A stretch of 64,000 nucleotides of DNA from IMG/VR virus record IMGVR_UViG_3300017754_001850, positions 2,451 to 66,450 of that record. One strand, 5' to 3'. A program made the position numbers and the translations under genes. This document shows positions 1 through 64,000 of this stretch, one piece after another; within the stretch, counting starts at the first letter, position 1; the number at the start of each line of letters is the position of its first letter. Below the pieces are notes generated by a model. The model had not been told where the DNA came from, ran no database searches, and saw only the letters and a list, made by a program, of their open reading frames with translations. This DNA is from a virus (taxonomy: Duplodnaviria > Caudoviricetes).

Positions 1-1
1 C

Positions 2-1843
2 CTGCCGTTCTATCGTGTGGTCGAGGGCGGCGATGGTTCGGTGAACTTCCAGTCTTCGGGGTCCGCCATGGCGAGCGCGCCTCGATTGGAACGGTTGAAG
101 GGGAGCGAGTTGGATATCGGCGACCCCACCGATAATATTGTCCGTAACGTCAACGCTCTCACCTCTATGGCCATGAAGAACGTGGCTATGCAGCGGGTGG
201 CGCGCGACGGGATCAGGACCGGATACATCAAGCAGGTGCCTAAGCCTGTCGCTGGCAAGAATAACATCAAGGTCTGGGTCGACGGCAAAGAAAAACACTT
301 CGAGGTGCTAGACCCCATCCTCTACAACTCCGTCACGTCTAGCCGTATCACTACGAGCGAGGCATTGAAGGTTGCGGGGACTCCGGCGAACTTGCTGCGA
401 TTCATGGTGACGCATGACCCGGTATTCATGATTAACAATCCCGTGCGCGACTCTACGATGGCGTGGCTGCAGGGGTATACCGACTTCCCGATGCAGAAGA
501 TCCTGCAATCGGCGTACAAGGCGATCAGGAACAAGCCTGACTTTGAGGCAATGAAGCGGGCTGGAGTTGTTGGTAGCGGGATCAGAGGTGAGGGCGGAGC
601 TACTGGGACTGGGAAGAATTTGCGGGAGTCGTATACAGGGAAGCAGTCGGTGATGAGCAAACTCGACGACTTCTCCACCAAGTCGGAAGCCATTACCCGC
701 CGAACCGTATACGACGCCGTCATGAAGCGCACTGGTGGCGACGAGGCGCAGGCTCAGTACGAGGCGCGTGAGTTGCTGAACTTCGGGCGGCGTGGTGCTT
801 CCCGCACGATCCAGGTAATCAACGCGCTCATCCCGTTCCAGAACGCCGCATGGCAGGGCGCTGATGTGTTGTATCGAACAGCGCGCGGGCATGGCGCGAA
901 CAAGGATATGCAGAAGCAGTTGGCGACAAGGGCTGCTACGATGGCGGCTCTGTCGTCTATGTACGCGATCCTTGTTAGTGAATTGCCTGCATGGCAGAAC
1001 GCGACCGACGAGGAGCGTGATGCCAACTGGTTTGTCCCGATGACGAACGGTGATGCAATCAAGATCAAGATCCCATTCGAGGCCGGGTACGTGGCGAAGG
1101 TAGTGCCAGAACGATTGGTTGCGATGTACCGTGGGCACGATACAGGCAGGGAGTTTATCGACGCTTTCGGCAGATTCCTGTGGTCAACGATGAAGGTTGA
1201 CGTAGTCCCGCAGTTCATGAAGCCAGCGAGCGAGGTGACCTACAACTACAGCACGTTTCGAGGCAAGTCGATTGAGCCGGAGTACATGCGCGATCGCGAG
1301 AAGTCGCAGCGGTTTGATGAGAATACCTCGGAACTAGCGAAGAAGATTGGCGAGCATACTGACACGCTCTCCCCCCTCCAGATCGACCACCTGCTACGCG
1401 GGTACGGCGGAGCGCTCGGCATCTACGCCACGCAGTTTTTGAGCCTGATGGCTGATCCAGAATCAGCGAAAGCCGCTATGTCTATGGATGAGAGGATGCC
1501 GCATGACCTTCCAGTCCTTGGGCGCTTCTTCCAGCGTCCTGATTCCGGCAAGGAATTGGCGACGTACTATGAGACGACCGACAAAGGGACGCAGGCTAAG
1601 AACGCACTGAAGGACGGCCTCGAACCGACCGATGAGCGCGTGGCGCTGACGCAATACGAGAAGGCGCAGAAGCCTATCTACAAGAAAATACAGGCCATCA
1701 ACAAGCAAGAGAAGTTGGTCCGCGAGGCCATGAAGACTGGCGGGTTGGAGCCTGGAGATGCCCGTGCGATGCTGCGCGATTACCGCGAATTGAAGCTGGA
1801 GTTGGCGAAACAGGCGAACGAAATTTCAAAGCCCTTGCGGTAA
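2..1843 (+). CDS. C-terminal part of a giant internal virion / large polyvalent protein (LPD38-like), 5'-truncated
   Basis: Frame is open from base 2 (LPFYRVVEGG...). Motifs such as LLNFGRRG..INALIPFQNA, KIPFEAGYVAK and SPLQIDHLLRGYGG resemble LPD38 as recalled. Confidence 0.7.
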   Translation: MPFYRVVEGGDGSVNFQSSGSAMASAPRLERLKGSELDIGDPTDNIVRNVNALTSMAMKNVAMQRVARDGIRTGYIKQVPKPVAGKNNIKVWVDGKEKHFEVLDPILYNSVTSSRITTSEALKVAGTPANLLRFMVTHDPVFMINNPVRDSTMAWLQGYTDFPMQKILQSAYKAIRNKPDFEAMKRAGVVGSGIRGEGGATGTGKNLRESYTGKQSVMSKLDDFSTKSEAITRRTVYDAVMKRTGGDEAQAQYEARELLNFGRRGASRTIQVINALIPFQNAAWQGADVLYRTARGHGANKDMQKQLATRAATMAALSSMYAILVSELPAWQNATDEERDANWFVPMTNGDAIKIKIPFEAGYVAKVVPERLVAMYRGHDTGREFIDAFGRFLWSTMKVDVVPQFMKPASEVTYNYSTFRGKSIEPEYMRDREKSQRFDENTSELAKKIGEHTDTLSPLQIDHLLRGYGGALGIYATQFLSLMADPESAKAAMSMDERMPHDLPVLGRFFQRPDSGKELATYYETTDKGTQAKNALKDGLEPTDERVALTQYEKAQKPIYKKIQAINKQEKLVREAMKTGGLEPGDARAMLRDYRELKLELAKQANEISKPLR

Positions 1844-1863
1844 CGTAGTTACTGTGGTAGGGT
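1835..1863 (+). promoter_or_regulatory. sigma70-type promoter with GTAAC-N3-GTTAC operator; leaderless
   Basis: TTGCGG-17nt-TAGGGT with ATG 6 nt downstream; inverted repeat at 1840-1852. Confidence 0.55.
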
Positions 1864-1869
1864 TGGGGT

Positions 1870-2022
1870 ATGGATAAACCTAAGCGCGTCAACCTGACGC
1901 TCGACCAGAAGACCTACGACCAGCTTCGCCAGTCTGCCTTTGACCGCCGTATGCAGCCGACTGCCCTTGCCGGTGAGATCGTGAAGGAGTGGGTGGCTAA
2001 GGATGAGGTGGCGAAGCCATGA
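1870..2022 (+). CDS. ribbon-helix-helix (RHH) DNA-binding protein, 50 aa
   Basis: Translated by hand: MDKPKRVNLTLDQKTYDQLRQSAFDRRMQPTALAGEIVKEWVAKDEVAKP. ATGA-coupled to the next gene. Confidence 0.75.
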   Translation: MDKPKRVNLTLDQKTYDQLRQSAFDRRMQPTALAGEIVKEWVAKDEVAKP

Positions 2023-2234
2023 AGATCGCATACTACGGGCACTTTTCAGATGCAGAGAAAGCCCAAATAGTGATTTACTTGCTAAAGAAAAAGTTGGCTG
2101 GCGAGTCTCTTCCTGAAGTAAAGCGAGTAATCAACGCCAAGACCACGCAGATGCTCAAGAAAATCAACGTGTCTCCAGCGGATTACGTTAAGGCGATGGG
2201 CGACAATTGCGATGTTGAGGAGGTGGAACTGTGA
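2019..2234 (+). CDS. hypothetical protein
   Basis: 71 aa ORF coupled by ATGA and GTGA overlaps on both sides. Confidence 0.7.
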   Translation: MKIAYYGHFSDAEKAQIVIYLLKKKLAGESLPEVKRVINAKTTQMLKKINVSPADYVKAMGDNCDVEEVEL

Positions 2235-2803
2235 CCACCGCCCTCTACTCCCGCGTCAGCACCTCCGACCAACACGTAGAGATGCAGACCGAAGACCTGC
2301 ACCTGCATTGCGCCGCCCGTCGCTGGACGGAGTTAAAGGAATACTCCGACGTTGGCATATCAGGATCCAAGCGAGAGCGACCGGCACTCGACCGCCTGCT
2401 TGCCGACATCAAGGTAGGCCGCGTCGATCGCGTGGTAGTGTGGCGCTTCGATCGCATGGCGAGAAACGCCCTACACTTGCTAGAGATGATCGAGTTGTTC
2501 CGCATGTACAATGTGGAGTTCATCTCGATCAAGGAGAATCTGGATACGAGTACGCCGATCGGCAAGGCAATGATTACCGTACTGGCGGCGATCAGCGAAC
2601 TCGAACGCTCGACTATTCGCACCCGCGTCAAAGCTGGAATCGAGAACGCGAAGAAGAAGGGAGTGAAGTTCGGTCGCCCTCGCAAGGTCTTCGACCGCAA
2701 GATCGCCGAGGAGATGCAACGCAATGGTGTCTCAACGCGCGGCATCGCCACTGCCCTCAATGTTTCCCAGGCTGTCGTTTGGAGAGAGTTGAAGCGGGGC
2801 TGA
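2231..2803 (+). CDS. small serine recombinase (resolvase/invertase family) with C-terminal HTH
   Basis: YSRVST catalytic serine, DRMAR, ELER..IRTRV..G...GRP and a terminal HTH. Confidence 0.95.
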   Translation: MTTALYSRVSTSDQHVEMQTEDLHLHCAARRWTELKEYSDVGISGSKRERPALDRLLADIKVGRVDRVVVWRFDRMARNALHLLEMIELFRMYNVEFISIKENLDTSTPIGKAMITVLAAISELERSTIRTRVKAGIENAKKKGVKFGRPRKVFDRKIAEEMQRNGVSTRGIATALNVSQAVVWRELKRG

Positions 2804-2828
2804 AGATGATAGCATTGTCCGTAGAGAC

Positions 2829-4622
2829 ATGCTACGAACTATCGCTGTATTTTTTCTCCTGACATGCGCCGCCTACGGACAATACGGCATCGCTCGCAAG
2901 GTAATCACTGGCAGTGGTGCTCCACTCTCAGCTAACTGTGACGCTGCAAACGAGGTCGGCAACGTCTATGCAAGGACCAATGGGGCCGCTGCTTACGCCA
3001 CGTTTTATGTGTGCGGAAACACAGCGGCCTCAACGTATGCGTGGGAGCTGTACAGCACAGGCGGGTCCGTTAGCTCGGGTGCCGCTGGCAGTCTATCGTA
3101 CTACGCGACGACGGGGACGGCGCTCAGCCCATTAACGACGGCGTCCGGTATCTTGACGTGGTTGACCACCCCATCATCGAGCAACCTGCGAAGCGCAGTT
3201 ACCGATGAGACTGGCACTGGCGCGCTTGTCTTTGGGACTTCGCCTACACTGACGACACCAGCGCTTGGAACCCCATCGGCGATCGTGTTGACGAATGGGA
3301 CCGGACTGCCAGCCTCCGCCATCACAGGGCAGTTTGCCACGAACGCGCAGACCTCAACGTATCAAGTTCTGGCAGCGGACTTCACTTCGTGCAAAACGAT
3401 CATCGTCGCCAGCGGGACGTTCACGATTACCCTGGTAGCAAGCGGATCGCAGCCTGCCGATGGCGCGTGTATCACCGTGTTGAATTACGGAACGGGCGTT
3501 GTAACGCTGGCTCGGAGCGGGCAGAACATTAATGGCGCTGCGTCGAATCTGACAGGGACGGCTGGGTCAGCCACAGCGCCGACTGGGTGGCGCGTGTACT
3601 CCAACGGAACCAACTACTTTGCGGAGGTGATCGGCGGGGGTGGTAGTGGCGCTGTGTCCAGTGTCACCGCTGGTGCCAGTGGCGCTTTGACAATCTCCCC
3701 GACGACTGGCGCGGTTGTGGTGGACGTGGATACTGCCTACGTGCCTGGCAAGACTACTAGCAATACCTGGACCGGCGTGAATGATTTCAGCGGTGCCACC
3801 CGTACCGCTCCAATGAAGGTTGGAACATCCGACCCTGGTACCTGCACGGTTGGCGACTTCCTGTTCCGCAGCGACACCGGCACTACGAAAGCCTGCACCG
3901 CATCGAACACTTGGACCGCCGTTGGTAGCGGCGGCGGCACCGTCCGCACCACCTACGCTTCTCTACCGGCGTGCGGGAGTTCCAACACCAACTACCAGTA
4001 CGTCCTGACTGACAGCATTTACACCGCCAACTGCAACGGGTCTTCGTATGCCTACTGGACAGGGCAGAAGTATATCCCGACGTTACCATGGTCGAACGGG
4101 ACAGCCTACGGTAGCGGGGCCACGGTCACAGCTACAACTGGAAGCGTGCTGTTTGATGGCGGCGCTCCGAGAGGTGGAGATGCGCTACGCGCGTATGTGA
4201 AGGCCGTTCCGGCAGCGCCGTACACCGTGATTATCGACATCGACCATTACTCGGCGGGGTCGGTTACATCCTACTGCGGGATGTTCCTGACCGACGGTAC
4301 GACAATCGGATCGAATAAAGCGATTGCGTTTACGGTAGGGAACTCGGCCTTGTCGCTGACAAAATACAACGCGAGTTCCTCCTTCTCTGCCAACTACTTC
4401 AGCTACGCGGCGGCTCAGTCAAGAGGCAAGCTCTCGTTCCGCATGGTCGACGACAACACCAATCGCACCTGGTCAGTCTCGCAAGACCGGGTTAACTGGA
4501 CGCAAGTGCAGCAGGAAACCCGAACTGACTTCCTGACCGCCACACATTACGGCTATGGATGTAATATGACAGGCGTTGGCGGCTTCGTCACGATGACCGT
4601 CGAAGGTGTCTATGCGCAGTAG
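2829..4622 (+). CDS. fibre-like protein with Sec-type signal peptide
   Basis: MLRTIAVFFLLTCAAYG|Q; Gly/Thr/Ser-rich fibre segments; 10 Cys in the mature part. Confidence 0.7.
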   Translation: MLRTIAVFFLLTCAAYGQYGIARKVITGSGAPLSANCDAANEVGNVYARTNGAAAYATFYVCGNTAASTYAWELYSTGGSVSSGAAGSLSYYATTGTALSPLTTASGILTWLTTPSSSNLRSAVTDETGTGALVFGTSPTLTTPALGTPSAIVLTNGTGLPASAITGQFATNAQTSTYQVLAADFTSCKTIIVASGTFTITLVASGSQPADGACITVLNYGTGVVTLARSGQNINGAASNLTGTAGSATAPTGWRVYSNGTNYFAEVIGGGGSGAVSSVTAGASGALTISPTTGAVVVDVDTAYVPGKTTSNTWTGVNDFSGATRTAPMKVGTSDPGTCTVGDFLFRSDTGTTKACTASNTWTAVGSGGGTVRTTYASLPACGSSNTNYQYVLTDSIYTANCNGSSYAYWTGQKYIPTLPWSNGTAYGSGATVTATTGSVLFDGGAPRGGDALRAYVKAVPAAPYTVIIDIDHYSAGSVTSYCGMFLTDGTTIGSNKAIAFTVGNSALSLTKYNASSSFSANYFSYAAAQSRGKLSFRMVDDNTNRTWSVSQDRVNWTQVQQETRTDFLTATHYGYGCNMTGVGGFVTMTVEGVYAQ

Positions 4623-7137
4623 TCTCCTCCTCCTCATCCTTTCCATCCCCGCCTTCGCGCAGGTCTACAGCGCCGTCAGCGTAACCGACATCAGCCATAG
4701 CGCTGCGACGGTCAAGTGGACAACCAGCGTTGGTGCTGGCACCTACATCAAATACGGGCCGACCGCTGGCTATGGGTCTGTATCGGAAGACAGCGGTAGC
4801 AGTAATACGGTTCACGAGTGGTTCGTCTCTGGACTCGACGCCAGTACGCTCTACCACTACATGCTCTGCTCGAACTCCGGCAGTTGCGATGCCAGCGACC
4901 GCACGTTCACCACCTCCGCGCTCCCGTCGCCTCACCCTGCCATGCCGACGCTGCCAACCACTACACCTGTGCTGCCAGCGATGCCGACTGTGTGGGGTAC
5001 TACGGCGACTATCACTGATTGCTCGGCGCTGCAAGCGGCGTTCACCTCCGCTGCCGCTGCTGACGGCAACGATAACCACCTCATCAGTATCACAAAAACC
5101 CTCGACTGCTCGTTCAATATCAACTACGGTGAGGGCGGTGGTGGGCCTGCAGCGATCACGTTCCCGGCAAAGTCAGGGGCTAACTCCAGCGGCACAGGGC
5201 AGATCGTCATTACTACCACCGGCACGCTGCCCCCTGAAGGTAGCCGGATCACCAGCGACTACTACTCCGAGATGCCCATATGGCGCGTAGGTCCGTTTGT
5301 ACCTGAGCGCGCTGGCCCTGAGTCGGTCGGCACCTGTATTGCTGGACAACTCTACTGGTCCTTCGTCGCGGCTGGATGGGGACTGTACGAATGTACGACC
5401 CCAGGAACCAACACCTACACACTCGCAGCGAAGACCGATTTCAGCGGGGCCATTCCTGCGTCATGCGCGAACGACAACACTTGGTACAACAAGACCGACG
5501 CATCCGGTGACCCGACTCGCCTCTACTGGTGCGGGGATAGCAAACTCTACGCCATTAACATCGGCAACACCCCCGCAGGCGGCGCGATCGGCTTCGACGC
5601 CTCAGCCCATCACTATCGGTTCAGTGGCATCCGCTTCCTCGCTACTCCCACAGCGAGCGGGGGCGTGCCGGCGTCATGGGCCTCATATGCCTACAACTTC
5701 AACTTCATGTACGGCATCTTCGACTGGTACACAAATGCCTCCATCAACAACATCTACCTCGATCGGATCCAGGTGGATGTGTCCTACCCCTACCGGCTGC
5801 GGTGGACGGCCATCACGAAGGGCACTGACATCATCATCGCCAACAGCATCATAGCCAGCGACTACAACGTCCCTACGCTTGGCGACTCGACCGGCTGTAA
5901 CCCCTGTCACACGTCGTTCATTCAACTCAGCGGAGCGGATAATATCCTGTTAGACAATAATTTCGTTGACAGCACTGGAATCACGGTATTCGCCACGGAC
6001 GATGCGCCGTCTACGGCGTCGACTGATGTGACGGTCACCCGCAACTACTTCGTGAATGGCAGCAAGCACATCGCTGGTACCGCCGCGAACACGACCTACT
6101 GCGGCGGCTGCTTCTTTCCGTCCCGGCACCAAATAGAAATTAAGATCGGCGCTCGATGGTTGATCGAGGGGAACCAGTTCGACTCTCACTTCACGTCGAC
6201 GAACAACCAGGGCGACCTCATTAACTTCTCAACTCGGCCTGGATCGAAACGGCTTCCAGTCAGCGATATGTGGGTCAAAAACAACAAGGCATGGAGCATT
6301 CCTAATTTCGCGTACATCGTCGGACACAACGACTACAACGAGCAGGCGGCGGCGACAACCCGTGTGGCGTTCACCGGTAACCTCGTCTACGACATCGACG
6401 GCGACCGATACCCCACTGGTGGAAGCGCCCGCGAGGGTCGTGGATGGCGCGTGTTCTACGGCGCTGAGGACACTGTGATGACCGGCAACACTATCCTCAA
6501 CGCCTGCACCGGCTACGCTCCATACCTAGCCATGAACGACCTCGGCAACAGCGAGGGTTTGGAACTTCACAACAACATCGCGAGCGGTTGCTCGGTCAGC
6601 GCGCCGTACTATTTCCTTGGCCGCGTAACGACTGGCGGAGGAACCACAGGGCTTAACGCCGGATGGCCTGCAACGACCGGCTACAGCGTGACGAACAACG
6701 TGAACTACGATGCTGGCGGTGGACTCGTTGGCACTGGCTACCCCTCCGGCAGCTACTGGCCTGCTTCGCTTGCTGCTGTGGGCTTCGTCGATACTTCGAC
6801 GCTCGACTACCGGCTGAAGTTCTCGTCGACCTACGCACCGAATGGGGCGGGCGCGGACCCGGATGTGATTAAGGCGGCTTATGGGGAGGTGTATAATCTT
6901 CGCGCCTTGTCGATCACGTCCAGCGGGGCGACGGTGTACTACACCGCCCCGACCTCAACTGAAAATTGTGTCGTGGAGTATGGCACCTCTGCCACCCCAG
7001 GCACCGGCTCCCGCGTGACTGACTCCACGGGTAGCCGGTTTAGATCGAAGGCTCTGACGGGGTTGACGACGGGGACGGCGTATTACGCGAGAGTTTACTG
7101 CTCGCAGATGGCTAGCGTTTCGTTCACTACACAATAG
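4612..7137 (+). CDS. signal peptide + FN3-like domain + right-handed beta-helix + FN3-like domain
   Basis: MRSSLLLLILSIPAFA|Q; ATVKWTT...SGL....YHY FN3 pattern at both ends; repeated IxNN/IEGN beta-helix strands. Start placed at ATG 4612 after GAAGGTG. Confidence 0.75.
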   Translation: MRSSLLLLILSIPAFAQVYSAVSVTDISHSAATVKWTTSVGAGTYIKYGPTAGYGSVSEDSGSSNTVHEWFVSGLDASTLYHYMLCSNSGSCDASDRTFTTSALPSPHPAMPTLPTTTPVLPAMPTVWGTTATITDCSALQAAFTSAAAADGNDNHLISITKTLDCSFNINYGEGGGGPAAITFPAKSGANSSGTGQIVITTTGTLPPEGSRITSDYYSEMPIWRVGPFVPERAGPESVGTCIAGQLYWSFVAAGWGLYECTTPGTNTYTLAAKTDFSGAIPASCANDNTWYNKTDASGDPTRLYWCGDSKLYAINIGNTPAGGAIGFDASAHHYRFSGIRFLATPTASGGVPASWASYAYNFNFMYGIFDWYTNASINNIYLDRIQVDVSYPYRLRWTAITKGTDIIIANSIIASDYNVPTLGDSTGCNPCHTSFIQLSGADNILLDNNFVDSTGITVFATDDAPSTASTDVTVTRNYFVNGSKHIAGTAANTTYCGGCFFPSRHQIEIKIGARWLIEGNQFDSHFTSTNNQGDLINFSTRPGSKRLPVSDMWVKNNKAWSIPNFAYIVGHNDYNEQAAATTRVAFTGNLVYDIDGDRYPTGGSAREGRGWRVFYGAEDTVMTGNTILNACTGYAPYLAMNDLGNSEGLELHNNIASGCSVSAPYYFLGRVTTGGGTTGLNAGWPATTGYSVTNNVNYDAGGGLVGTGYPSGSYWPASLAAVGFVDTSTLDYRLKFSSTYAPNGAGADPDVIKAAYGEVYNLRALSITSSGATVYYTAPTSTENCVVEYGTSATPGTGSRVTDSTGSRFRSKALTGLTTGTAYYARVYCSQMASVSFTTQ

Positions 7138-7138
7138 A

Positions 7139-7687
7139 CTATGGAACGTGGCTCCAAGTTTTTCTTTGAACGATGAACCTGATATTGCTTTTACTTGTCC
7201 CGACTTTAATACTGATATCGGAGTAAGTCGATCCGCTTGCCCTTAAATGTCGTATGTGTAATACGTCAGCTTCCGTTAATATCGCCTTATAGTGAGCCTC
7301 CCCTTTGTGAACCATATCAGGGAATCTCCTGTAAAAGTTTTTATCTCCAATCATTCCTCTTTTTCGAGTAACCATATCGGCCATGTTTTCTAAATGTGTA
7401 CCAAGCCTGAGATGCGCCGGATTACAGCACGCCCGGTTGTCGCAGGAATGGATGACGAATAATCTTAATGGGTCCACCCCATACGCAATCGAATAGGCAA
7501 TTCGGTGTGCTCTAAAGCACCGCTGTGGCTTTTCTTTGCGCTTATACCAGCACCCGTATCCATTACTAAACCGACAAGCACCCCATTCCCAGCACTCTTC
7601 GTTTGTCTTCCCTGAAGCTATCTTCCAAAAATCTTCACGCTCTTCTTGCGTCAAGATAGGTAGCCGCCTACAGTTGTTATTAGCCAT
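7139..7687 (-). CDS. HNH homing endonuclease with C-terminal HTH
   Basis: CWEW..G...GYG, RAHRIAY, HSCDNRACCNPAHL.LGTH.ENM; AT-richer than its flanks. Confidence 0.9.
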   Translation of the reverse strand: MANNNCRRLPILTQEEREDFWKIASGKTNEECWEWGACRFSNGYGCWYKRKEKPQRCFRAHRIAYSIAYGVDPLRLFVIHSCDNRACCNPAHLRLGTHLENMADMVTRKRGMIGDKNFYRRFPDMVHKGEAHYKAILTEADVLHIRHLRASGSTYSDISIKVGTSKSNIRFIVQRKTWSHVP

Positions 7688-7714
7688 GTGATTCCTCTTA
7701 AATCGTGTGGTCAG

Positions 7715-7756
7715 AACCGCGCGTGATGCTTGAACATCGCACGCGGTTTCGTTTTT
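7715..7756 (+). terminator. putative intrinsic terminator
   Basis: Imperfect GC-rich stem AACCGCGCGTGATG/CATCGCACGCGGTT followed by TCGTTTTT. Confidence 0.5.
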
Positions 7757-7765
7757 AGGATACCA

Positions 7766-8245
7766 CTACGACCACCTAGAGAACGGCAACTCCACCCGGT
7801 TCGCCCGCGCCCGCTCCAGCATCTCGGCCACTCGCGCCCGCTCGGCCTCAGTGTCAAGCATCGGCAGCATCTCGATCTCCTTCTTCTCCGCTCTCGACAT
7901 CCGCTGCATCTTCTGCGACTGAGGCGGCTTGACGTAGACTCGCGACTGCCTGTGCTCAGGCTCAGCCCTTACCTTCTTCATGTGCTTCCTCTTCGCCTTG
8001 CGGATGACTTCCTTCTTGTTCTCTTCCATGTGCTCTCGGCACAGGTTTAGCTTCGATAACGGCTCGGCTGGCTTGTCGCACTTCTTGCACTTCCCACGGT
8101 CGCCGATAGCCATGTACCTGGATGGATCGATGTTGTTGCGGACTCGCAGGCGCTCTCGCGTTTCGACGTTTTTGCAGGCTTTGTGAGCGCCTTTGATGAG
8201 TTCGCCGCCCAGGTGGCAGAAGCGGCAGGTGGTGGCGCGGGTCAT
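7766..8245 (-). CDS. hypothetical protein with CxxC pairs
   Basis: 159 aa; CRFC, CKKC and LCREH motifs; coupled to the upstream gene. Confidence 0.65.
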   Translation of the reverse strand: MTRATTCRFCHLGGELIKGAHKACKNVETRERLRVRNNIDPSRYMAIGDRGKCKKCDKPAEPLSKLNLCREHMEENKKEVIRKAKRKHMKKVRAEPEHRQSRVYVKPPQSQKMQRMSRAEKKEIEMLPMLDTEAERARVAEMLERARANRVELPFSRWS

Positions 8246-8496
8246 GGCCTGCCTCCTCGTGCGGAGTCGATGGCGGCGCGAGTGATAGGCACGTTGCGCC
8301 GAAACAGAGATGACGGGATGAGTTGTCCGTGCTCGATACAGCGTTGCTCGTATGCCATCTCGCCCTCTAGATAATCCATGCGCTTGCTATCCTCCCGCGC
8401 CTCCGCCAGCGCGGCTTCGAGGGTGGCTACCCTAGCCTGTAACTGGCCTTCGCTCGCCATTAATGCGCAAATAGCATCGTTTGTGGTACTGTTCAT
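8242..8496 (-). CDS. hypothetical phage protein (Ead/Ea22-like tail)
   Basis: DSKRMDYLE...RAAIDSA motif; SD GAGGAAGG. Confidence 0.6.
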   Translation of the reverse strand: MNSTTNDAICALMASEGQLQARVATLEAALAEAREDSKRMDYLEGEMAYEQRCIEHGQLIPSSLFRRNVPITRAAIDSARGGRP

Positions 8497-8741
8497 CCCT
8501 TCCTCTCCTTCTCCCACTCGGCCTTGCAGTAGTCCTCGAACGTCGGATAATCATGCCATTTCGGCGACAAATACAGAAGCGCCAAGCGCATATATCCCGC
8601 ACTGTCTCTCCCGAATATCCAGCTTTGAAACTCCAGAGCCTCAGCGCCCATCCGCAGAGCGTCATGCTCCTCGCAGATCAACGCGTCACGGTCGATTACC
8701 CGTAGCACCTCCGCCGCGCGTTTAATACTCATCGTGTCCAT
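8493..8741 (-). CDS. hypothetical protein
   Basis: Coupled ORF; KRAAEVL N-terminal motif. Confidence 0.55.
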   Translation of the reverse strand: MDTMSIKRAAEVLRVIDRDALICEEHDALRMGAEALEFQSWIFGRDSAGYMRLALLYLSPKWHDYPTFEDYCKAEWEKERKG

Positions 8742-9042
8742 TCTGTATCTCCCATGCCGGAAGGTGTGAAAAATCCGGCTCCCTGTAGTTATCGATCAAC
8801 GCCTGTGCCTTGTCAGCCACAGCCAACGGGGCATACCAAGCAAAGCCACTCCACTTTGCTCCAAGCTTCTTGAGTTCGTATCTGACGGGGTACCCGTTAC
8901 CGGACAATCGCCGATTGAGGATAGGTCGCATCACCTTCTTGACAGGTGCTTTGGCGGCTTCCGTAGCGGCGATAATGTCATCAATCGTCGGGGATTCGGT
9001 TACCTCGGTAATTCGCACCTCCGCCGCGCGTGCGGGGGTCAT
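8722..9042 (-). CDS. hypothetical protein (GNxYPVRxELKKLGAKW domain)
   Basis: ATG 9042 after GGAG; DUF5710-like motif as recalled. Confidence 0.6.
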   Translation of the reverse strand: MTPARAAEVRITEVTESPTIDDIIAATEAAKAPVKKVMRPILNRRLSGNGYPVRYELKKLGAKWSGFAWYAPLAVADKAQALIDNYREPDFSHLPAWEIQNGHDEY

Positions 9043-9221
9043 GGCTCCACCTTCGGAAACTCGACATTCCCCGCGCAAATTTCGTACCCAAACGCCGTGT
9101 TGATAGCCTCCCGCGCCGCGTCCGTCCACTTCTTCGAGCCGTCCGTGCTCGCGTCACTCATTAGCGCCGTGATGGCTTTCTGCGCCTCCATGTAGGCATC
9201 GCGCCGTTCTGCTTTCGTCAC
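9039..9221 (-). CDS. hypothetical protein
   Basis: GTG start after GGAGGTG; ATGA overlap downstream. Confidence 0.55.
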   Translation of the reverse strand: MTKAERRDAYMEAQKAITALMSDASTDGSKKWTDAAREAINTAFGYEICAGNVEFPKVEP

Positions 9222-9252
9222 GCCCCCACCTCCAGCAACCAGCCCCAGCGAT

Positions 9253-10056
9253 TTACAGACTGCATACTTCCTCCTCGTCTGATTCGCCATCAAAACAGCC
9301 GCATGGCGTCTCGATCACTTCCGTGAATAGCCGTAGCTGTGCATCATCGGCATCCGCCAGCGACTCCCATGACCAGTTCCGGCCCAGCCCCTTGACGGCT
9401 GTATTCTTCGACTGAGCATTTCGTTCCATCTCCACGGCCCTGGCGAATAAATCCGGATGCTCGCGGCGTAGCTTCAGAATCTCTCCCTTCTTCGAGGATG
9501 GGCAAAAGAAGCACGCAGACTTAACCGGAACCGGAATCCCAGCGCGAGTAATCGCCTCGATGCACTCCTTGCGTCCCCAGTTCCATTCGCGGAGTGGAAA
9601 GAAAAACTCCGTTTTTGGATCAGCCATTAAGCTGCGATGTGACTCGCCAGCGTCGTAGCCGATGGCCTGTCGGATCTTCAGGCCATCGGCTAGCGCCGGT
9701 TTCGCAAACTCCCAGTTATTGAAGAACTTGCGTTGCGGGTCAGCCTTCCATCGCTGAGAGCAGGTCTTGAATCCGTAGGCGATAGAAGGAAGCGTCTCCA
9801 TGCGAAGGCATTGCGCCTCTAGAGTTTTTGCGACGGCGTTGGGATTGTCCGCCACGGAAACCACTGTTATTTTTGGCCAGCCGATAGACGCGAGCCATTC
9901 GTCTACAACCTTCATATGGCTGTAGGTCTCCGGCTTTTCTCCGCCAGTGTCAGAAAACAGGATTAGGTCCGGCCTTTGCCCTCGCTCGTGAAACCCAACA
10001 AGCATGGCAGTTGAGTTCACGCCACCGCCATACGAAACTACCAATGGCGGCTTCAT
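9253..10056 (-). CDS. PAPS reductase-family (PP-loop) protein
   Basis: VSYGGGVNST, FSDTGGE, C..RWK, PL.EW, KSACFFCP. Start at ATG 10056 by ATGA coupling. Confidence 0.85.
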   Translation of the reverse strand: MKPPLVVSYGGGVNSTAMLVGFHERGQRPDLILFSDTGGEKPETYSHMKVVDEWLASIGWPKITVVSVADNPNAVAKTLEAQCLRMETLPSIAYGFKTCSQRWKADPQRKFFNNWEFAKPALADGLKIRQAIGYDAGESHRSLMADPKTEFFFPLREWNWGRKECIEAITRAGIPVPVKSACFFCPSSKKGEILKLRREHPDLFARAVEMERNAQSKNTAVKGLGRNWSWESLADADDAQLRLFTEVIETPCGCFDGESDEEEVCSL

Positions 10057-10391
10057 ACCTGGATCACCCAGCCCCATCGCCCGTCGCGCTGCTCGACGGT
10101 GATGGCGGCGATGGTGTAACTTGTCGGAACGCACCCAAAGAATCCGATATTGATTCCGTCGTCGGGCTTGCCGTAGGGGCAGGTGAAAAACGGGTTGCCG
10201 CACATGTTTTGCTTGTGCGTGCCGCGCTTGCCCCAGAAACACCACTCGTCTGTCTTGTTGTAGCGGTCCGGATACCACAGCGAGGTGTCGTTGTATCGCT
10301 CGTCCGGCTGCTTCCGCATCGCCCGCCAGAACCGCCGCTCGCCGTTCGCGTAGGCGGCTGATTCAGCGCGGTTGAGTCTCAATGTCTTCAT
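10053..10391 (-). CDS. hypothetical protein (truncated ASCH-like, CPYGKP motif)
   Basis: Coupled ORF; RAMRKQP...TCPYGKPDD. Confidence 0.6.
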   Translation of the reverse strand: MKTLRLNRAESAAYANGERRFWRAMRKQPDERYNDTSLWYPDRYNKTDEWCFWGKRGTHKQNMCGNPFFTCPYGKPDDGINIGFFGCVPTSYTIAAITVEQRDGRWGWVIQV

Positions 10392-10837
10392 ACCACACCT
10401 TCTGAAATGCGCTTATCCCGCATCTCTCGATATTTCCTTGCTCCGTATATCGCCTTACATCGACGGCAGAATCTAAATCCTGCTTTGCTGAAGCTGAACT
10501 CGTCGTCACACCTAGGGCATCTCCGCTTCTTGGCATTGCCGTTAATCATAAGCCCGTCACGGGTAGCGTCCTGTAAATTGGTTCTGTTGTCAGCGATATA
10601 CAGGTGTGATGGATTACAGCATGACTTCACATTGCACCGATGGCAGGAAAACAGACCTTTTGGTATCTCAAGCCCAAGATGCTGGAGGATAAAGCGGTGG
10701 GCTGGTATCATTCTGCCGTTCGCGTAGAATGCCCCATACCCATCAACTCCGTTTGTTCCGCCAGTCCACAGCCAGCAGCCTGAGTTTGGTTCTGGGATGA
10801 CTCGCCCCATAAATCTATCGATTGCGCTCTTTTTCAT
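10388..10837 (-). CDS. HNH homing endonuclease
   Basis: PEPNSGCWLWTG, AHRF, CHRCNVKSCCNPSHL; start after GGAGGG. Confidence 0.9.
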   Translation of the reverse strand: MKKSAIDRFMGRVIPEPNSGCWLWTGGTNGVDGYGAFYANGRMIPAHRFILQHLGLEIPKGLFSCHRCNVKSCCNPSHLYIADNRTNLQDATRDGLMINGNAKKRRCPRCDDEFSFSKAGFRFCRRCKAIYGARKYREMRDKRISEGVV

Positions 10838-10850
10838 GCACCCTCCAGCT

Positions 10851-10991
10851 TTACTGCTTCGATACCACTTTTTCAATGTAGGCGCGAAGGAACGCCGATA
10901 CACCGCTGAACCCGGCTTCAGCGGCCTTAATGCGAAGCGGCTTGATCTGACTATCCGGGATGCGAAACGAGATTAGAGTTTGCTTTGTCAT
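10851..10991 (-). CDS. RHH DNA-binding protein, 46 aa
   Basis: Translated by hand: MTKQTLISFRIPDSQIKPLRIKAAEAGFSGVSAFLRAYIEKVVSKQ. Confidence 0.75.
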   Translation of the reverse strand: MTKQTLISFRIPDSQIKPLRIKAAEAGFSGVSAFLRAYIEKVVSKQ

Positions 10992-10997
10992 AGATAA

Positions 10998-11026
10998 ATC
11001 TTATCACGCAAGTCACTACTACGCAA
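10998..11026 (-). promoter_or_regulatory. sigma70-type promoter, leaderless
   Basis: TTGCGT-17nt-TAAGAT with ATG 6 nt downstream. Confidence 0.6.
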
Positions 11027-11222
11027 TCCGATCCTTTCTTCGCTCGATGGCGCGGAGGTTTTTTGCGTGACGGTGAACGGCACGCCACTGGCGATCAAAA
11101 TACGGGTCATCCCAGTAGATCTCGACCATGCCGAGCGTAACTCGGTAGCGGTCATTCGCCGATAGTGCCCTCTCCCGCGCAATACCCAGCCGCTTGCGGG
11201 CCATGCGGATGCGGCTGGTCAC
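11019..11222 (-). CDS. hypothetical basic protein
   Basis: GTG start with GTGA overlap. Confidence 0.55.
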   Translation of the reverse strand: MTSRIRMARKRLGIARERALSANDRYRVTLGMVEIYWDDPYFDRQWRAVHRHAKNLRAIERRKDRIA

Positions 11223-11431
11223 TCCGCACCACCAATCTGCTTGTCCGATACTGCAATCGGGAAGTGTTCGGCAAATGGAGCAATGACCCACTCCATCACC
11301 CAATTGATTGCCGTCCCCCACAAAGCGATAAACTCGCCGCACTCCCAGCAGTACGCGCCTTTGAAGATCGGGTATAGCATGTAGGCATGGTGCAGCCGTT
11401 TGCAGCCGCATGACGGGCATTTAGTTGGCAT
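11219..11431 (-). CDS. zinc-ribbon protein
   Basis: CPSCG...CWECG. Confidence 0.6.
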   Translation of the reverse strand: MPTKCPSCGCKRLHHAYMLYPIFKGAYCWECGEFIALWGTAINWVMEWVIAPFAEHFPIAVSDKQIGGAE

Positions 11432-11646
11432 CACTTCACGCCTCTCAGTAACTCCGCGCCCATCGCCCATTTCGTGAACTTGAGAAGCTCCATGTACTCA
11501 ATCGTCGTCATCCTGCCTCCTCCACTCGTCTCAACTACAACCACGCCATGACGCTTGCCCATGACGATCCGGCGCAGTACCTTCGACTTCCAGACATCTC
11601 CGCGCCGTGGCTTGACGACGGCGACGTAGGCTTTGCGGTCGCTCAC
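11431..11646 (-). CDS. hypothetical protein
   Basis: Coupled ORF in the early operon. Confidence 0.6.
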   Translation of the reverse strand: MSDRKAYVAVVKPRRGDVWKSKVLRRIVMGKRHGVVVVETSGGGRMTTIEYMELLKFTKWAMGAELLRGVK

Positions 11647-11918
11647 GGCTTCACCTCCGGCGCGGCTTCGACGGCGGCGATGGCGGTGTCGGCAGTAGTG
11701 TAATCGTGCGTCCCGCCTCCTTTTGGAAACAGATAGACAGCCATCGAGTCGTCCAGTTCAAGCCGCCCTTTAAGGCGTGCGTACTTCGCCCACGCCTTCG
11801 CGCAGCGGGCGAGGGCGGCGATGTCGGCGGTGTTGAGGTAATCAGCGATTCCAGCGTCATGGTCAGCGGCGTATGCGTCGCAGAGCGACACGAGAGCCTC
11901 CAGTCGTTTAGCGTCCAT
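11643..11918 (-). CDS. hypothetical protein
   Basis: ATG 11918 after GGAGG. Confidence 0.55.
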   Translation of the reverse strand: MDAKRLEALVSLCDAYAADHDAGIADYLNTADIAALARCAKAWAKYARLKGRLELDDSMAVYLFPKGGGTHDYTTADTAIAAVEAAPEVKP

Positions 11919-12525
11919 CGGTGGCCTCCAGTCGGTCGGCTTCGGCATCGCAATCGGCGCATCGTTGGTATACGACCTTTTTGCCGTCGATGGCAGCGTA
12001 ACTGCACTTCAGGCACTCGCCCTTCTTACTTCCAAGTTGCGCTACTTTGGCTAAAGCCAATTGCAATCCGCCGATATCGCTGTCGTTGTAACACCCGCAC
12101 ATCACATGGTCAATCGTGGTTCGCAGTTCCTTCGAGACTTCCTCTAACGCCTCCGCCTTAATCCGTGCCAGCGACTGCGCCGGGGTGCGGGCGGTCACGG
12201 TTCGGATACGCTCGTCAATTTCAGGCCACCTCCGAGACTCGCCGTTTTCGTCCACCTTCTGAATCCACTGCAACGCCCCTCTCAGGTCTTCGGCGTGCGC
12301 CTGTGCCTCGTCGCGCTCCCGCTCGGCGGCTTCGGCGCGGGCTTGCAGTTGAGTGTTGCTGACATACAAGCCAGCACTGTTTTCCCGCAGCCGCTCCACC
12401 TCGGCGCGGAGTTGGTCGCGCTCGGCGGTGAGGGCATTCCATTTATGCTGGCCCACTAAATGCGCTCCTTTGAAGAGTTCATGCATTGCCTCGTTCATTT
12501 CGTGAACTTCATCTGGTCCCATCAC
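11908..12525 (-). CDS. Ead/Ea22-like coiled-coil protein
   Basis: LTAERDQLRAEVERLR...ARIKAEALEE. Confidence 0.6.
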   Translation of the reverse strand: MMGPDEVHEMNEAMHELFKGAHLVGQHKWNALTAERDQLRAEVERLRENSAGLYVSNTQLQARAEAAERERDEAQAHAEDLRGALQWIQKVDENGESRRWPEIDERIRTVTARTPAQSLARIKAEALEEVSKELRTTIDHVMCGCYNDSDIGGLQLALAKVAQLGSKKGECLKCSYAAIDGKKVVYQRCADCDAEADRLEATDGR

Positions 12526-13061
12526 TTCGCCTCCCGTAACCGCTTGGCCGCTTGCCGTAAATCGTCTGCTAGCTTCGCGTGGCTAAACGCTCGTAACCCC
12601 ATCTCGTTCTCGGACAGAAACATCGATCTCAATTCCATATCCGCACCGGCCAGTCGCTCTAGTTCCTCCGCCGCACCCTCCCGCCGCTGCTGGGCAAGCA
12701 TATCCCGCAACGCATCGCCAAACACGCTGCCATTTGGATGCCCGATAAGCGCCGGATCTCCACCGTCGCGGACGTGAGCAAAGGCGGTGAGCGTCATTGC
12801 GCGTTCATGTCGCCAACCTTGGAGTTCTATTTCCAACCCACGCACGTACTCCAGGATGGCGGGGAAGGCGTTGTGGATGGCGCACAAAGCAGGTCCAGCT
12901 TCTTTAGCGGGATACTCAAACGTACTCCACATCATGCAGACATTTGTTCCGCCCGTGGCAGATATCTGATGGCGACCGGCTTTTGAGATTGTGTAACGCC
13001 AGTCTCCTTTTGGCAGCGCCTCTAACAGCCGCGCCAGTTCGTCGAGCTTCGCTTTATCCAC
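12522..13061 (-). CDS. Ead/Ea22-like protein
   Basis: LDELARLLEALPKGDW...IHNAFPAILEYVRGLE; GTG start. Confidence 0.6.
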   Translation of the reverse strand: MDKAKLDELARLLEALPKGDWRYTISKAGRHQISATGGTNVCMMWSTFEYPAKEAGPALCAIHNAFPAILEYVRGLEIELQGWRHERAMTLTAFAHVRDGGDPALIGHPNGSVFGDALRDMLAQQRREGAAEELERLAGADMELRSMFLSENEMGLRAFSHAKLADDLRQAAKRLREAK

Positions 13062-13548
13062 GTTGGGCCTCTTTCCACTTTTCGATGAGGGTGATAGTGT
13101 CGTTAGCCTTCGCCATTGCTTCGGCATCTCCCGGAGCGGAATACTCATGGTCATTGCACACGATGTTGACTACACAGCGGCAGTCTTGTAGAGCCCGCTC
13201 CGCCGCCGCGATCACCTCCGCCGCTGACGGACCCCGCTTCACTCCGCGCCGTAGATCCTTCGCCCGGTTCCGGCAGATACGCCGAATGTCGTCACGGGCG
13301 TCGTCTGGTTCAATGCACTCCTGGATGTGCGCGGACAGCATGTCGAGCTCGTCCGCCACGGCAAGGTCCGCCGCCGTGGGCACGCTTTCCTCGCGGGCTT
13401 CGGCTTCGGCGAGGAGGCGCTCCATTAGGTCGTACTCTCCCTGGATAGGCGCAGGCCAGCTCCAGCGATCCGACCAGCCCCAGCTCGCCACGTGTGCGAG
13501 GCCCGCGATCCGTCCCCGCAACCACTCCGCGCTACGATTCTGCGACAT
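13054..13548 (-). CDS. hypothetical protein
   Basis: ATG 13548 after GGAGGT. Confidence 0.55.
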   Translation of the reverse strand: MSQNRSAEWLRGRIAGLAHVASWGWSDRWSWPAPIQGEYDLMERLLAEAEAREESVPTAADLAVADELDMLSAHIQECIEPDDARDDIRRICRNRAKDLRRGVKRGPSAAEVIAAAERALQDCRCVVNIVCNDHEYSAPGDAEAMAKANDTITLIEKWKEAQRG

Positions 13549-13726
13549 GTAATACCTCCGATGGTTCCGGCGTGCCGTGCCAGTCACGCCATGTTGACAG
13601 GGTTGTCTTTTCCATATGGCTCGTCCAGATGACGTTCTCGCCTTCAACGCGGACAACGTACGCAGGCTCATCGTGAACCGTTTGAAGTACGTCTCCAGCC
13701 TGCGGGTTCACTCTCGGATCACGCAC
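13532..13726 (-). CDS. hypothetical protein
   Basis: Coupled ORF (MRDPRVNPQAGD). Confidence 0.55.
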   Translation of the reverse strand: MRDPRVNPQAGDVLQTVHDEPAYVVRVEGENVIWTSHMEKTTLSTWRDWHGTPEPSEVLHVAES

Positions 13727-13977
13727 ACTCCACCTCCTGTCGGTGGTTTATGCCAGTGCGATATCCCGATGTAATTCGGCCACTCGTCGAACGGAGGCAT
13801 ATATAACAACACTTGCGTCCCATCCTTGGGAGCAGTGTCAATTGCCCGCCACCGCCGCTCCTCGTGGGCCTGAATGGCCGCGTCAACCGCAACATCCCAG
13901 TCGTCTGCTGATGTAGGCCCGGTAGCATTCCAGAACGCCTCTTGCGCCACCCGCCCTAGTGTCTTCTCGACCATCAC
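13708..13977 (-). CDS. DUF551-like protein
   Basis: WRAIDTAPKDGTQVLLY. Confidence 0.65.
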   Translation of the reverse strand: MMVEKTLGRVAQEAFWNATGPTSADDWDVAVDAAIQAHEERRWRAIDTAPKDGTQVLLYMPPFDEWPNYIGISHWHKPPTGGGVCVIRE

Positions 13978-14147
13978 ACCACCTCCGCCGCCAAATACTC
14001 GCGCTTCCGCGCTTCCCGCGTAATCGCCGCGTCCCGATTCGCCGCCGCCCAGGCTGCGATGTAGTTCCAGATGCTAGCGCGGGTTGGCTTCCAGCGCAGG
14101 TAGGCGATGCCAAATAGGCACGCAGAGCCAGCCAGTGCGACCTCCAT
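13974..14147 (-). CDS. small membrane-anchored protein
   Basis: Hydrophobic N-terminus MEVALAGSACLFGIAYL. Confidence 0.5.
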   Translation of the reverse strand: MEVALAGSACLFGIAYLRWKPTRASIWNYIAAWAAANRDAAITREARKREYLAAEVV

Positions 14148-14455
14148 TACTTTGCTTCCCTTTTCGGCGGCGTCGGCAACAGAGGGCGGCAGAAGTGGGT
14201 CCAACCCAGTTCAATGACCTTCTGCTTTGATAGCTGTGCCGCAAAAAACTGATTCCAATTACCGTCGCTCTCAATCTTGCCGATCATCACCCCGCAGCAG
14301 ACATCCTTGGGATAATCCGCAATCGGCCTCCACTCCAGCCCTCGCAGGGCGGTCAGGGCGGCGTGAGCCTCAGCGCACGGTACAAGGCCACCCATCTTCA
14401 TTCGGTGGATACTCTCCACCAGCGCCTCCTCCACGATCTTCAATACGTCACTCAC
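14147..14455 (-). CDS. DUF551-like protein
   Basis: EWRPIADYPKD...WTHFCRPLLPTPP. Confidence 0.6.
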   Translation of the reverse strand: MSDVLKIVEEALVESIHRMKMGGLVPCAEAHAALTALRGLEWRPIADYPKDVCCGVMIGKIESDGNWNQFFAAQLSKQKVIELGWTHFCRPLLPTPPKREAK

Positions 14456-14603
14456 TCTTCACCTCCAGATCCTTCACCACCAAGTCCCGCAGGTACTGCG
14501 ACCGCGTGACCGACAAGTCAGCGCACCGCGCCGACACCGCTCTCAGCACCTGCTTATCAACCAGGAGCGTGATGTGTTCTGTTTTCCGTTTTGCTTTCGC
14601 CAT
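14448..14603 (-). CDS. RHH DNA-binding protein, 51 aa
   Basis: MAKAKRKTEHITLLVDKQVLRAVSARCADLSVTRSQYLRDLVVKDLEVKSE. Extended -10 (TG-T-TATATT) lies 7 nt upstream. Confidence 0.75.
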   Translation of the reverse strand: MAKAKRKTEHITLLVDKQVLRAVSARCADLSVTRSQYLRDLVVKDLEVKSE

Positions 14604-14624
14604 TGAACATAATATAACATGCAT

Positions 14625-14662
14625 AAAAAGGAAAAGCTACCCTTTCGAGTAGCTTTCTTTTT
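14625..14662 (-). terminator. intrinsic terminator of the recombination operon (possibly bidirectional)
   Basis: AAAGCTAC/GTAGCTTT stem with T-tracts on both strands. Confidence 0.75.
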
Positions 14663-14761
14663 GCCGGGAAACCTCCCAGGATACCGGCTTCCTTTACACT
14701 GAGGTGGCCTCTGCTTTCTGTAATGTACCCTTAACGGGGGTCATGCGCTTGTTAGAGATTG

Positions 14762-15181
14762 CTAAAACGGTACCGAATCGTCGCTGCTGCTCTCGCCGAA
14801 CGGCGACGACTCAACCGCGATAACCTTCAGCCCCGCGCCGTCGCCGGGGACATAGATGTTCTTCAGGTTGACCTTGCCCTTGTACTCCTCGGCCTTGGCC
14901 TGGATGTCGCGGTCGGCCAGCGCCAGCTTGATATGGTCGCTCCAGCCAGGGCCAGCCAGCCGCTTGCGGTCGCAGCCAAACTCAATCAGCCGTTCCCGCA
15001 GGCGCTCACTGTTCGTCATGCCATCCTTCCCTTTGCTATTGCCGAGGAACACGAGAGTGCCGTGCTTCCCCTCGCCGGGGATGTCGATGGTGAACTTGGC
15101 GGCTTGCGTCTCGCCTTGCCCAACCGAAACGATCTCAAAGTCGGCGAACTTGCCGGTGTAATACTTCTCTGCTTCAATCAT
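14762..15181 (-). CDS. ssDNA-binding protein-like (DUF669-like)
   Basis: Acidic C-terminus SSSDDSVPF; follows RecT- and YqaJ-like genes. Confidence 0.65.
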   Translation of the reverse strand: MIEAEKYYTGKFADFEIVSVGQGETQAAKFTIDIPGEGKHGTLVFLGNSKGKDGMTNSERLRERLIEFGCDRKRLAGPGWSDHIKLALADRDIQAKAEEYKGKVNLKNIYVPGDGAGLKVIAVESSPFGESSSDDSVPF

Positions 15182-15885
15182 GCTTTCGCCACCTCAAGGC
15201 GTTCTTTCAATTCGTCAACCTTCGACGCCGATTTGGCGGCGATGTTCTTTTCAGTTTCCGACACAACTGCGTCGAGAAGCTCGTTCGGGTCGGCCATCGC
15301 AGCGCCGTCGACCTCGGATGCGTGCCACTTGTGGAAGTTAGTTATCATGCGAGCAAACAGCATGTTCTCAGGGATCTTGTCGTAGTTCCCCTTCTTGCCG
15401 TCCTTGCCGCGCGAGTTGTCGATGTAGCCAGCCTTCTCAGCTTGCTTTGCAGTGAATGTGACGCGCAGCGGCTTGTCGTTCACGTCGAGCATCCACTCGC
15501 CCTTGTACTTGAATTGGTACGTGCATTCCGCCTCCGTGTGGGTTACGGGAAACCACTTGTACCCAGCCTGCGCCAGCATATTGGCGCGAGCTTCGGCGAA
15601 CAGCCGGGGCCGACCACCCTGCATAAACAAGCGGGTCAGAGAGTGCGCTGCGCCCCACCCGTAATCACGCCCCAAGGCGATGATCGTGCGGGCGTCATCC
15701 TCGCTCATGCCAGCGCCCTTGGCGTAGGTCTGCGCCATGTAGCGGTCGGCCACGGCCTGCTCGTACTGGTTGCGGGCTGTCTCGCTGATGATCGACTCCA
15801 TCATCTCGATGGTCGCGTTCATCGGCGTCTTCTTCGGTGCCTCTTCCTGCACCTGGACTACAACTTCTTCTACTGCTGGACTCAT
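15178..15885 (-). CDS. RecT-like single-strand annealing protein
   Basis: GRPRLFAE, VTFTAKQAEKAG, YDKIPENMLFAR; position after the exonuclease gene. Confidence 0.75.
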   Translation of the reverse strand: MSPAVEEVVVQVQEEAPKKTPMNATIEMMESIISETARNQYEQAVADRYMAQTYAKGAGMSEDDARTIIALGRDYGWGAAHSLTRLFMQGGRPRLFAEARANMLAQAGYKWFPVTHTEAECTYQFKYKGEWMLDVNDKPLRVTFTAKQAEKAGYIDNSRGKDGKKGNYDKIPENMLFARMITNFHKWHASEVDGAAMADPNELLDAVVSETEKNIAAKSASKVDELKERLEVAKA

Positions 15886-16826
15886 TTTTTCTCCTTTATC
15901 GGGTACACACGCAACGGTCGAGACATCGACCGATACATATACTTCATTGCCAGTTCAGGCTCCTCTTTCTTGAGCCTGTCAACGTCGATCCGCCAGGACT
16001 CTTGAGGGGCAGACGTTACCTTATCGTTGCCAATACGGACCACCGCATTATCTCCGATGGCCTTGTCGATCGCAGGACGCAGCGCCTTCTTCGCCTTCTC
16101 AGCCTCCTTCTCGATCGAGTCCAGTTGCCGGAACTGCTTCCAGTCTGGCGGCTCCTCAATCTGGATCAGCCCGTTGTCCTCGACGTTCTCCCACTCCTGC
16201 TCGCGGCACAACGCGCCGTACTCGCAACCGTCACAGCGGCTGTCACGCTCAGCCAGCACTGCCGGTATTTGACCGTTCTCGACCATATCCCAGAACAGGT
16301 TGACCTCGTTCGTGACGTTCGCCATAAGGTCGGCATCGTACTCGAACTCGAAAGTATACGGATCGCCGCCAGCGTCACGATTCCACGCGCAGATAGCACC
16401 CCAGTCCCGCTGCCACAACTTCATACCCCACTGGAGTTGCAGCACGTAGCCCACGTCGACGCCTTGGCGCATCCATTTCCAGAACGTCTGATCGCCAACT
16501 ACCTTGATCTCGGCTATCCCAGGCGTCTCGCGCGCCTTCTGGATCTCTCTGTCGATATGAACTCCGTGATGGTTATCAGAGCGAGCGGCGCGCTTGATGA
16601 GACGCCATCCCTTCAACGCCTGCACTTTGTCGGCAACGTACTCTTCCATTGCCACGCCAATCTCCATCGCTCCTGACATCTGGAACGGGCGGTCAGGCTC
16701 AATACCAGACTTGCGATACCACAGTAGGCGTTGGCACCCGTATGGCTCAAGCGACAAAACGTGTGCGATATCGCTGCCGCCGACGAAGCCTTTGCGGTCG
16801 GATGGGTTGGAGGTGATTCCTACCAC
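15882..16826 (-). CDS. YqaJ-like exonuclease / viral recombinase
   Basis: RKGFVGGSDIAHVL, G..MEEYVA, IDR, AEIK, Y..QLQWGM. Confidence 0.9.
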   Translation of the reverse strand: MVGITSNPSDRKGFVGGSDIAHVLSLEPYGCQRLLWYRKSGIEPDRPFQMSGAMEIGVAMEEYVADKVQALKGWRLIKRAARSDNHHGVHIDREIQKARETPGIAEIKVVGDQTFWKWMRQGVDVGYVLQLQWGMKLWQRDWGAICAWNRDAGGDPYTFEFEYDADLMANVTNEVNLFWDMVENGQIPAVLAERDSRCDGCEYGALCREQEWENVEDNGLIQIEEPPDWKQFRQLDSIEKEAEKAKKALRPAIDKAIGDNAVVRIGNDKVTSAPQESWRIDVDRLKKEEPELAMKYMYRSMSRPLRVYPIKEKK

Positions 16827-17047
16827 ACCTGATCCTCGTTATATCCCCGATCCACCACCCGCCAGTCTCGAAGCGGCGACGACGCATAGCCGTGCTTTAA
16901 TAGCGACTCGCGGGCGTTCTCCGGCGTGCAGTTCCAATACAGCGCCATCTCTTCGCAGGCTTGCTGCATGGTGAGCCTGGCTGTCGGCTTAGCCGTGCCC
17001 CAGCGCCCTCCGTATGCGAAGCCTGCAATTACTTGTGGGTCTTCCAT
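16820..17047 (-). CDS. hypothetical protein
   Basis: ORF with SD GAGGA. Confidence 0.55.
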   Translation of the reverse strand: MEDPQVIAGFAYGGRWGTAKPTARLTMQQACEEMALYWNCTPENARESLLKHGYASSPLRDWRVVDRGYNEDQVW

Positions 17048-17178
17048 GTTTTCCTCTCAATCGCCTTCGCAATCAGCGCGTCCAGCCAATCGCGAATCGT
17101 CTTCCTGTCCATAGCTGCGAGCGCCTTCGCTTGCGCCCACTTTTCCGGGTCAATCTCCACTGATTGCTTCCTGAACAC
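17029..17178 (-). CDS. RHH DNA-binding protein, 49 aa
   Basis: GTG-FRKQSVEIDPEKWAQAKALAAMDRKTIRDWLDALIAKAIERKTWKTHK. Confidence 0.7.
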   Translation of the reverse strand: MFRKQSVEIDPEKWAQAKALAAMDRKTIRDWLDALIAKAIERKTWKTHK

Positions 17179-17183
17179 AATTA

Positions 17184-17212
17184 AGTGTAGTGGATTTAGT
17201 GGAGAGAGTCAA
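17184..17212 (-). promoter_or_regulatory. sigma70-type promoter, leaderless
   Basis: TTGACT-17nt-TACACT with GTG 5 nt downstream. Confidence 0.7.
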
Positions 17213-17381
17213 CTTCCAAGTACACGGCCACACCCAACTCGCTGAAGTGATCGAACTCAAACCCATCGAACTTCTTCGGCGGTACCGCGTGCCAGCCGAA
17301 CCACGTCGACTTCACTTCCAGTTCGACCAGCCCTTCTCGGATGTCGCCTTCGTTCGAGATCATGCGGCAGTGGGTGATCAT
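17196..17381 (-). CDS. hypothetical protein
   Basis: ATG 17381 after AAGGAGGT. Confidence 0.55.
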   Translation of the reverse strand: MITHCRMISNEGDIREGLVELEVKSTWFGWHAVPPKKFDGFEFDHFSELGVAVYLEVDSLH

Positions 17382-17716
17382 GATATTACCTCCTTGCCGT
17401 ACACCTTCAGCCACTCACCGAACCGAATACCGCTGTCGTGGTCGAGGAATGCGCGGTACCGCTTCTGACTTCGCGTTAACTTCGGAGGCTTCGGACTCTC
17501 CGCCGCCATCGCCGCTTTACCAGCCTCAGTGACGTAGCAGTTGTAGTAGGGCAAGTATTCTCGCGAGAACGTCTCCATGTAACCCATTTCGACAAGCTCG
17601 CGGCAGGTCGCCTCATCATCGCCGCCAGCGCAAAAGTGGGTGCGGTAATGCTTGCCTTGCCCGTACTCATCGACGCCGAGGGCGTGTTGGAGGATGTGTA
17701 GTTGCTCTAGTGTCAT
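17378..17716 (-). CDS. hypothetical protein
   Basis: Coupled 112 aa ORF. Confidence 0.65.
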   Translation of the reverse strand: MTLEQLHILQHALGVDEYGQGKHYRTHFCAGGDDEATCRELVEMGYMETFSREYLPYYNCYVTEAGKAAMAAESPKPPKLTRSQKRYRAFLDHDSGIRFGEWLKVYGKEVIS

Positions 17717-17928
17717 ACCTTCGTCCTCCCAATCCCATGCGTGTCACAGATGATGCGCTCGTACTCCTCATCCCACGGCATAACGGCTTCGTGCCGGTCA
17801 CTCATGGCAAAGTACATGTTGCATGAGGTGCAGCGCAGCTTGCGCGTCATCGCATCGTATGTCTCGATTACCTCTGGGGTGTGACACCAGAACGGCCATG
17901 GCAGGAGGCAGAGTAGTCGTTGGATCAT
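17713..17928 (-). CDS. hypothetical zinc-binding protein
   Basis: WCH...CTSC; ATGA overlaps. Confidence 0.55.
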   Translation of the reverse strand: MIQRLLCLLPWPFWCHTPEVIETYDAMTRKLRCTSCNMYFAMSDRHEAVMPWDEEYERIICDTHGIGRTKV

Positions 17929-18296
17929 CGCGCAAACCCCCTCTCCCTGTACATCTTCTCCATCTCATCCTCCAGGTTGACCACCTGCACGCACAGATAC
18001 TCGATCATCGCGTGCAGGTGGTTGAAGTGAATAGGGTTAATGAGCTTGAGTTTTATCCCAGCCCTGCCCAACTCACGGTAGATAGTGTTGGAGCAGTGGA
18101 GCATCAATTCATGCGTCACCACGCCATTCCCTTTCTTGCGGTTGCAGTAGTAGTGGGCCGGTGCGAGGTTCGCCTTAGCGTTGGTGCCGCCAGCACACTT
18201 CGGTACTACATGGTCTTTCGTCCCAAACAATGGATGCTTAGGCGTCACGATGCTCGGAGGTATCGGCAGCAGGCAGATGTGGCAGAGGTGCGTCAT
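17925..18296 (-). CDS. HNH endonuclease (McrA/5-methylcytosine-type fold)
   Basis: CHICLLPI, TKDHVVPKCAGGTN...NLAPAH..CN.KKG. Confidence 0.85.
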   Translation of the reverse strand: MTHLCHICLLPIPPSIVTPKHPLFGTKDHVVPKCAGGTNAKANLAPAHYYCNRKKGNGVVTHELMLHCSNTIYRELGRAGIKLKLINPIHFNHLHAMIEYLCVQVVNLEDEMEKMYRERGFAR

Positions 18297-18484
18297 CGCG
18301 GCGTCACCTCCGCCCAGCCATCCACCCCAACTACCAACTGTGTCACCCCGGCGATCCACTCCCGCTTCGCCTTATCGTCGGGCATGTCGTTGAGGATCGA
18401 CAGATATTGATGGAACGGCTTGTCGCTCGTCACTTGGAACCGGATCTTCGTAATCCGATCCCCCGCTCTGGATACGGTAGTCAT
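18293..18484 (-). CDS. hypothetical protein
   Basis: Coupled ORF. Confidence 0.5.
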   Translation of the reverse strand: MTTVSRAGDRITKIRFQVTSDKPFHQYLSILNDMPDDKAKREWIAGVTQLVVGVDGWAEVTPR

Positions 18485-18624
18485 GCCGTCACCACCAGCC
18501 ATGCCAGCCTGCCGAGCGACAGCACCAGCGCGTAGAGCGAGGCCGTGATAAGCGCAGCCATGAAGCGCGAGTGCCATGCGCCACTGGCGGCGCGTTTTTG
18601 GATGCGGGCTAGGATGGGGTTCAT
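18481..18624 (-). CDS. small membrane protein, 47 aa
   Basis: Translated by hand; C-terminal hydrophobic helix; ATGA overlaps on both sides. Confidence 0.5.
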   Translation of the reverse strand: MNPILARIQKRAASGAWHSRFMAALITASLYALVLSLGRLAWLVVTA

Positions 18625-19229
18625 TTTGTCACCTTATCGATATCCGCCTGCGTCACCACCTGCACCGTCTGATCGATCTCCTCGTGGCGGGTGGCGCAGA
18701 GGTAGGGGTTACACGAAGGCCACGCGGCTCCCCACTGCACCCATTGGACAGATGTCGGGCACCACACCCAGTCAATAGGGTAAGCGGTTCTCGGAGGCTC
18801 CTCCGCCCGGTACCACACCTTCTTCGGGCGCTCGCGGAGGATGAGGCGGTATTCGTTTCCTTTATGTAGGCCACCGCAATCCATGACGCTATTGCCTCCG
18901 ATGTATCGGCTATACTCCCCAACTGTCGGCAATCTCCACTCCCCCGTCCACTCCCACCCAGCCGGGATCGTAACCTCATCCACGCCATACACATCCCGCA
19001 GAGTCGGCGGCTTCGGCTTGCGGCGGTGGAGGATGATGCGGAGTTGACGCGTTAGTTCGTTGTACCGGGCCTCAAAGAGAGTCTTCCCATGGATAGACGA
19101 CACCATCACATCTTTATCTGCCACCCCAAACTCCCACTCCCACTCCCGATCCAACTCCGCTTTATTCCGCTCCCACCACTCCGCGCCGTAGATGTCGGCG
19201 ATGGTGACTGTGCAGGTTTCGTTATTCAT
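18621..19229 (-). CDS. Trp-rich hypothetical protein with internal duplication
   Basis: TIADIYG..WEWEF / TLRDVYG..WEWTG repeats. Confidence 0.6.
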   Translation of the reverse strand: MNNETCTVTIADIYGAEWWERNKAELDREWEWEFGVADKDVMVSSIHGKTLFEARYNELTRQLRIILHRRKPKPPTLRDVYGVDEVTIPAGWEWTGEWRLPTVGEYSRYIGGNSVMDCGGLHKGNEYRLILRERPKKVWYRAEEPPRTAYPIDWVWCPTSVQWVQWGAAWPSCNPYLCATRHEEIDQTVQVVTQADIDKVTK

Positions 19230-19461
19230 ATTCCCTCTCCTCTTTCGTCAAATAAAACCGCATCCTCAGCAGCATCCAGCCTGTCCTCAGATCCGTCCAC
19301 ACCCAGTACCAGATAGCCCGCCACTTGCCGCCATGCACCTCGCGCAACATCCTCCGGCACGGCACCGACAGCATCCGGTCGCGGATACAGTCAGGGAACA
19401 GACCCTCGGCGTCCATGTGCATTGTTTTAAGGAGTGAACTACGCGCACCTTCGATGCTCAT
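19222..19461 (-). CDS. hypothetical protein
   Basis: ORF with SD in the early operon. Confidence 0.5.
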   Translation of the reverse strand: MSIEGARSSLLKTMHMDAEGLFPDCIRDRMLSVPCRRMLREVHGGKWRAIWYWVWTDLRTGWMLLRMRFYLTKEEREYE

Positions 19462-19597
19462 CTTTCCCCTCCCTCTCCAACAGCATCGCCTTAAACACGG
19501 CATGTTCCAGTGTCAGCAGCACGCGCCGGTACTCCTTCGCCAGTGCCGCCTCATTCGCCCGCTGAATGCAGGCAACCAACTCTTCATGTATACTCAT
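19439..19597 (-). CDS. hypothetical protein
   Basis: ORF with SD in the early operon. Confidence 0.5.
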   Translation of the reverse strand: MSIHEELVACIQRANEAALAKEYRRVLLTLEHAVFKAMLLEREGKDEHRRCA

Positions 19598-19781
19598 GGT
19601 GTTCTCTCTTCTTTCCCTCCACCCCGCCGCCTTCAATCTCCTTGGGCGGCGGTGGTGTTTGTAGTATCAAGCACTCCTCCATCAGCCAATCGCACAACCC
19701 ATCCCATGCACCTTTGTTCTTATCTTTACGCCACCTCTTAGCGCATAGCCGTTGCTGTTCCCTGACGTACTCTATCCCCAT
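19584..19781 (-). CDS. hypothetical protein
   Basis: Overlaps the methyltransferase stop. Confidence 0.5.
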   Translation of the reverse strand: MGIEYVREQQRLCAKRWRKDKNKGAWDGLCDWLMEECLILQTPPPPKEIEGGGVEGKKREHHEYT

Positions 19782-20419
19782 AAGCAACTCTGAGCCAGCC
19801 GCTTAACCGCCACCTCGCAATATCTCTCCTCACGCTCGATGCCGATGCACGAGATGCCAGCCTGTTTGCAGGCCACCAGTGTTGTCCCACTACCCATGAA
19901 CGGGTCGAGGACGGTCTTCACCGTGTCAGGCGCTTGCGATAGTGCCCACTTCATGACAGGCACAGGCTTCTGTGTTGGATGGTCGCGGTATTCCTTGTGC
20001 GCCATGTCCTCCTGTAACATCCCCTGCCATCGCCATTTTAATCGGCGTACTGCCTTGGGTAGATTGGTCCACGCCAACTCACAATCAGCAAAGTCTGTCT
20101 CTCCGTTATCCTTGTCCCATACAAGCCAGCACGACGATGGTGGTAATGGGAAGTAGTTCCCGCCAAATACTATCTGGTGAGTTGACATCTCTGTCATAAG
20201 GCCAAATAGCCATGCCGGTGGAGGTTCATTATCCCAAGCAAGGTTGCCAAAATCTTTCGATACCGCCATTTTGCCCCGACTCTTATTCTTCCCCGCCGCC
20301 TCCCCAATCCCATACGGCGGGTCCGTCAGCACCAGATCCACCTTCGGCAGTGTCGGCAGCACCACGCGGCAGTCAGCGTGATAGATGGTTATTAGTCCGT
20401 CGTCGTAATACGGTGTCAC
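19772..20419 (-). CDS. orphan DNA methyltransferase (N6-A/N4-C, beta-class order)
   Basis: TDPPY catalytic motif precedes HPTQKP and DPFMGSGTT SAM-binding motif. Confidence 0.92.
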   Translation of the reverse strand: MTPYYDDGLITIYHADCRVVLPTLPKVDLVLTDPPYGIGEAAGKNKSRGKMAVSKDFGNLAWDNEPPPAWLFGLMTEMSTHQIVFGGNYFPLPPSSCWLVWDKDNGETDFADCELAWTNLPKAVRRLKWRWQGMLQEDMAHKEYRDHPTQKPVPVMKWALSQAPDTVKTVLDPFMGSGTTLVACKQAGISCIGIEREERYCEVAVKRLAQSCLWG

Positions 20420-20601
20420 TTTCCACCTCGGTGTAACGCTATTACCGTGCGCCGCATGGCCTCAAGATCAACAATCATCTGATCCATGCCAACGATAGCG
20501 CCAACAGCGCCGTTATCGGTATCGGCTTCGCACGCGAGCGTTGTCATCTCGGTTAACACAAGCGTGATGCGGTCCATCTCTTTGAGTAGTTGTTTTACCA
20601 T
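20416..20601 (-). CDS. hypothetical protein
   Basis: SD AAGGAG; GTGA overlap. Confidence 0.6.
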   Translation of the reverse strand: MVKQLLKEMDRITLVLTEMTTLACEADTDNGAVGAIVGMDQMIVDLEAMRRTVIALHRGGK

Positions 20602-20634
20602 GTCATCTCCTTTTATCAGCAGCGGCGGTGGTGT

Positions 20635-20778
20635 TTAGAGGGTGAGCGTTAAGCGCTTTATCTCGTCAACTCTATCCACCACATCCTGCTTCCACACCAC
20701 TCCTGTCTCCCTCATCTCCGTCGTCAGCAGCTTCAACTCCAGCGCCAACTCGTCGAGCTTGCGTAGTGTTTCTTCCAT
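20635..20778 (-). CDS. hypothetical coiled-coil protein
   Basis: TGATG coupling. Confidence 0.5.
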   Translation of the reverse strand: MEETLRKLDELALELKLLTTEMRETGVVWKQDVVDRVDEIKRLTLTL

Positions 20779-20939
20779 CACCACACCCCCAGCGCGTGCA
20801 GGATAGTGCCGACGCCGAGAGTCACGCACGCTACCAACGCGATCCACCGCTTGTCCTCATCCACCCACTCGTCAGCCCAGATGATCGCCCCGATAGCGGC
20901 GACCAGTAGGCCGGTTAGGACTGTGCAGGTTGCTCCCAT
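20778..20939 (-). CDS. two-TM small membrane protein, 53 aa
   Basis: MGATCTVLTGLLVAAIGAIIWADEWVDEDKRWIALVACVTLGVGTILHALGVW. Confidence 0.6.
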   Translation of the reverse strand: MGATCTVLTGLLVAAIGAIIWADEWVDEDKRWIALVACVTLGVGTILHALGVW

Positions 20940-21136
20940 TCTTCTCTCCTCTTAAACCGTTTCTCTGCCTTCACAAACACCCGCGTAGCCTTGACGTAGT
21001 ACGAGCGGACGATGCCAGCCTTTTCCAGCCGGACCAGCGTAGTGTGTACGTTGGTGGGCACCTTGCCGACGAGCCGCGCCACTGCTGACGCCGTTGCCGG
21101 TAGGTGCGCCACGATCTCAGCTTGCTTCTGTGTCAT
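20915..21136 (-). CDS. winged-HTH protein
   Basis: TASAVARLVG...NVHTTLVRLEKAGIVRS. Confidence 0.7.
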   Translation of the reverse strand: MTQKQAEIVAHLPATASAVARLVGKVPTNVHTTLVRLEKAGIVRSYYVKATRVFVKAEKRFKRREEWEQPAQS

Positions 21137-21145
21137 CCTACACAA

Positions 21146-21352
21146 TCATACACCCTTTCCACTATTCCGCAACCGATATCTCGACACCACCCTCGACCCA
21201 TTCCGCTCGAACCCCTCCTCGATCACCCCCTGATCCCGACCCCAGTTTAATCCCCGCTGCACGTTGCCCGACGTGATGCCAGAGGACGCTATTAGCGCCC
21301 TCCGGCTTACCCAGTCGGTGCCGATATACGGGGCGATGTCATCCCAGTGCAT
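21146..21352 (-). CDS. winged-HTH-like protein
   Basis: VSRRALIASSGITSGNVQRGLNWGRDQGVIEE. Confidence 0.55.
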   Translation of the reverse strand: MHWDDIAPYIGTDWVSRRALIASSGITSGNVQRGLNWGRDQGVIEEGFERNGSRVVSRYRLRNSGKGV

Positions 21353-21363
21353 ACGGCTACTCG

Positions 21364-21426
21364 TCACTTCGCCAACCTCCACAACAGCGACAGGCACAGC
21401 ACCCAAACGATCAGGCCGATCAGCAT
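21364..21426 (-). CDS. single-TM micro-peptide, 20 aa
   Basis: MLIGLIVWVLCLSLLWRLAK, overlapping the upstream stop. Confidence 0.4.
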   Translation of the reverse strand: MLIGLIVWVLCLSLLWRLAK

Positions 21427-21629
21427 GACGCCCCCGGCAACTGCTGCAACATTGCGTGACGCGCAGCCCTGGCGACACGATCGCGGAGCAGCTTCTCCGC
21501 CAGCGCATCCAAGGCGTGCTCGACCGCGACCGCCTCGGCGATCACATACGACGACCGTGTTTCCTCGAACTTGCGGATCAGGTAGGCGTGGCGTTCTTCA
21601 AGAACGGCCATGCTTTTTGCGGTGCTCAT
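21420..21629 (-). CDS. hypothetical protein
   Basis: ATGA coupling. Confidence 0.55.
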   Translation of the reverse strand: MSTAKSMAVLEERHAYLIRKFEETRSSYVIAEAVAVEHALDALAEKLLRDRVARAARHAMLQQLPGASC

Positions 21630-21697
21630 GCTTTTCTCCTCTGCCACGCTTGGAACGCGCCTAGCGCGGCGATCAAACCCAGTAATAAATACGTCAT
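21626..21697 (-). CDS. single-TM micro-peptide, 23 aa
   Basis: MTYLLLGLIAALGAFQAWQRRKA after a purine-rich SD. Confidence 0.45.
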   Translation of the reverse strand: MTYLLLGLIAALGAFQAWQRRKA

Positions 21698-21796
21698 CCT
21701 TCTCTCCCTCTCAGGCGTTCTACGCCACCTCTGCCCCCTCTCACACTCGAACGGAAGAGGCATAGGCGGCGGGGCTGTTGAAAGCCCCAGCCCCAG

Positions 21797-22450
21797 CTAC
21801 GAATGGTAGTCCACCGTCACGCACAACCAATCATCGGTCGGCGTCACCTCAGCCTTGTACTCCTCCCGATAACCCTCCAGCTTCTTCGCGTGGATCTCCA
21901 GCGCCGACGACACCAGCCCATCCCACTTCGTATCAACGTGGGTGACGCCGTTCCACATATACTGGTGGATCATAAACTCAGCCTCCAGCGTGTCGCCTTT
22001 ATACGCCTTCTTCGCCACGATCACGGCGAACGCCGTCAAGTCCTTCGCTACATTCCCCAGCCGCGTCACATCAGGAGGATGTAAGCTGTCCTCGTATTGG
22101 TCATGGTAGTGCGAGAACAGCGGGCAAACCGTCAACCCGGACTCCGGGAACATCTCCGCCCACTTCGCGTCAACCTTTGGCGATTGTGTGTTCGGCCTCA
22201 ACTCCTGCTTCCCGCATTGTAGTCCGCTCACAGTGACGCCTTCCTCCTTCAGCCATGCGTAGAAGGCCTCCTCCTTCGTCTCGTCATAGTTCAGCTTCGC
22301 CCCGGCGAAGCGGCCACCTATGACGTACCAGTCCCAGAACGAGTCGCTAGCGTCCTCCGCTCCCTCATTGAACGGCTTCATGATCTGCTCGACCGCTGCC
22401 TTTACATCCTCAACAGGCGGCATGATGATCTCTAAGTGGTAGTGTGACAT
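21797..22450 (-). CDS. hypothetical phage protein (WDWYVIGGR motif)
   Basis: 217 aa; SD AAGGAG. Confidence 0.75.
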   Translation of the reverse strand: MSHYHLEIIMPPVEDVKAAVEQIMKPFNEGAEDASDSFWDWYVIGGRFAGAKLNYDETKEEAFYAWLKEEGVTVSGLQCGKQELRPNTQSPKVDAKWAEMFPESGLTVCPLFSHYHDQYEDSLHPPDVTRLGNVAKDLTAFAVIVAKKAYKGDTLEAEFMIHQYMWNGVTHVDTKWDGLVSSALEIHAKKLEGYREEYKAEVTPTDDWLCVTVDYHS

Positions 22451-22468
22451 CTCTCTCCTTTTTCGCTT

Positions 22469-22548
22469 CCTAGACCCACCTCGATGGGCCTAAGCAGCGG
22501 CACTAGTTTGACGGCTAGTGCGTACTGCTGAATCTAGCTAAAGCGCTT
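22469..22548 (-). repeat. early-operon intergenic hairpin element E5
   Basis: CTAGA...TCTAG-closed multi-stem structure; GCACTAG/CTAGTGC core; precedes an SD. Confidence 0.55.
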
Positions 22549-23042
22549 CGCTGTGTCGTCTAGGCGTCCCTCCTTTGGCGTAATGTTAACAACTCCCTCA
22601 CCGCCGCCGCAGCCTCGCCCCAATCAGGCGACATACGGTCATCGCCTAGCGCGGCCAGCGCCAACTTATCCCTGTCGGCGATGGCAAGGCGGAGGAGGTA
22701 GGACAGGGTGGCGGGGGTCATGGCCGGCACCCCTGTTTACCTGCGCCCTCAGTGTTTACAAACCTCATAGCCTCTTCCCAAGTGGAGAATTGGTAGACGT
22801 TCAGTTTTCCTGGGAGCATAGCAAGCCATGGGCCGACTTTAACTCGTGCGTATTTGTTGTATTTCCAGATATGGCACTTCGTGGACTTCATCTCTCACCC
22901 CTAGCTAATATCTCTGCCCCATCACTGCATATCCGCGAGTTTGGCGCTATTGCCTTGCGGCCACAGAAACGGCACACGCCACGCGGTAAACCTTTCCTGT
23001 CCGTAGGAGTGTCTAACCGAGGTGCGCAAGTAGACTGCTTCT

Positions 23043-23258
23043 TCATTTACTCCCCCTTTTCACCTTTTTAGCCGCATCCAACTCCCGCCGCATCATCTTA
23101 CCGCCGAGGTGGAAAACTGCCTCCAACGGCACGCTATACCCGCTTCGCTTCCCCTTCTGCCGGAGCGTGATGGAGTAGCGGCTCAACTCCACCATCAAAA
23201 CCCGTCCTTGGACTTGCGATCTAGTCTCTCGTTTCACCGGCCTTGAAATCTGAGTCAT
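23043..23258 (-). CDS. hypothetical basic protein
   Basis: ATG 23258. Confidence 0.6.
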   Translation of the reverse strand: MTQISRPVKRETRSQVQGRVLMVELSRYSITLRQKGKRSGYSVPLEAVFHLGGKMMRRELDAAKKVKRGSK

Positions 23259-23952
23259 CTTTTTCTTTCTCCTTTTCGGTAAATCTTCTAAACTGCCCAT
23301 GTCTGATCCTGTGATGAAAACGGCACAGCCAGATCACGTCTAATGGCTTGCTGTAATCCTCGTGGTGTCCTTCACTTTTCAGGTTCCCGCACTCTTCGCA
23401 CGGTTCCCTTTTTACCTTCCCTAACTTAACCGCTGAGTCGAAAATTCTCTTCGCTTTGTATTTCTCTGGGTGGTTTCGTTTACGGTTTTCATTAGCCACC
23501 CGTCGCGCTCTTTTACCCGCTTCTGTTTTATCGTAAGCAGCCTTCTTTTTTACTATCTCTTCGTTGTTGGACAGGTAGTAGTTTAAGTGATACTCCTTTA
23601 CAACCTCGATATTCCTGGCCCTGTCAGTAGCGTCTCTTTTCATCCGGCATTCACGGCACATGGAATCTATACCGCTAACGCAATTGGCAATAAAATTAAA
23701 CGCTTTATTGGGTAGTTCTTTGAGGCATGAAGCGCACCTAAACAAGTTTGTTGATTGGCGAAACTCCGCTCTCGTCTTCACCCATCTAGCTTTTACGGAA
23801 TCCCTGTAGTTGGACCTACTTATTGATCGGCATTCCCGACACCTAGTTTCCAATCTGTCTCTGTTCGTCTTGTGTTTAGAAAAACCGCTTAGCGGCTTAA
23901 TGGCTCCGCATTCACTGCAAGGTTTACTGGCGATAGATGGATCACTATACAT
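23221..23952 (-). CDS. HNH-like endonuclease with tandem zinc ribbons
   Basis: CSECG..KPLSGF, CASC.KELP, CEECG...HHEDYSKPLDVIWLC..HH; AT-rich. Confidence 0.8.
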   Translation of the reverse strand: MYSDPSIASKPCSECGAIKPLSGFSKHKTNRDRLETRCRECRSISRSNYRDSVKARWVKTRAEFRQSTNLFRCASCLKELPNKAFNFIANCVSGIDSMCRECRMKRDATDRARNIEVVKEYHLNYYLSNNEEIVKKKAAYDKTEAGKRARRVANENRKRNHPEKYKAKRIFDSAVKLGKVKREPCEECGNLKSEGHHEDYSKPLDVIWLCRFHHRIRHGQFRRFTEKEKEKDDSDFKAGETRD

Positions 23953-24172
23953 GGCCAAACACTCCATCGCATTTATGCTTTGCTGGTCTGGTTTTTATTG
24001 GGTATTGGCCGCAATCGCAATATTGCAGCGACTTTGGCCTACCCCCATTCCTCCCGCCGCTATATTTAGCCCTTTTTTCACTGTGAATAGTAGCGGCAAT
24101 CGAGAGCAGTTCCTTCTCTGACCTTATTGCGAGTGGGTATTGAGGCATGGCTTTTTCTTTCTTGATGCTCAT
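23945..24172 (-). CDS. small DNA-binding protein (GGRPK AT-hook-like plus Cys/His cluster)
   Basis: GGRNGGRPKSLQYCDCG...HKC. Confidence 0.6.
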   Translation of the reverse strand: MSIKKEKAMPQYPLAIRSEKELLSIAATIHSEKRAKYSGGRNGGRPKSLQYCDCGQYPIKTRPAKHKCDGVFGHV

Positions 24173-24179
24173 GCCTTAT

Positions 24180-24208
24180 ACTTTAATCCAACTGCTGGAT
24201 TAAATCAA
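24180..24208 (-). promoter_or_regulatory. sigma70-type promoter with a perfect 9-bp inverted-repeat operator; leaderless
   Basis: TTGATT-17nt-TAAAGT; TTTAATCCA-N5-TGGATTAAA; ATG 7 nt downstream. Confidence 0.7.
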
Positions 24209-24247
24209 CTGCGGATGTTTCCCGGCGAACGCTGCTGGTTAGGCGGG

Positions 24248-24502
24248 TCATGCGGTGGCCTCGCTGATCGCAGCACCGATGGCGTCCTGGAGCTTCTTTG
24301 CGTCTTCCAACGTCAACCGTAGCATCGCCGGTGTCGTCCGTGCGCCACGCTTGGAGTAGATGTCAATGTTGACCAGTGCGGGCTCAGGGAAGTCCCCCTT
24401 GCGCTCACTGTACCCATTTACGAATGCCTCGGCCGGGGTGAAATACCCGTTTCGGCCTCGCGCTTTACTGTTTGTGTGCTTGCTGAACTCAACTATCATC
24501 AC
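24248..24502 (-). CDS. hypothetical protein
   Basis: GTG start after a purine-rich SD. Confidence 0.6.
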   Translation of the reverse strand: MMIVEFSKHTNSKARGRNGYFTPAEAFVNGYSERKGDFPEPALVNIDIYSKRGARTTPAMLRLTLEDAKKLQDAIGAAISEATA

Positions 24503-24522
24503 AGTCTCCCTTCCTTTCCATC

Positions 24523-24580
24523 GAGCGGAATCCCACCCCCTAAGCGGCCCCAGTGGAGCCGCCAGGGGAAAGGACTCTAG
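24523..24580 (-). repeat. early-operon intergenic hairpin element E2
   Basis: Long stem; shares AGTCCT and GGGATTCCGCTC with E1. Confidence 0.65.
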
Positions 24581-24831
24581 CCCTTCGCCTTAGCGATGGC
24601 CTCGCGGGCTTCGTCCATGGCTGGTGACCGTGGGTCCACCGCACACGCTACCACCCGCTCCAGCGCCGCCAACAACTCCGGCGCAGCGGTGAGCAGGTTA
24701 GCCTCCTGTTCGGTCGCGCCAACGGTCACCGCCACCGCTACGTGGTTACCGCCCTCGCCAATACACCAGCACCCATTTTCCTCGCCGTCGTCATCGAAGT
24801 CGGCCCATTTGATCCACTTATTCGCGTCCAT
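24577..24831 (-). CDS. hypothetical protein (AAPELL...AIAKAKG family)
   Basis: Recurrent phage motif. Confidence 0.7.
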   Translation of the reverse strand: MDANKWIKWADFDDDGEENGCWCIGEGGNHVAVAVTVGATEQEANLLTAAPELLAALERVVACAVDPRSPAMDEAREAIAKAKG

Positions 24832-25199
24832 TATTGATCTCCCTTCGCCTTCGCAATAGCCTTCACGGCCTTCTCATACGTGATTGCCAGATCCGGCCAC
24901 TCGACGCGCAGCATCTCCAACGCATCGCCGTGCGGGAACTCGTCGCCGTGCTGGTAGGAGGTTTCGACGTCTTCGACGAACTCCTCCAGAACGGCCAGCA
25001 GGTCAGGCGCGGCCCGCCGCACACGTTCCGCTGTTTGCTCCTCCGGCGTCTCATCGGCGAAGCATACGCCGCCGCACTCAGGGCACTCTCCATCGGGCAT
25101 CGTGTCACCTGGTTGGACGCGCTCAAAAACATCATTGATCGGTAGCAAGCTGGCTTCGGCCCAGTCAGTACCACAGTTTTGGCAAATATAGCCTTCCAT
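24831..25199 (-). CDS. zinc-ribbon protein with AAPDLL...AIAKAKG tail
   Basis: CQNCG...CPECG plus a tail paralogous to the neighbouring gene. Confidence 0.7.
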   Translation of the reverse strand: MEGYICQNCGTDWAEASLLPINDVFERVQPGDTMPDGECPECGGVCFADETPEEQTAERVRRAAPDLLAVLEEFVEDVETSYQHGDEFPHGDALEMLRVEWPDLAITYEKAVKAIAKAKGDQ

Positions 25200-25225
25200 A
25201 TTTATCCCTTCCTTCCCGTCCGACT

Positions 25226-25284
25226 CTAAGCCGTCCGCCCATACCCTCTGTCACAGGGTATGGAATGGGGCCTAGCGGCGCTTA
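25226..25284 (-). repeat. early-operon intergenic hairpin element E3
   Basis: CCATACCCT/AGGGTATGG stem; 21/23 nt identical to E4. Confidence 0.65.
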
Positions 25285-25339
25285 TCTACCGACATCACCA
25301 CCAGCACCACCAGGAGTAGCACCGCGCAGTATGCCGCCG

Positions 25340-25603
25340 TCATGCGCCCAACCTCTCAAACAATCGAGGATGTATCGCCCGCGCTTCCTTCTCGCTTATG
25401 CGTTTGCACTGGCGAAGATAGCCCGCATCGCACGAGGTGCCAGCAACGGGAGAGTTTGGGTACTCGTAAACCGCCCCCAAACCCTCCCAGCCGCTACGCC
25501 CCCGGCTATCGGCAATACACGCCGCAAAGACATTGCCGTTATGCTCACCCTTACGGCGTTTAGCCGGGGTGTCGTGTTCGAGGTAGAAACGGACGTGTTT
25601 CAT
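25340..25603 (-). CDS. hypothetical protein
   Basis: ATGA coupling. Confidence 0.6.
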   Translation of the reverse strand: MKHVRFYLEHDTPAKRRKGEHNGNVFAACIADSRGRSGWEGLGAVYEYPNSPVAGTSCDAGYLRQCKRISEKEARAIHPRLFERLGA

Positions 25604-25800
25604 CGCGTCACCGCCCACCGCTTAACCTCTCCGACGTTCTTCCATCCGGGGTAGCTCCACCCCCACACCGCACGGCTTGAGACAACCTCCCAAACCGTGT
25701 ACAACTCGTTGCGCTGGCTTGGCATGATATCGCGGGGATCAGCGTATAGCGTGGCGAAAAACTCGTCTTTCGTGACTTCGCGCATGTTGGCGGGGATCAT
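25600..25800 (-). CDS. hypothetical protein
   Basis: Coupled ORF. Confidence 0.6.
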   Translation of the reverse strand: MIPANMREVTKDEFFATLYADPRDIMPSQRNELYTVWEVVSSRAVWGWSYPGWKNVGEVKRWAVTR

Positions 25801-26147
25801 ACCGCAACCCCCGATAAAAACGCGCCTAGCCCCGCCGCCGTCAAGCGCTGCATCATATCGTCGCCATATCCGGGATCAATCCCGATAAAACGGTGGCCCT
25901 GTTGATCGTTCCACGTCTTAATCTTAGCCACCAGAGAGACAAGTTCCTCATCCGTCTCAGCCGTCTGGACCGTTACGTCACCTTCGCAGTAGTTCGCAAT
26001 TTTGCGCTCTGTCGGGTTGATCCACGTGCCGAAGTAAGAGGCGTCTTGGCTGGTGTCGAGTTGCGCCCAGCCTTTCGCATAGGTGCACAATTTGAAGTCG
26101 AACTGGTAGCGGTCGCCAGGTTCAAAAAGTCTTGTGGTGGTAATCAT
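25797..26147 (-). CDS. hypothetical protein
   Basis: Coupled 116 aa ORF. Confidence 0.65.
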   Translation of the reverse strand: MITTTRLFEPGDRYQFDFKLCTYAKGWAQLDTSQDASYFGTWINPTERKIANYCEGDVTVQTAETDEELVSLVAKIKTWNDQQGHRFIGIDPGYGDDMMQRLTAAGLGAFLSGVAV

Positions 26148-26304
26148 TTCGGTACATCCCCTTTCAGTACAATCCGTTCAATGCAGGCAATTAGCCCGTC
26201 TTGCGTCTTAGTTCCCCAGCCTGTCTGCACGCGGTCGCGGTGTTCTTTGTCGCGCCGCATGGAGGACCATAAAAGATCGATAAGCGCTTGCTTTTGTTCG
26301 GGTG

Positions 26305-26505
26305 TCATTTTGATGCCCCCACAATCGCCCAGCGTGTCCCGCCGTCGATTATCGTTAGCCGTTCGCCCTCTTTAGCCGTGGGCCGTCCAATGTGGACCTG
26401 GCCCTCCGCTATCTTGCGATCCACTGAGGCGTGATTATCGCCGTATGGCTTGTAATAGCGGTAGGCCGCTTGCAAGCTGGTAAAATATGAGGTGCCGAGT
26501 TTCAT
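26305..26505 (-). CDS. hypothetical protein
   Basis: Coupled ORF. Confidence 0.6.
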   Translation of the reverse strand: MKLGTSYFTSLQAAYRYYKPYGDNHASVDRKIAEGQVHIGRPTAKEGERLTIIDGGTRWAIVGASK

Positions 26506-26765
26506 AGCGTCACCCCTGAAACAGTCTTCGGGTCTTTGTCGTTAGCGCAATCCGTGCAGTAGAACGTGCCCGCTGGCGCGTCCAAATCCGCCCATGCGCG
26601 TTGATAGTTGGTTCGGTTTGTCCCACCATCAAAAAACGGCCCAGTAACGGTAAGCTCGGTTTGCGCTGGCGCGTGGCACTTGCGGTTACATTCGACGCAT
26701 AGCATGATAACCGTGTTTGTGGCGTGTGAATCGACTTTTACGATACGCATTTCCCTCTCCTTCAT
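26502..26765 (-). CDS. hypothetical zinc-binding protein
   Basis: CVEC...CTDC. Confidence 0.6.
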   Translation of the reverse strand: MKEREMRIVKVDSHATNTVIMLCVECNRKCHAPAQTELTVTGPFFDGGTNRTNYQRAWADLDAPAGTFYCTDCANDKDPKTVSGVTL

Positions 26766-26774
26766 TGAGCTAAT

Positions 26775-26833
26775 CCTAGCTCCCCTAAGCCACTGCGTTG
26801 CAATGAATTAGGAATGTGGACTAGCGGCGCTTA
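26775..26833 (-). repeat. early-operon intergenic hairpin element E4
   Basis: Shares TAAGCGCCGCTAG..C.CATTCC with E3. Confidence 0.65.
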
Positions 26834-26851
26834 AAATACACATCCACACAT

Positions 26852-27085
26852 TTACCGCTCCATGCGGTCAAACGTCCATCGACCTCGCACGCCTTGATCT
26901 TTCCGCGCCACGTCCATCATTTGCGCCGGAGTGGGCATACCTAAGCCCCATTTCAGATCAACGCGCATATACAGTTCATCCCCTTGGGGGAGGAAGCACA
27001 CCACGCGGTCATGCTTCCCATGCGCCGTCACTACTGATTTGTGATCCGGCGTCAATACGTTCAAGTGTCCGTTACCTTGCAGCAT
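26852..27085 (-). CDS. hypothetical protein
   Basis: SD GGAGG. Confidence 0.55.
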   Translation of the reverse strand: MLQGNGHLNVLTPDHKSVVTAHGKHDRVVCFLPQGDELYMRVDLKWGLGMPTPAQMMDVARKDQGVRGRWTFDRMER

Positions 27086-27207
27086 TCTTGGCCTCCCTTA
27101 TCATCTCTTTCATCCCCGCCAGCGTATCCGCCGCGCCTACGCCGATACAGTACCAGCGCAAACGATAACCAGGTCCGGTGTTGCGGTGGATTATGTGGCC
27201 CATGTAG

Positions 27208-27795
27208 CTACGCATGGCGCGCCACCTTATTCCCGCGAATCCAACACGCTACCTCACCCCGCGTCAGATCTCGCATCGCGCTATCGAAACGGAAGCCATA
27301 GGACTCCGAATAGTAGTCTCCAGATGGCACCAGCGACTCGTACCACGTCAAGAGCGCGTCTTCCGGGATATCGTGCAACCGCTCCACCGTATCCCATTGC
27401 AACTCGAACGTGCATTTCAGCGCGTCAATAAACTCACGCCATCCAAACGAAGACCAAGCGCGATGGTATTCCTCGTTTTCACGTTCCGACAAATCCATAT
27501 CATCCAACACGCAATGATCTTCTAGCGTAGACTCCAGTTCCTCAAGTTCCGCCAATCGTTCCGGACTCACAATGATAATCTCGTACCATCCCGGCCCCCA
27601 ATGTCCAAAACGATGCACTTCGCACGTGTCCGATTCGCCACCAAGGATTCGTAACGCGGCGGCGAAATTGGATTGGTCGATACAGCCGGAGTCGCGCGTT
27701 TGCGATACCGGCGCAACGTACCAGTCTTGTTGGTCTGGTAAGCCAAGGCCATTGCAATCGAAGCCAGTAGGCTGGAAGTCTTTGTATTGTTTCAT
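27208..27795 (-). CDS. hypothetical acidic protein
   Basis: 195 aa; SD AAGGAG. Confidence 0.75.
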   Translation of the reverse strand: MKQYKDFQPTGFDCNGLGLPDQQDWYVAPVSQTRDSGCIDQSNFAAALRILGGESDTCEVHRFGHWGPGWYEIIIVSPERLAELEELESTLEDHCVLDDMDLSERENEEYHRAWSSFGWREFIDALKCTFELQWDTVERLHDIPEDALLTWYESLVPSGDYYSESYGFRFDSAMRDLTRGEVACWIRGNKVARHA

Positions 27796-27866
27796 TGTCG
27801 GCTCCTTATTGGCGCGGTAGTCCGCTCCCCAATGGCCACTCGCTAGAATGGCGCAAAGGGATGGGA

Positions 27867-28166
27867 CTAGGCAATCCGTTCGCCCGTCACGTTGTCAAAC
27901 CATACCGCAATGCGGTATCCGTATCCGGGAACTTTATAGATCCCCTTAGTTACATTGTTATTACGCTGGTAGAATGACTTTTCATCCGTCTCAACCAGCG
28001 TGCCGATAGTCCCTTTTCGGAGTAGTGCCGACGGACGCCAGCATGTATCGCACTCCTGCCATACGCGCTTCCATCCGTTGCTATCGCGCTCATATCCCCG
28101 TGAACGGGTGATGGCTGTGAAGCCGTTGTGCTTATCTAGCACGTTGAGTGTAGTTGGTAGTGTCAT
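27867..28166 (-). CDS. hypothetical protein
   Basis: SD GGGGAG. Confidence 0.65.
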   Translation of the reverse strand: MTLPTTLNVLDKHNGFTAITRSRGYERDSNGWKRVWQECDTCWRPSALLRKGTIGTLVETDEKSFYQRNNNVTKGIYKVPGYGYRIAVWFDNVTGERIA

Positions 28167-28203
28167 TTTCTCCCCTTTTCCGCGCCGTTAGCGCGTGTGT
28201 GTT

Positions 28204-28256
28204 GAGCGGAATCCCGCCCATCAGCAGCACAGTATACCGCTGGTGGGGAGGACTAA
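28204..28256 (-). repeat. early-operon intergenic hairpin element E1
   Basis: Long imperfect stem starting at a TAG stop; 12-mer GGGATTCCGCTC shared with E2. Confidence 0.65.
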
Positions 28257-28516
28257 TCCCCTATAAACTCGCACGCTAAATCATTAGCGGTGGCGTATGC
28301 CGATTCACGCCCGTGCAGTCTAGCGTCAAGCGTTAGCAACGCGCGAATAACCTTGAATATCAGGTAGTGCAGTCTCATATCGTCTCCTCATGCGCCTTTC
28401 CATACACTTCGCTCAAATCCTTGCCGTACACTTGCCGTTGATCGCACAGCGTAACGTATACGCCATCCGTGCGGAAGTCTACTGACAACACGGCGGTCTC
28501 CAACCATCGCACGATT

Positions 28517-28780
28517 TTACGCATGACAAGCACACCCCTTAATATTGCAAGGCGTACCGCCGGCGTCGATAATCGCTTGCTTCGCTTCAGCCGGCGTAGC
28601 GTAAGTGCGTTGCTTGTACGTCACCACTTCGCCCGCATCATTGCGCCATGATCGCCCGCCCATGACAGCGCTGCGATCAGCGGGAATGATGTCGCAGCAT
28701 CCCATAGGGACACTGCCTGCCAGCGAGTATCGCCCGTATGCCTTGGCGTCTTTGTTGTCGATCAGCATGATATGCGTCAT
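28517..28780 (-). CDS. hypothetical protein
   Basis: ATG 28780 after GAGGAG. Confidence 0.6.
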   Translation of the reverse strand: MTHIMLIDNKDAKAYGRYSLAGSVPMGCCDIIPADRSAVMGGRSWRNDAGEVVTYKQRTYATPAEAKQAIIDAGGTPCNIKGCACHA

Positions 28781-28825
28781 ATCGTCTCTCCTCTCCACCG
28801 TCTGTAATATCTCCCGCAAAGTCAT

Positions 28826-28864
28826 CCCACCGCAACCCGCACGTGTCACCAGGGATGCGGTAGG
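28826..28864 (-). repeat. early-operon intergenic hairpin element E6
   Basis: CCTACCGCA.CCC/GGG.TGCGGTGGG stem. Confidence 0.5.
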
Positions 28865-28893
28865 AAAGGGGAAGGTATGTTGGGGGCATATGG

Positions 28894-29085
28894 TTAGTAC
28901 ATCTTTCTGACTTCATTCCGAAGCCGGGTTAGCTCGTCGATCAGATCGACAACCGCATAATCGGCTTGCTTTGCGGCGGCCATGCGATCAGCGTTATGGG
29001 CGGGCATCGCCATCAACACGCCGATAGCGTCCTGTACTTTTTTCTCGGCAGCGTTAATGAAAGGGAAAGCGGATTCGATATTCAT
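28894..29085 (-). CDS. hypothetical protein
   Basis: 63 aa helical ORF. Confidence 0.6.
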   Translation of the reverse strand: MNIESAFPFINAAEKKVQDAIGVLMAMPAHNADRMAAAKQADYAVVDLIDELTRLRNEVRKMY

Positions 29086-29088
29086 GGC

Positions 29089-29352
29089 TTACATCTCATC
29101 AATCATGCGAATCGCATCAACCAGCGAAGTACAAGCGATGGAACCGTTAAACGTGGGCGAATCCACAAACCAGTCGCGCGAAGTGCCACCAGCGCGCTTG
29201 CCGCCTTCGATAGTGAACGTATTGCCGTAGCGCTCCACGGTCCAAGTATACGGACCAGGTTTCTGGAAGTTTGATAAGTGCGTAGTGTACACGCGACGAC
29301 CACTAACGATTAGCGTGCCAGGGATCAGTTTTTGAATCTCAGTGTTGGTCAT
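29089..29352 (-). CDS. first gene of the leftward early operon, hypothetical
   Basis: ATG 29352 after GAGGAG. Confidence 0.65.
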   Translation of the reverse strand: MTNTEIQKLIPGTLIVSGRRVYTTHLSNFQKPGPYTWTVERYGNTFTIEGGKRAGGTSRDWFVDSPTFNGSIACTSLVDAIRMIDEM

Positions 29353-29389
29353 CTGGTTTCTCTCCTCGCCACCAATCGGTGACATCCCC

Positions 29390-29418
29390 ATAGTAGGGTA
29401 ACTCCGTAACGCGGTCAA
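29390..29418 (-). promoter_or_regulatory. strong sigma70-type early promoter
   Basis: TTGACC-17nt-TACTAT. Confidence 0.75.
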
Positions 29419-29497
29419 GCGATAAAACAATGTATAAATACTTGTAATGCAAGTAGGTACCAGCATAAGCCGGGGCCATATGGCATACGATGTATGC

Positions 29498-30142
29498 ATG
29501 GCAACGCAATACCTCGAAGCCCCAAGCAAGCACCTCAAACGTTCAACCCGCGTTCGATCCAGAGCAAGTGAGACTATCGACCAAGCGAACCAAGATCCGG
29601 ACGCGCCAGTACAATGGCCTCCAGCTATAAGGGGTGCCCTGCGAATCCTAACGTACAAACAGCGCCGATTCGCGGTAGGCGTTGCGGCCGGATTGCCCAA
29701 GGTGGAAGCGTACAGGCAAGCATATGACGTGGCAGAGGATAGGAACGTTGACAGTCTCATGCCTGAGGCGTGCGCGGTACTGCGTAACCCCATAGTGTCG
29801 ACAGCCATAGACCTATTAGTCGATTGGAATAGTCGAGAATGGTTATTTGACGACAAAGAAGCCGTCGAAGTACACCTTCTACGTCTAGATGAAGCATCAC
29901 AGCACGCGGAAAAAGCGAGCGATAGGATTGCAGCATCCGTGGCAATCCTTAAAGCGAAGGGGGCCTTTGTGTCCAGGTCCGAGGTCCGGCATATCCATAC
30001 CCTAGACGCAGACAGTACAAAGGGTATCGTGGCCGAGTTAGCCAACTTGCTCGGGACGCCTGAATCGAAACCCCCCAAGCTAATCGAATCGGCCAGCGTT
30101 GCAAGCGTTGAGTTTACCGATCCAGATTCCACCGACTCATAA
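29498..30142 (+). CDS. terS: terminase small subunit
   Basis: LTYKQRRFA.GVAAGLPKVEAYRQAY...A.AVLRNPIV HTH typical of TerS. Start uncertain (29447, 29480 or 29498). Confidence 0.75.
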   Translation: MATQYLEAPSKHLKRSTRVRSRASETIDQANQDPDAPVQWPPAIRGALRILTYKQRRFAVGVAAGLPKVEAYRQAYDVAEDRNVDSLMPEACAVLRNPIVSTAIDLLVDWNSREWLFDDKEAVEVHLLRLDEASQHAEKASDRIAASVAILKAKGAFVSRSEVRHIHTLDADSTKGIVAELANLLGTPESKPPKLIESASVASVEFTDPDSTDS

Positions 30143-30159
30143 GGTATAGGTTCTGGTTC

Positions 30160-30390
30160 GGCGCTTCGCCAGGTGAGCCGAGATTCGCCAGGTGAGAGTA
30201 TGACCGCGCCGCGATAGCAGGCCGGATTCGACCCCGGCCCCGATCGAGAGCCCACCCCTACCCGGCCCCCCTGTTCCCGTGTCCCGCCTCGCCCGCGCAT
30301 TTGGTATAAGCACAATGACGTCCTAGCTACCCACCTGGGTCGCCCCAAAAATTTCCCAAAAATTCTCCTGGGGGTCGACGGCTAGGAGAC
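30160..30390. other. putative packaging (pac/terminus) region
   Basis: TTCGCCAGGTGAG x2, C-rich skewed tract and phased CCCAAAAATT x2, directly after terS. Confidence 0.45.
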
Positions 30391-30480
30391 CCGTATTTGC
30401 CGACCATAAACTCAGCCTTGGAGTTTAGGTTCACATGTAGGTGGTAGCGGGCTGGTGCCACGTTAATCCGCCTCAGAAGG

Positions 30481-30772
30481 CCGTGTTCCAGCCGTGTTCC
30501 AACCTGTTCCGGTCGTGTTCCGGTCGTGTTCCGGCTTAAGTCCTTTCTTTTCTTATATTTATATTATATTGGAACACTGGAACATAATATTATATAAAAA
30601 CGTGTAAGGGTGAATTAGGTATATATAGGCTTGTGTTGTATGTATATCGCATAAGGGAGTTGGAGAGAGAATGCGAGCGGAACACGTTCCGGCGTGTTCC
30701 GGCATCTAAAGCCATGATTCTAAAAAAGTTAACCCGGAACTCCAGCATTTTCTGCCGTGTTCCGGGTGTTCC
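30481..30772. repeat. iteron-type replication origin (TGTTCC repeats around an AT-rich core)
   Basis: 8 direct TGTTCC plus 3 inverted GGAACA and 2 variants; AT-rich 30541-30655; abuts the D5/P4 helicase gene. Confidence 0.75.
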
Positions 30773-30798
30773 GGTTACGAATTCACCTCGACGTGGTG

Positions 30799-32283
30799 TT
30801 ATGTAATTCTTACACCCTTTACGTGGCGGTACTTTGCTTGCGATCCCTCCGAGGTCGGGTTCTTCTCGACGACGAGTCCAGCCTCACGCGCCATATCAAG
30901 GATATTCGATGCAGACCACCTTCCCGGCATCGATGACTTGAATCGATCGATGAAGACTGAGGTTCTGGTGTCAGAGTGCTGGTCACGTTCGCAGTAATGT
31001 TCAAGGAAGGTCAGCATAGGGTTCTGGTCATCGCGATACTCAGCAATCTCAGCCACGCCTGGGTCAGAAAATCGGCCACCCTGATTGTGCAGTCGCTGCG
31101 CCCCCTCCAAAGCCCACGACAAAATTCCGTCGATCTCGCCCTTCAGCCGATCCCAAACGGTCGTATCCTGCTCGCTGGCGGGGATGACGTGGTTGAAGTG
31201 GATCAGGAGAAGGCGTCGGTATGTGGCGTTGGACTTGTCGTTGATGCGCGGCTTCTTGTTGGTGACGATGACGTGCTTACAGATGGGGATGTCCATCACC
31301 GGGGCGAGGTGCTTGGGGTCGAAAAGGATCGGCTCCTCAGTAGACACGAGTGTTTTGAAGCCGCCATCGGCGATCATTGCGTCAGATGTGAGTTCAGTGA
31401 GCAGGTTGACGAGCTTGCCGAGTAGAGGGGCGCGCTTCCGGTCGTCATCCATATGTTCAACGCTAACGGCGGCGATGTTCTCGCTGCCCAAAAGCTGCCG
31501 GAGAAGGTAAGGAATGGTCGACTTTCCGCAATCCGACTCGCCGACGCACAGCAAAGCCTTCTTGTAGCGGGCGTGCGGCATCAAGCAGTAGCCAAAATAC
31601 TCCTGTAGCGCAGCAATTTTGAGTTCTCCGTCGTCGTCCTTGCCGAAATACGTGTCCAGGCACCGCATGAGTTCAGGGCACTGGGACTTCTGGTTGTACT
31701 CCCACGGTATGCAGGTCTGGAGGTAATCTTCCTTCCGGTGAGGGTACATTTTCATGTCACGGATGTCGATTACACCGTTCGCGACTGGCACCTCGTAGGG
31801 CTGGATCTGCCGCCACTCGTGTTTATTTGTGTAAATTTTCGTAGTAATGTATGAGGTGATCTCGGCGCGGCGGTTCTTGGTGGTGGTTTTCTTGCCGTCA
31901 GCCTCAAGAGCGAGAATATTGAGCCTGGATGCCGCGATAGGCACCCATTTCTTCCCGTCGTACTCGTAAAGGTTGTCGTTGACGTTAATAAAGTCGTGGG
32001 TTTTAAGCAATTTCTCGGCGATATCGTTCGGCTGGGCCTCTTTCTCCTCCGGTTCGTCCTCTTCGACGACCTGCTTCGCCTTCACGGCCTTATCCAGCGC
32101 TGAAAGGTTGATGTCCTTGAGCCATTTTTTGATTGCTGTCCGATTTATCTGGTAGACCTCAATGTCCATCGCGGCCAGTGTGGAGGTCATACCCCAGATC
32201 ATCGCCGGGTTGTTCTGCTTTAACGCCTCGTTCACCTCTTCATCGAGAAGCGGGTCGTCGATATACTCGGTTACCGGCTCCAT
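30799..32283 (-). CDS. P4/D5-family SF3 replicative helicase
   Basis: D5_N-like region, GESDCGKST Walker A, GKLVNLLTE, TNKKP..DKSNATYRRL. Confidence 0.9.
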   Translation of the reverse strand: MEPVTEYIDDPLLDEEVNEALKQNNPAMIWGMTSTLAAMDIEVYQINRTAIKKWLKDINLSALDKAVKAKQVVEEDEPEEKEAQPNDIAEKLLKTHDFINVNDNLYEYDGKKWVPIAASRLNILALEADGKKTTTKNRRAEITSYITTKIYTNKHEWRQIQPYEVPVANGVIDIRDMKMYPHRKEDYLQTCIPWEYNQKSQCPELMRCLDTYFGKDDDGELKIAALQEYFGYCLMPHARYKKALLCVGESDCGKSTIPYLLRQLLGSENIAAVSVEHMDDDRKRAPLLGKLVNLLTELTSDAMIADGGFKTLVSTEEPILFDPKHLAPVMDIPICKHVIVTNKKPRINDKSNATYRRLLLIHFNHVIPASEQDTTVWDRLKGEIDGILSWALEGAQRLHNQGGRFSDPGVAEIAEYRDDQNPMLTFLEHYCERDQHSDTRTSVFIDRFKSSMPGRWSASNILDMAREAGLVVEKNPTSEGSQAKYRHVKGVRIT

Positions 32284-32816
32284 TGCAGGAACTCCTTCAC
32301 CAGCGACTCGACGGTCGGCTTGGCGTGGTCGGCGGCTGACTGGCGCAGGAGCGCGGCCTGCTCGGTAGTGCGCTGCTCTTGGTAGGCGGCGAGAATGTGC
32401 TGGCGTGTCATATAATCCAAGTCTTCGAGGAATGGGATGGATGTTTCGTAGTCGGGAGCGTTAACCATCTGCAGTCGGGTGAGACGACGCCACTCCATCG
32501 CCTCGTCGTGCAGGCGTTGGGCTTTAATCGCTTCGTAGGGGTGAACGGCAGGCTGTCGGGTGAGATGGATATTCAATTCAGAGGCGAGTAGTCGGATGGC
32601 GGCGGAGGTGGTGATGGAGTGGTATTTCGAGGCGAAGGTGATTAGGTCGCCACCAACCCCGCAGGCGTGGCACTTGAAGTACGCCGCGTGCAGCTTTAGT
32701 GATGGTGTTCGCTCTTTATGCCACTGGCAAAGCGCAGTTCCATTCTTGATCTTTATAAACCTGCTTGCGTATTCATCGACGCGCAAAGACGCCTTTATTT
32801 GCTGGATTGGCGTCAT
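32271..32816 (-). CDS. stand-alone CHC2 zinc-finger (primase ZBD) protein
   Basis: LCQWHKERTPSL...FKCHACGVGGD.I.F; no TOPRIM domain follows. Confidence 0.85.
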   Translation of the reverse strand: MTPIQQIKASLRVDEYASRFIKIKNGTALCQWHKERTPSLKLHAAYFKCHACGVGGDLITFASKYHSITTSAAIRLLASELNIHLTRQPAVHPYEAIKAQRLHDEAMEWRRLTRLQMVNAPDYETSIPFLEDLDYMTRQHILAAYQEQRTTEQAALLRQSAADHAKPTVESLVKEFLQWSR

Positions 32817-32818
32817 GG

Positions 32819-33310
32819 CTATGCCCTATGTCGAACGGGAGTGGTTAATGCTTTCTCAATAGGCCAGCTAGCTAGAACAATCCGATACCAAATAGCCGTC
32901 CTGTCTATCCCTGTTTCAGCGGCCCACTCGTCTGCGGTTTGGGTCTTCCCGTTAAACTCAAACCTTCTGACGTTGCGCCGGTTCCTGTTTTGTTCAGTAG
33001 CAGTAGACCACTTTACGTTACCAGGCTCGTACCCCTTAGAGTTGTCGATCCTATCAAGCGAATGCTTGTTGGTTGGGCGACGGCCAACGTCACGCAAGAA
33101 CGCTTGGTAGCTGTCTGCCCATTCCTTGCATACCGTGATTCCGCGAGATCCGTACCATTTTTTGTACTCTCTTGATTCGACACTTAAGCAGCGCCTTTTC
33201 ATGCACTCCCATGCGCGATATTCTGGCGATCTCTGACCACTTTTATTGCGGGCCTCCCCATGAGATTCACGGAAAATGCCAGTGCTTGGATTTCTGTGTT
33301 CCGGTGTCAT
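32819..33310 (-). CDS. HNH homing endonuclease
   Basis: EYRAW..MKRRC, RGITVC.EW, SLDRIDN.KGYEPGNVKW.T..EQ..NRR. Confidence 0.9.
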   Translation of the reverse strand: MTPEHRNPSTGIFRESHGEARNKSGQRSPEYRAWECMKRRCLSVESREYKKWYGSRGITVCKEWADSYQAFLRDVGRRPTNKHSLDRIDNSKGYEPGNVKWSTATEQNRNRRNVRRFEFNGKTQTADEWAAETGIDRTAIWYRIVLASWPIEKALTTPVRHRA

Positions 33311-33465
33311 TTCGCCGCCTTTTTCGCCTGCGGAACAGCCTTTTCAAGCACGGTGACGATGTAGTCGCTGAGGGTGAGGCGGGCCTTCGCGGCCTCGATC
33401 CTAGCGAGGTAGTGAAGGTTGTCCGGCATTCGGACGGTGGTGGCAACTCTGGGGGTGGTCTGCAT
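33307..33465 (-). CDS. RHH (Arc-like) DNA-binding protein, 52 aa
   Basis: MQTTPRVATTVRMPDNLHYLARIEAAKARLTLSDYIVTVLEKAVPQAKKAAK; ATGA-coupled to the HNH gene. Confidence 0.75.
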   Translation of the reverse strand: MQTTPRVATTVRMPDNLHYLARIEAAKARLTLSDYIVTVLEKAVPQAKKAAK

Positions 33466-33496
33466 CTGGGATTCTCTGATGTATGGCTAGAACCCA

Positions 33497-33527
33497 AGTC
33501 TACGCCCCTTGACCCTATTCGGTCAAG
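33497..33527 (-). promoter_or_regulatory. promoter with palindromic operator over the -35
   Basis: TTGACC-18nt-TAGACT; CTTGACC-N6-GGTCAAG. Confidence 0.55.
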
Positions 33528-33544
33528 CGCCAAAATACCGTCAC

Positions 33545-33937
33545 CTATTTTATTTTCGTAACGGCCTCGGCGAGCGCGGCCATGCCGCCTTCCAGGTCGT
33601 GGGCGATCACGTAAATCCCCCCGCAGCGCTTAACGGTAGCCTCAAACTTCTCCTGCGCTTCCCGCTGCGTATCCTTGCCAATCTTCACTTCGATATGGCA
33701 CACCACCGCTACTCCATTGATGTGGATCCAGCCGCTCACATCGCCAGATCCGACGACGCCGTATTGCACGGGGCGGAACCATGGTGGCGTAATCCCACGC
33801 ACGATAAACTCAAACGCTCGTTTGAATGTCTGTATGGGGTATGCGGAGCCTACGTTCTGACGGAAAAGTCTACTGAGCGGGTACTTTTTCTGAACGGCTT
33901 CGATGAGCCGATTCTGCAAATTGGTAGCTTCGCTCAC
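33545..33937 (-). CDS. VRR-NUC / PD-(D/E)xK nuclease
   Basis: GSGDVSG...HIEVK.GKD.Q.EAQ.KF. Confidence 0.85.
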   Translation of the reverse strand: MSEATNLQNRLIEAVQKKYPLSRLFRQNVGSAYPIQTFKRAFEFIVRGITPPWFRPVQYGVVGSGDVSGWIHINGVAVVCHIEVKIGKDTQREAQEKFEATVKRCGGIYVIAHDLEGGMAALAEAVTKIK

Positions 33938-35373
33938 GCCCTCATTTTGGCATACGCGGCGCGGATAATCTCAGGGGTTGGTTTTTCCTTGAATAATCCC
34001 ATAAAACGTCCCCAGGCGAACCCTTTTTTATACCCGCGATCTTCCGCCATTTTCAACCAGTCCGCCATCTTTTTGATCTTCACATCGTCGCCAGCGCGTG
34101 CGACGTACCGCTTGATGGCTTCGGCCTTCTTCTGCTTTTGGTACTCAACTAGCGCCTCGTTGCGCTCTTTGATCTCCCTGCCGGTGGCGACGTATTCCTT
34201 GCCACACTCGGGGCACGTCGGTACGTAGGAGCGGAAGACGGCAAAGCAATCTTCGCAGCGGCGGAGGGTGAGTGCGTTGTCGCGTGGTTTGGAGGAGGCG
34301 GCTTCGGCGTCGGCTAGAGTCCAGTCGCGGTCGTCAGATGACAATCCGAACCTTGCCGTGTTACCGGCGTGGTCAAGTAGGATGGCTTCTGTCTTTGGGC
34401 GCGCGATCAACTTCAACCGCTGAAACGCCTCCTCGCGCTCGGCATCTGGCGTGTTCGCGTCGATTGCCAGCGACTCAACTCCAGCCGCGCGGAATTTGGC
34501 GGCGATAGCCTCGGCGTGCGCCCTATTGACAGCGTGGCAGACTGTGGGCAGGTGTTGCGCTTTATGCAACCACTGCTGGACGATATTGCCTACGATGCCT
34601 CGCTTGAGCATCACCGTCGCCACTTGTTCCTGGTTGAAGTCGTCTCCGGTGATCTGTACGCCACTCATGTCTGGCTCGTCTGGGCACCAGACTTTCGACG
34701 GAACAAGGAACCCTTTCGATATTAGTTCGTTGGTGGTTGGTCCCATCACGATAACGTCGGCAACTCGACCAAGCCCGATCCCATCTCCGCGACAAGGCGT
34801 GGCAGTGAAGAAGATTTGCGGGATGTGCTTGTGCCGGTCAATGACCTCCAGTCGAGCCTCGGACAGCAGGAGGTGCGCCTCATCCCACACGATGCAATCA
34901 ACGTCGAGCAGAGCGTCCCGAGCCACGAGCGTATCTAGGCTGCAGATGCGCGTCTTGTGGCCGGTGTCTTTGACGCCAGCCATCTGAATAGAGTGGGGTA
35001 TTCCCATCTCCTCGAAGCGCCTGGAGAGATCGAATACAAGCAATCGGCGCACGGTAACGACAGCCACGCTCTTGCCTTTAAGATAGGCGGAGTGGGCGAG
35101 CAGTTTGGTCAGGTGACCCTTGCCTGAACCGCATGGGGAAACGCCGACTGGTTTGCGGCCAGCGCGAATAGCGGCGCGAAGGTCGTCGAGCATTTTAGTC
35201 TGGTAGCTTCGATCGCCTTCCACCGGAGGCCACGCTCTGGCAACGCGGCCACGGCGCTGGAGCCAACTACTGACGGACGCTGAAGGGTGAGCATCAATAT
35301 CGGCCATCGCCCACGGGATGTCAGCGCCAAGGCTGATGGTGTTGACTTGGCAGAGGACGTGGAGGGGCTTCAT
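33934..35373 (-). CDS. SF2 (DEAH) helicase with motifs V-VI relocated to the N-terminus and a C-terminal zinc ribbon
   Basis: RSYQ, SPCGSGK, DEAH, TATP and motif IV in order. VLCQVNTISLGADIP and WLQRRGRVAR lie in aa 1-50. Confidence 0.9.
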   Translation of the reverse strand: MKPLHVLCQVNTISLGADIPWAMADIDAHPSASVSSWLQRRGRVARAWPPVEGDRSYQTKMLDDLRAAIRAGRKPVGVSPCGSGKGHLTKLLAHSAYLKGKSVAVVTVRRLLVFDLSRRFEEMGIPHSIQMAGVKDTGHKTRICSLDTLVARDALLDVDCIVWDEAHLLLSEARLEVIDRHKHIPQIFFTATPCRGDGIGLGRVADVIVMGPTTNELISKGFLVPSKVWCPDEPDMSGVQITGDDFNQEQVATVMLKRGIVGNIVQQWLHKAQHLPTVCHAVNRAHAEAIAAKFRAAGVESLAIDANTPDAEREEAFQRLKLIARPKTEAILLDHAGNTARFGLSSDDRDWTLADAEAASSKPRDNALTLRRCEDCFAVFRSYVPTCPECGKEYVATGREIKERNEALVEYQKQKKAEAIKRYVARAGDDVKIKKMADWLKMAEDRGYKKGFAWGRFMGLFKEKPTPEIIRAAYAKMRA

Positions 35374-35534
35374 TTACTCCCCGGCACCCTAGGCTCCTGC
35401 TTCGTCTCGATGCGCTTGGCGGGCACCGTGCAGTGCCTCCAGCACGTCGACGGACTGTACAGTGACATCTCATCAGCAGGCCACTCCTGCTGGCATTGCG
35501 TACAGTAGCCGGGTGGCTGTTTGCGGCGTTTCAA
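35370..35534 (-). CDS. small Cys-rich protein
   Basis: TTG start; CTQC...CWRHC; ATGA-coupled to the helicase. Confidence 0.5.
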   Translation of the reverse strand: MKRRKQPPGYCTQCQQEWPADEMSLYSPSTCWRHCTVPAKRIETKQEPRVPGSK

Positions 35535-35695
35535 ACCTTCACCCCCATATATTCCAGCGTCTCCAGGATCAATTCTTCCGGCTCCGCCACCCCCATCGTC
35601 CAGGCAGGCCTATTATTTCTCAGCGCCTCCAGCAGCTTCGCCAGCCGCTTGGGGTCTTTGAGTTTCTTGGAAAGGGCGAGGTGTGCGGGGGTCAT
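35531..35695 (-). CDS. hypothetical protein
   Basis: TGATG coupling. Confidence 0.55.
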   Translation of the reverse strand: MTPAHLALSKKLKDPKRLAKLLEALRNNRPAWTMGVAEPEELILETLEYMGVKV

Positions 35696-36015
35696 CACTG
35701 CTCCCCCTCCGCGATCTGGAGTAGGCAGTAGGCGAGGCACGCGCACGCCGCTTCCCCGTATTGCCTTACTCCGCCAGTCGGGAAGTTTACGCTGCCGAAA
35801 GCGCCTATGTATCGATCGCGACCCATACTCCACCCTCCTCCGCGAGAACGGCATATCGCATCAGCGGTGCTCGTGCATTCAGCCTCGTCGGTGGAGAAAT
35901 CCGGCATCGGCTTCGTCTCATCCCCCGTCACGACATACCACTTGCCAGCGGGGGAGACTTGGACTTCGTAGCCGCATAGGAGGCGGCAGATGAGGGCATT
36001 TTGCTCGTTGGTCAT
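35695..36015 (-). CDS. phage ABA-sandwich-like protein
   Basis: MPDFSTD...AACACLAYCL pattern. Confidence 0.55.
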   Translation of the reverse strand: MTNEQNALICRLLCGYEVQVSPAGKWYVVTGDETKPMPDFSTDEAECTSTADAICRSRGGGWSMGRDRYIGAFGSVNFPTGGVRQYGEAACACLAYCLLQIAEGEQ

Positions 36016-36164
36016 TTCACCTCCACTTCATACTGATCGATCTCCATCCACAGGCCGATGCGTCCTTGCTGCGCCGAGAAGGCGGTGGCTTTTTCCTTCG
36101 TACTGAAGACGTGGCATTAGGTGTGGGTATTTTCGTCCTGAAGGACGACTACGTGTACGGTCAT
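36012..36164 (-). pseudogene. 50-codon gene with an in-frame TAA at codon 16
   Basis: MTVHVVVLQDENTHT*CHVFSTKEKA...YEVEVK; coupled at both ends. Confidence 0.5.
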
Positions 36165-36328
36165 TTCTCCCTCGCCAACCTCAGTATCCGCCGTGTGTAC
36201 TCCGATCGAAGTTCACCTCGGCGCTTGGGGTGCTTGTTCACAGCGTTCATCACCAGTTGCTCTTGGCCGCGCGGCATATCGCGGAGCGCTGGCGGAATTT
36301 TGTATACATCGTCGGGGATATTCGTCAT
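36161..36328 (-). CDS. hypothetical protein, 55 aa
   Basis: ATGA overlaps at both ends. Confidence 0.55.
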   Translation of the reverse strand: MTNIPDDVYKIPPALRDMPRGQEQLVMNAVNKHPKRRGELRSEYTRRILRLAREK

Positions 36329-36438
36329 TTGGGTTTGCTGGGGCAGGTCGGTGGGTGTTTAGGCCATTCTCGGGCGGTCATCCATTTCCCGCACATGCCG
36401 CATTGGTACTGTTTGGGCTTGCGCCCCATTTTTGCCAT
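36325..36438 (-). CDS. 37-aa zinc-finger peptide (GRKPK + CxxC...H...C), leaderless
   Basis: MAKMGRKPKQYQCGMCGKWMTAREWPKHPPTCPSKPK. Confidence 0.6.
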   Translation of the reverse strand: MAKMGRKPKQYQCGMCGKWMTAREWPKHPPTCPSKPK

Positions 36439-36440
36439 CA

Positions 36441-36475
36441 TTGACATTGTTGCGCAAAGTAAGGCATACTGTCAA
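36441..36475. promoter_or_regulatory. overlapping divergent promoters
   Basis: + strand TTGACA-18-CATACT; - strand TTGACA-18-AACAAT. Confidence 0.7.
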
Positions 36476-36486
36476 TAGGAGATTGA

Positions 36487-36630
36487 ATGCACCAGCAAGC
36501 CAATGACAAGCCAGTAAACAGCGTCGTTGATCTCGTAGAGAGGTACGTCACACACATTATGAGCGCAGGCGAAGACGAGGCCGTGCGCTGCACGAACGAA
36601 GGCGGCACTCCGCCACAGGAGTCCAAATGA
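36487..36630 (+). CDS. hypothetical protein, 47 aa
   Basis: SD AGGAG; ATGA overlap. Confidence 0.5.
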   Translation: MHQQANDKPVNSVVDLVERYVTHIMSAGEDEAVRCTNEGGTPPQESK

Positions 36631-36803
36631 TCACCACCCGAGACCTAATCATCCTTGCGATCGGGGCACTCGCAAGCTATTTGTTGCTCTCCATAGCCGC
36701 CCACTATATGGCTCCGCCATGCGGCTTCGATGGCCAGCCCGACGCGCATTGGCAGGCGGAGTTCAATAAGCTGGAAGAGAAGTATAAGGGAGGTGTGAAG
36801 TGA
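36627..36803 (+). CDS. membrane-anchored small protein, 58 aa
   Basis: N-terminal hydrophobic helix. Confidence 0.5.
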   Translation: MITTRDLIILAIGALASYLLLSIAAHYMAPPCGFDGQPDAHWQAEFNKLEEKYKGGVK

Positions 36804-37010
36804 ATCCATTAGGCCCATGGGCGACCTCAGATATGTTTCGCCGCTGGCACCCCTTCGACGCCCTGCTAGCTGAGCGGCGGGCTGTACTTGCTGGCGAGCG
36901 GCAGGAGGTTGAGGCTTCTGTGAAGAAAGACGCCGCATGGTGGGATGAGCGGAGGTTGGGATGAACGAGATTCCTGACGCCGCCACCGACCCATACGAGA
37001 TGGAAACCGA

Positions 37011-37295
37011 ATGAACACTCAACCACCACCCATCCACACCGACGAAAGACACACTGTTGACGCCGTGCGAGAAGATCTTGATACGCGCAAGCAAATGGGG
37101 ATCAAGAAGTACGGCGTGGCTTTGCAGCCATCCAACGGGAGAGACTCGCTGCAAGACGCCTACGAAGAGGCCCTCGATCTGTGCGTGTACCTGAAGAACG
37201 AGATCCTGCGGCGGGAGGTCGATATGAGGATCGCTAAGGCTGTAGAGAATTCCAAAATGTCGCGTGGGTGCTTGTGCTGCGATAATCCAAGGTAA
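37011..37295 (+). CDS. hypothetical phage protein
   Basis: R..MGIKKYG..L.PSNGRDSLQDAYEEALD motif. Confidence 0.7.
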   Translation: MNTQPPPIHTDERHTVDAVREDLDTRKQMGIKKYGVALQPSNGRDSLQDAYEEALDLCVYLKNEILRREVDMRIAKAVENSKMSRGCLCCDNPR

Positions 37296-38993
37296 ATGGC
37301 AAGACCTAAACGAGAACCAGTTCCAGTATTCGTGGATGAAGATGCGAAGGCGCGCGAGGACATAGCCGAGTTCCATCGGATGCGCGAGTTGATGGGCGGG
37401 AAGTTCACTGACGTGGAGATCCGCCAAAAGGTCGAAGCCATGCCGCCTGAGACGCGGCAGAAGGTCGCGCAGATGGTCGCTACGCTGACTAAGCGGTTTG
37501 GCGTGGCTAGGGCGAGGTTGGACTTTGCGGAGTTTGCGAAGCGGATTGATCCGGATCGGTTGCCGGGGCGGCATTTCAGTATTCTGGAGAACGCTTTCCA
37601 TCGGATTGCTGAGGGGGAAGCAGTCAGGCTGATTATCAATATCGCCCCTCGTCGCGGAAAGTCAGAGTATTCGTCGTACCTGTTTCCGGCTTGGTTCATC
37701 GGCAGGTTCCCTAAAAAGAAGCTGATGTGCATCACGAACGTAAAAACACTCGCCGCTGACTTTGGTGCCAAGATCAGGAACTTGCTGGACACGCCGGAGT
37801 ATCAGGAAGTATTCCCAAGCGTTAGGCTATCGAAGGATGCGTTTGCTAAGGATAAGTGGCGCACGAACTACAAGGGCGAGTATTTCGCAGGCGGCGTCGG
37901 GTCGACCGTATATGGTCGCGGCGCTGATCTTCTAGTCCTGGACGATGTCCACTCAGAACGAGAGAGCACTGACGGGAAGATGGAACCGCCGTCAAAAGAG
38001 GACTACGACATGGCCTGGAACTGGTATCAATCGATACTGAGTCGATTGCATCCAGGTGGTTCGATCCTTGTCGTTATGCAGCGGTGGTCGCGGCACGACC
38101 TGACGGGGCGGCTGATCGACGCAGCGAAGCGGAATCCGAACGGGCAGCAGTGGGAGGTTATCACCTTGCCAGCGTTGGAAGAAGTACAGAACGCTGAGGG
38201 TGATTCAGAGTGGCAGTCGACGTGGCCCGAGTTCTGGCCGACGCCTGCCGTACTCCAACTCCGCGAAACGATGATGTCTGAACCCGGTGGCGCATGGCGC
38301 TGGAACTCGATGTACCAGCAGGATCCGAGTGCTGATGTCGTATCGATGATGAAGCGGGATTATTGGAAGCGCTGGGAGGACGGCAAGCGCGCCCCCGTAT
38401 GCGAGTTCGTCATCCAATCATGGGACATGGCGGCGACGAAGAATGACAAGTCAAACTACTCGGCTTGCACGACTTGGGGTGTATTCCGCACGTCGGCGAA
38501 GGAAGACAAGGGAGTTTACAATATCATTCTGATCGATGCGGAGCGCGGGAAGTGGGACTTCCCTGACTTGAAGAAGGCGGTCGTTCGCAAATACCGATCG
38601 GTCGTGAAAGACGGGCATCCTGACTGCCTGCTTGTGGAAAACAAGAGTGCGGGTATCCAGTTGATCCAAGAGTTGCGGGAGACTGGCGTGCCAGTGACAG
38701 CGTACAAGCCAGCCGGTAACCAGTACATGGCGTCGAACGACAAGATATCCCGCGTAAACCGGATTCTGGAGATGTTTACCTCCGGCCTTGTGTGGGCACC
38801 GAAGCGGGCGTGGGCGGAAGAGGTGATCGAGGAATGCGCCGAGTTCCCTAACGGCCAGTACGACGATTACGTGGATACCGTGTCGCAGGCGCTGGCGAAA
38901 TTCCGCGAGGGTGGGTTCATCCGGTTTGAGACGGATGAGGAAGAGACGGAAGAGGAAAGTGTGGGCGTGGCATCGTACTATAATTTGGGGTGA
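37296..38993 (+). CDS. terL: terminase large subunit
   Basis: APRRGKS Walker A, LVLDD Walker B, QSWD...YSAC and DDYVD nuclease motifs. Confidence 0.95.
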   Translation: MARPKREPVPVFVDEDAKAREDIAEFHRMRELMGGKFTDVEIRQKVEAMPPETRQKVAQMVATLTKRFGVARARLDFAEFAKRIDPDRLPGRHFSILENAFHRIAEGEAVRLIINIAPRRGKSEYSSYLFPAWFIGRFPKKKLMCITNVKTLAADFGAKIRNLLDTPEYQEVFPSVRLSKDAFAKDKWRTNYKGEYFAGGVGSTVYGRGADLLVLDDVHSERESTDGKMEPPSKEDYDMAWNWYQSILSRLHPGGSILVVMQRWSRHDLTGRLIDAAKRNPNGQQWEVITLPALEEVQNAEGDSEWQSTWPEFWPTPAVLQLRETMMSEPGGAWRWNSMYQQDPSADVVSMMKRDYWKRWEDGKRAPVCEFVIQSWDMAATKNDKSNYSACTTWGVFRTSAKEDKGVYNIILIDAERGKWDFPDLKKAVVRKYRSVVKDGHPDCLLVENKSAGIQLIQELRETGVPVTAYKPAGNQYMASNDKISRVNRILEMFTSGLVWAPKRAWAEEVIEECAEFPNGQYDDYVDTVSQALAKFREGGFIRFETDEEETEEESVGVASYYNLG

Positions 38994-39022
38994 TAGTTTC
39001 GCGCTATGGTATAACTTAATCA

Positions 39023-41479
39023 ATGTTCGACCGCGTTAACCCGATCGAAGACGAACCGATACTCTCCGTTGAAATCGAGACGGTGGAGGAGCCTGTCTTT
39101 GAGGGCGAACTCCAGGAGTTTGAGGACGGATCGTATGGGTACGAGGAAGAGCCTCCGCCGATTACTGTAGCGTTTGACGCGAATTTGGCGTTAACTCTGG
39201 AAGAGTCTGAACTGCGGAAGATCGGCAGTCAGCTTTGGTCGGAGATCGACGCCGACAAGATGTCGCGTAGTGACTGGGAGGACGCCTATCGCAAGGGCCT
39301 CAATCTGCTGGGAATGAAGACGGAAGAGGTTTCAACCCCATGGCCCGGTGCCTGCGGGTTGTTCTCTACGCTGATTCCGGAAGCGGTTGTTCGATTCCAG
39401 TCGAACGCGATCATGGAGATTTTCCCGCCGTCTGGTCCTGCTAAGGCGAACATTATCGGCGAAATCACCGAGGATCGCGAGAAGCAGGCGCAGCGGGTAG
39501 TCGCTGAGTTCAATTATCAACTCACGGAGAAGCTGGAAGACTACCGGCCTGAGACAGAGAAGCTGCTGTTTGGTCTTGCGACCTGCGGTTCAGCGTTCCG
39601 GAAGCTGTATCCGGATCCAATTACTGGAGAACCAGCGGCCCGTTATATCCCTGCTGAGAAGTTTATCGTCCCCTACGGTGCGGTATCGTTGCGCAAGTCG
39701 CCGCGCTACACCGAAGTGTTCACGATATCCAAGAACGAACTGCATCGGTTGCAGGTGAGCGGGTTCTACAGTGATGCGCCGGTCGATGAAGCGATGCCGG
39801 TCACGTCGTCTCTCCAGGAGAAGAAGGATGAGATCAACCGGGAAGACCCGCCGCCGACGCTTGACGGTGAGATCGAACTCTTTGAATGCCATGCGGACAT
39901 CGATATTGGCGAAGATCCTGATGGCATCGCGCTGCCGTATATCATTACGCTTGACCAGAGCGGAACGGTTATTGGACTGTATCGTAACTGGCGCGAGGAT
40001 GACCCGTTCAAGCGGAAGATCCTTTGGTACGTCGACTACTCCTACGTTCCTGGCCTTGGCTTCTACGGATACGGCTTACTTCACCTGATTGGCGCGTCGG
40101 CAAAAGCGGCGACGATGATCCTGCGCCAGCTTATCGACGCTGGTACCCTGGCAAACCTCCCTGGTGGACTGAAGGCGAAGGGCTTGCGGATGAAGGGCGA
40201 CTCGTCGCCTATCCGTCCTGGCGAGTGGCGTGAAGCCGACGTGAGTGGCATGAAGCTCTCCGAGTCTTTCATGCCGTTGCCGTATAAAGACCCGTCTACA
40301 GTGCTTCTTGCACTGTTGCAGAACGTGGTCGAAGAGGGACGGAAGCTAGGTTCGATTGCTGATGTTGAGATCGGCGACGTATCCGCGCAGGCTCCGGTAG
40401 GTACGACGCTCGCGATTATGGATCGGGCGATGAAAGTGATGAGCGCGGTCCAGGCTCGCCTCCATAACTCGATGAAGTTGGAGTTCCGGATCCTCGGTCG
40501 TCTGATTCGAGACTCAAAGAAGGACAGCTACGACTACGACGTAGACGGTCCGCGCGAGATCAAGCGGTCTGACTTCGACGACCGTATTGACATCCTGCCG
40601 GTAAGCGACCCGAATGCGGCGACACTCCCGCAGCGGGTGACACAGTACCAGTCAGCAATCCAGATGTCAGCAACCGCGCCGCAGATTTACAACCTGCCTT
40701 TATTGCATCGAAAGATGTTGGAAGTGCTGGGTATCCGCGATGCTGAGCGTATTGTTCCGGACAAGGAATCAATCCCGCCGCTCGATCAGGTGACCGAGAA
40801 CCAGATGATTACGAATATGCAGCCGGTGAAGGTATACGAGTGGCAACCTCACGAGCAGCATATGGCGATTCTGGAAGCGTACATTAAAGACCCAGCGACC
40901 GCCGCCGCGCTTGGGCAGAACCCGAACGCGAACGCGATCTTCGCCGCCGCTCAAGCGCATTACGCGGAGCATTATGGGTTCAAGTATCGGATTGATATGG
41001 CGCGAGAACTTGGCGTTCCGTTGCCGACGATGGACGACCACATGCCGCCTGAGATCGAGCAGAACATCGCACCTGCTATCGCTGAGGCAGCGCGTCGTCT
41101 GGCTGGCAAGCATCAAGCTGAGGCTGCGGCAAAAGAAGCCGAGGCCAAGGCGCAGGATCCGGTGATCCAGATGCAGCAAGCTGAGTTGCAGATCAAAGCT
41201 GAGACGGTCAAGCAGAAGCCGCAGATCGAACAGATGAAGATCCAGGCTGGACTCCAGAAGGTTGCAGCGCAACAGCAAACTGAGATGGAGCGGATTAAGT
41301 CGAACGAGCGGCTTGCCTCTGAATCTGCGATCGATAAGAACGAACAATTTTTGGCTGAGTTGAAGCTGCAGCATCAAGAGTTCATGCTCAACCAGCAGCG
41401 TGCCATGGCGGAGATCGCCGAGAAGATGGCGCGTATAGAGGAGATGCAACGTGGCAACTCTGCGAACCAGATACCATAG
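39023..41479 (+). CDS. portal protein (P22-like)
   Basis: 818 aa after terL; LIDAGTLANLPGG, APVGTTLA; Q-rich coiled-coil tail. Confidence 0.92.
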   Translation: MFDRVNPIEDEPILSVEIETVEEPVFEGELQEFEDGSYGYEEEPPPITVAFDANLALTLEESELRKIGSQLWSEIDADKMSRSDWEDAYRKGLNLLGMKTEEVSTPWPGACGLFSTLIPEAVVRFQSNAIMEIFPPSGPAKANIIGEITEDREKQAQRVVAEFNYQLTEKLEDYRPETEKLLFGLATCGSAFRKLYPDPITGEPAARYIPAEKFIVPYGAVSLRKSPRYTEVFTISKNELHRLQVSGFYSDAPVDEAMPVTSSLQEKKDEINREDPPPTLDGEIELFECHADIDIGEDPDGIALPYIITLDQSGTVIGLYRNWREDDPFKRKILWYVDYSYVPGLGFYGYGLLHLIGASAKAATMILRQLIDAGTLANLPGGLKAKGLRMKGDSSPIRPGEWREADVSGMKLSESFMPLPYKDPSTVLLALLQNVVEEGRKLGSIADVEIGDVSAQAPVGTTLAIMDRAMKVMSAVQARLHNSMKLEFRILGRLIRDSKKDSYDYDVDGPREIKRSDFDDRIDILPVSDPNAATLPQRVTQYQSAIQMSATAPQIYNLPLLHRKMLEVLGIRDAERIVPDKESIPPLDQVTENQMITNMQPVKVYEWQPHEQHMAILEAYIKDPATAAALGQNPNANAIFAAAQAHYAEHYGFKYRIDMARELGVPLPTMDDHMPPEIEQNIAPAIAEAARRLAGKHQAEAAAKEAEAKAQDPVIQMQQAELQIKAETVKQKPQIEQMKIQAGLQKVAAQQQTEMERIKSNERLASESAIDKNEQFLAELKLQHQEFMLNQQRAMAEIAEKMARIEEMQRGNSANQIP

Positions 41480-41657
41480 CGCAATCTCCGACAAGATCGC
41501 GGCGCAGTCGGACATGCTGTCCGATGATCGGTGTGCAAACATCGAGCAATATCGCCGCGCATGTGGGATCATCTACGGTCTGAAGATGGCCCTCGAAGAG
41601 TTCGACGAAGTTATGTCGAAAATCCCAGACAATGAAGAAGTGGAGGACACTGCATGA
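41451..41657 (+). CDS. small head-module protein
   Basis: EQYRRACGIIYGL motif after the portal gene. Confidence 0.75.
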   Translation: MATLRTRYHSAISDKIAAQSDMLSDDRCANIEQYRRACGIIYGLKMALEEFDEVMSKIPDNEEVEDTA

Positions 41658-42055
41658 GCACAGTGTTAGAACCCATCCGCACAGTATCGGGTGTGGCGAT
41701 CGAAGACTTACCGCAGCCGCGTGGCCCGTACATGCTGGTGAAGATGCGGAAGTTGAGCGAAAAGGTGAGCAAAGAGAGCCTTCTCTATGTTCCAGAGATC
41801 CGTATTGCCGACGAGCAGCACGCCTGCCCGCTGGCTGAAGTCATCTTGCTTGGGCCTGAGTGCTTCAACAACCCGCCCGAGAACTTCCCTGCCGGTGCGC
41901 GATGCAAGGAAGGCGACATCACTATCATGGCTCCCTACGCCGGTCAGCGAATGCTGGTCGGTAGCGAGATTGAAGCCGATGAGTATCGCCTGGTTGCCGA
42001 CGCCTGCGTGACCGCCGTGGTCCCTGCCCCTGAACTGGTGCGGAGGAATATGTAA
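41654..42055 (+). CDS. GroES/Cpn10-like co-chaperonin
   Basis: LPQP.GPYMLV, LLYVP, AEVILLGP, KEGD...YAG, YRLV.D. Confidence 0.8.
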   Translation: MSTVLEPIRTVSGVAIEDLPQPRGPYMLVKMRKLSEKVSKESLLYVPEIRIADEQHACPLAEVILLGPECFNNPPENFPAGARCKEGDITIMAPYAGQRMLVGSEIEADEYRLVADACVTAVVPAPELVRRNM

Positions 42056-42969
42056 TGGAAGATGAAATCCTCGTAGAAGGCGACGAACAAGAACTTCCAA
42101 TCGAAGTCGAAGTCGAACCGGAAGTAGTATCGGATCGACCGGCGTTCGATGAGGCCGCGATCAAGGCGCAGGAAGAAGAAGACGCGCAGGACATCGAGAA
42201 GTTCCCTCGCCCGATCAAGAAGCGGTTCGAGACGCTGACGTACCATGTGCGTGAGCGTGAACGGCAGATCGAAGAGGAGCGGAAGAACTCCCAGGCGCTT
42301 CTCGAATACGCCAACGGCGCGAAGAGTGTGATCGAGCAGTTGTCCCGCGAGAAGGAAGAACTTCAGAAGTCCCTCCAGCGCGAGGCGCTTGCTGCTCGTG
42401 AGGCGCAGATTCATTCTGTGCAGCGCGAGTTCGCCGCCGCCCGTGAGTCTGCTGACATCGACAAGGAAGTCGAAGCGAACCGGAAGCTGGCGGAGATCAC
42501 GCAGCAACGGTCGCAGATCGCCCAATTCCAGCCGCAGGCAGCGTTCCAGCCACCTCCCCCACCGCAACGCCAGCAAGTAGACCCACAGCTTCCGCCTGAG
42601 ACGGTAGAGTGGGTCCAAAAGAATACGTGGTTCCTAGAAGACCGTAAAATGCAACGCTACGCTGTTGACTTCTCGCAAGAGCTTGTCCAGCAAGGGGTTG
42701 CAGAGGGAACACAGACTTACTATAATCGCATTGACGCAGAGATGCGCAAGAGATTCCCGGAGAGTTTTGAAACTAGCGCAATGAATGATATCGCCAAGAC
42801 CCAACCCGCCGCAAGAACTGTGAGCCGCCCGCCCGTCGCTACTGCCGCCCGTACCAACGGCGCTGTAAGTGGCGCACGGAAAGTAGTCCTGACCGCCACC
42901 GAAGCAGCAGCCGCAAGAAAGATCGGTGTGCCGCTCGAAGAATACGCGAAGTACGTGAAGAGAGGCTAA
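42055..42969 (+). CDS. capsid scaffolding protein
   Basis: Acidic coiled coil; C-terminal LT..EAAAARKIGVPLEEYAK. Confidence 0.8.
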   Translation: MEDEILVEGDEQELPIEVEVEPEVVSDRPAFDEAAIKAQEEEDAQDIEKFPRPIKKRFETLTYHVRERERQIEEERKNSQALLEYANGAKSVIEQLSREKEELQKSLQREALAAREAQIHSVQREFAAARESADIDKEVEANRKLAEITQQRSQIAQFQPQAAFQPPPPPQRQQVDPQLPPETVEWVQKNTWFLEDRKMQRYAVDFSQELVQQGVAEGTQTYYNRIDAEMRKRFPESFETSAMNDIAKTQPAARTVSRPPVATAARTNGAVSGARKVVLTATEAAAARKIGVPLEEYAKYVKRG

Positions 42970-42970
42970 T

Positions 42971-43495
42971 ATGGCAATCGCACCTCGGACCCTAATCACC
43001 CCTCCCGTCAACGCTATTCCCGGCGATAGGGCACTTAATGCACGCGAGGAAGAATCGCGCAAGTACGTGTACGAGCCTCCCGGCAAACTGCCGAAGGTTA
43101 AGAAGAGTGCTGACTGGACCCACAGGTGGTGTCGCTTCCGTATCAAAGCGGGTGTCGACGATCCTGGCAATATGGGCAAGCACAAGCGAGACGGCTACGA
43201 GCCTGTCAAGTTTGAGCAGCGGTTTGAAGTACTAGAGCATCCAGACACCGTATTCCCTGATTCCTCAGGTAATATCGTCATCGGGGATCTGGTTCTTTGC
43301 CTGCGCCACGCCTATATCACGCAAGGGCGCAGAGAGTACTACGAAGACCTGACGAAGAAGCAGTTGCGCGGGGCTCAACAACAGGCCTCGAAGAATCAGC
43401 ACACCCAAGGGATAGACCCTCGCCACGGCAGGGTCGAGGATAGTTCTCGGTCTACCTTCCAATCAGGTAAGGCCGTAGACTTCTCCGACGACTAG
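42971..43495 (+). CDS. head-module hypothetical protein
   Basis: RWCR...REGY-like and IGDLVLC motifs; position between scaffold and capsid genes. Confidence 0.75.
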   Translation: MAIAPRTLITPPVNAIPGDRALNAREEESRKYVYEPPGKLPKVKKSADWTHRWCRFRIKAGVDDPGNMGKHKRDGYEPVKFEQRFEVLEHPDTVFPDSSGNIVIGDLVLCLRHAYITQGRREYYEDLTKKQLRGAQQQASKNQHTQGIDPRHGRVEDSSRSTFQSGKAVDFSDD

Positions 43496-43535
43496 GGCTT
43501 GTTGAGACTTCTCTATCTTCTGGAGAGTCTTACTC

Positions 43536-44135
43536 ATGTCAGCTACTTCCGCTCCGTATGGGTTGAAACCCATTTACGACGTTGGTGGCAGTGTGCGCGG
43601 TCAGGTGACGATGATCACCCTCGGCGCTAACACTGCTACCGCGTTTTACAACGGTGACATCGTCAATGTCGGGGTCGGTGTTGCCACCCCCGTTGCCGCT
43701 ACGCCCACCACCACCCGCAACGGCAATACCCCGTGGGGCATCTTCATTGGTGCCAACTGGACCGACCAGAACGGTCGCCCCCAGTACACACAGTATTTGC
43801 CTGCCAACGCCTACACCTCCTATAACGCCTACGGCCCGATCACGCTTGAAGTTGTGACCGACCCGGATGTTCGCATGATGGTGCAGGCTAACGGGTCCGT
43901 CGCCTATACCGCCATCGGCCTCAACGCGCCGCTCGGTGGGTTTGGTGGCAGCACTGTTACTGGCAATTCCAGCGTCCACTTGGTCGCCGCCTCGGCTGCT
44001 ACCACCAACACGCTGGCCGTCAAAATCATCGACATCGCTCCTGGCCCCGACAACGCGGCTGGCGATGCCTACACGGACTGCATCGTTATCTGGAATCAGA
44101 ACGTGCACGCCTTCAAGAACATCCTGGGAGCCTAA
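43536..44135 (+). CDS. capsid decoration/cement-like protein
   Basis: APYGLKP...DPD..MVQ; immediately upstream of the capsid gene. Confidence 0.7.
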   Translation: MSATSAPYGLKPIYDVGGSVRGQVTMITLGANTATAFYNGDIVNVGVGVATPVAATPTTTRNGNTPWGIFIGANWTDQNGRPQYTQYLPANAYTSYNAYGPITLEVVTDPDVRMMVQANGSVAYTAIGLNAPLGGFGGSTVTGNSSVHLVAASAATTNTLAVKIIDIAPGPDNAAGDAYTDCIVIWNQNVHAFKNILGA

Positions 44136-44138
44136 CCG

Positions 44139-45050
44139 ATGCCAGTCATTACGCGCGCACAAGCAAATCGAGAATTGACTCCTGGGCTGCACGCCTTGTG
44201 GGGTCTGGAAAACAAACGCTATCAGGACGAGTGGAAACCCATCTTCGAGATGAACACCTCTGAACGGGCGTTTGAAGAAGAAGTTGCCCTCTCCGGCTTC
44301 GGCTCTGCCGCCATCAAGACGGAAGGCGCGAGCGTCGAATACGACACGGCGCAAGAGTTCTACACCACGACCTATCGTCACGTCACCGTGGCGTTGGCCT
44401 TTGCCATCACGCAGGAAGCGATCGAAGACAACCTGTATGCTGATGTTGGTCGGCGCTACACGAAGGCGTGTGCGTGGTCGATGCAGAACACCAAAGAGGT
44501 GATGGGCGCTAGTGTTCTAAATAACGGGTTCTCGGCCAGCTACCTCGGTGGCGACGGCAAGCGCCTGTTCGCTACTGACCACCCGCTGGTCAGCGGCGGC
44601 GTGAACAGCAACCGCCCTGCCACCTACGTTGACCTGTCTGAGACGGCGTTGGAAAACGCGGTCATCCAGATCGGCGCGTGGAAAGACCAGCGCGGCTTGT
44701 TGATCGCAACGAAGCCGAAACAGCTTGTTGTGCCCAATGACCTCAGCTTCACTGCCGACAAACTGTTGGCGACGGTGCTGAAGGTTGACTCGGCTGACAA
44801 CACTATCAACTCCATCCTGCATACTGGGGCCATCCCGAAGGGCTATCACGTGAACCACTACCTCACTGATCCCGACGCTTGGTTCCTAACCACGGACGCG
44901 CCCGATGGGTTGAAGTACTTCAGCCGCATCCCGCGCAGCTTCGAGGAGGATGGCGACTTTGATACTGGTAACCTCCGGTACAAGGCCCGCGAGCGGTACA
45001 GCTTTCTTTGGACTAACCCCCTTGGCTGCTTTGGAAGTCAAGGCATCTAG
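44139..45050 (+). CDS. major capsid protein
   Basis: RELTPGLHALWG, SERAFEEEV, DGKRLFATDHP, RYKARERYSF. Confidence 0.92.
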   Translation: MPVITRAQANRELTPGLHALWGLENKRYQDEWKPIFEMNTSERAFEEEVALSGFGSAAIKTEGASVEYDTAQEFYTTTYRHVTVALAFAITQEAIEDNLYADVGRRYTKACAWSMQNTKEVMGASVLNNGFSASYLGGDGKRLFATDHPLVSGGVNSNRPATYVDLSETALENAVIQIGAWKDQRGLLIATKPKQLVVPNDLSFTADKLLATVLKVDSADNTINSILHTGAIPKGYHVNHYLTDPDAWFLTTDAPDGLKYFSRIPRSFEEDGDFDTGNLRYKARERYSFLWTNPLGCFGSQGI

Positions 45051-45090
45051 TTTCAACGACTTGCGAGCATAGGTAACATAACACTAACAT

Positions 45091-45157
45091 GACACGAGAG
45101 CGAGTAGCTAGGGCAAGGCAGACAATGTGTTTCGTCAGCGCATCTCGCTCTCGTGTT
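45091..45157 (+). promoter_or_regulatory. 13-bp stem upstream of the GIY-YIG gene
   Basis: ACACGAGAGCGAG (45092-45104) pairs with CTCGCTCTCGTGT (45144-45156). Confidence 0.55.
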
Positions 45158-45173
45158 TGCTCCTTGGGCGGCA

Positions 45174-45782
45174 ATGATGCCTTACTCTAAAAAAAGAATT
45201 GGTATCTACAGGATCCTGAATACGGAAAACGGGAAGTGTTACGTTGGTCAGTCCAGGAACTTGTACAAGCGGATGTCCGAACATAAACGATTGCTGTGCC
45301 TTGGGAAGCATCCAAATCAAAAACTGCAACATGCGTACAAAAAGTACGGAGAGGCTAGTTTTAAGTTTTCAATTGAAATTGAGTGCGAAGACCCATCTGA
45401 CCTAGACTCTATCGAAATGATGTTTATTTCTGGTGAGGCTCGTTTTGATGATGATACCGCATCCTACAATATTTGCCGTCAAACGACTTCAGGGATGGCT
45501 GGCAGGAAACACTCTGAGGCTACAAGGATTAAGATCGCAGCTAACAGGAAGCCAGTTGCTGATGTGGCTAGGTGGCGAAAGCACTTGATCGATGGAGCTA
45601 TTCGATCAGCTATGACCGACCCGCATCGACGCAAGCAGATTGAGGCAGTCATATATTTGACTGAGATGAGAAATTGCGATTTGGCACGATTGATCGGTAA
45701 AGACCCTTCGACATGCCTGAGAATGACAAAACGCTACAGAAACTTGTACCAAAAAGGAATCCTCAATGAATACCTCTTTTAG
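45174..45782 (+). CDS. GIY-YIG homing endonuclease
   Basis: GIYRILN..NGKCYVGQS.NL.KR..EH; NUMOD3-like GRKHSEATR.KI. Confidence 0.92.
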   Translation: MMPYSKKRIGIYRILNTENGKCYVGQSRNLYKRMSEHKRLLCLGKHPNQKLQHAYKKYGEASFKFSIEIECEDPSDLDSIEMMFISGEARFDDDTASYNICRQTTSGMAGRKHSEATRIKIAANRKPVADVARWRKHLIDGAIRSAMTDPHRRKQIEAVIYLTEMRNCDLARLIGKDPSTCLRMTKRYRNLYQKGILNEYLF

Positions 45783-46266
45783 CGGCCCAGTCCGGTCCGA
45801 GAACGGCTTCGCTGCGTATCGCACGGCCTCTTCCACTTCTAACGTATCCATCGCTCTCGCCACTCAAGGCGTGGGCGTGGTCGTCCCCACAGTTGGCCCG
45901 ATCGTGAACTTCACGACGGTGACCACGGACGCCACGGCTGGGGATGTGACATACACCGCAGCGCAGGTTAAAGGTGGCCTGATCCTTCGGGATCCTGGGG
46001 CTAACCGCGCTGACCTGTTCCCGACTGCCGCCGCGCTCGTAGCCGCGTTGCCGTCGTGCGTGGTTGGCACCTCGCTTGTCGTCCATATCCGCAATGAGGC
46101 GAACGGCGCTGAGACGATTACCATGACGACGAATACCGGCCTAACGCTGAGCGGCACGATGACGATCGCTCAGAATAACGCTAAGTCGTTCCTGATCGTT
46201 TTGACGAACGTGACCTCTGGCGCGGAAGCGGCGACGGTCTACTCTCTCGGCACCGTGGTGTTCTAA
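45766..46266 (+). CDS. putative head decoration/structural protein
   Basis: MNTSFSGPVRSENGF start; beta-rich; follows the capsid gene. Confidence 0.65.
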   Translation: MNTSFSGPVRSENGFAAYRTASSTSNVSIALATQGVGVVVPTVGPIVNFTTVTTDATAGDVTYTAAQVKGGLILRDPGANRADLFPTAAALVAALPSCVVGTSLVVHIRNEANGAETITMTTNTGLTLSGTMTIAQNNAKSFLIVLTNVTSGAEAATVYSLGTVVF

Positions 46267-46267
46267 T

Positions 46268-46588
46268 ATGTCAAAGCCAATGTCTATTTCGACAGATGGC
46301 GTCTCCGTCTCCAGTGTAGCGGGGCTTTGCCATTACATCGCTCCCTTCTCGGCGTCCGTCTTTACGACGGTCACCGGGACGGCGACGTACACGCTACAGT
46401 ACACAAACGACAATATCCAAGCGGCGGGGTTTGATCCATCGACGGCGAACTGGCAATCGCATCCTCAAATGACAGGTGCGACGGTTAGCGGACTGGTCGA
46501 GTTTACCGCGCCCGTCGTGGCGGTTCGTTTGAATCAAACGGTAGGGGCGGGTTCAGTCGCCGGGAAGGTAACACAGGCTGGTCTATGA
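46268..46588 (+). CDS. putative structural protein
   Basis: TATYTLQYT.D...P...AVRLNQT.G.GSV. Confidence 0.65.
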   Translation: MSKPMSISTDGVSVSSVAGLCHYIAPFSASVFTTVTGTATYTLQYTNDNIQAAGFDPSTANWQSHPQMTGATVSGLVEFTAPVVAVRLNQTVGAGSVAGKVTQAGL

Positions 46589-47619
46589 GACTCGTATTGC
46601 TGTTGATTGCTATGGCCCCAGCGTGGGCGCAGTTCGGGGCGGCTGTCCAAGTGGTCAACGGGAATGGGGTTCCGAACCCAGCTTACTGTGCCAGCTCTAA
46701 TAACGTCGGCATGGTGTATGCGCGGAAAGATGGGGCGGCGGCGAACACGACGTTCTACGTCTGCTCGAACACTGGTGCGTCCACGTATGAGTGGGCGCTT
46801 ACTGGTGGCGGTGGCGGGACTGGTGACGTTGAAGGAGGGACGAACTTAACGACATCCGGAGCCATCCCGTATGTGTCGGCGGCTGCGACTCTGGATGAAG
46901 ACGGGTCGTTCTTGCGGGTGAGCACGGGGAAGTACACTTTACTGGACCCCACGGCGGTGACTGGAGACTCGAAGTTCGTCGTTAAGAACGGGGCTGGACA
47001 GGCGGCTAATCTGCAGGAGTGGCAGGACAGCGGTGGGACGGCGATGGCTGGAGTCACCAAAGAAGGCTACGGATTCTTCGGATCTACGCCGGGAATGCAG
47101 TTGCGGGGAGACACGGCGCAGTTGTCGATCTTTGATACCTCTGCCAGTCGGCATCTTTTCGCGATTCAGAACTCGGCTCTGATCGGCATATCAGCAGGCG
47201 CTGCGTTGGCTTGGTCGAATGGCAATCAAGCCACCGGCACCGTTGACGCTGGGTTTGCCCGTAATGGTGATGGGATTGTTGAGGTCAACAACGGCACGGC
47301 GGGTACTCTCCGCGACCTCATTCAGCGCCACCCGTTAGCTGGTGGCACGTCGCCAACGATCACGTCAGGCTTTGGCACTACGCCATCCATCGCGGGGAAA
47401 GACGCTGCCGGTCGGATAACTGTAGGCTCCGGTGGCACGGCTGCTACAGGGACCATCACATTCGGCACTGCTTGGGCGACGGCCCCGGTTTGTACAGCCG
47501 CGAACGAGACTACGCAATTAGCCTTATTCCCCACGGCTACCACCACGACGCTCGTATTGGCGTCGACGACGCCGTTCACAGCCGCCGACAAGCTCGTCTA
47601 TCAGTGCATCGGATACTAA
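46585..47619 (+). CDS. fibre-like protein with Sec-type signal peptide
   Basis: MRLVLLLIAMAPAWA|Q; N-terminal module 33/58 identical to that of 2829-4622. Confidence 0.7.
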   Translation: MRLVLLLIAMAPAWAQFGAAVQVVNGNGVPNPAYCASSNNVGMVYARKDGAAANTTFYVCSNTGASTYEWALTGGGGGTGDVEGGTNLTTSGAIPYVSAAATLDEDGSFLRVSTGKYTLLDPTAVTGDSKFVVKNGAGQAANLQEWQDSGGTAMAGVTKEGYGFFGSTPGMQLRGDTAQLSIFDTSASRHLFAIQNSALIGISAGAALAWSNGNQATGTVDAGFARNGDGIVEVNNGTAGTLRDLIQRHPLAGGTSPTITSGFGTTPSIAGKDAAGRITVGSGGTAATGTITFGTAWATAPVCTAANETTQLALFPTATTTTLVLASTTPFTAADKLVYQCIGY

Positions 47620-47620
47620 A

Positions 47621-48565
47621 ATGACAAACCGAGAAAAGCTACTCCTCATACTCACTGTTTTTGTCGGCTTGTTCCTTGGCCGATCACTCGCAGCGCAGAC
47701 GGCTGGAACGCCATCACAGATCAAAGGTACCGGCGCTCCGTCGTCGGGGCTTTGCATCGCGGGGAGTGTTGGTCAAGAATACTTCCAGACCGATGCGACC
47801 GCTGGGCAGAATGTCTTCAAATGCACCTCCGCTGGCGTATGGACGCAAGCCAGTGCGGCGACGACAGAGATCCAGAGCGGCGGCATTTCGTACTGCGCCT
47901 CCGCTACCGGAAATGACTCTTATGCCTGCAACTTCTCCCCGGCGTTCACTGCCTACGATACGAACGGCACTTGCGTCTCCGGCGAGATTTGCACCGGCAC
48001 CGTGATCCAGTTTTACGCCGATGTCCAGAACACAGGGACAGCCACATTCGCGCCGAACGGGCTGGCAGGAAAGACGATCCGCAAGGGCGGAAAGAACGCA
48101 ACGCTGACCACGGGGGACATCGAGGCTGGTCAGGTCGTAACGCTGGCCTACAATCGAGTCGCCGACGTGTGGCAATATCAATCGCAGTTATCGACGGTGG
48201 TGAGCGGGTCACCGTCCTACGAGATGTACCAGTGGGGGCTTTGCATTGGATCATCTTGTGCGGTGGCTTCAAACCTCACGGCCTACGTCATCGTCTCTCA
48301 GGCGGTAACGCTGACTAAGTGCTACGCTTCAGCAAAAACAGCACCAACCGGCGCTGATCTAATTATCGACATCAAGAACGCTGGCACTTCGATATTCGGC
48401 GGCGGGACTAAGCTCGTGATCGCTGCGTCTGCCACTACCGGCAATCAAGCCACCATCGCCAACGCAGCTCTCGCGGAGAGCGCAAACTTAACCATCGACA
48501 TTACTCAAGTCGGCTCAACCATCGCAGGGCAGGACGTATCCGTGAAGTGCAAGGGATCGTATTGA
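47621..48565 (+). CDS. fibre-like protein with Sec-type signal peptide
   Basis: ...GLFLGRSLAA|Q; NTGTATFAPNGLAGKTIRK...GDIEAGQV tail-fibre domain; 10 Cys. Confidence 0.7.
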   Translation: MTNREKLLLILTVFVGLFLGRSLAAQTAGTPSQIKGTGAPSSGLCIAGSVGQEYFQTDATAGQNVFKCTSAGVWTQASAATTEIQSGGISYCASATGNDSYACNFSPAFTAYDTNGTCVSGEICTGTVIQFYADVQNTGTATFAPNGLAGKTIRKGGKNATLTTGDIEAGQVVTLAYNRVADVWQYQSQLSTVVSGSPSYEMYQWGLCIGSSCAVASNLTAYVIVSQAVTLTKCYASAKTAPTGADLIIDIKNAGTSIFGGGTKLVIAASATTGNQATIANAALAESANLTIDITQVGSTIAGQDVSVKCKGSY

Positions 48566-48566
48566 T

Positions 48567-49565
48567 ATGGCTGAAATCGCCCCGCATGATCTAACCACAA
48601 ACACGAGCCACTCTCCATATGTGGCGAGTTCGTCTACGTTTTTCGCCTCACTCCCAGCGTTCAAGGCTTTTGATGGGTCTGACACGACATACTGGCTAGG
48701 CACAAATGGCGGTGTTGATTGGCTGCAAATGGACCTCGGGTTCGGCTACGCGGCCACACTGGATTCATACCAAATTCAAGTCAACTCGGTTCCTGAACCA
48801 AACCGAGCGCCAAAAGACTTTACAATGCAGGGCAGTAACGATGGATCTTCGTTTACAACCCTAGACACACAGACCAGCCAAACCGGATGGACTTCTGGCG
48901 AGAGACGAACGTATACCTTGGGAGCGACGTCGGCAGCTTATAGGTTTTTTCGGTTAAACATAACGGCAAATAACGGTGATGCGACCTACACTCAAACCGC
49001 TGAACTGTATTTGCTTGGGACGGTAACAGCAACGCTTGACGTTGGATTCGCCCCTCACGACATGACGAGTGGAGCAAGCCATTCTCCGTTCGTGGCGACG
49101 GCATCCAGCAACAACGGGTTTGATCCTGCATATCAAGCGTTTGATGGCATCGAGTATCCAGTTGAGACTGGAATGCGATGGATCGGTGTTGGATCTGGAG
49201 TAGATTGGCTGAAGCTGGACTGCGGCGACCGCTATATATTGAGTTCATACGCAGTGGCGGTTTACAATGGTGACCCGACGTCCGCTCCTCAGGACTGGAC
49301 GATGGAGGGCAGCAATGATGATTCCACATGGGCCACTCTGGACACCGTGACAGCGCAAACTGGATGGACCTACCCAACCGATGCCCGTGTATTTTCCTGT
49401 GACGTGGCAACCACCGCTTACCGATATTTCCGATTGAACATCACCGACAACAACGGCGGGGCGACTGACACACAGGTCGGGGAACTGTATTTATACGGAG
49501 TCCTCTCTAATGGCATCGCTAACGTCATCGGCGCAAACATTCCAGGTCAGAATTACGGATACTAA
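48567..49565 (+). CDS. tandem discoidin (F5/8 type C, CBM32-like) domain protein
   Basis: Two repeats of AFDG...W...DWL..D.G...P.DWTM.GSND...W.TLD...YRYFRLNIT. Confidence 0.85.
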   Translation: MAEIAPHDLTTNTSHSPYVASSSTFFASLPAFKAFDGSDTTYWLGTNGGVDWLQMDLGFGYAATLDSYQIQVNSVPEPNRAPKDFTMQGSNDGSSFTTLDTQTSQTGWTSGERRTYTLGATSAAYRFFRLNITANNGDATYTQTAELYLLGTVTATLDVGFAPHDMTSGASHSPFVATASSNNGFDPAYQAFDGIEYPVETGMRWIGVGSGVDWLKLDCGDRYILSSYAVAVYNGDPTSAPQDWTMEGSNDDSTWATLDTVTAQTGWTYPTDARVFSCDVATTAYRYFRLNITDNNGGATDTQVGELYLYGVLSNGIANVIGANIPGQNYGY

Positions 49566-49574
49566 AGGAATCAA

Positions 49575-50270
49575 ATGGCAACTTCAGGCAGCACAGTCTT
49601 CAACCCGTCCATTGTCGAGATGCTTCAAGAGGCCTATGAACGTGCTGGGCTAGAGATGCGTAGCGGCTACGACGTGACGACTGGCAGGCGGTCGTTCAAC
49701 CTGCTTATGGTTGAGTTCGCCAATATGCAACTTAACATGTGGTCAGAGGAGTCCGTGTCATTGTCGCTTGCTCAAGGCACCACGTCGTATGCGCTGGCTG
49801 CTGATACGGTAGACGTGATCGAAGGTACAATTCGCCTTAATGCGGGGAACACGACGACGCAGAGCGATCTGGTCATCAGCCGCACCAGTATGTACGACTA
49901 CATCGCAGTGCCTAACAAGTTGGTTCAAGGACAGCCAACGCAGTACGCGGTAGAGCGAGGGACGGACACCCCGACCGTGTACTTCTACCCGACGCCTGAT
50001 GGCGCTCAATCTTACACGTTTTTCTATCGGCGGCTGCGTCGGCTTCAGAACGCAGGCACTACTGGTGCAGTGACAGCCGACACGAGTTTCCGCTTCTACG
50101 ATGCGGTGATTGCCGGGTTGGCGTACCGTATCGCGTCCAAGCGCCGGGAGGCAATGGCGCTCATCCCTCAAATGAAGGCCGCGTATGATGAGGCGCTTCT
50201 CCTCGCACAAGACGAGGACAGGGATCGCGCGTCTCTCATGCTCGTGCCGTATGCCAATCAGCGATACTAA
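49575..50270 (+). CDS. head-tail adaptor / tail tubular protein A-like
   Basis: EAYERAG...RRSFNLL, PNK..QG.PTQY, GLAYRIA.K. Confidence 0.75.
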   Translation: MATSGSTVFNPSIVEMLQEAYERAGLEMRSGYDVTTGRRSFNLLMVEFANMQLNMWSEESVSLSLAQGTTSYALAADTVDVIEGTIRLNAGNTTTQSDLVISRTSMYDYIAVPNKLVQGQPTQYAVERGTDTPTVYFYPTPDGAQSYTFFYRRLRRLQNAGTTGAVTADTSFRFYDAVIAGLAYRIASKRREAMALIPQMKAAYDEALLLAQDEDRDRASLMLVPYANQRY

Positions 50271-50278
50271 AGGAAGAT

Positions 50279-50653
50279 ATGTCTCAATACACCACTCTTC
50301 AAGAAGCAAAGACCAACGAGCGGAAGCTGAAGGTCTTGATGCCGACCTACGGAATCGTCGAGTTCCCTGGGTTGACCACGCCGTTAGTCGATGACGGCAA
50401 CACTCATGAGTACGGTATCGTCACCGAGCAACGGCTCGTGATCGACGGCGAGGTGAAGCGCGCCGGGGAATACATGAACGCTGGCCTTGTGGCGCAGACG
50501 TTCGCCAACGCGCCGAGTGCGACCGAGGCGGCTATCCGCTTGGTCAGCATGAACAAGCCCGGCATGAGCCGTGCGGACGCGATCGGCGTTATCAATTCGA
50601 TCCCCGCCGTTTCGTCGGCGACGGAAGGCGTTTTGATCGAGGCGTTCAAATGA
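50279..50653 (+). CDS. hypothetical protein
   Basis: 124 aa; SD AAGGAAG. Confidence 0.7.
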   Translation: MSQYTTLQEAKTNERKLKVLMPTYGIVEFPGLTTPLVDDGNTHEYGIVTEQRLVIDGEVKRAGEYMNAGLVAQTFANAPSATEAAIRLVSMNKPGMSRADAIGVINSIPAVSSATEGVLIEAFK

Positions 50654-50850
50654 AGAAGAGTTGGCGCACGACACTGTTCGGCGTTGTCTCTTCGATCGCC
50701 TCTCTGATCGTGGCCGTTCCTGACGTTGTGGGCCACAACCCCGCTGCTGTGAAAGTAGCGGCGTTTGTCCTCGCCGGTGGGCTTGCTGGTATGGGGATGG
50801 TCAGCCGCGACAACAATAAGACCGACGAACAGTCGGGGGCCAAGAAATAG
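50650..50850 (+). CDS. putative holin (two TM segments)
   Basis: KSWRTTLFG...two hydrophobic helices...SRD and a charged tail. Confidence 0.55.
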   Translation: MKKSWRTTLFGVVSSIASLIVAVPDVVGHNPAAVKVAAFVLAGGLAGMGMVSRDNNKTDEQSGAKK

Positions 50851-51153
50851 ATGGCATACGCAAGCGGGTACAAAGCTCTCGGCATTTGCGACATTTGCGG
50901 CTTTAGCTGCAAGTACACGGAGATGCGGGAGTACGTCTTCAATCAGGTGCCTAACGGACTGAAGGTGTGCCCGACTTGCTTTGACATCGACAACCAGCAG
51001 TTGCAGGTTGGAAAGAACGCCATCCCTGAAGCCATTGCACTGTGGAGGCCGCGACCGGACAGCGGCATTCCATTTTGCCGTGGCTTTTTTGGATGGGCAC
51101 CAGTCGTTGGCCTGCAAGTTCAGGTTACACTGGGACAGGTAACGGTCACTTAA
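50851..51153 (+). CDS. zinc-ribbon structural-module protein
   Basis: CDICGF...VCPTCFD..N.QL. Confidence 0.75.
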   Translation: MAYASGYKALGICDICGFSCKYTEMREYVFNQVPNGLKVCPTCFDIDNQQLQVGKNAIPEAIALWRPRPDSGIPFCRGFFGWAPVVGLQVQVTLGQVTVT

Positions 51154-51166
51154 AAAGGAGCATGAC

Positions 51167-51265
51167 ATGAAGGGACGCGACACGAACAAACAGAAGCCGA
51201 ATGCGCAGCCAAAGGCCCCCAAGCCGATGAAGTCTGGCGGCATGGCGAAGAAAAAGGGCTGCTGA
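51167..51265 (+). CDS. 32-aa Lys-rich peptide with GG motif
   Basis: MKGRDTNKQKPNAQPKAPKPMKSGGMAKKKGC after AAGGAG. Confidence 0.55.
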   Translation: MKGRDTNKQKPNAQPKAPKPMKSGGMAKKKGC

Positions 51266-51269
51266 GTAG

Positions 51270-51890
51270 GTGACGTATACTGAGCTAGTTGCGCTGCTGC
51301 AGGATTATTTGGAGAACTCCGAAGACGGGTTCGTCGCCAATATTCCGCAGATCGTGCAGCAAGCTGAGGCGCGCATTTACAACGCCTGCCGCACTGTTGA
51401 CAGCCGCAAGACGGTCACTGATGTGGTGTCGACCAACACGATTGTCCCGCCTGAAGACTTCATTGAACCGCTGTACCTGATGGTCAATGGCACGATGATG
51501 ATGCAGCGGCAGAAATCCTACTTGCGGACGGTGTGGGGCGACACGACCGGCACGCCATCCGATTACTGCCTGGACTACACGACGCTGTACAGCGGGGCTT
51601 CGACAATCTTCATCGCGCCAGTGCCAACGGTTGAAGTGTCGTATGAACTCAGCTACGCGGGCGCTCCGTACTCGATCGTTGACCAGGAAGTCACCTACGT
51701 GTCCAACAACTTCCCTGAGGCGCTTCTGTACGGGTGCTTAGTGGAAGGATATGCGTACAACAAGGGCGAGCAGGATATGATGGCGGTGTACCAAGGCCGG
51801 TTCGATTCTGCGTTGGCGCTTCTTATCAAGTCGGCTGAGAAGTTGCAACTCACCGACGAGTATCGCAACCCGCCCGAGAGGATTCAATAG
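51270..51890 (+). CDS. head-tail connector protein
   Basis: MTYTEL...QQAE.RI, EALLYG.LVE. Confidence 0.75.
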   Translation: MTYTELVALLQDYLENSEDGFVANIPQIVQQAEARIYNACRTVDSRKTVTDVVSTNTIVPPEDFIEPLYLMVNGTMMMQRQKSYLRTVWGDTTGTPSDYCLDYTTLYSGASTIFIAPVPTVEVSYELSYAGAPYSIVDQEVTYVSNNFPEALLYGCLVEGYAYNKGEQDMMAVYQGRFDSALALLIKSAEKLQLTDEYRNPPERIQ

Positions 51891-51892
51891 CC

Positions 51893-52342
51893 ATGGCGTT
51901 CACCGGCAGTTACGTCTGCACGTCGTTTTACACCGGCCTGCTGAACAAGGACTTTGACATTACTGTAGATACCTTGAAGGTAGCGCTGTACGACGATACT
52001 GCAACGCTCACTGAGGCGACGACAGCGTATACGTTAACGGGCGAACTGCCCACCGCTGGGAACTACACGGCTGGCGGTACGGCGGTCACGGCAACGATCA
52101 CAACGGCGTCTACGCAGAACGGGACTGTCGTGATTGTAGACTTCACTGACGCCATCTGGGCGGCGGCTACGTTTACGACGCGAGGGGCGCTGCTGTATGA
52201 CGTGACGAATGCGAACGCTGCGATTGCGGTGATCGACTTCGGGTCCAACAAGACGTTCACGGCTGCGACGTGTACGGTTCAGTTCCCTGCGGCGACAGCG
52301 AACGCTGGGTTCCTGGTGTTCGCTACGGTGTTGGGAGGCTGA
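51893..52342 (+). CDS. tail-associated structural protein
   Basis: LKVALY...YTAGG...RGALLY...DFG. Confidence 0.7.
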   Translation: MAFTGSYVCTSFYTGLLNKDFDITVDTLKVALYDDTATLTEATTAYTLTGELPTAGNYTAGGTAVTATITTASTQNGTVVIVDFTDAIWAAATFTTRGALLYDVTNANAAIAVIDFGSNKTFTAATCTVQFPAATANAGFLVFATVLGG

Positions 52343-52343
52343 T

Positions 52344-52745
52344 GTGCAACCACTGGAGACTCCCGGTGCTATCCCAGTAGTGATGTCGCCGGGTCGGATA
52401 ACCCAGTACGCTGGGTTGTCGTTCAACTCCAGCACAGGGGTTTTCTCAGCGCCAAAGGTTTCAACGGCACTTCGCCTTCCAGTGTCAACCAAGACGACCA
52501 CGTATCAGATAGTCGCAACGGACTACATGATATGCGGAAACACTACATCGGCTGGGTTTACTGTCACGCTCCCGTCGAGTCCGTCCACTGGAGACTCGTA
52601 CTGCATAAAGCAGGTAGCGGCGGTGAACACGTTGACCGTTTCTGGTAACGGGAAGAACATTGACGGCGCGGCTTCTGTCGGGATCACGATCCAGTACATG
52701 GCGATTACGGTAGTCTACAACGGAACTGAATGGAGTATTGCGTGA
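52344..52745 (+). CDS. tail fibre-like beta-sandwich protein
   Basis: FTVTLPSSPSTGD...GNGKNIDGAAS...NGTEW. Confidence 0.7.
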   Translation: MQPLETPGAIPVVMSPGRITQYAGLSFNSSTGVFSAPKVSTALRLPVSTKTTTYQIVATDYMICGNTTSAGFTVTLPSSPSTGDSYCIKQVAAVNTLTVSGNGKNIDGAASVGITIQYMAITVVYNGTEWSIA

Positions 52746-53875
52746 GCTATACCCCAGTATTCAACAAGGTTTCCGCACTAAACGAGTCAACTACCCCGCT
52801 CGCCTCACTGGCGACGTACACTGGAACCGCCGAAGATGCTACGGCCTATGATGCCGTAGTCGTTACGGTGTTAACAGATCAGGCTGGAACGCTGTATGTA
52901 GACTTCTCGCCTAACGGGACGTCATGGGACTCATCTCTCACGTTCTCCGTTAGCGCATCGGTTCCAGAGACGCATCGCCTAACGGTTAGTCGTCGCTACT
53001 ACAGGGTTAGGCTAACCAACACGGCTGCATCCGCGCAGACCCTACTGCGGCTCCAATGCCTGATGGGCGGGTACACTGGTCTGACCGCGCCATTAAACCT
53101 CTCTGTACAGCAAGACGCAGATGCGTTGCTTGTTAAGACGGTGGACACGGAGACGCTTCTTGCTGCCGGTCAGTTTACCGGCATATCGATTGTCAATAAG
53201 TTTGGTGTTAACAATGATGTAGACACTGGCTCTATCCCAGAAGACATGTGGCGTGGCGGCGGGATCTATCCTGGGTTCCCGTTGACAACACTTGAGACTG
53301 TCTCTGTTTCATCGGCGTCTGCAAATGACGCTGCGGCTGGAACGGGAGCTAGGACTGTTTTGATAACCGGACTGAATGGCGATTACGCAGTTCAGTCCGA
53401 GACGGTCACGTTGAACGGGGTGACTCCGGTAGCGTCAGTTAATACGTTCCGCAGAGTCCACACCGCGCGAGATGTGACTGCTGGGTCGGGTGGGGTGAAC
53501 GCCGGGATCATCACGGCAACACACACTACAACAACGGCAAACATATTCTTCGCCATGCCGGTCGGCTTCAATCAAACGCAAGTGGGTGGATACACGGTCC
53601 CTGCTGGGTACACCGCATACCTCCGCCACATCGAGGCTGGTATCCTAGGAACGACATCTAACTCTGCGTCCATCGCATTGTGGATACGGCAGTTTGGCGA
53701 TGCGGCTCGAATGCGCCGTCCGTTCGGATGCGGGGTAGGATTCTTCTACTCATCGAATATTTACGGGGGGCTTAGCTTGCCAGAGAAGACAGATATTATC
53801 CCTCGCGTTACAGCGGTTACCGCGAACAACACCGATCTGTTCTGTTCCTACGATTTAGTTCTGGTGAAAAACTAA
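52742..53875 (+). CDS. tail-associated structural protein
   Basis: GTG start 52742; NKFG.N.DVDTG, VSSASAND..AGTGARTV. Confidence 0.7.
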   Translation: MSYTPVFNKVSALNESTTPLASLATYTGTAEDATAYDAVVVTVLTDQAGTLYVDFSPNGTSWDSSLTFSVSASVPETHRLTVSRRYYRVRLTNTAASAQTLLRLQCLMGGYTGLTAPLNLSVQQDADALLVKTVDTETLLAAGQFTGISIVNKFGVNNDVDTGSIPEDMWRGGGIYPGFPLTTLETVSVSSASANDAAAGTGARTVLITGLNGDYAVQSETVTLNGVTPVASVNTFRRVHTARDVTAGSGGVNAGIITATHTTTTANIFFAMPVGFNQTQVGGYTVPAGYTAYLRHIEAGILGTTSNSASIALWIRQFGDAARMRRPFGCGVGFFYSSNIYGGLSLPEKTDIIPRVTAVTANNTDLFCSYDLVLVKN

Positions 53876-53876
53876 T

Positions 53877-55211
53877 ATGCCGAGTACCTACACAAGCAAT
53901 AACGGGCTTGAGAAGCCAGCCACAGGTGAGCAAAACAACACCTGGGGCGTGACAGTCGATACTGACTTCGACTTGATCGATCAATCCCTCGACGGCGTGG
54001 TAACCGTATCGCTGACCGGAACGTCATCGAATCTCGCGATCACGAGCGGCGCAGTATCGGATGGGCGAAACCGAGTCGTTGTGTTTAACGGTACGTTGGC
54101 TGCGAACCATACGGTGACGATCACGCCGAATGATGCGGAGAAGTGGTACTTCTTCACGAACAGCACGACAGGCGGGTTTAGCGTCATCATCAAGCAGGGT
54201 AGCGGATCTGGTACCACCGTCACGATCCTGAACAGCTACACGAAGATGGTTCGCGTGGACGGAACCGGAACGAACGCGAACGTCACTGAGGTGATGCCGA
54301 ACCCGTACTTTGGCGGGACGATGGTAGTTGGCGGCACGCTTGGCGTTGGCGGTCCTTTGAATGTGGCTGGCGCGGTGACAGGCGAGGCAGACTCCTCGTT
54401 CAACGGCGTCGACATCGGGCGCGGCGGTGGCGACATCTCCACGAATACCGCCATCGGGGACACGGCCCTTGCCGCGAATACGACCGGATCCGGGAATACA
54501 GCCATGGGCGGCTACAGCTTCTACCAGTTGACCACTGGGGTCAGCAACACCGGCATAGGCTTTGGTGCTGGATTCCAGTCGACTGGGAACTACAATACTG
54601 CCATCGGGTACGCTACACTCTACGCTTCTTCAAGCGCCAATGGCAACACGGCGCTGGGGTACACGGCGCTGTCTGTGTGTACTGGGGGGCAGAACGTCGC
54701 CCTTGGCAATACGGCTGGGTCATTGATTACGACTGGTACAGGCAACGTCATCATCGGCAATAATACCGGCGCGTCAATCGCGACGGCGACGGACAACATC
54801 CTGATCTGTGACGGATCGGGCAATATCCGCATCCGCGCTTCTTCCGCTGGCAACATCGGCATCGGTGTAGCGCCCACGCTTGGCCCGCTTGAGATGGCCT
54901 CAGGCGCTTACGTGACGGCTGGCGGAACGTGGACCAACGCCTCTGATGTGGCGTTGAAGCAGTCGTTCCAGTCTGTTGATAGCGCGTCCATTCTGGATGC
55001 GGTCGCAGCGCTGAACGTCGATAAATGGGAATACAAGGCCGAGCCTGGGGTGGTCCATATTGGACCCACGGCTCAGGACTTCAAGGCTATGTTTGGAGTC
55101 GGCGCAAATGACACGTCGATATCCACGGTAGATGCGATCGGTGTTCTTCTATCGGCAGTGAAGGAGTTGTACCAGAAGGTAAAAATTCTCTCGCAAAAAG
55201 AAACGGGCTGA
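53877..55211 (+). CDS. tail fibre with C-terminal intramolecular chaperone (peptidase S74-like)
   Basis: MPSTYT...NTWG anchor; NTA.G repeats; SD..LK...HIGPTAQDF. Confidence 0.88.
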   Translation: MPSTYTSNNGLEKPATGEQNNTWGVTVDTDFDLIDQSLDGVVTVSLTGTSSNLAITSGAVSDGRNRVVVFNGTLAANHTVTITPNDAEKWYFFTNSTTGGFSVIIKQGSGSGTTVTILNSYTKMVRVDGTGTNANVTEVMPNPYFGGTMVVGGTLGVGGPLNVAGAVTGEADSSFNGVDIGRGGGDISTNTAIGDTALAANTTGSGNTAMGGYSFYQLTTGVSNTGIGFGAGFQSTGNYNTAIGYATLYASSSANGNTALGYTALSVCTGGQNVALGNTAGSLITTGTGNVIIGNNTGASIATATDNILICDGSGNIRIRASSAGNIGIGVAPTLGPLEMASGAYVTAGGTWTNASDVALKQSFQSVDSASILDAVAALNVDKWEYKAEPGVVHIGPTAQDFKAMFGVGANDTSISTVDAIGVLLSAVKELYQKVKILSQKETG

Positions 55212-55214
55212 GAC

Positions 55215-55823
55215 TTGGAATCACTAGTCAAGGAGAAGTTCCCATCCATTTTCATCGCCGGTTCCGCCGTGATACTGGCGATTAAATACATGCCGGTGGC
55301 ATGGAAGGTGGTTAAGCAAATGTACGCTTTACTGAAAGGGCTTGAGGCCGTATCCGCCATCCCGGATCAGGTGAACGCGCTGATGAAGGAAGTCCGACCG
55401 AACGGCGGAGCATCCCTGCGGGACGCCATAGATAGGGCGTCGTCGAAGGTAGACAAGCTCAGCTTCGCGGTAGACGAATTGTCGGCGACTCACTACGTAC
55501 GGTGGAAGATGGCATACGGGGAAGCGAGTTGGCACTCGGACGCTGCCGGTAGATGCACCGCAGCGAACCATCTTCTCTGCGAAATGCTGGACGCCAACGA
55601 GTCTGATATCATCGGCAGCAACTGGAAGAACATGATTCACCCTGACGAGCAGGGTAGGGTGTTTTCTGAGTGGAATAGGATCGTTCACGATGGTGCTCAG
55701 TTCAATATGCAGACCAAGTACCAATCGGCCAACGGAGACACGATCCCTGTCCGATTGAAGGCGAACCCGATTGTCTGTCATGATAAGGTGGTCGGCTGGA
55801 TCGGCACAGCGCACAGGATCTAA
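55215..55823 (+). CDS. membrane-anchored protein with C-terminal PAS domain
   Basis: TM at about aa 11-30; RPNGGASLRD; WHSDAAG.C..AN...IIG.NW...IHPDE..RV..EW; VGWIGT. Confidence 0.8.
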   Translation: MESLVKEKFPSIFIAGSAVILAIKYMPVAWKVVKQMYALLKGLEAVSAIPDQVNALMKEVRPNGGASLRDAIDRASSKVDKLSFAVDELSATHYVRWKMAYGEASWHSDAAGRCTAANHLLCEMLDANESDIIGSNWKNMIHPDEQGRVFSEWNRIVHDGAQFNMQTKYQSANGDTIPVRLKANPIVCHDKVVGWIGTAHRI

Positions 55824-57649
55824 TGCCACTACAGAACCTACAGTTCCGCGCCGGGATCACGAAGGATATCACCGACTACTCGAATAGTGGTGGGTGGTAT
55901 GACTGCGATCTGATCCGGTTCCGAATGGGGTTCCCTGAGACGGTCGGTGGATGGCAGAAGTATTCTGGTTCCCAGTTCATAGGGTCTTGCCGGTGTCTCC
56001 ACCAATGGACGACGCTCGAAGGCATCAACTACACCGGGGTTGGGACTGAGTCTAAACTCTACGTCGAGACTGGTGGTGTCTACTTTGACATTACACCAAT
56101 CCGTAGAACGGTGACGCTAGGCGTGGATCCGCTGGAGACTGAAGCTATCGGCACGAACCGGGTTATCGTCACTGACGTGGCGAATGGGTGCGTGCTTGGC
56201 GATTACGTGACGTTCTCAGGTGCGACGGCTTTCGATAACTACACGATCGGGATGCTGAATACCGAGCATGTCGTCGCTGAGGTCGTGGACGATGACACCT
56301 ACGTGATCGAGATTACCGGGGCGGTGTCTGCCGGTGCCGGTGTCACTGGCGGTGGAGCGGCGGTGGTAGCCGCGTATCAGATCAACGTCGGTCCGAATAC
56401 CCAGGTGTTTGGTACCGGGTGGGGAACTGGAACGTGGGGGCGTGGCACATGGGGATCGGCGTCGACATCTGGTGTCAGCACTGGTCAGCTTCGCGTGTGG
56501 TCGATGGACAACTTCGGGGAAGACCTCGTTGCCTGCGTTCGCGGCGGCGGCATCTACTACTGGACGGCGAGTACAGGAACGAGTGTTCGTGCTGTGGCGC
56601 TATCCGATCTGGCTGGGTCGAATCAGGCACCCACGATTGGGGCGGAGGTATTCGTATCCGATCTGAACCGATCGATCGTTGTCCTTGGTGCTAATGAGAA
56701 TGGTTCGGCGACACAGGATCTAATGCTGATTCGGTGGTGCTCATCGGAGGACGCCACTGAATGGGAACCTACGCGAGAGACGACGGCTGGAAGCTATCGG
56801 CTGTCGTCGGGGTCGCAGATCATCACGGGTATCCGCGCTCGCGAAGAGACGGCTATCTGGACGGACAAGACGCTATTCACGATGCAGTTCGTTGGGCCTC
56901 CGTATACGTTTGGGTTCACACTGATGGGCGAAAACGTGTCTATCGTTGGGCCGAACGCGGCGGCTGAGGCGAGAAACACCCTATTCTGGATGGACATTAA
57001 CGAGTTCAAAGTGTACACCGGCAGCGTGTCTTCGATGCCATGCACGGTGCAGAACTACGTGTTCGACGACATCAACCTGGACCAGCGGTACAAGATCGTC
57101 TGCGGAACGAACGTCCGATACAACGAAATCTGGTGGTTCTACCCGAGCGCCTCGTCCAGTGAGAACGACCGATACGTGACATTCAACTACATCGACGGGG
57201 TATGGGCGATCGGTTCACTTGAGCGGACGTTCTGGCATGACACTTCATTCTCAGGTGGGTACCCGATCGCAACGAACGATGGGTACATCTACATCCACGA
57301 TTACGGTACGACCGCTGATGGTGAGGCGATGGAACCGTTCATTGAAGGATCTGACCTTGCGGTGAGCGAAGGGAACCAGTATGCCTTCATCAAGCGGCTG
57401 ATCCCGGACATTCGGTTTAACGGGCAGAATGAGACGCCGGTAGCGTCGTTCGAGATCCTTCGGCGGAACTTCCCAGGGCAGAGTTTTTCGGTTGGGTACA
57501 CGTCCGAGGTGTTGTCCGATACGACAGAGAAGTTCGTTCGCGTGCGTGGGCGGCAATTTGCGCTTCGGGTGTCGTCGAGTTCAGCGAACATGGGGTGGAG
57601 TCTTGGAACACAGAGGCTTGAGATCAGGCCGGATGGGCAGAAGGCATGA
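55823..57649 (+). CDS. tail tubular B / P22 gp10-like DNA-stabilisation protein
   Basis: W.D.D.IRFR.G.PE..GGW, WS.DNFGEDL, EIWWFYPS, RVRGRQ. Confidence 0.85.
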   Translation: MPLQNLQFRAGITKDITDYSNSGGWYDCDLIRFRMGFPETVGGWQKYSGSQFIGSCRCLHQWTTLEGINYTGVGTESKLYVETGGVYFDITPIRRTVTLGVDPLETEAIGTNRVIVTDVANGCVLGDYVTFSGATAFDNYTIGMLNTEHVVAEVVDDDTYVIEITGAVSAGAGVTGGGAAVVAAYQINVGPNTQVFGTGWGTGTWGRGTWGSASTSGVSTGQLRVWSMDNFGEDLVACVRGGGIYYWTASTGTSVRAVALSDLAGSNQAPTIGAEVFVSDLNRSIVVLGANENGSATQDLMLIRWCSSEDATEWEPTRETTAGSYRLSSGSQIITGIRAREETAIWTDKTLFTMQFVGPPYTFGFTLMGENVSIVGPNAAAEARNTLFWMDINEFKVYTGSVSSMPCTVQNYVFDDINLDQRYKIVCGTNVRYNEIWWFYPSASSSENDRYVTFNYIDGVWAIGSLERTFWHDTSFSGGYPIATNDGYIYIHDYGTTADGEAMEPFIEGSDLAVSEGNQYAFIKRLIPDIRFNGQNETPVASFEILRRNFPGQSFSVGYTSEVLSDTTEKFVRVRGRQFALRVSSSSANMGWSLGTQRLEIRPDGQKA

Positions 57650-57939
57650 ACCTCAAGGTTAAAGTCGCCGCGCTCCCGATCCCTCCCGGCGAGTACAAGC
57701 GCGAAGATTTCAATCAGATCATTCGCAAACTGAACCAACTGATAGATAATGTATTTAACCCAGGCGATATCGTCTGTTCTTCGGTCCAAATCATCGACGC
57801 ACCGGAGAATGGGTACGGGTTACCAGTGAATGGCGTGTACGTCGATGCAAGCGGAATATTGAGGGTGGCTCGACTGGAGGATGTTTTTGCACCATCCTTT
57901 AGGGTTCGGGTCAAATTGAATAATGTAACCGTTTCATAG
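57646..57939 (+). CDS. small tail protein
   Basis: LPIPP.EY...QIIR.L motif after the gp10-like gene. Confidence 0.7.
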   Translation: MNLKVKVAALPIPPGEYKREDFNQIIRKLNQLIDNVFNPGDIVCSSVQIIDAPENGYGLPVNGVYVDASGILRVARLEDVFAPSFRVRVKLNNVTVS

Positions 57940-57947
57940 AGGTTCGC

Positions 57948-58775
57948 TTGTCCTTAGAACACGTCGCTAAAAGCCTGGAGAAGCACGGGCGTAAGGGTGA
58001 TACGATGCTGATGCACGTTAACCCGACAGAGCTTCAGGTGCTGGAATCGCTACTGGGGAAGACGACGGTGAACCCGACGACCGGGTTGCCGGAGGCGTTC
58101 TCGTGGAAGAAGCTGCTGGCAGGGCTTGGCGTCGTGGGGGCTGGCGCACTCACAGCTTTTACGGGTGGGGCTGCGGCACCACTACTGGCACCTGCATTAG
58201 CCGCCGCTGGCATCGGGACATCTATCTCTTCGATCTTTGATAAAGGAAAAAAGAAGTCCACTGCGTCTGAGGCTGGCGAGCATCTTGATAAGCGCAACGA
58301 GCAGCGAGTCGCCGACCAGTACAAGTTCGCGCCTCCTACAACTACGCTTTCTTCCATCTCTGATCAAGTTAACGACGCGAACAACCCGCGAACCGACCTT
58401 CTCGGCAGGCAGCACAATTGGTACCAGCCGCCGATGGTAAACCGCATGGGCCAAGGTTTTGCCAAAGGAGGTCAAGTGACAGAGGCGCAGGCAAAAGAAA
58501 CCGTCCTAGCGATGCTCGCCAAGATGAAGCAGCAACAGCCCCAAGCCATGGCGCAAGGACGACGTGTTCAAGGCCCTGGCACTGGCCTTGATGACTCCAT
58601 CCCCGCGCGGCTGTCAGTTGGTGAGTATGTCATCCCTGCCGACGTGGTGTCGATGATGGGCGACGGGTCGACTGAGGCAGGCGGGAAAAAGTTGGATGAA
58701 CTGCTGCAGATGGTTCGTATGCAAAAGACTGGCACGAAGAAGCAGGCGAAACCGCTTCGGCTGGGGAGATTGTAA
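57948..58775 (+). CDS. internal virion / ejection protein
   Basis: GRKGDTMLMHVNP.E, NPTTGLPE, GPGTG.DDSIPARLS.GEYVIPADVV. Confidence 0.75.
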   Translation: MSLEHVAKSLEKHGRKGDTMLMHVNPTELQVLESLLGKTTVNPTTGLPEAFSWKKLLAGLGVVGAGALTAFTGGAAAPLLAPALAAAGIGTSISSIFDKGKKKSTASEAGEHLDKRNEQRVADQYKFAPPTTTLSSISDQVNDANNPRTDLLGRQHNWYQPPMVNRMGQGFAKGGQVTEAQAKETVLAMLAKMKQQQPQAMAQGRRVQGPGTGLDDSIPARLSVGEYVIPADVVSMMGDGSTEAGGKKLDELLQMVRMQKTGTKKQAKPLRLGRL

Positions 58776-61684
58776 TGGCTGAAACCGCATCGTCCGTAAA
58801 CATCAACGACATTCCAGAGGAACTAAAAGGGTACCGCAAGGCGCTCCTGAACGCGGCGTTTGGGCAGGTATTTACCCCTGAGTACCTGCGAATGCAGATC
58901 CCTACAGCGGAGTTCCCCGGCGCGTCCGTCCCTCAGCAACCGCAGCAGCCCATGCAGCAGACGCTGCCAGTAGAGCAAGTCCAGCACCCTGATATTCAGC
59001 AGAACGACTACTCCAACTACCTCGGTCAAATCGCTGGCATGGGTGATCTTGGCGACTCGGCTGGAGCATTGGAGGAGATGCTATCGCATCGGGTCCAGTA
59101 CGCTAGCGGGGGCCTTGCCAGTGCGGCTGAGATCATTGAGAGGATGTTGGCTGGTGACGTGAACCTTGGAGAGAGCGGCACTCCTCTTGGCGGCTACACC
59201 CCGCCGATGATCGTGAGTCCGCAGCCGAATCTCCCTGTGAACCCTATCTCGACCGGGACGAGACAGCCTCCCGCCCCTCTCCCGCCTACTGTCACCCCGC
59301 CTGCTACTGCTGGGCCTAACGGCGTCATCACCACCCCCACTACGGGCACTCTCCCGGTCGGGAACCCGAACCCTACGCCGCCTCCTCAGATCGGCGGTGG
59401 CATCCAGGGACCAAGCACCAATATTCCTCGCCCCACCCATAACCAGAACGGGTTCAACTATGCGCCAGCGATGTTCAGCGCCGCCAAGCCAGCCAACTTC
59501 GCTGGTGCCGCAGAAGCCGCGCGAGCGGGCTACAATCCGGCGCAGTATGCTGACGACTCCGTGGCTCAGGAGTTGGCGCGCCAGATGGGTGGGAACGTCG
59601 CCTACACGAATACCGTTGGGGCCATCGCTCCTCCGTCGCAGGCCATGATTGACGCTGGTGGATCCAACATGCACAACGCAGGGTTGATCGCCGACATCAA
59701 TCGCCGGTTCGCCGATGACGAGGGGATGCGCAAGTTCGCTCTCGATAACTTGCGGCAGGAGATTCGCTCATACGGCGGAGATACGGGCGGATTCGCGCAG
59801 GGCGGCATCGTGAAGATGGCTGAAGGTGGAACGGTGAATCCGTTTGGCACCGGCACGACGTCAACGCAAACCAACACCCCTCCCGGATTTCAGGCTGGAG
59901 CCTTTAACCCGTATCAGGCATACGGAGGGCAGCGCATCCTCGGCATGGGCAACCAAGGTCAAGTCGACCAGAACGGGTTCCTGCAAGCCAGTGACTTGAC
60001 GCGCAATGCCCTTGCCGGGTACGGGAACATCCCGTCTTACTTCAGCAACGGTGAGATCGATGCTGGCCGGAACGCACAAGGCCAAGCAACTACGCCGCTT
60101 GGAATCGCCAACGACACGTTTGATACGGCTGGCAACCTTGCGATCAACGCGAGCCAGAACGCGCAAGACTTGAGTTGGCGGTCGCCGCTACAGTCTACGT
60201 TCGGGACGGCACTCGGGAAGATCGCCGAGAACCCGTCGATGTTCCAGGCTGGCGACATATCGCTCGGGCAGTTAACCGCGCCTCAACTTGACCAGCCGAT
60301 CGGTGTTGGTACGTCGCAATTGACCTCGTACCAGATGGCTGGCCCTCGCATGGTCGATATGTCCGGGGCGAACATCAACCCTTCTTACATGAATGGGCCT
60401 GGGGATGTGGACGCCAATAGCATCTTCTCTCGGTTCGGCAACACGCAGATGGGACCGGCGAATCAGGTTAACGGTGGGCAGATCGGAGTCGGTCAGTTTA
60501 CGGATCCAGGTGTTCGCGATGCCTACATGTCGCCGTTCATGCAGTCAGTTGTTGACGTGCAGCGTGACCGAGCAAACCAAGACTTCCGTGAATCACAGGC
60601 GTCCCGCAGCGCGGCGGCAATCAAAGCCGGTGCGTTTGGCGGGAACCGCCAAGCCGTTGCCGACTCGCTCGCAGAGCGCGACAAACAGCAGTTGCTGAAC
60701 CAGATCCAGGCTGCCGGGTCACAGGCCGCTTTTGAGAACGCGCAGCAACAGTATGAGCGCGATCGCGGCGCATCCGTCGACGGGCAGAAGTTCAACGTCA
60801 ACTCTCGGATGCAGGGTGATCTTGCGAACCAGCAGGCTGGGCTACAGGTAGGCATTGCCAACCAAAACGCAGGTATCGCTGGCAATCAGTTGATGGGCAA
60901 CCTCGGATTGCAGTCGTTGCTTGCCAACCAGGGGATGCGCTACAACACGCAGGCGGCGAACCAAGGCGCGTACATGGACGCTGCCAGCCGCAACCAGTCT
61001 GCTGGGCTTCAGGCGCAACTCGCGAATCAGGGCGCGATCCAGTCGGCGAACCAAGCAAACCTCGGGGCGGCACTGGGCGTACAGGAGTTGGGTGCTAACC
61101 AGTACATGCAGTCTCAGCTTGCCAACCAGAATGCTGGCTTGACGGCTGGACAGGCGAATCAGAACGCGGCACTCCAGACGCAGGCGCTGGCTCGCAATAG
61201 CGGACTCACAGCGGCGCAGGCGAACCAGAACACGCGGCTGTCGCAGAACACCACGCTACTCGACGCGATTGCTAAGGCTGACCAGTTGCAACAGCAGGCG
61301 GCGCAGGGGAACTTCTCGAATCAACTCAACGCCATGGGCCAGCAGACAAACTCTGCTCTCGCGGCAAACTCGATCGGGCAGAACAGGGCCGACCTTGGGC
61401 GGTTGGCGCAGGCACAGGAACTCCTCCGGCTGCAGTCGATGGGTCAGGCTGGTGCTGGCATCGATACGCGGACGCAGGGCGCTCTCGACCTCGGGTATCA
61501 GGACTGGACGAACCAGATGAACTACCCGTATCAGCAGATGAACTACCTGCAGGCGTTGCTTGCCGGGACGCCGATGGGGTACAACCAAGAAGGCGTGCAG
61601 TTCCAGAAGACGAACCCGCTGTCGCAGATCGCTGGGCTTGGGACAGCGGCGCTCGGGGCGTATCGAACGAGTCAGGGAGGGTAG
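58775..61684 (+). CDS. DNA ejection / pilot protein
   Basis: Gln/Asn-rich; YMSPFMQSVV, GAFGG.R, ANQ repeats, SQIAGLG terminus. Confidence 0.8.
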   Translation: MAETASSVNINDIPEELKGYRKALLNAAFGQVFTPEYLRMQIPTAEFPGASVPQQPQQPMQQTLPVEQVQHPDIQQNDYSNYLGQIAGMGDLGDSAGALEEMLSHRVQYASGGLASAAEIIERMLAGDVNLGESGTPLGGYTPPMIVSPQPNLPVNPISTGTRQPPAPLPPTVTPPATAGPNGVITTPTTGTLPVGNPNPTPPPQIGGGIQGPSTNIPRPTHNQNGFNYAPAMFSAAKPANFAGAAEAARAGYNPAQYADDSVAQELARQMGGNVAYTNTVGAIAPPSQAMIDAGGSNMHNAGLIADINRRFADDEGMRKFALDNLRQEIRSYGGDTGGFAQGGIVKMAEGGTVNPFGTGTTSTQTNTPPGFQAGAFNPYQAYGGQRILGMGNQGQVDQNGFLQASDLTRNALAGYGNIPSYFSNGEIDAGRNAQGQATTPLGIANDTFDTAGNLAINASQNAQDLSWRSPLQSTFGTALGKIAENPSMFQAGDISLGQLTAPQLDQPIGVGTSQLTSYQMAGPRMVDMSGANINPSYMNGPGDVDANSIFSRFGNTQMGPANQVNGGQIGVGQFTDPGVRDAYMSPFMQSVVDVQRDRANQDFRESQASRSAAAIKAGAFGGNRQAVADSLAERDKQQLLNQIQAAGSQAAFENAQQQYERDRGASVDGQKFNVNSRMQGDLANQQAGLQVGIANQNAGIAGNQLMGNLGLQSLLANQGMRYNTQAANQGAYMDAASRNQSAGLQAQLANQGAIQSANQANLGAALGVQELGANQYMQSQLANQNAGLTAGQANQNAALQTQALARNSGLTAAQANQNTRLSQNTTLLDAIAKADQLQQQAAQGNFSNQLNAMGQQTNSALAANSIGQNRADLGRLAQAQELLRLQSMGQAGAGIDTRTQGALDLGYQDWTNQMNYPYQQMNYLQALLAGTPMGYNQEGVQFQKTNPLSQIAGLGTAALGAYRTSQGG

Positions 61685-61687
61685 GGA

Positions 61688-61984
61688 ATGAACGATATTG
61701 CTAGTATCTCAGAGAGAATTAACAAGTTGGTGGATGATGTATTCACTCCATCTCCGGATATCAATATTGGGTCAGACCTTGATAGGTTCACCGCCATGCT
61801 TGACTGTATGGGCATAGGCTATGAGCAACACGAGTGCGACGGCGATATAGAGGTATCGCTTTGCACTAATTCGTTTAGCGACACGGATCACGCGAAGCTG
61901 TGCTTCTATTCGATGGAAGGCCATGACCCATACTTCAAGTTCTCCCCAGACGGTTCGTTTCTGTTTTACGGCGTAAACCCATGA
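61688..61984 (+). CDS. orphan acidic hypothetical protein
   Basis: 98 aa; ATGA overlap with the next gene. Confidence 0.6.
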   Translation: MNDIASISERINKLVDDVFTPSPDINIGSDLDRFTAMLDCMGIGYEQHECDGDIEVSLCTNSFSDTDHAKLCFYSMEGHDPYFKFSPDGSFLFYGVNP

Positions 61985-63477
61985 ATCTCATCCAGCAAGC
62001 CGAACAACTGAAGTCTCTTCCTGATCAGGCTCTCGCGCAGATGCAGCAGCGTCCTACTGAGGTACCGCCGTATCTGATCGTCGCTGAGATGCAGCGGCGT
62101 GCTTCGATGCGTAAGGCGTTCCAAGGAGCGCAGGCTATGGCGCAGCCGCAGCAGCCGCCCGTGGCACAGCAGTTGGCACAGCCTCCGATGCAACAGCAGC
62201 CGTTGCAGATGGCTGGTGGTGGGAGGGTTAAGCCGCCACCAGGTGGGCTTGCCAGCTTGGCCGGGTACTTCAGCCAGATGAGCGGCGGTAACGACAGCGG
62301 TGGCCCCATCGGCCAGTACGACATGACGCCGTACTTCCAGAGCATGAGCGGTCCTGAGGAAGTCGACCAGTCGATGATCGGCATGGACCTCCCCAGCTAC
62401 TCCAGCATGAACGACGCTGGCTTCAACGCGCAACGCGCCTTGAAACTAAACCCGAAAGCGCCACGTGACTGGCAAGAACACATGAAACTCATGGAGGCGC
62501 AGTCAGGAGAGTCCCCGCTAAAGGCTATCGCGGACAAGTACGGTGCCGACGAAGAGAAGTACCGTAACAAGAAGATGGGCCTTGGCGAGATCCTGATGAA
62601 CCTCGGCCTGTCTATGGCTGCGTCTCGTCGCCCTGACTTTCTCGGTGCGCTTGGAGAGGGCGGCGTCGGCGCTCTGCAGGGGTGGCGACAGGACAAGGAC
62701 CGCAACGTCGCACTTGCTCAGCGCGCAGCGGCTGGACGTGAACGAGCGATGGAAGGTGTGCAGCGCCACAAAGACCGGATTCAGGACTACTCGATCGACG
62801 CGGCTCGCTCCGATCAGGCGCGCTACAACCAGGAACGCCAGTACGACATGTCGATTGAGGCGCAGATCCAGCGACAGGCGCGGGACGAGGGCAACCAAGC
62901 GGCGATGATGGAGCGGCAGGAAGCCGCGCAACGGGCGATGGAAGACAGGCTTATCAAGAAGGACGAGTTGGATACGACTCGCCGCGCGAACGAGTCTGAG
63001 GTGGCGTTTGGTCGACAAAAGGAACTAGCTGAACTGAGTGCTAGACTGCACCCCCAGCGAGCGAGCGGTGCTGACGAGCGCACGCAAACGCTCCAGTTGA
63101 TTGGTGCCTACAACCTGATGGCAGATGACGCGCTTAAAGAGGCTGAGCATCTGGAAGCACAGGCTAATACTATCGTCGCCACTAAAGATCCAAAGCATCC
63201 CGACTCAATGCGAAAGCAGGCGTTGCTTGCCAAGGCGCAGGAAGCTCGTGGACTGGCCGATGCGCATAAACGGCAGCGTGCCGCGATGCTTGACAGCCTA
63301 TCAGAGAAGGCTGGGTATTCGAGGCCGAAGGGTGATGCACCGCCGCCGAAAGACGAGGAAGAAGTCCCCACTATCAAACTGACTGGACCGCAGCCCCAAA
63401 AGCCGCAAGGCCCCTGCATGATGGATGGTCTAGGCAAGTGGTTCTCCTATCACGCTCCCCTGCCGTGGAACCAGTAG
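61981..63477 (+). CDS. internal virion / ejection protein
   Basis: LKSLPDQAL...PPYLIVAEMQRR, LMNLGLSMAAS; helical. Confidence 0.75.
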   Translation: MNLIQQAEQLKSLPDQALAQMQQRPTEVPPYLIVAEMQRRASMRKAFQGAQAMAQPQQPPVAQQLAQPPMQQQPLQMAGGGRVKPPPGGLASLAGYFSQMSGGNDSGGPIGQYDMTPYFQSMSGPEEVDQSMIGMDLPSYSSMNDAGFNAQRALKLNPKAPRDWQEHMKLMEAQSGESPLKAIADKYGADEEKYRNKKMGLGEILMNLGLSMAASRRPDFLGALGEGGVGALQGWRQDKDRNVALAQRAAAGRERAMEGVQRHKDRIQDYSIDAARSDQARYNQERQYDMSIEAQIQRQARDEGNQAAMMERQEAAQRAMEDRLIKKDELDTTRRANESEVAFGRQKELAELSARLHPQRASGADERTQTLQLIGAYNLMADDALKEAEHLEAQANTIVATKDPKHPDSMRKQALLAKAQEARGLADAHKRQRAAMLDSLSEKAGYSRPKGDAPPPKDEEEVPTIKLTGPQPQKPQGPCMMDGLGKWFSYHAPLPWNQ

Positions 63478-63484
63478 GCGCTAA

Positions 63485-64000
63485 ATGGAAAAGAAAATCT
63501 ACGTCCCTGAACTCGGAGCAAATGTAGCCTACGACGACTCGTGGCCTGCCGAGTACGTGCAGCAGATGGTGTCGAAGTTGATCCGCGAGAAGGGGGCGCA
63601 GCAAGCGCCTCAGCCCAAGCCGGAAACAAACGCACTAGGCCACCTCTGGGAAGCACAGAAAGGTGTGTGGTCTGGAGCGGCGGAAGGTGTCGCTGCGATC
63701 CCAACTGGACTCGGCGGAATCCTCGACAATCAAACGCTAAAGGCCATGGGCGAGGCGATTCGCAATAATCGCATCACCGAGAACTTCAAAGCGAATCCAG
63801 GCTACGAGGATAGCATCGCACGGCAGGGCGGCGAGATTGCGGGGAACCTGCTCACGATGCTTGGCCCCGGCATGGCGGCGAATGCGCTGAAGGCTCCGGC
63901 ATTAGCCGCTCGGCTGGCTGGTCCAGCTATGGGTATGCTACAAGGGTCTTCGGAGCAGGTACAGCGAGCGCAGCAGAACCGCGCCCAAGGCATGGAAGTA
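63485..64000 (+). CDS. N-terminus of a large internal virion protein, 3'-truncated
   Basis: Translated by hand: MEKKIYVPELGANVAYDDSWP...; open to the window end. Confidence 0.75.
   Translation, partial: MEKKIYVPELGANVAYDDSWPAEYVQQMVSKLIREKGAQQAPQPKPETNALGHLWEAQKGVWSGAAEGVAAIPTGLGGILDNQTLKAMGEAIRNNRITENFKANPGYEDSIARQGGEIAGNLLTMLGPGMAANALKAPALAARLAGPAMGMLQGSSEQVQRAQQNRAQGMEV

Follow-up and report, generated by a model that had tools for sequence, protein, structure and literature searches.

Four fibre-like proteins with predicted Sec-type leaders and glutamine at +1 in a soil podovirus of a probably Acidobacteria-like host

Why would a short-tailed phage place export leaders on fibre-like proteins, when textbook assembly of tailed phages is wholly cytoplasmic? 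This question is raised by a complete, 66-kb, SU10-like podovirus genome from soil (uncultured), of which we analysed one stretch of 64,000 nucleotides (hereafter, the window; positions 2,451 to 66,450 of IMG/VR record IMGVR_UViG_3300017754_001850). Its backbone carries an SU10-type adaptor (PF24175 match), which is a likeness to SU10 (PMC9509320). Here, a predicted Sec type I leader opens exactly four sizeable genes, and in 4/4 of them the predicted cleavage site (marked by an arrow below) lies directly before Gln. These genes and the neighbours that bear on them are as follows.

2231..2803, + strand: small serine recombinase of the resolvase type, 190 aa (PF00239, E 2e-45), directly upstream of ORF1
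2829..4622, + strand: ORF1, 597 aa; signal peptide 2829-2879 (AYG↓Q), Cys-paired N-module 2880-3062
4612..7137, + strand: ORF2, 841 aa; signal peptide 4612-4659 (AFA↓Q), FN3, right-handed parallel beta-helix, second FN3
44139..45050, + strand: major capsid protein, no leader (PF25209, Mu gpT-like; 54% identical to the capsid protein of contig L078); left border of the post-capsid slot
45766..46588, + strand: pair of small genes without a leader (166 aa and 106 aa), which precede the slot fibre here and in contigs L078, L130 and L131
46585..47619, + strand: ORF3, 344 aa; signal peptide 46585-46629 (AWA↓Q), Cys-paired N-module 46630-46809
47621..48565, + strand: ORF4, 314 aa; signal peptide 47621-47695 (LAA↓Q), Cys-paired N-module 47696-47860, C-terminal tip
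48567..49565, + strand: double F5/8 type C (discoidin) protein, no leader (PF00754 twice; PHROG 17517 'tail protein')
49575..50270, + strand: head-tail adaptor (PF24175 SU10_adaptor, E 4.6e-14); right border of the slot
53877..55211, + strand: canonical tail fibre, no leader, with an S74 intramolecular chaperone at its C-terminus (PF13884, PHROGs)

To screen for leaders, we applied a crude von Heijne-type heuristic to all 449 six-frame ORFs of at least 50 aa. ORF1-4 ranked highest among the real genes, and the remaining passes were spurious ORFs of 97 aa or less or single-pass membrane proteins, which leaves a leader in 4 of about 95 genes. The tail fibre at 53877..55211, serving as a negative control, gave no leader in this screen. 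Each of the four leaders is made up of a basic n-region, a Leu-rich h-region and a small-x-small c-region, followed by Gln (ORF1, ...CAAYG↓Q; ORF2, ...IPAFA↓Q; ORF3, ...APAWA↓Q; ORF4, ...RSLAA↓Q). With an assumed Gln frequency of 4%, four Gln residues at four +1 positions would have P ~3e-6. For ORF1, the screen put the cleavage one turn earlier (TCA↓A), and we prefer the site before Gln because the leaders of its homologues end in AAWGQ, PLMAQ and AAFAQ. The four signal peptides with Gln at +1 that an initial annotation had described from the sequence are therefore confirmed, with all four ORFs as it gave them.

Conservation among homologues, which that annotation had put forward as a check, bears the leaders out in nearly all close relatives. 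A leader is predicted in 34/43 ORF3 homologues, 124 of the 137 N-module matches and all 23 full-length ORF2 homologues, and the +1 residue among them is far more often Q than any other (for ORF2, in at least 22/23 by eye). Likewise, the ORF1 homologues P0168, P0173, P0178, P0179, P0182, P0183 and P0187 all begin with a leader and then Q. In the ORF2 homologues the leader sequence drifts, and the mature N-terminus and 16 cysteines are retained; in the N-module, Q16, C35 and C60 are invariant in 20/20 aligned copies. Moreover, the number of cysteines is even in all four mature proteins (ORF1, 10; ORF2, 16; ORF3, 4; ORF4, 10). More conspicuously, the tip of ORF4 bears four cysteines (C208, C213, C234 and C310) that go with the leader, as all four columns are filled in 15/16 leader-bearing members of the tip family and in 0 of about 90 leaderless ones. 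Leaderless homologues of the tip sit in proteins of cultured phages that are annotated as 'virion structural protein' or 'tail fiber protein'.

A joint change in two neighbouring genes points the same way. In L078, a contig syntenic with the window, the slot fibre and its 145-aa partner both have a leader, whereas in L130 and L131, whose capsid protein is 90-91% identical to that of the window, fibre and partner are both leaderless. Here, the alignment of the L078 partner with its leaderless relatives begins exactly after the leader (E 1e-21), the paired switch being compared across two relative backbones. No homologue of this small partner was found in the window.

Homologue conservation, co-variation with the added cysteines and the joint switch with the partner's leader together support, at the level of sequence comparison, that the leaders of ORF1-4 are functional export signals. 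The alternative, namely that the hydrophobic N-termini are mis-called starts, uncleaved anchors or hydrophobic assembly peptides, could draw on the weak Shine-Dalgarno motifs ahead of three of the four starts; this inspection is uninformative, however, since strong sites are missing in the leaderless neighbours too. In fact, the starts are sound and leave no room for others, and true starts downstream of the leaders were what the initial annotation had named as refuting them: the start of ORF3 overlaps the preceding stop as ATGA and its next Met falls within the conserved domain, ORF4 starts one base past the stop of ORF3, and GAAGGTG stands 5 nt upstream of the ATG at 4612 (ORF2). Against the alternative also stands that the leaders stay in kind, with small-x-small↓Q kept, as their sequence drifts across dozens of homologues, and together with their co-variation this makes it very improbable indeed. 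We thus regard export and periplasmic maturation of ORF1-4, with the folding in the periplasm that had been proposed earlier, as very probable, and in the mature proteins we would expect cleavage, pyroglutamate and disulfides. In ORF3, the predicted disulfide pairs are C35-C60 and C303-C341, and in ORF4 they would involve the four cysteines of the tip.

The residue at +1 is also informative about the host. An Acidobacteria-like host, as suggested in the initial annotation, is probable because L078 was binned in an Acidobacteriaceae metagenome-assembled genome (MAG G001), so that the host link rests on the binning of this contig, and because the exported proteins of the same MAG favour Gln at +1. 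Here, 16/46 predicted signal peptides (35%) have Q at this position against a background of 4%, and the MAG encodes a PF05096 glutaminyl cyclase with a leader of its own, for which export is predicted. Host-wide use of Gln at +1 together with an exported glutaminyl cyclase is thus what the sequence of G001 offers, in agreement with the earlier remark that such a Gln is typical of glutaminyl cyclase substrates. In Bacteroidetes, this Q-rule covers Sec/signal peptidase I substrates that include secreted phage proteins of Porphyromonas gingivalis, and it has been described as exclusive to that phylum (PMC5837995, PMC10653852, PMC10367356); the MAG suggests that it reaches beyond Bacteroidetes to Acidobacteriaceae. 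The two cases are alike in cleavage before Gln, an exported host glutaminyl cyclase and phages adopting the rule of their host. They differ in that the P. gingivalis phage proteins have no assigned function and are not described as fibres, and in the Acidobacteriaceae-like host here. The Bacteroidota O-glycosylation sequon D-[ST]-[AILVMT] showed no enrichment in any of ORF1-4, and Pfam gave no match to a type IX sorting C-terminal domain in them. Leader style and Gln at +1 could serve to identify the host lineage of viral contigs.

As for the bodies of the four proteins, ORF3 is the one for which modelling says most. Its N-module is followed by a Gly linker, a shaft that is trimeric in the model and a conserved C-terminal beta-sandwich tip (residues ~250-344). 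The mature homotrimer model, with intertwined chains, gave an ipSAE of 0.90 against 0.00 for the best of three controls, a score that was obtained with an alignment of our own and three copies and that likeness to solved fibres may raise. Of proteins whose solved structure pairs two copies of one chain, 20/30 reached the mark applied to ipSAE, as did 1/23 of those solved as single chains. Separate runs share at least 90% of contacts and partner pLDDT is 87 or more. The model supports trimer formation, which it does not show. The tip is modelled well (pLDDT >90) and the monomer poorly outside it (pLDDT 65); structural comparison of the tip with C-terminal domains of phage receptor-binding proteins (RBPs) and tailspikes gave VIA Z scores of 5.8-6.7. 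A Foldseek search with the monomer returned nothing at E ≤0.001, and tblastn with ORF3 against GenBank phages gave no match. Among the weak fold matches is a surface chimeric fibre of Bdellovibrio bacteriovorus (PDB ID: 8ond; E 0.3), which is likewise phage-fibre-like and acts outside the cytoplasm of the cell that produces it, and which unlike ORF3 is encoded by a cellular and not a phage gene.

ORF2 gave FN3-type matches in Pfam and no match to PDB sequences. Its AF2 model (pLDDT 86.6, pTM 0.90) resembles a GH28 exopolygalacturonase and the HK620 tailspike (Foldseek E ~5e-6), which makes it a candidate polysaccharide depolymerase or glycanase, or else a tailspike-like protein. In ORF1, a fibre-repeat shaft leads to a C-terminal domain that matches PHROG 19068, and only a marginal 64-residue match was found among PDB sequences. 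Judged from the models and homologues, the set shows the build of trimeric fibres or beta-helices that carry a binding domain at the far end, and the typical fibre modules that had been noted in their bodies are supported by the ORF3 trimer and tip, the ORF2 beta-helix and the homologues of the ORF4 tip. We propose that three of the proteins are trimeric fibres with lectin-like tips and that the fourth is a glycanase of beta-helix fold. The N-module recurs as a repeat, in up to 8 copies within large proteins, for which Pfam returned nothing informative. Of two profile searches of genome contigs, that with a 5-row alignment gave nothing and the other a single locus. In addition, the module is present at a chromosomal, non-phage locus of an Acidobacteriota genome that adjoins a glycosyltransferase gene. 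As a cellular domain it is uncommon in Acidobacteriota, being contained in just 3 of 301 genomes searched.

Where the genes lie tells as much as what they encode. ORF3 and ORF4 do sit between the capsid and head-tail adaptor genes, as the initial annotation had stated (44139-45050, PF25209; 49575-50270, PF24175), in a slot they share with the leaderless discoidin gene. The contents of this slot differ between close relatives, and the slot is thus accessory. Moreover, the phage has long and short fibre genes of the SU10 type that lack a leader (52344-55211 and 57948-58775), and judged by gene content ORF1-4 are accessories and not the phage's only fibres. All four genes adjoin or overlap those beside them, in translational coupling within the late operon. 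On two contigs, L003 and L137, counterparts of these fibre genes are the only genes similar to those of the window, at 57-92% identity with N-termini included; the backbones are otherwise unrelated, bar one 60-residue match to a 969-aa protein, and no co-transferred leaderless adaptor common to the window and either contig was found. Likewise, no backbone-specific N-terminal anchor was seen in ORF1-4, which have a leader and a generic repeat module in its place and reach up to 92% identity with proteins of unrelated backbones.

What, then, becomes of the exported proteins? With a probability that we place just short of even, ORF1-4 are accessory host-surface-recognition proteins that pass through the Sec translocon and then dock on the particle. 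Late in infection, they would be made from the structural operon and exported by SecYEG, with signal peptidase I cutting just before Gln. An exported host glutaminyl cyclase would probably cap the new N-terminus as pyroglutamate, and in the periplasm the proteins would fold, trimerise and form disulfides. Opening of the inner membrane by holin, or the burst itself, would bring them to finished particles, where they would attach as extra head-proximal or tail-end appendages and bind or cut envelope polysaccharide of the host. We know of no mechanism that would bring proteins from the periplasm onto the particle of a tailed phage, and we found no description of Sec-exported tail fibres in the literature. 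The nearest precedent is Cellulophaga phage phi18:3 (NC_021794, Pachyviridae), whose gp085-087 are virion structural or tail proteins according to the MS/MS annotation in GenBank; the earlier assertion that signal peptides are absent from tailed-phage fibres is accordingly not strictly true. As judged from this annotation and the N-termini, phi18:3 is likewise short-tailed, has three consecutive large late proteins with a Sec-type leader and then Gln (...GYSQ, ...VSAQ, ...LNAQ) and infects a phylum that obeys the Q-rule. It differs in its host, Bacteroidota and not Acidobacteriota, and in having 0-3 cysteines per protein against 4-16 in those of the window.

Set against docking is an off-particle role, in which the exported proteins never become particle parts and instead work unbound in the periplasm, displayed on the infected cell or released into the lysate. 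This we consider possible, on the doubtful side of even. They might then bind, mask or degrade envelope polysaccharide as a host-specific cassette open to any phage of that host, an elaboration to which we give the same tentative standing; possible gains are an easier way out through EPS, fewer progeny lost by re-adsorbing to debris, the keeping out of rival phages and adhesion of the infected cell to its neighbours. A cleavable Sec leader is most naturally read in this way, and the off-particle role fits the movement of whole genes, N-termini included, between unrelated backbones, which genes with a backbone-specific anchor would not undergo. It also agrees with an N-module that is a generic extracytoplasmic repeat found at a cellular locus, with the full leaderless fibre set of the phage, with the variable slot and with the FN3 and beta-helix of ORF2, which match 2uve, a GH28 exopolygalacturonase of the periplasm, as closely as they match tailspikes. 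On the other hand, a trimer that ends in an RBP-type tip is built as virion fibres are, and three to four different tips per genome resemble phages with multiple RBPs. The genes are no autonomous moron, being tightly coupled in the head-tail operon, and the leaderless fibres in the same slot of near-identical backbones have no obvious job off the particle. Together with the leader-bearing proteins at tail-fibre positions in two other backbones and the virion parts of the Cellulophaga phage, this leads us to keep docking on the particle as the favoured destination, at close to an even chance.

A third reading, that of host-derived adhesin or enzyme morons for lysogenic conversion, is improbable. 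Lambda Lom and Bor, its models, and T5 Llp are phage-encoded, Sec-exported accessory proteins that act on the envelope and lie among tail genes; Llp masks the receptor and saves progeny from loss on debris. They are, however, small outer-membrane proteins or lipoproteins, not fibre-like or trimeric, typically one per phage and often with their own promoter. For this reading speak the cellular homologues of N-module proteins and the recombinase gene that adjoins ORF1. An autonomous unit of the Lom/Bor type in a temperate phage is not what we see: no promoter or terminator of their own is apparent for ORF1-4, in the ORF listing we noticed neither an integrase nor a repressor module (the sole recombinase being the 190-aa resolvase-type one), the full-length ORF2 gene is conserved on contigs that match this genome in size (62-65 kb), and the scarcity of the module among Acidobacteriota genomes likewise argues against it.

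Among known systems, ORF1-4 also resemble the podovirus fibres and tailspikes (SU10 gp12, gp13 and gp16; T7 gp17; HK620; P22), with which the set shares a modelled trimer with a distal beta-sandwich tip, the modelled parallel beta-helix and the late operon. These known proteins are leaderless, fold in the cytoplasm and have a backbone-specific N-terminal anchor, whereas those of the window have a leader and a generic Cys-paired N-module, and their genes travel across unrelated backbones. More broadly, and with less than even confidence, we suggest a two-compartment assembly for tailed phages whose hosts follow the Q-rule, namely Bacteroidota and, in the present case, Acidobacteriota. The cytoplasm would produce heads and tails; fibres, spikes and their partners would be a mobile, exported set, pyroglutamate-capped and disulfide-bonded in the periplasm, that docks only after holin action has joined the two spaces. 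A large, conserved class of periplasm-matured fibres and spikes would add a second assembly compartment; otherwise, the proteins would be new exported effectors aimed at the host surface. In either case, genes that look like those of receptor-binding proteins may not have their products on the particle, which matters for annotation and host-range prediction, and heterologous production of phage depolymerases may require oxidative folding.

Lastly, the recombinase upstream of ORF1 might recall the invertase-switched fibre cassettes of the Mu Gin or P1 Cin type. This candidate was rejected, as ORF1 and ORF2 are co-oriented and convincing inverted repeats are lacking, and the recombinase is missing beside the pair of ORF1-like and ORF2-like genes in L137. 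The best inverted pairs, of 14-42 nt and 71-93% identity, lie away from the gene borders.

The four fibre-like proteins for which the initial annotation had claimed Sec leaders with Gln at +1 (the first residue after cleavage) bear out that description, each opening with one or two basic residues and a core rich in Leu, then a small-x-small motif, with Gln next in 4/4. In a leader screen of all six-frame ORFs of at least 50 aa in the window, these proteins, namely ORF1 (2829-4622), ORF2 (4612-7137), ORF3 (46585-47619), and ORF4 (47621-48565), ranked top, the other passes being spurious short frames, membrane proteins of 58 and 66 aa, and a membrane-bound PAS protein (TM-PAS). Leaders are found on 4 of ~95 genes, and the chance of Gln at +1 in 4/4 is ~3e-6. 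True starts downstream of the leaders, an objection that the annotation had itself raised, are hardly plausible, since the genes abut or overlap their neighbours, a GAAGGTG motif lies 5 nt upstream of the ORF2 ATG at 4612, and homologues keep the leader in frame. Judged from sequence, the leaders appear functional along four lines, these being their conservation of kind, a Cys-paired module behind them (N-module), cysteine co-variation, and a paired gene switch; export and periplasmic maturation of the four proteins would thus be very probable.

The signal peptide did prove conserved among homologues. All 23 full-length homologues of ORF2 carry a leader (23/23), nearly always ending in [AS]Q, and while the leader sequences vary freely, the start of the mature chain (TYSAVSVTDISHSAA) is retained, as are 16 cysteines. 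A leader is predicted in 34/43 homologues of ORF3 and in 124/137 further matches to the N-module profile, with Gln by far the commonest +1 residue at sites assigned by a crude site picker. The N-module, of ~55 residues, aligns directly behind the leader in ORF1, ORF3, and ORF4, with the +1 Gln and both cysteines invariant in 20/20 sequences. Its profile matched 484 cluster representatives, in which it sits either directly after the leader or as internal repeats (up to eight) in large proteins. At L003:7722-9616, on a contig with another phage backbone, a third ORF with leader and N-module (7722-8000) overlaps, in a different frame, a 573-aa beta-helix-like ORF (7895-9616); a tailspike-like gene has here either been misassembled or undergone a frameshift (programmed or otherwise).

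Cysteines are also tied to leaders in ORF4, whose C-terminal tip has homologous tips in ~90 leaderless phage proteins, including a Rhodobacteraceae phage "virion structural protein" and a Synechococcus phage S-CRM01 "tail fiber protein". Here, Cys occupies all four columns (C208, C213, C234, and C310 of ORF4) in 15/16 leader-bearing members and in 0 of the ~90 leaderless ones, though the 15 tips may form one clade and so need not represent 15 independent events. Such co-variation is what one would expect of a domain that had moved to an oxidising compartment. Moreover, all four mature proteins contain an even number of cysteines.

The IMG/VR record of 66,450 bp has direct terminal repeats and is estimated to be complete, the window (bases 2451-66450) having a GC content of 52-60%. 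Its late genes are as follows.

Late genes of the phage, in window coordinates
37296, +, large terminase
39023, +, portal
between portal and capsid gene, +, scaffold-like genes
44139-45050, +, capsid protein (PF25209)
45153-45782, +, GIY-YIG endonuclease-like ORF (homing-endonuclease-like, named from sequence motif only), between the capsid and 166-aa genes
preceding ORF3, +, two small genes (166 and 106 aa)
48567-49565, +, double F5/8 type C (discoidin) protein without leader, after ORF4
49575-50270, +, SU10-type adaptor (PF24175)
52344-55211, +, leaderless fibre genes (S74 chaperone)
55215-55823, TM-PAS, in which a single membrane-spanning segment is joined to a PAS domain, within the tail module directly 3' of the tail fibre gene
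275-aa and 969-aa proteins, +, likened only on length and gene order to two SU10 proteins (short fibre, 267 aa; nozzle, 1005 aa)
after these two, +, large internal proteins
around the record's junction, +, LPD38 protein, serine recombinase, ORF1, and ORF2, in this order
2231-2803, +, the small serine recombinase (190 aa, resolvase/invertase-type), directly upstream of ORF1

The content and order of this late operon identify an SU10-like podovirus. As initially annotated, two of the four genes, ORF3 and ORF4, do lie between the capsid and adaptor genes, with ORF1 and ORF2 at the close of the operon. The double discoidin protein is leaderless and shares this variable post-capsid slot with the exported ORF3 and ORF4; its counterpart is absent from L003, L137 (a further backbone), and L078, a syntenic contig of an Acidobacteriaceae metagenome-assembled genome (MAG). 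No gene takes the place of the GIY-YIG-like ORF in L078 or in the close relative L130. In L141 (same backbone as L003), a 727-aa leader-bearing protein (...SAYAQ; 1818-4001) lies two genes 3' of the capsid gene, a post-capsid position like that of ORF3 and ORF4. Downstream of its tail fibre gene, and separated from it by a few small genes, L078 also encodes a holin-like protein and a coiled-coil protein with a leader (...LQAQ). No invertible segment was detected near the recombinase, and L137 has a fibre pair homologous to ORF1 and ORF2 without a recombinase.

In the post-capsid slot of L078, a fibre with a leader precedes a 145-aa protein that also has one (7992-9693); in that of L130 (4823-5830), both the fibre and the 107-aa protein after it are leaderless. 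In L131 (9474-10001), another close relative, a leaderless fibre alone is seen, the contig ending inside its gene. Capsid genes of these three contigs are closely related; the capsid proteins of L130 and L131 are 90-91% identical to that of the window, and their slot fibres share a shaft with the L078 fibre (E 1e-7). The small coiled-coil partners are homologous (E 1e-21), with an alignment that begins at residue 2 of the leaderless protein and, in its leader-bearing counterpart, immediately behind the leader; the latter protein also has an extra 22-residue insert with two cysteines. As leaders are present or absent in fibre and partner together, both proteins work in the same compartment, whichever one it is.

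As to where the four proteins go, late docking on the particle has a chance that we put at somewhat below even. In its favour, the genes are translationally coupled within the structural operon, near-identical backbones have leaderless fibres in the same slot, and leader-bearing fibres occupy the usual tail-fibre or head-decoration positions in two other backbones: L003 and L141 have three consecutive ones and a further one directly behind the capsid genes, and L137 has a pair after the internal-protein genes. Docking is also favoured by the Cellulophaga phage phi18:3, in whose record MS/MS is the basis for annotating gp085-087 as proteins of the virion or tail. These three begin with a leader then Gln in 3/3, compared with 0/9 of the other MS-annotated proteins inspected.

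Set against this is a role off the particle, which we rate as slightly less likely than docking. The virion anchor is normally the backbone-specific part of a fibre; however, whole fibre genes, N-termini included, are common to unrelated backbones. Of the genes of L003 and L137, those for the fibres alone resemble any window gene (57-92% identity), their portal, terminase, capsid, and tail genes being unrelated and the remainder of the contigs giving one 60-residue match. Also against docking, the N-module is a generic repeat that recurs in a chromosomal Acidobacteriota locus (G270 contig 4; L139:17096-20000 into L140), where three consecutive exported fibre-like proteins carry it in an apparently non-phage setting; it is flanked by genes for 2-oxoglutarate dehydrogenase, a glycosyltransferase (upstream), and a sugar kinase-like protein (a short way downstream). 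Moreover, the phage carries a set of leaderless fibres of its own, and slot content differs among close relatives.

In the monomer model of ORF3, a confident fold is confined to the last 95 residues. A three-copy model of the mature chain, run with our own alignment, scored 0.90 (best of 3 controls, 0.00), a mark reached by 20/30 proteins solved as same-chain pairs and 1/23 solved as single chains. Contacts agreed by at least 90% between runs and extended along the whole length, with partner pLDDT of at least 87. The model supports, but does not show, binding, and part of the pass may reflect likeness, since solved structures include many trimeric fibres. The tip resembles C-terminal domains of phage tailspikes and receptor-binding proteins, pyocin fibres, and H-type lectins at a middling Z of 5.8-6.7, which may mean only a common beta-sandwich. 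The shaft motif AGAGQ..NLQEWQ recurs across dozens of IMG/VR fibre genes, and the nearest ESM Atlas clusters are viral. ORF2 is modelled (pLDDT 86.6, pTM 0.90) as FN3, parallel beta-helix, and FN3, matching about equally GH28 exopolygalacturonase, lacto-N-biosidase, HK620 tailspike, and Klebsiella depolymerases. No enrichment of the host O-glycosylation sequon was seen in ORF1-ORF4.

Our literature search found no paper describing tailed-phage fibre proteins that are exported by Sec. Among documented cases, the phi18:3 annotation comes closest; mechanistically, the closest parallel is the Bacteroidetes Q-rule (Gln at +1), which secreted proteins of unknown function from P. gingivalis phages also obey. 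To these, the window adds three findings: that leaders go along with extra cysteines, that the leaders of fibre and partner switch as a pair, and that the genes move between unrelated backbones.

The Acidobacteria-like host suggested initially gains support, as L078 was the only match in a GTDB genome search, with 13/23 genes matching window genes in conserved order. An Acidobacteriaceae-like host is probable rather than proven, because the link rests on metagenomic binning; the GC content of the phage fits that of Acidobacteriaceae genomes. Across 581 kb of other contigs of this MAG (L080-L099, L110-L129), 46 ORFs pass the leader screen, with Gln at +1 in 16/46 (35%) at the top-scoring site and in 21/46 (46%) when near-top sites are included, against a background of 4.0%. 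The Q-rule papers, whose analysis lay outside Acidobacteria, call the rule exclusive to Bacteroidetes (PMC5837995, PMC10653852, PMC10367356). The MAG also encodes a PF05096 glutaminyl cyclase (L079:1462-2193), whose own leader ends in LAG followed by Gln.

Follow-up and report, generated by a model that had tools for sequence, protein, structure and literature searches.

A RadD-like SF2 helicase of phages in which motifs V and VI stand at the N-terminus

Among SF1 and SF2 helicases the order of the conserved motifs counts as a fixed signature, and the domain models used for their annotation are built on it. A gene found in a tailed phage (Caudoviricetes) raises the question of how far this order can be altered in an intact helicase. 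The window analyzed here, a stretch of 64,000 nucleotides corresponding to positions 2,451 to 66,450 of the IMG/VR record IMGVR_UViG_3300017754_001850, contains on its minus strand a single open frame (33934..35373) encoding a protein of 479 aa (P0001). A preliminary description of this DNA had read the motifs in the unusual order V, VI, Q, I, II, III, IV, and both the inspection of the motifs and the splitting of the family profiles lead to the same order. Indeed, motif V (LGADIP, aa 15-20) and motif VI (QRRGRVAR, aa 39-46) precede the Q motif (RSYQ, aa 55-58), motif I (GSGKG, aa 82-86), motif II (DEAH, aa 164-167) and motif III (TAT, aa 190-192); motif IV, the last strand of RecA2 and a zinc ribbon then follow. 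The protein does not conform to the collinear SF2 order Q-I-II-III-IV-V-VI. The catalytic motifs Q, I, II, III, V and VI are all present, with the sole exception of a glycine (G86) in place of the Ser/Thr of motif I.

The profiles of the SF2 core are all matched above their cut-offs, with 31.6 bits for ResIII (cut-off 22.5), 29.2 for DEAD (26) and 30.1 for Helicase_C (23.5). The last of these is cut in two: its positions 67-109 match aa 5-47 (E 6.2e-07 for the whole protein, above the gathering score) and its positions 21-67 match aa ~280-329, while ResIII and DEAD match aa 55-194, i.e. after the N-terminal piece of Helicase_C. The phage family PHROG 16 is matched with an E of 5.5e-52 (178 bits) in two stretches of swapped order, positions 274-539 aligning with aa 55-321 and positions 544-586 with aa 5-47. 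Each of the two profiles is thus cut at one position with its 3' piece placed first, which, at the level of the sequence, is far beyond chance. The splitting of the Pfam and PHROG profiles results from the dependence of these domain models on order.

Five parts and a linker can be delimited in the protein, all on the minus strand. The relocated block (aa 1-48; 35230..35373) is defined by the Helicase_C and phrog_16 matches at aa 5-47, by its invariant residues and by its predicted docking; it comprises a strand (6-9), motif V, a second strand (24-27) and the helix of motif VI (34-44). A new linker, PPVEGD (aa 49-54; 35212..35229), apparent in the alignment and modeled with a pLDDT of ~95, connects motif VI with the Q motif. 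RecA1 (aa 55-220; 34714..35211) begins with the ResIII and DEAD matches, close to model residue 53 where the structural alignment with RadD starts. It is followed by a RecA2 remnant (aa 221-345; 34339..34713), recognized by the second Helicase_C match, a gap of ~46 aa relative to canonical relatives and its predicted contacts with the block, and containing strands 277-280 (the motif IV region), 301-304 and 330-334. A single 4-Cys zinc ribbon comes next (C373, C376, C387, C390; aa 346-400; 34174..34338), with weak matches to zinc-ribbon Pfam families and four cysteines that are invariant in 106 sequences. The C-terminal helical domain (aa 401-479; 33937..34173), delimited by the alignments and the model, is the least conserved region (identity 0.34), and some clade members carry a different tail.

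The site from which the block is missing can be located precisely. At the junction P326|K327 (34396/34395) the chain passes directly to ILLDHAGN and the 4-Cys ribbon, and the canonical relatives hold ~45-48 aa with motifs V and VI at exactly this junction (alignments A1 and A2), in agreement with the ~50 aa announced beforehand. The rearrangement breaks two native connections and makes two new ones. As the preliminary description had also stated, it is no circular permutation: the observed order is B-A-C, and neither B-C-A nor C-A-B, and the chain still ends with the last strand of RecA2, the ribbon and the helical domain.

The preliminary description had called for homologues of the same order, and these do exist as a small unnamed clade that does not correspond to a described common family. 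Of ~286 homologues fetched, 29 show the permuted order, with identities of 33-99%, and ~255 the canonical one; the permuted sequences come from assemblies of NCBI, JGI, ENA and Logan, the longest contig measuring 59 kb. One protein (P0002) is 99-100% identical to that of the window, and 28 further permuted homologues were recovered. An independent IMG/VR contig (L002) combines the permuted order with the same neighboring genes, and another permuted member (P0005) retains an intein within its Walker A motif. The order is rare: an exhaustive search of 1.84 billion representatives gave 12,812 matches, among which only ~9 representatives are permuted. One contig (L012), first retained as a permuted member on the basis of a TBLASTN match over query residues 4-393, proved to encode a canonical ORF. 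Among deposited phages, no DNA similarity was detected, a junction query made of aa 1-90 had no match in 50,697 phage records, and the protein matches listed all start at query residue 39-55. A scan of 185,579 species genomes, whose reach is limited by the use of a single peptide pattern, returned three relatives, whose matches all begin at query residue 49 or later; such a start would imply the canonical order. A literature search, with most subscription journals outside its scope, returned nothing relevant on permuted or rearranged helicases. A RadD-like helicase beginning with motifs V and VI thus appears to be undescribed, so far as could be found, as the first reading had suspected.

A phylogenetic tree was built without the relocated block and with 25 permuted proteins. 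In this tree, 24 of the 25 form one clade (SH-aLRT 99), while P0130 falls among the canonical proteins with weak support. Two independent origins, with P0130 standing apart, were considered and are not supported, the tree constrained to join all 25 being slightly better (log-likelihood 4.26 higher, p-AU 0.54). The trees are compatible with a single origin of the permutation, and the rearrangement would have occurred once in one lineage of phage helicases and been retained since. The most likely route would be a duplication of the block upstream of the gene followed by the loss of the internal copy; a search of the 286 homologues with an HMM of the block found no protein carrying it at both positions, i.e. 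no surviving intermediate of this route.

Among known systems, the closest solved structure is that of E. coli RadD (YejH; PDB 6JDE, 7R7J, 8H5Y/8H5Z), with a Z score of 20.4 and an rmsd of 4.5 A over 294 residues, model residues 53-365 being aligned with residues 4-379 of the chain. RadD is also the best match of the family profile in the PDB (E 2.8e-69); this profile was required, since phmmer with the single protein gave no match in the PDB. The two proteins share the Q motif, a DEAH-type motif II and the ILD..GN strand that follows motif VI in the fold, and both end in a helical domain preceded by a zinc ribbon. RadD, however, is collinear (Q, I, II, III, IV, V, VI), whereas the phage protein has motifs V and VI at its N-terminus, and the latter has one 4-Cys ribbon in 479 aa where RadD has two zinc fingers (ZF1 and ZF2) in 586 aa (PMC9049331). 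RadD is further characterized by a C-terminal domain that interacts with SSB. With the RadD equivalog model (NCBIfam NF053632) the phage protein scores 25.7 bits for a cut-off of 720, and it is therefore RadD-like without being a RadD orthologue. The canonical phage helicases of PHROG 16, such as those of Enterobacter phage Arya, Burkholderia phage Mica and Synechococcus phage S-H1, belong to the same family (28-35% identity over aa 55-454) and share the zinc ribbon and the KGYK-type helical C-terminal region, but keep motifs V and VI in their usual place. A natural precedent also comes from a phage, since the capsid protein of Bordetella phage BPP-1 is reportedly a non-circular permutation of the HK97 fold. 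It is likewise a rewiring of a conserved fold, but the protein concerned is structural, its fold is unrelated and no catalytic site is involved.

The mean pairwise identity of the relocated block (0.50) is close to that of RecA1 (0.49) and of the RecA2 remnant (0.49), that of the linker being 0.55. Residues V10, G16, D18, P20, Q39, G42, R43, R46, P49 and G53 of the block and linker are invariant in the clade, as are R55, Y57, Q58, G82, G84, K85, D164 and E165 of the core. The start position of the permuted ORFs is conserved, their frame is open, and the length of the linker is constant except in P0130, where it is 4 residues longer. Judged from these alignments, the block is under purifying selection, as conserved as the catalytic core.

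The structure predictions agree with one another on the position of the block. AlphaFold2 gives a pLDDT of 94.4 and a pTM of 0.80, with 83-97 for the block, whose elements are E6-9, E24-27 and H34-44; with only the 24 permuted sequences as input, the pLDDT is 89.3 and the same elements are found. The end of the block and the linker (aa 41-60) reach ~95 in the full model and 86-89 in the permuted-only one. In the models, two RecA-like domains have an ATP site between them and, as anticipated in the preliminary description, the first 50 residues are placed inside the RecA2 sheet. A fragment complementation with ESMFold2, of aa 1-53 against aa 222-350, scored 0.68 against 0.06 for the best control, a mark that 58 of 80 solved complexes and 2 of 110 mismatched pairs attain, with an agreement between runs in at least 97% of the contacts and a partner pLDDT of at least 64. 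The contacts predicted between these two chains join residues 5-8 to 277-279 and 300-303, and residues 24-26 to 276-280 and 332-333, so that both relocated strands would pair with RecA2 strands. Since the fold rebuilt in this way is known from many solved structures, this success is to be read as likeness to the RecA fold, to which structure predictors may be drawn.

Taken with what is directly established, namely the sequence order, the conservation, the monophyly and the predicted fold, these data make it probable that the protein is an intact and selected RadD-like SF2 helicase/ATPase, whose V-VI segment was moved to the N-terminus by a non-circular permutation and folds back in cis. Two inner beta-strands of RecA2 would have moved together with motif V and with the motif VI helix that bears the arginine finger. 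In the canonical chain this segment lies after motif IV and ahead of the last strand of RecA2 (A-B-C becoming B-A-C); here it would complete in cis the three-strand remnant into a five-stranded sheet. The composite ATP site would be restored in this way, with Q, I and II contributed by RecA1 and V and VI by RecA2, and the permuted enzyme is expected to be an ATPase. A nine-residue link from R46 to R55, including the invariant P49 and G53, would join motif VI to the Q motif, so that the chain would pass between the two motor lobes twice where it normally does so once. The earlier suggestion of a functional enzyme with additionally tethered RecA domains finds its support here, in the conservation and in the models.

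The same block could complete RecA2 in trans, making the protein an obligate domain-swapped dimer or filament. The link that joins motif VI to the Q motif is short, 9 residues, which could favor such an exchange, and the two-chain ESMFold2 prediction docks the block as a separate chain, a setting in which cis and trans are indistinguishable. Both monomer models nevertheless place block and linker with high confidence (pTM 0.77-0.80), the constant length of the linker with its invariant P49 and G53 is what a fixed intramolecular turn would produce, and P0130 tolerates four more residues. Docking in cis, inferred from the confidence values of the monomers together with the two-chain prediction, is the preferred reading, and the exchange between chains is improbable.

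A second alternative accepts the intact fold but sees in this lineage, or in the copy of the window, an ATPase-impaired partner that binds DNA or serves as scaffold for a VRR-NUC nuclease. It draws on the Walker A motif, which reads GKG instead of GKS/T in the window copy and in five of the other 23 clade members aligned; in 6 of 24, a glycine (G86) thus stands where Ser/Thr would coordinate Mg2+. This role belongs to Ser38 in E. coli RadD (PMC9049331), and the window copy may, from its sequence, be a weak ATPase. The 18 other members have GKS, however, and the invariance of K85, D164, E165, Q58, Q39, R43 and R46 is hard to explain unless nucleotides are both bound and hydrolyzed. Moreover, the nearest canonical relatives (P0127-P0129) also have GKG, which indicates that the variant is older than the permutation and is tolerated. 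An impaired lineage or copy is slightly less probable than a swapped dimer. For the preferred reading, an enzyme that hydrolyzes ATP, a more specific proposal is conceivable but rather doubtful: the permutation would have altered the motor, the double tether limiting the opening of the cleft and linking adenine recognition to the arginine finger, and the protein would act as a gated switch or clamp for the VRR-NUC nuclease, not as a free inch-worm translocase.

Chimeric assembly, or the decay of the gene of a defective phage into a scrambled pseudogene, is suggested by nothing other than the oddity of the motif order and is scarcely credible: mis-assembly is rejected because the same order recurs in many independent assemblies (29 distinct proteins from four independent data sources), one assembler error common to all of them is excluded by a divergence down to 33% identity, and decay is at odds with an open frame, a conserved start, a block as conserved as the core and a complete 66,450-bp genome with terminal repeats, in which the helicase gene is single-copy. 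The junctions themselves, initially described as free of repeats indicative of mis-assembly, show only short repeats of chance level near either boundary. One 14-nt repeat (13/14 matches, 35201-35214 and 33922-33935), touching the boundary between the block and the Q motif, was treated as fortuitous, since chance alone would give an estimated ~0.3 pairs of this kind in 2 kb and the permutation is far too old for DNA scars.

With half of RecA2 encoded ~230 residues away from the rest, this helicase suggests that a domain can assemble from non-contiguous segments, that the ATP site can accommodate, or even make use of, a covalent bridge joining motif VI straight to the Q motif, and that non-circular permutations can become fixed in the core of an enzyme. 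Should the altered-motor proposal hold true, this would be the first natural SF1/SF2 RecA domain built from non-contiguous chain segments. The clade offers a natural experiment on the effect of inter-lobe tethering on the ATPase cycle, on the co-translational folding of a discontinuous domain and on the origins of rearrangements. It is also a practical caution: permuted proteins are overlooked or wrongly annotated by searches that depend on order and by structure aligners that work sequentially.

The gene belongs to a replication module that also comprises a VRR-NUC-like gene, an HNH gene, a CHC2 zinc ribbon and a D5_N/DUF5906 primase. Its stop codon overlaps the GTG start (GTGA) of a downstream ORF of 130 aa (33545..33937, minus strand) encoding a VRR-NUC-like (PD-(D/E)xK) nuclease, to which the helicase is translationally coupled. 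This ORF matches VRR_NUC (PF08774) over profile positions 8-112 of 116 with 15.3 bits (E 0.021), short of the 23.8 required; its L002 orthologue reaches 24.3 bits, and PF08774 is precomputed on eight listed homologues of 51-73% identity. Helicase and nuclease would probably act together on branched intermediates of replication or recombination, alongside the D5-type primase-helicase of the phage. On the other side, the helicase ATG at 35373 overlaps the TGA of a Cys-rich ORF of 54 aa (35370..35534, minus strand), and the inspection of the ORFs agrees with the earlier statement that the block has its own ATG, in frame, with ATGA coupling to the upstream gene. Profile searches with this small ORF returned no family match, and a similar CxxC...CxxCC ORF precedes the helicase of L002.

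The RadD-like SF2 helicase of this phage is encoded at 33934..35373 (-) by one uninterrupted frame of 479 aa. Its ATG shares an ATGA with the stop of the 54-aa ORF upstream and its stop overlaps the GTG start of the 130-aa ORF downstream. The separate start codon, the ATGA coupling and the in-frame position ascribed to the relocated segment in the preliminary description are borne out in this single frame. The motifs of the minus-strand gene also follow the order stated there, as read from the sequence and the profiles: motif V (aa 15-20), motif VI (QRRGRVAR, aa 39-46), the Q motif (aa 55-58), Walker A (aa 82-86), DEAH (aa 164-167), TAT (aa 190-192) and the motif IV region of RecA2, which is joined straight to the last RecA2 strand (ILLDHAGN) at an internal junction between P326 and K327 (nt 34396/34395) and followed by a four-cysteine ribbon. 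This reordering is objective, because two independent profiles, Pfam Helicase_C and PHROG 16 (DNA helicase, E 5.5e-52), are both cut at the same point and placed with their 3' piece first. Positions 67-109 of Helicase_C match aa 5-47 and positions 21-67 about aa 280-329; for PHROG 16, positions 544-586 match aa 5-47 and positions 274-539 aa 55-321. The ResIII and DEAD profiles match aa 55-194.

A word-indexed search covering 5.8 billion proteins retrieved a first group of homologs, P0002-P0022, at 43-99% identity (E 1e-119 to 0), followed after a clear gap by canonical RadD-like proteins of 34% identity or less. When aligned, all members of the first group start with the V-VI block, a short linker and the Q motif, and lack about 46 residues at the canonical block site; in the second group the block always sits at its canonical place, inside RecA2. 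Searched exhaustively with HMMER, 1.84 billion cluster representatives yielded 12,812 matches, only about nine of which align unbroken from residue 1-5 (P0004, P0016, P0122-P0126, P0130 and P0151); these were confirmed by alignment to be permuted, down to 33% identity. In P0127-P0129, the closest canonical proteins, the block at the usual site is clearly homologous to this N-terminal one. The homologs of identical order whose search had been proposed do exist: a block HMM run over all 286 fetched proteins for classification assigned 29 of them to the permuted type (28 by script, to which the intein-containing P0005 is added) and about 255 to the canonical one. NCBI, JGI/IMG, ENA and Logan assemblies all contribute permuted proteins, in some cases on contigs 38-59 kb long, and the independent IMG/VR contig L002 encodes a 469-aa permuted ortholog with the same neighboring genes. 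Mis-assembly is ruled out, since all these sources carry the same order.

The fold predicted by AlphaFold2 from 106 sequences has a mean pLDDT of 94.4 and a pTM of 0.80, with values of 97, 83, 97, 94 and 95 for the first five 10-residue blocks. The elements predicted in the moved segment (strand 6-9, strand 24-27 and helix 34-44) are exactly those of a motif V-VI unit, and are unchanged when the 24 permuted sequences are used alone (pLDDT 89.3, pTM 0.77). In a two-chain ESMFold2 prediction, aa 1-53 were paired with the lone RecA2 remnant (aa 222-350), together with controls. The score of 0.68, against 0.06 for the best control, is in line with the earlier suggestion that aa 1-50 complete the predicted RecA2 sheet, in a docking pass that rebuilds the fold of many solved structures and shows likeness to the fold, not binding, equally for cis and trans. 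Of 80 solved complexes, 58 attain this mark, as do 2 of 110 mismatched pairs; contact agreement between runs was at least 97% and partner pLDDT at least 64. In the contacts with the lowest error, residues 5-8 face 277-279 and 300-303; for residues 24-26 the partners are 276-280 and 332-333. Both moved strands are therefore predicted inside the RecA2 sheet, in the probable order 301-304, 6-9, 277-280, 24-27, 330-334, and the block presumably docks in cis. RecA2 would thus be built from two stretches of the chain separated by about 230 residues.

The closest characterized protein, by profile and structure, is E. coli RadD (E 2.8e-69 for the profile match of the family). Sequential structure aligners superimpose residues 53-365 of the model on RadD 4-379 (Z 20.4, rmsd 4.5 A, 294 aligned residues); the N-terminal block is never part of these alignments, as expected of a non-sequential rearrangement. 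Judged on its sequence, this helicase is not a RadD ortholog, because it scores 25.7 bits against a 720-bit cut-off with the equivalog model, carries a single zinc ribbon where RadD has two, and is shorter (479 against 586 aa). Its mechanistic novelty is topological. A conserved nine-residue link joins the arginine-finger helix straight to the Q motif, so that the two lobes would be connected twice.

In the alignment of the 24 permuted sequences, mean pairwise identity is 0.50 for the block (aa 4-48), 0.55 for the new linker (aa 49-54), 0.49 for both RecA1 (aa 55-220) and the RecA2 remnant (aa 221-345), 0.47 for the zinc ribbon (aa 346-400) and 0.34 for the C-terminal helices (aa 401-479). Conservation of the moved block matches that of the core, which points to purifying selection. 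Invariant residues are V10, G16, D18 and P20 in the motif V block, Q39, G42, R43 and R46 in motif VI, P49 and G53 in the linker, R55, Y57 and Q58 in the Q motif, and G82, G84, K85, D164 and E165 in Walker A and B. Directly following the Walker A lysine, 18 of the 24 have Ser; the window protein (GSGKGH, aa 82-87, 35104-35122 (-)) and five others have Gly. The equivalent Ser38 of E. coli RadD coordinates Mg2+ (PMC9049331). The GKG variant predates the permutation and is evidently tolerated, since the nearest canonical relatives likewise read GKG. Close relatives switch between Ser and Gly at residue 86, and the Gly86 codon is one transition away from Ser (AGT/AGC).

A maximum-likelihood tree of 85 rows, with the block removed from every sequence, unites 24 of the 25 permuted proteins in one clade (SH-aLRT 99) and places P0130 among canonical proteins with weak support. 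A single origin is fully compatible with the data, because the tree constrained to unite all 25 is no worse (log-likelihood 4.26 above the free tree, p-AU 0.54). Every permuted member, P0130 included, has a linker of the P-x-P type following motif VI, and each retains (P/R)-K as a remnant at the internal junction. The block may have been duplicated upstream and its internal copy then deleted, a scenario that fits the occurrence of motif VI-end-like residues (R-x-x-P) both where the N-terminal block ends and at the internal junction. No protein with the block at both positions, the duplication intermediate, was found by the block HMM among the 286 fetched. A 14-nt direct repeat (13/14 identical) links the block/Q-motif boundary (35201-35214) to the start of the downstream gene (33922-33935); it is probably due to chance, as by a rough estimate about 0.3 such pairs are expected in 2 kb.

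Among deposited phage records, 833 match the helicase, and none of the matches listed starts before query residue 39; the junction query (aa 1-90) had no match in 50,697 phage records. In species-representative genomes, searched with one pattern, the relatives found match only from residue 49 onward. Proteins of the clade are without names in every source. The full-text literature searched, which takes in a minority of subscription journals, yielded no account of an SF2 or RecA helicase with permuted order; there, 'non-circular permutation' turns up only for other folds, such as the BPP-1 capsid protein (PMC3863775), and for RNAs.

The host genome is a complete phage of 66,450 bp with direct terminal repeats and a single helicase copy. 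The leftward replication block begins with the Cys-rich 54-aa ORF (35370-35534 (-), CxxC ... CxxxC), ATGA-coupled and directly 5' of the helicase; its L002 counterpart (L002:4764-4991, CxxC ... CxxCC) directly precedes the permuted helicase, and no family match emerged. The helicase is followed by a translationally coupled VRR-NUC-like nuclease of 130 aa (33545-33937 (-), GTGA overlap; L002:6398-6754, ATGA overlap), sub-threshold with the VRR-NUC profile in the window and above threshold in its orthologs, with about 40 mostly unnamed homologs. Next come a 52-aa ORF, an HNH endonuclease (phrog_3377, E 1.5e-48), a stand-alone CHC2 zinc-ribbon ORF of 181 aa and, overlapped by the latter at its start and ending the block, the 494-aa D5_N/DUF5906 primase-helicase ORF; these last three lie at 32271-33310 (-) and 30799-32283 (-). 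A single 749-aa ORF can be seen by eye at the corresponding place in L002, and the primase may be split in the window phage. The large terminase and portal genes lie next, on the opposite strand. The permuted helicase is most likely an accessory ATP-driven DNA remodeler, which would work beside the D5-type replicative helicase and, with the nuclease, act on forks or recombination intermediates.

Inteins typically persist at functionally essential sites. The permuted P0005 (831 aa, on a 38.8 kb Logan contig) contains an intein of about 350 aa within Walker A, between GPCG and SGKS (window aa 81/82), of the Hint/homing-endonuclease type (PF05203). In the canonical P0137 (853 aa) and P0156 (824 aa), the block HMM matches two pieces about 340 aa apart, suggesting an intein or other large insertion within the motif V-VI segment. 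Mobile insertions seem to strike this helicase family often. The permuted members P0003, P0009, P0011, P0021 and P0122 (527-537 aa) end in a different, longer tail conserved among them, which takes the place of the final ~70 residues of the helical domain at the C-terminus. The dispersal of these five proteins over subclades of the tree suggests that the C-terminal module has recombined.

Follow-up and report, generated by a model that had tools for sequence, protein, structure and literature searches.

The question raised by this locus is what a membrane-anchored PAS sensor protein does among the tail genes of a phage, and whether its architecture, its relatives, and their neighbors point to a role in the virion, in host signaling, or in lysis. 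The stretch of DNA analyzed (the window, 64 kb) comes from a complete record of 66,450 bp that carries direct terminal repeats; 2,450 bases of the record lie outside the window. Morphogenesis genes include those for two SU10-adaptor-like proteins, a portal, a large terminase, and tail fibers. Because the nearest cultured relatives by large terminase (Pelagibacter phages HTVC027P/HTVC023P, DSL-LC04, and some cyanophages) are only ~40% identical, the source is classified by sequence comparison as an uncultured aquatic podovirus-like phage. Two further aspects of this genome can be mentioned. ORFs near the two ends of the window (63485 to 64000 and 17 to 1843, the latter 608 aa) match the C-terminal part of 1,774- to 1,812-aa proteins in loci L003 and L004, which carry relatives of the gene studied here, and also match PHROGs of 1,600 to 2,100 aa; they probably represent pieces of a single giant virion gene spanning the record ends. 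A PAPS-reductase-like gene in the early region (9253 to 10278, minus strand; phrog_424, E 1.7e-35) is an auxiliary metabolic or DNA-modification gene.

The gene of interest and its immediate neighbors are as follows.

53877 to 55211, plus strand: tail fiber/spike gene of the same operon, directly upstream; its product has a Peptidase_S74 chaperone domain and matches PHROG tail fiber/spike families.
55215 to 55823, plus strand: membrane-anchored PAS protein gene, with a TTG start, 202 aa, and stop codon TAA.
55823 to 57649, plus strand: virion structural protein gene directly downstream, 608 aa (phrog_3287, E 2.8e-64).

An ORF at 55215 to 55823 had been proposed in the initial annotation, and exactly these coordinates were recovered on the plus strand. 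Its placement between the tail fiber gene and another gene, then called gp10-like, was likewise borne out, with the downstream neighbor now matched to the PHROG labeled “virion structural protein.” The TTG of the PAS gene lies 3 nt past the stop codon of the tail fiber gene, and this start is supported by the conservation of residues 1 to 30 in homologs down to 45% identity. At the other end, the TAA and the ATG of the following gene share bases (TAATG), an arrangement that makes the two genes translationally coupled. Promoter- and terminator-like sites near the PAS gene were no commoner than in shuffled sequence, which, together with the tight spacing and the TAATG overlap, places the gene in the late structural operon. 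In the window, no small membrane gene follows the PAS gene, and it adjoins no recognizable lysis gene, so that by position it does not belong to a lysis cassette. Among 50,697 GenBank phages, megablast with 5 kb around the gene found no match, nor did tblastn with the PAS protein and three diverged PAS-fused relatives.

Three elements could be mapped along the protein.

55245 to 55301, plus strand: single N-terminal transmembrane helix, residues about 11 to 29 (hydropathy scan; predicted N-out/C-in).
55389 to 55436, plus strand: family-defining motif EVRPNGGASLRDAIDR, residues 59 to 74 (phrog_9869 match, E 7.6e-6; invariant residues; AlphaFold2 model).
55512 to 55820, plus strand: complete PAS domain, predicted to be cytoplasmic, residues about 100 to 202 (Pfam PAS_3/PAS/PAS_4; AlphaFold2; Foldseek).

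The PAS assignment was obtained by several routes. In Pfam, PAS_3 (PF08447) matched residues 118 to 199 at 47.5 bits against a cutoff of 25.6 (E 2.2e-12), PAS (PF00989) matched at 37.2 bits against 22.6 (E 3.4e-9), and PAS_4 matched at 26.0 against 23.1. An AlphaFold2 model built from a 135-sequence alignment (mean pLDDT, 81) gave residues 100 to 202 a pLDDT of 92 to 98, with five strands and intervening helices in PAS order. When this model was compared to the PDB with Foldseek, many solved PAS domains were returned at a probability of 1.00, with target-length-normalized TM-scores up to 0.84, including SO_1695, ARNT PAS-B, Aer (FAD), FixL (heme), LOV, and ligand-free PAS domains. Assignment of a cofactor was dropped, as the fold matches were generic, none was close enough, and diagnostic residues could not be assigned. 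In the same model, two long helices (residues 26 to 59 and 65 to 98) flank the PNGG loop in a helix-loop-helix, with EVRPNGGASLRDAIDR supplying the loop and the beginning of the second helix. The chain ends with the PAS domain, and no output domain follows.

The single transmembrane domain (TMD) is moderately hydrophobic and contains a Lys. Across 131 family members, the 15 aa before the TMD hold a mean of 0.6 Lys plus Arg residues versus 3.4 after it, a difference of about six-fold. By the positive-inside rule, the predicted orientation is N-out/C-in, which would put the PAS domain in the cytoplasm. The initial annotation had described one N-terminal transmembrane segment, a “coiled segment,” and a complete PAS fold lacking an output domain, and had staked its reading on a PAS match in profile searches. 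That match was found, the fold is confirmed by Pfam, AlphaFold2, and Foldseek, the hydropathy scan puts the one transmembrane segment at residues 11 to 29, and the coiled segment corresponds to the two long helices around the PNGG loop.

The N-terminal half of the protein defines a family. [quoted passage not shown] Among 135 PAS-fused homologs, N63, G64, G65, S67, and D70 show no variation, and at least 90% of the sequences keep P62 and R69. Twelve full-length metagenomic homologs are 44 to 91% identical to the window protein, and more distant homologs on viral contigs (24 to 28% identity) keep the order TMD, motif, PAS. High-GC contigs encode a 112- to 115-aa form that ends just after the motif. 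A profile built from the N-terminal 100 residues found 636 proteins of 54 to 209 aa, mostly 87 to 140 aa without a Pfam domain, and, when searched against 1.84 billion representatives, returned 2,564 clusters at 50% identity (E ≤ 1e-3); the clade of the window protein was recovered in these searches. Across the family, most members have 80 to 140 aa. Many of the short-form members come from Streptomyces and other Actinobacteria, and the longer members are nearly all PAS_3 fusions. Fusion to PAS occurs in about one-fifth of the family members listed, comprising at least 30 clusters at 40% identity. An ESM Atlas search with residues 1 to 100 gave no usable match. The window protein is a member of the PAS-bearing branch of this large, uncurated, phage-only, one-TMD “PNGGSS-LRD” family.

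Some members carry additional domains. In two diverged clusters, P0124 (L005, 9935 to 10954) and P0149, the TMD, motif, and PAS domain are followed by a response-regulator receiver domain (PF00072), which suggests phosphorelay input into the same TMD-motif-PAS module. P0140, a metagenomic protein of 320 aa, starts at the motif without a TMD in the called protein, has a PAS-like stretch recognized by eye, and ends in a C-terminal TMD and coiled coil with a weak Rz match (PF03245, E 4.7e-4, below the gathering cutoff); it is either a real i-spanin fusion or a frameshifted gene call joining two neighboring lysis genes.

Of special interest for function is where family members are found. A tblastn search with a short-form Streptomyces member matched three different annotated phages, and all three matches adjoin lysis genes. 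TurkishDelight has endolysin gp35, holin gp36, and family member gp37 in that order; mu1/6 has the same arrangement, with endolysin gp50, holin gp51, and family member gp52; and in Thermobifida phage P1312 the family member overlaps the start of the amidase gene. For a broader neighborhood survey, 200 loci were retrieved, with crude ORF calling. Pfam domains encoded within two genes on each side of short-form loci included Amidase_2 (4), NlpC/P60 (2), GH25, VanY, Peptidase_M15_4, two holin families, and tail fiber domains. Around PAS-fused loci the neighbors included Phage_lysozyme (2), Peptidase_M15_3, Peptidase_M15_4 (2), Amidase_2, VanY, CHAP, and a 3-TM holin, along with portals, terminases, methylases, RecA, and an integrase. 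A recognizable wall hydrolase lay within two genes of only about one-tenth of the PAS-fused loci, a frequency not clearly above chance.

The gene directly downstream was then scored after dereplication of loci at 60% identity, using genes at least 3 genes away as controls. The next same-strand gene encoded a small transmembrane protein at 7 of 16 short-form loci versus 1 of 148 controls (p 1.6e-7), and at 9 of 65 PAS-fused loci versus 27 of 540 controls (odds ratio, 3.1; p 0.0097). Many of these downstream neighbors resemble holins with 2 to 4 TMDs, and overlaps of a few bases with the family gene are frequent; the one in L189 was judged by eye to be SAR-type lysozyme-like. At some loci (L006, P1312, and L189), the family member stands directly before the endolysin gene with no obvious holin between them. 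A statement in the initial annotation, that PNGGxSLRD marks small membrane proteins beside lysis genes, is thereby upheld both by all three annotated phages and by the metagenomic downstream excess. A different setting was seen at L003 (8503 to 9339) and L004 (48% identity), where the PAS gene directly follows a tyrosine integrase gene and is convergent with a gene for a 1,812-aa virion protein. The relatives thus include temperate phages, and at these two loci the PAS gene has left the tail module.

In the window phage, the only small multi-TMD protein of the late region is encoded 4.4 kb upstream of the PAS gene.

50650 to 50850, plus strand: 66-aa holin-like protein with two TMDs (9 to 27 and 33 to 51) and a charged C terminus (hydropathy scan).

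In the low-GC phage contigs L091/L096, whose PAS-family protein shares ~23% identity with that of the window, the PAS-family gene is immediately followed by a gene whose product is 32% identical to the 66-aa protein (pairwise E 1e-11). The L091 order is PAS-family gene, two-TMD gene, lipoprotein-signal protein, 84-aa gene, second lipoprotein-signal protein, and peptidoglycan-binding protein, with the lipoprotein-type signals identified by inspecting translations by eye. The N terminus of the last protein gave matches to the peptidoglycan-binding domain of endolysins with known structures, among them phiKZ gp144, and the gene order as a whole reads as a lysis cassette. The 66-aa and PAS gene families therefore occur together in two very different phages; the genes are adjacent in L091 and separated by 4.4 kb here. 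A locus search with the 66-aa family recovered only close relatives. The 66-aa protein is most likely the partner of the PAS protein, a presumptive assignment under which it would serve as the holin.

The enzyme that such a holin would release was also sought. Searches for seven common wall-hydrolase Pfam families in six frames of the whole 66-kb genome found no endolysin, nor did Pfam scans of nearly all ORFs of at least 90 aa, and a phmmer search of PDB sequences with the 124-aa protein encoded beside the holin-like gene gave no match. The lysis enzyme of this phage is either of a new kind or a segment of some large virion protein. The holin-like gene itself lies in a three-gene insert bracketed by paralogous SU10-adaptor-like genes (49575 to 50270 and 51270 to 51890; whole region, 49575 to 51890), and the insert encodes the 124-aa protein without matches, the 66-aa two-TMD protein, and a 100-aa protein with two CxxC pairs (zinc-ribbon-like).

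One-TMD proteins that work together with a small holin-like partner have been described in mycobacteriophages. In cluster F1, the one-TMD N-out/C-in protein LysF1b and the two-TMD holin-like protein LysF1a are needed for efficient lysis (Pollenz and co-workers, PMC13056207). LysF1b is Girr gp35 or NormanBulbieJr gp33 (PMC13056207; bioRxiv 10.64898/2026.08.27.747656). The gene for the D29 homolog LysA2b (gp30) lies among minor tail genes, far from the lysins, and LysF1b/LysA2b alone are reported not to be cytotoxic (bioRxiv 10.64898/2026.08.27.747656). Many LysF1b/LysA2b homologs, including Girr gp35, are labeled “minor tail protein” by position alone, likely a misannotation. Likely misannotated as well is Thermobifida P1312_040, a 147-aa PNGG-type membrane protein labeled “sensory protein kinase CreC.”

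The LysF1b family has the consensus EQVxNTHDTNMRDDID at the same place after the TMD. In profile comparisons, hhalign aligned this motif in register with EVRPNGGSSLRDAIDR at 59% (P 9e-5), and with the 135-sequence alignment it did so at 65.5% (P 6e-5), the motifs again in register; an actinophage-dominated 243-sequence alignment gave 26%, with the TMD alone aligned. Column-shuffled controls (70, for two of the three query alignments) reached at most 7.6%. D29 gp30 matches DUF2746 (PF10874) at 26.4 bits against a cutoff of 23, and the DUF2746 model matched neither the window protein (E ≤ 1) nor anything in the whole genome (E ≤ 10), just as the PNGG-family HMM found no match to D29 gp30. Homology to LysF1b/LysA2b is only suggestive at the level of sequence. 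Because the direct HMM tests were negative and one alignment covered the TMD only, LysF1b/LysA2b is the closest known working model for the window protein, not its family.

By analogy with this model, we place roughly even odds (about 50%) on the window protein being a PAS-gated one-TMD lysis-timing regulator that acts on the 66-aa holin-like protein and has been displaced into the tail module. It would be a bitopic inner-membrane protein with a short N terminus outside, one TMD, and the rest in the cytoplasm, where a stalk of helix, PNGG turn, and helix would be capped by the PAS sensor domain. Late in infection, the protein would build up in the membrane and set the trigger time of a small multi-TMD holin-like partner, here most likely the two-TMD protein encoded at 50650 to 50850, in the manner of LysF1b/LysA2b. 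Through the PAS domain, this control would depend on a cytoplasmic signal, for example redox or energy state, or a small ligand. Counting against this reading are the lack of a recognizable lysis gene beside the PAS gene here, the failure to recognize an endolysin in the genome, the varied contexts of PAS-fused members, and the only suggestive homology to LysF1b/LysA2b. The initial annotation had suggested a signal-responsive lysis-timing or antiholin component. The lysis-timing part is the best-supported reading, by context and analogy, and an antiholin of the T4 RI kind is at odds with the predicted cytoplasmic location of the PAS domain. “Holin-like,” also used there for the PAS protein, is too loose a term, as one TMD, an N-out/C-in orientation, and long cytoplasmic helices are the topology of LysF1b/LysA2b and not of a canonical holin.

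Several other explanations were weighed against a lysis-timing regulator. An accessory (“moron”) gene altering host signaling, whose PAS domain either heterodimerizes with host PAS histidine kinases or other PAS proteins as a decoy (as the initial annotation had also suggested for host PAS kinases) or reports a host signal to a different phage process, is unlikely but draws on several observations: the contexts of PAS-fused genes are scattered in a way typical of mobile accessory genes (integrase in L003/L004, helicase in L008, and portal, terminase, or methylase elsewhere), the slot after a tail fiber gene is a classic moron site, the receiver domains of P0124 and P0149 tie the family to two-component phosphorelays, and heterodimerizing PAS domains (ARNT PAS-B) are among the nearest solved folds. 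Left unexplained are the TMD and PNGG module common to hundreds of PAS-less, short lysis-cassette proteins, the downstream excess of small membrane proteins, and the link to the 66-aa family; the PAS gene also lacks a separate promoter and shows translational coupling within a late operon. That the window protein is itself the hole-forming holin, one-TMD and class III-like with a sensor domain, would suit a small, bitopic, late-expressed membrane protein and the loci in which a relative immediately precedes the endolysin with no other obvious holin between (L006, P1312, and L189). We consider this quite improbable, given that the family gene usually has a separate multi-TMD holin-like gene beside it, that the TMD is only moderately hydrophobic and has a Lys, and that the analogs LysF1b/LysA2b alone are reported not to be cytotoxic.

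The remaining two alternatives take their cue from location. A membrane protein that excludes superinfecting phages or blocks injection could be small, reside in the inner membrane, and be encoded beside tail genes, and some relatives do occur in temperate phages next to an integrase; the bulk of the window protein is predicted to be cytoplasmic and not periplasmic, however, no integrase-like gene was present among the window ORFs scanned, and the family is associated with lysis genes, making such a role very unlikely. For a virion or tail-assembly component the argument is position only, the gene being coupled between tail fiber and virion structural genes. Against this stand the architecture of a TMD plus a cytoplasmic PAS domain, the 48%-identity homolog outside the structural module and beside an integrase (L003/L004), the many non-structural contexts of more distant homologs, and the example of LysF1b genes, widely called “minor tail protein” from position alone; a structural role is accordingly the hardest of these to credit and can be regarded as highly improbable.

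Apart from T4-type lysis inhibition, lysis timing is, to our knowledge, generally treated as an autonomous holin clock, and it sets burst size and phage fitness. No paper linking a PAS domain to a phage lysis protein was found in the literature searched. We tentatively propose, at somewhat less than even odds, that the PAS-fused proteins are widespread, undescribed lysis regulators whose cytoplasmic PAS domain, in some cases with a receiver domain, gates lysis by a chemical, redox, or phosphorelay signal. A sensor in a lysis-cassette membrane protein, if real, would mean that many uncultured phages read the internal state of the host before lysis, and would extend the one-TMD lysis-regulator concept of LysF1b/LysA2b beyond mycobacteriophages. 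A TMD plus PNGGSSLRD could serve as a sequence signature for finding such genes. The locus also carries a warning that small membrane genes among tail genes can be dispersed lysis genes and not “minor tail proteins,” and a PAS-gated lysis switch could be used as a ligand-controlled lysis tool.

Known systems share individual parts of the proposed regulator. Aer-type proteins (PDB 8dik, among the top fold matches at a probability of 1.00) also tether a cytoplasmic PAS fold to the inner membrane. Their PAS domains are 21 to 23% identical to that of the window protein, in which no FAD-binding signature was assigned, and Aer signals via HAMP and kinase-control modules, both of which the window protein lacks. 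VqmA-Phage of vibriophage VP882 is a PAS sensor that couples a small-molecule signal to a lysis decision; it is a soluble transcription factor whose DNA-binding output targets the lysogeny switch. The window protein, by contrast, is anchored in the membrane, lacks an output domain, and is the product of a late operon. In T4, holin T and its antiholins RI and RIII follow a similar idea, with a phage-encoded sensor domain shifting the time of holin triggering on a signal. Sensing by RI takes place in the periplasm, while the window protein has a PAS domain predicted to be cytoplasmic; the two have no relation in sequence or topology, and Pfam and PHROG scans of the window protein showed no similarity to RI-type antiholins.

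Within its own family, the window protein can be compared to TurkishDelight gp37, mu1/6 gp52, and P1312_040 (phrog_9869), which have a homologous TMD-plus-motif module. These actinophage short forms have a Pro/Gly-rich insert before the motif, end soon after it without a PAS domain, and directly adjoin a holin or endolysin gene, which the window gene does not. LysF1b/LysA2b differ in other respects, with N-[ST]-H-x-x-N where the window family has PNGGSS, a short tail of high charge, lacking any sensor domain, in place of a full PAS domain, and mycolata as hosts versus a probably Gram-negative aquatic host for the window phage. In common with the window protein, they have a single N-terminal TMD, an N-out/C-in orientation (predicted for the window protein), and a long helical cytoplasmic part, with the motif xVxNTHDTNMRDDID at the same place after the TMD as EVRPNGGSSLRDAIDR. 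They also have a small two-TMD holin-like partner, for which the protein encoded at 50650 to 50850 is the candidate here, and in D29, as in the window phage, the regulator gene lies among tail genes, in D29 far from the lysins.
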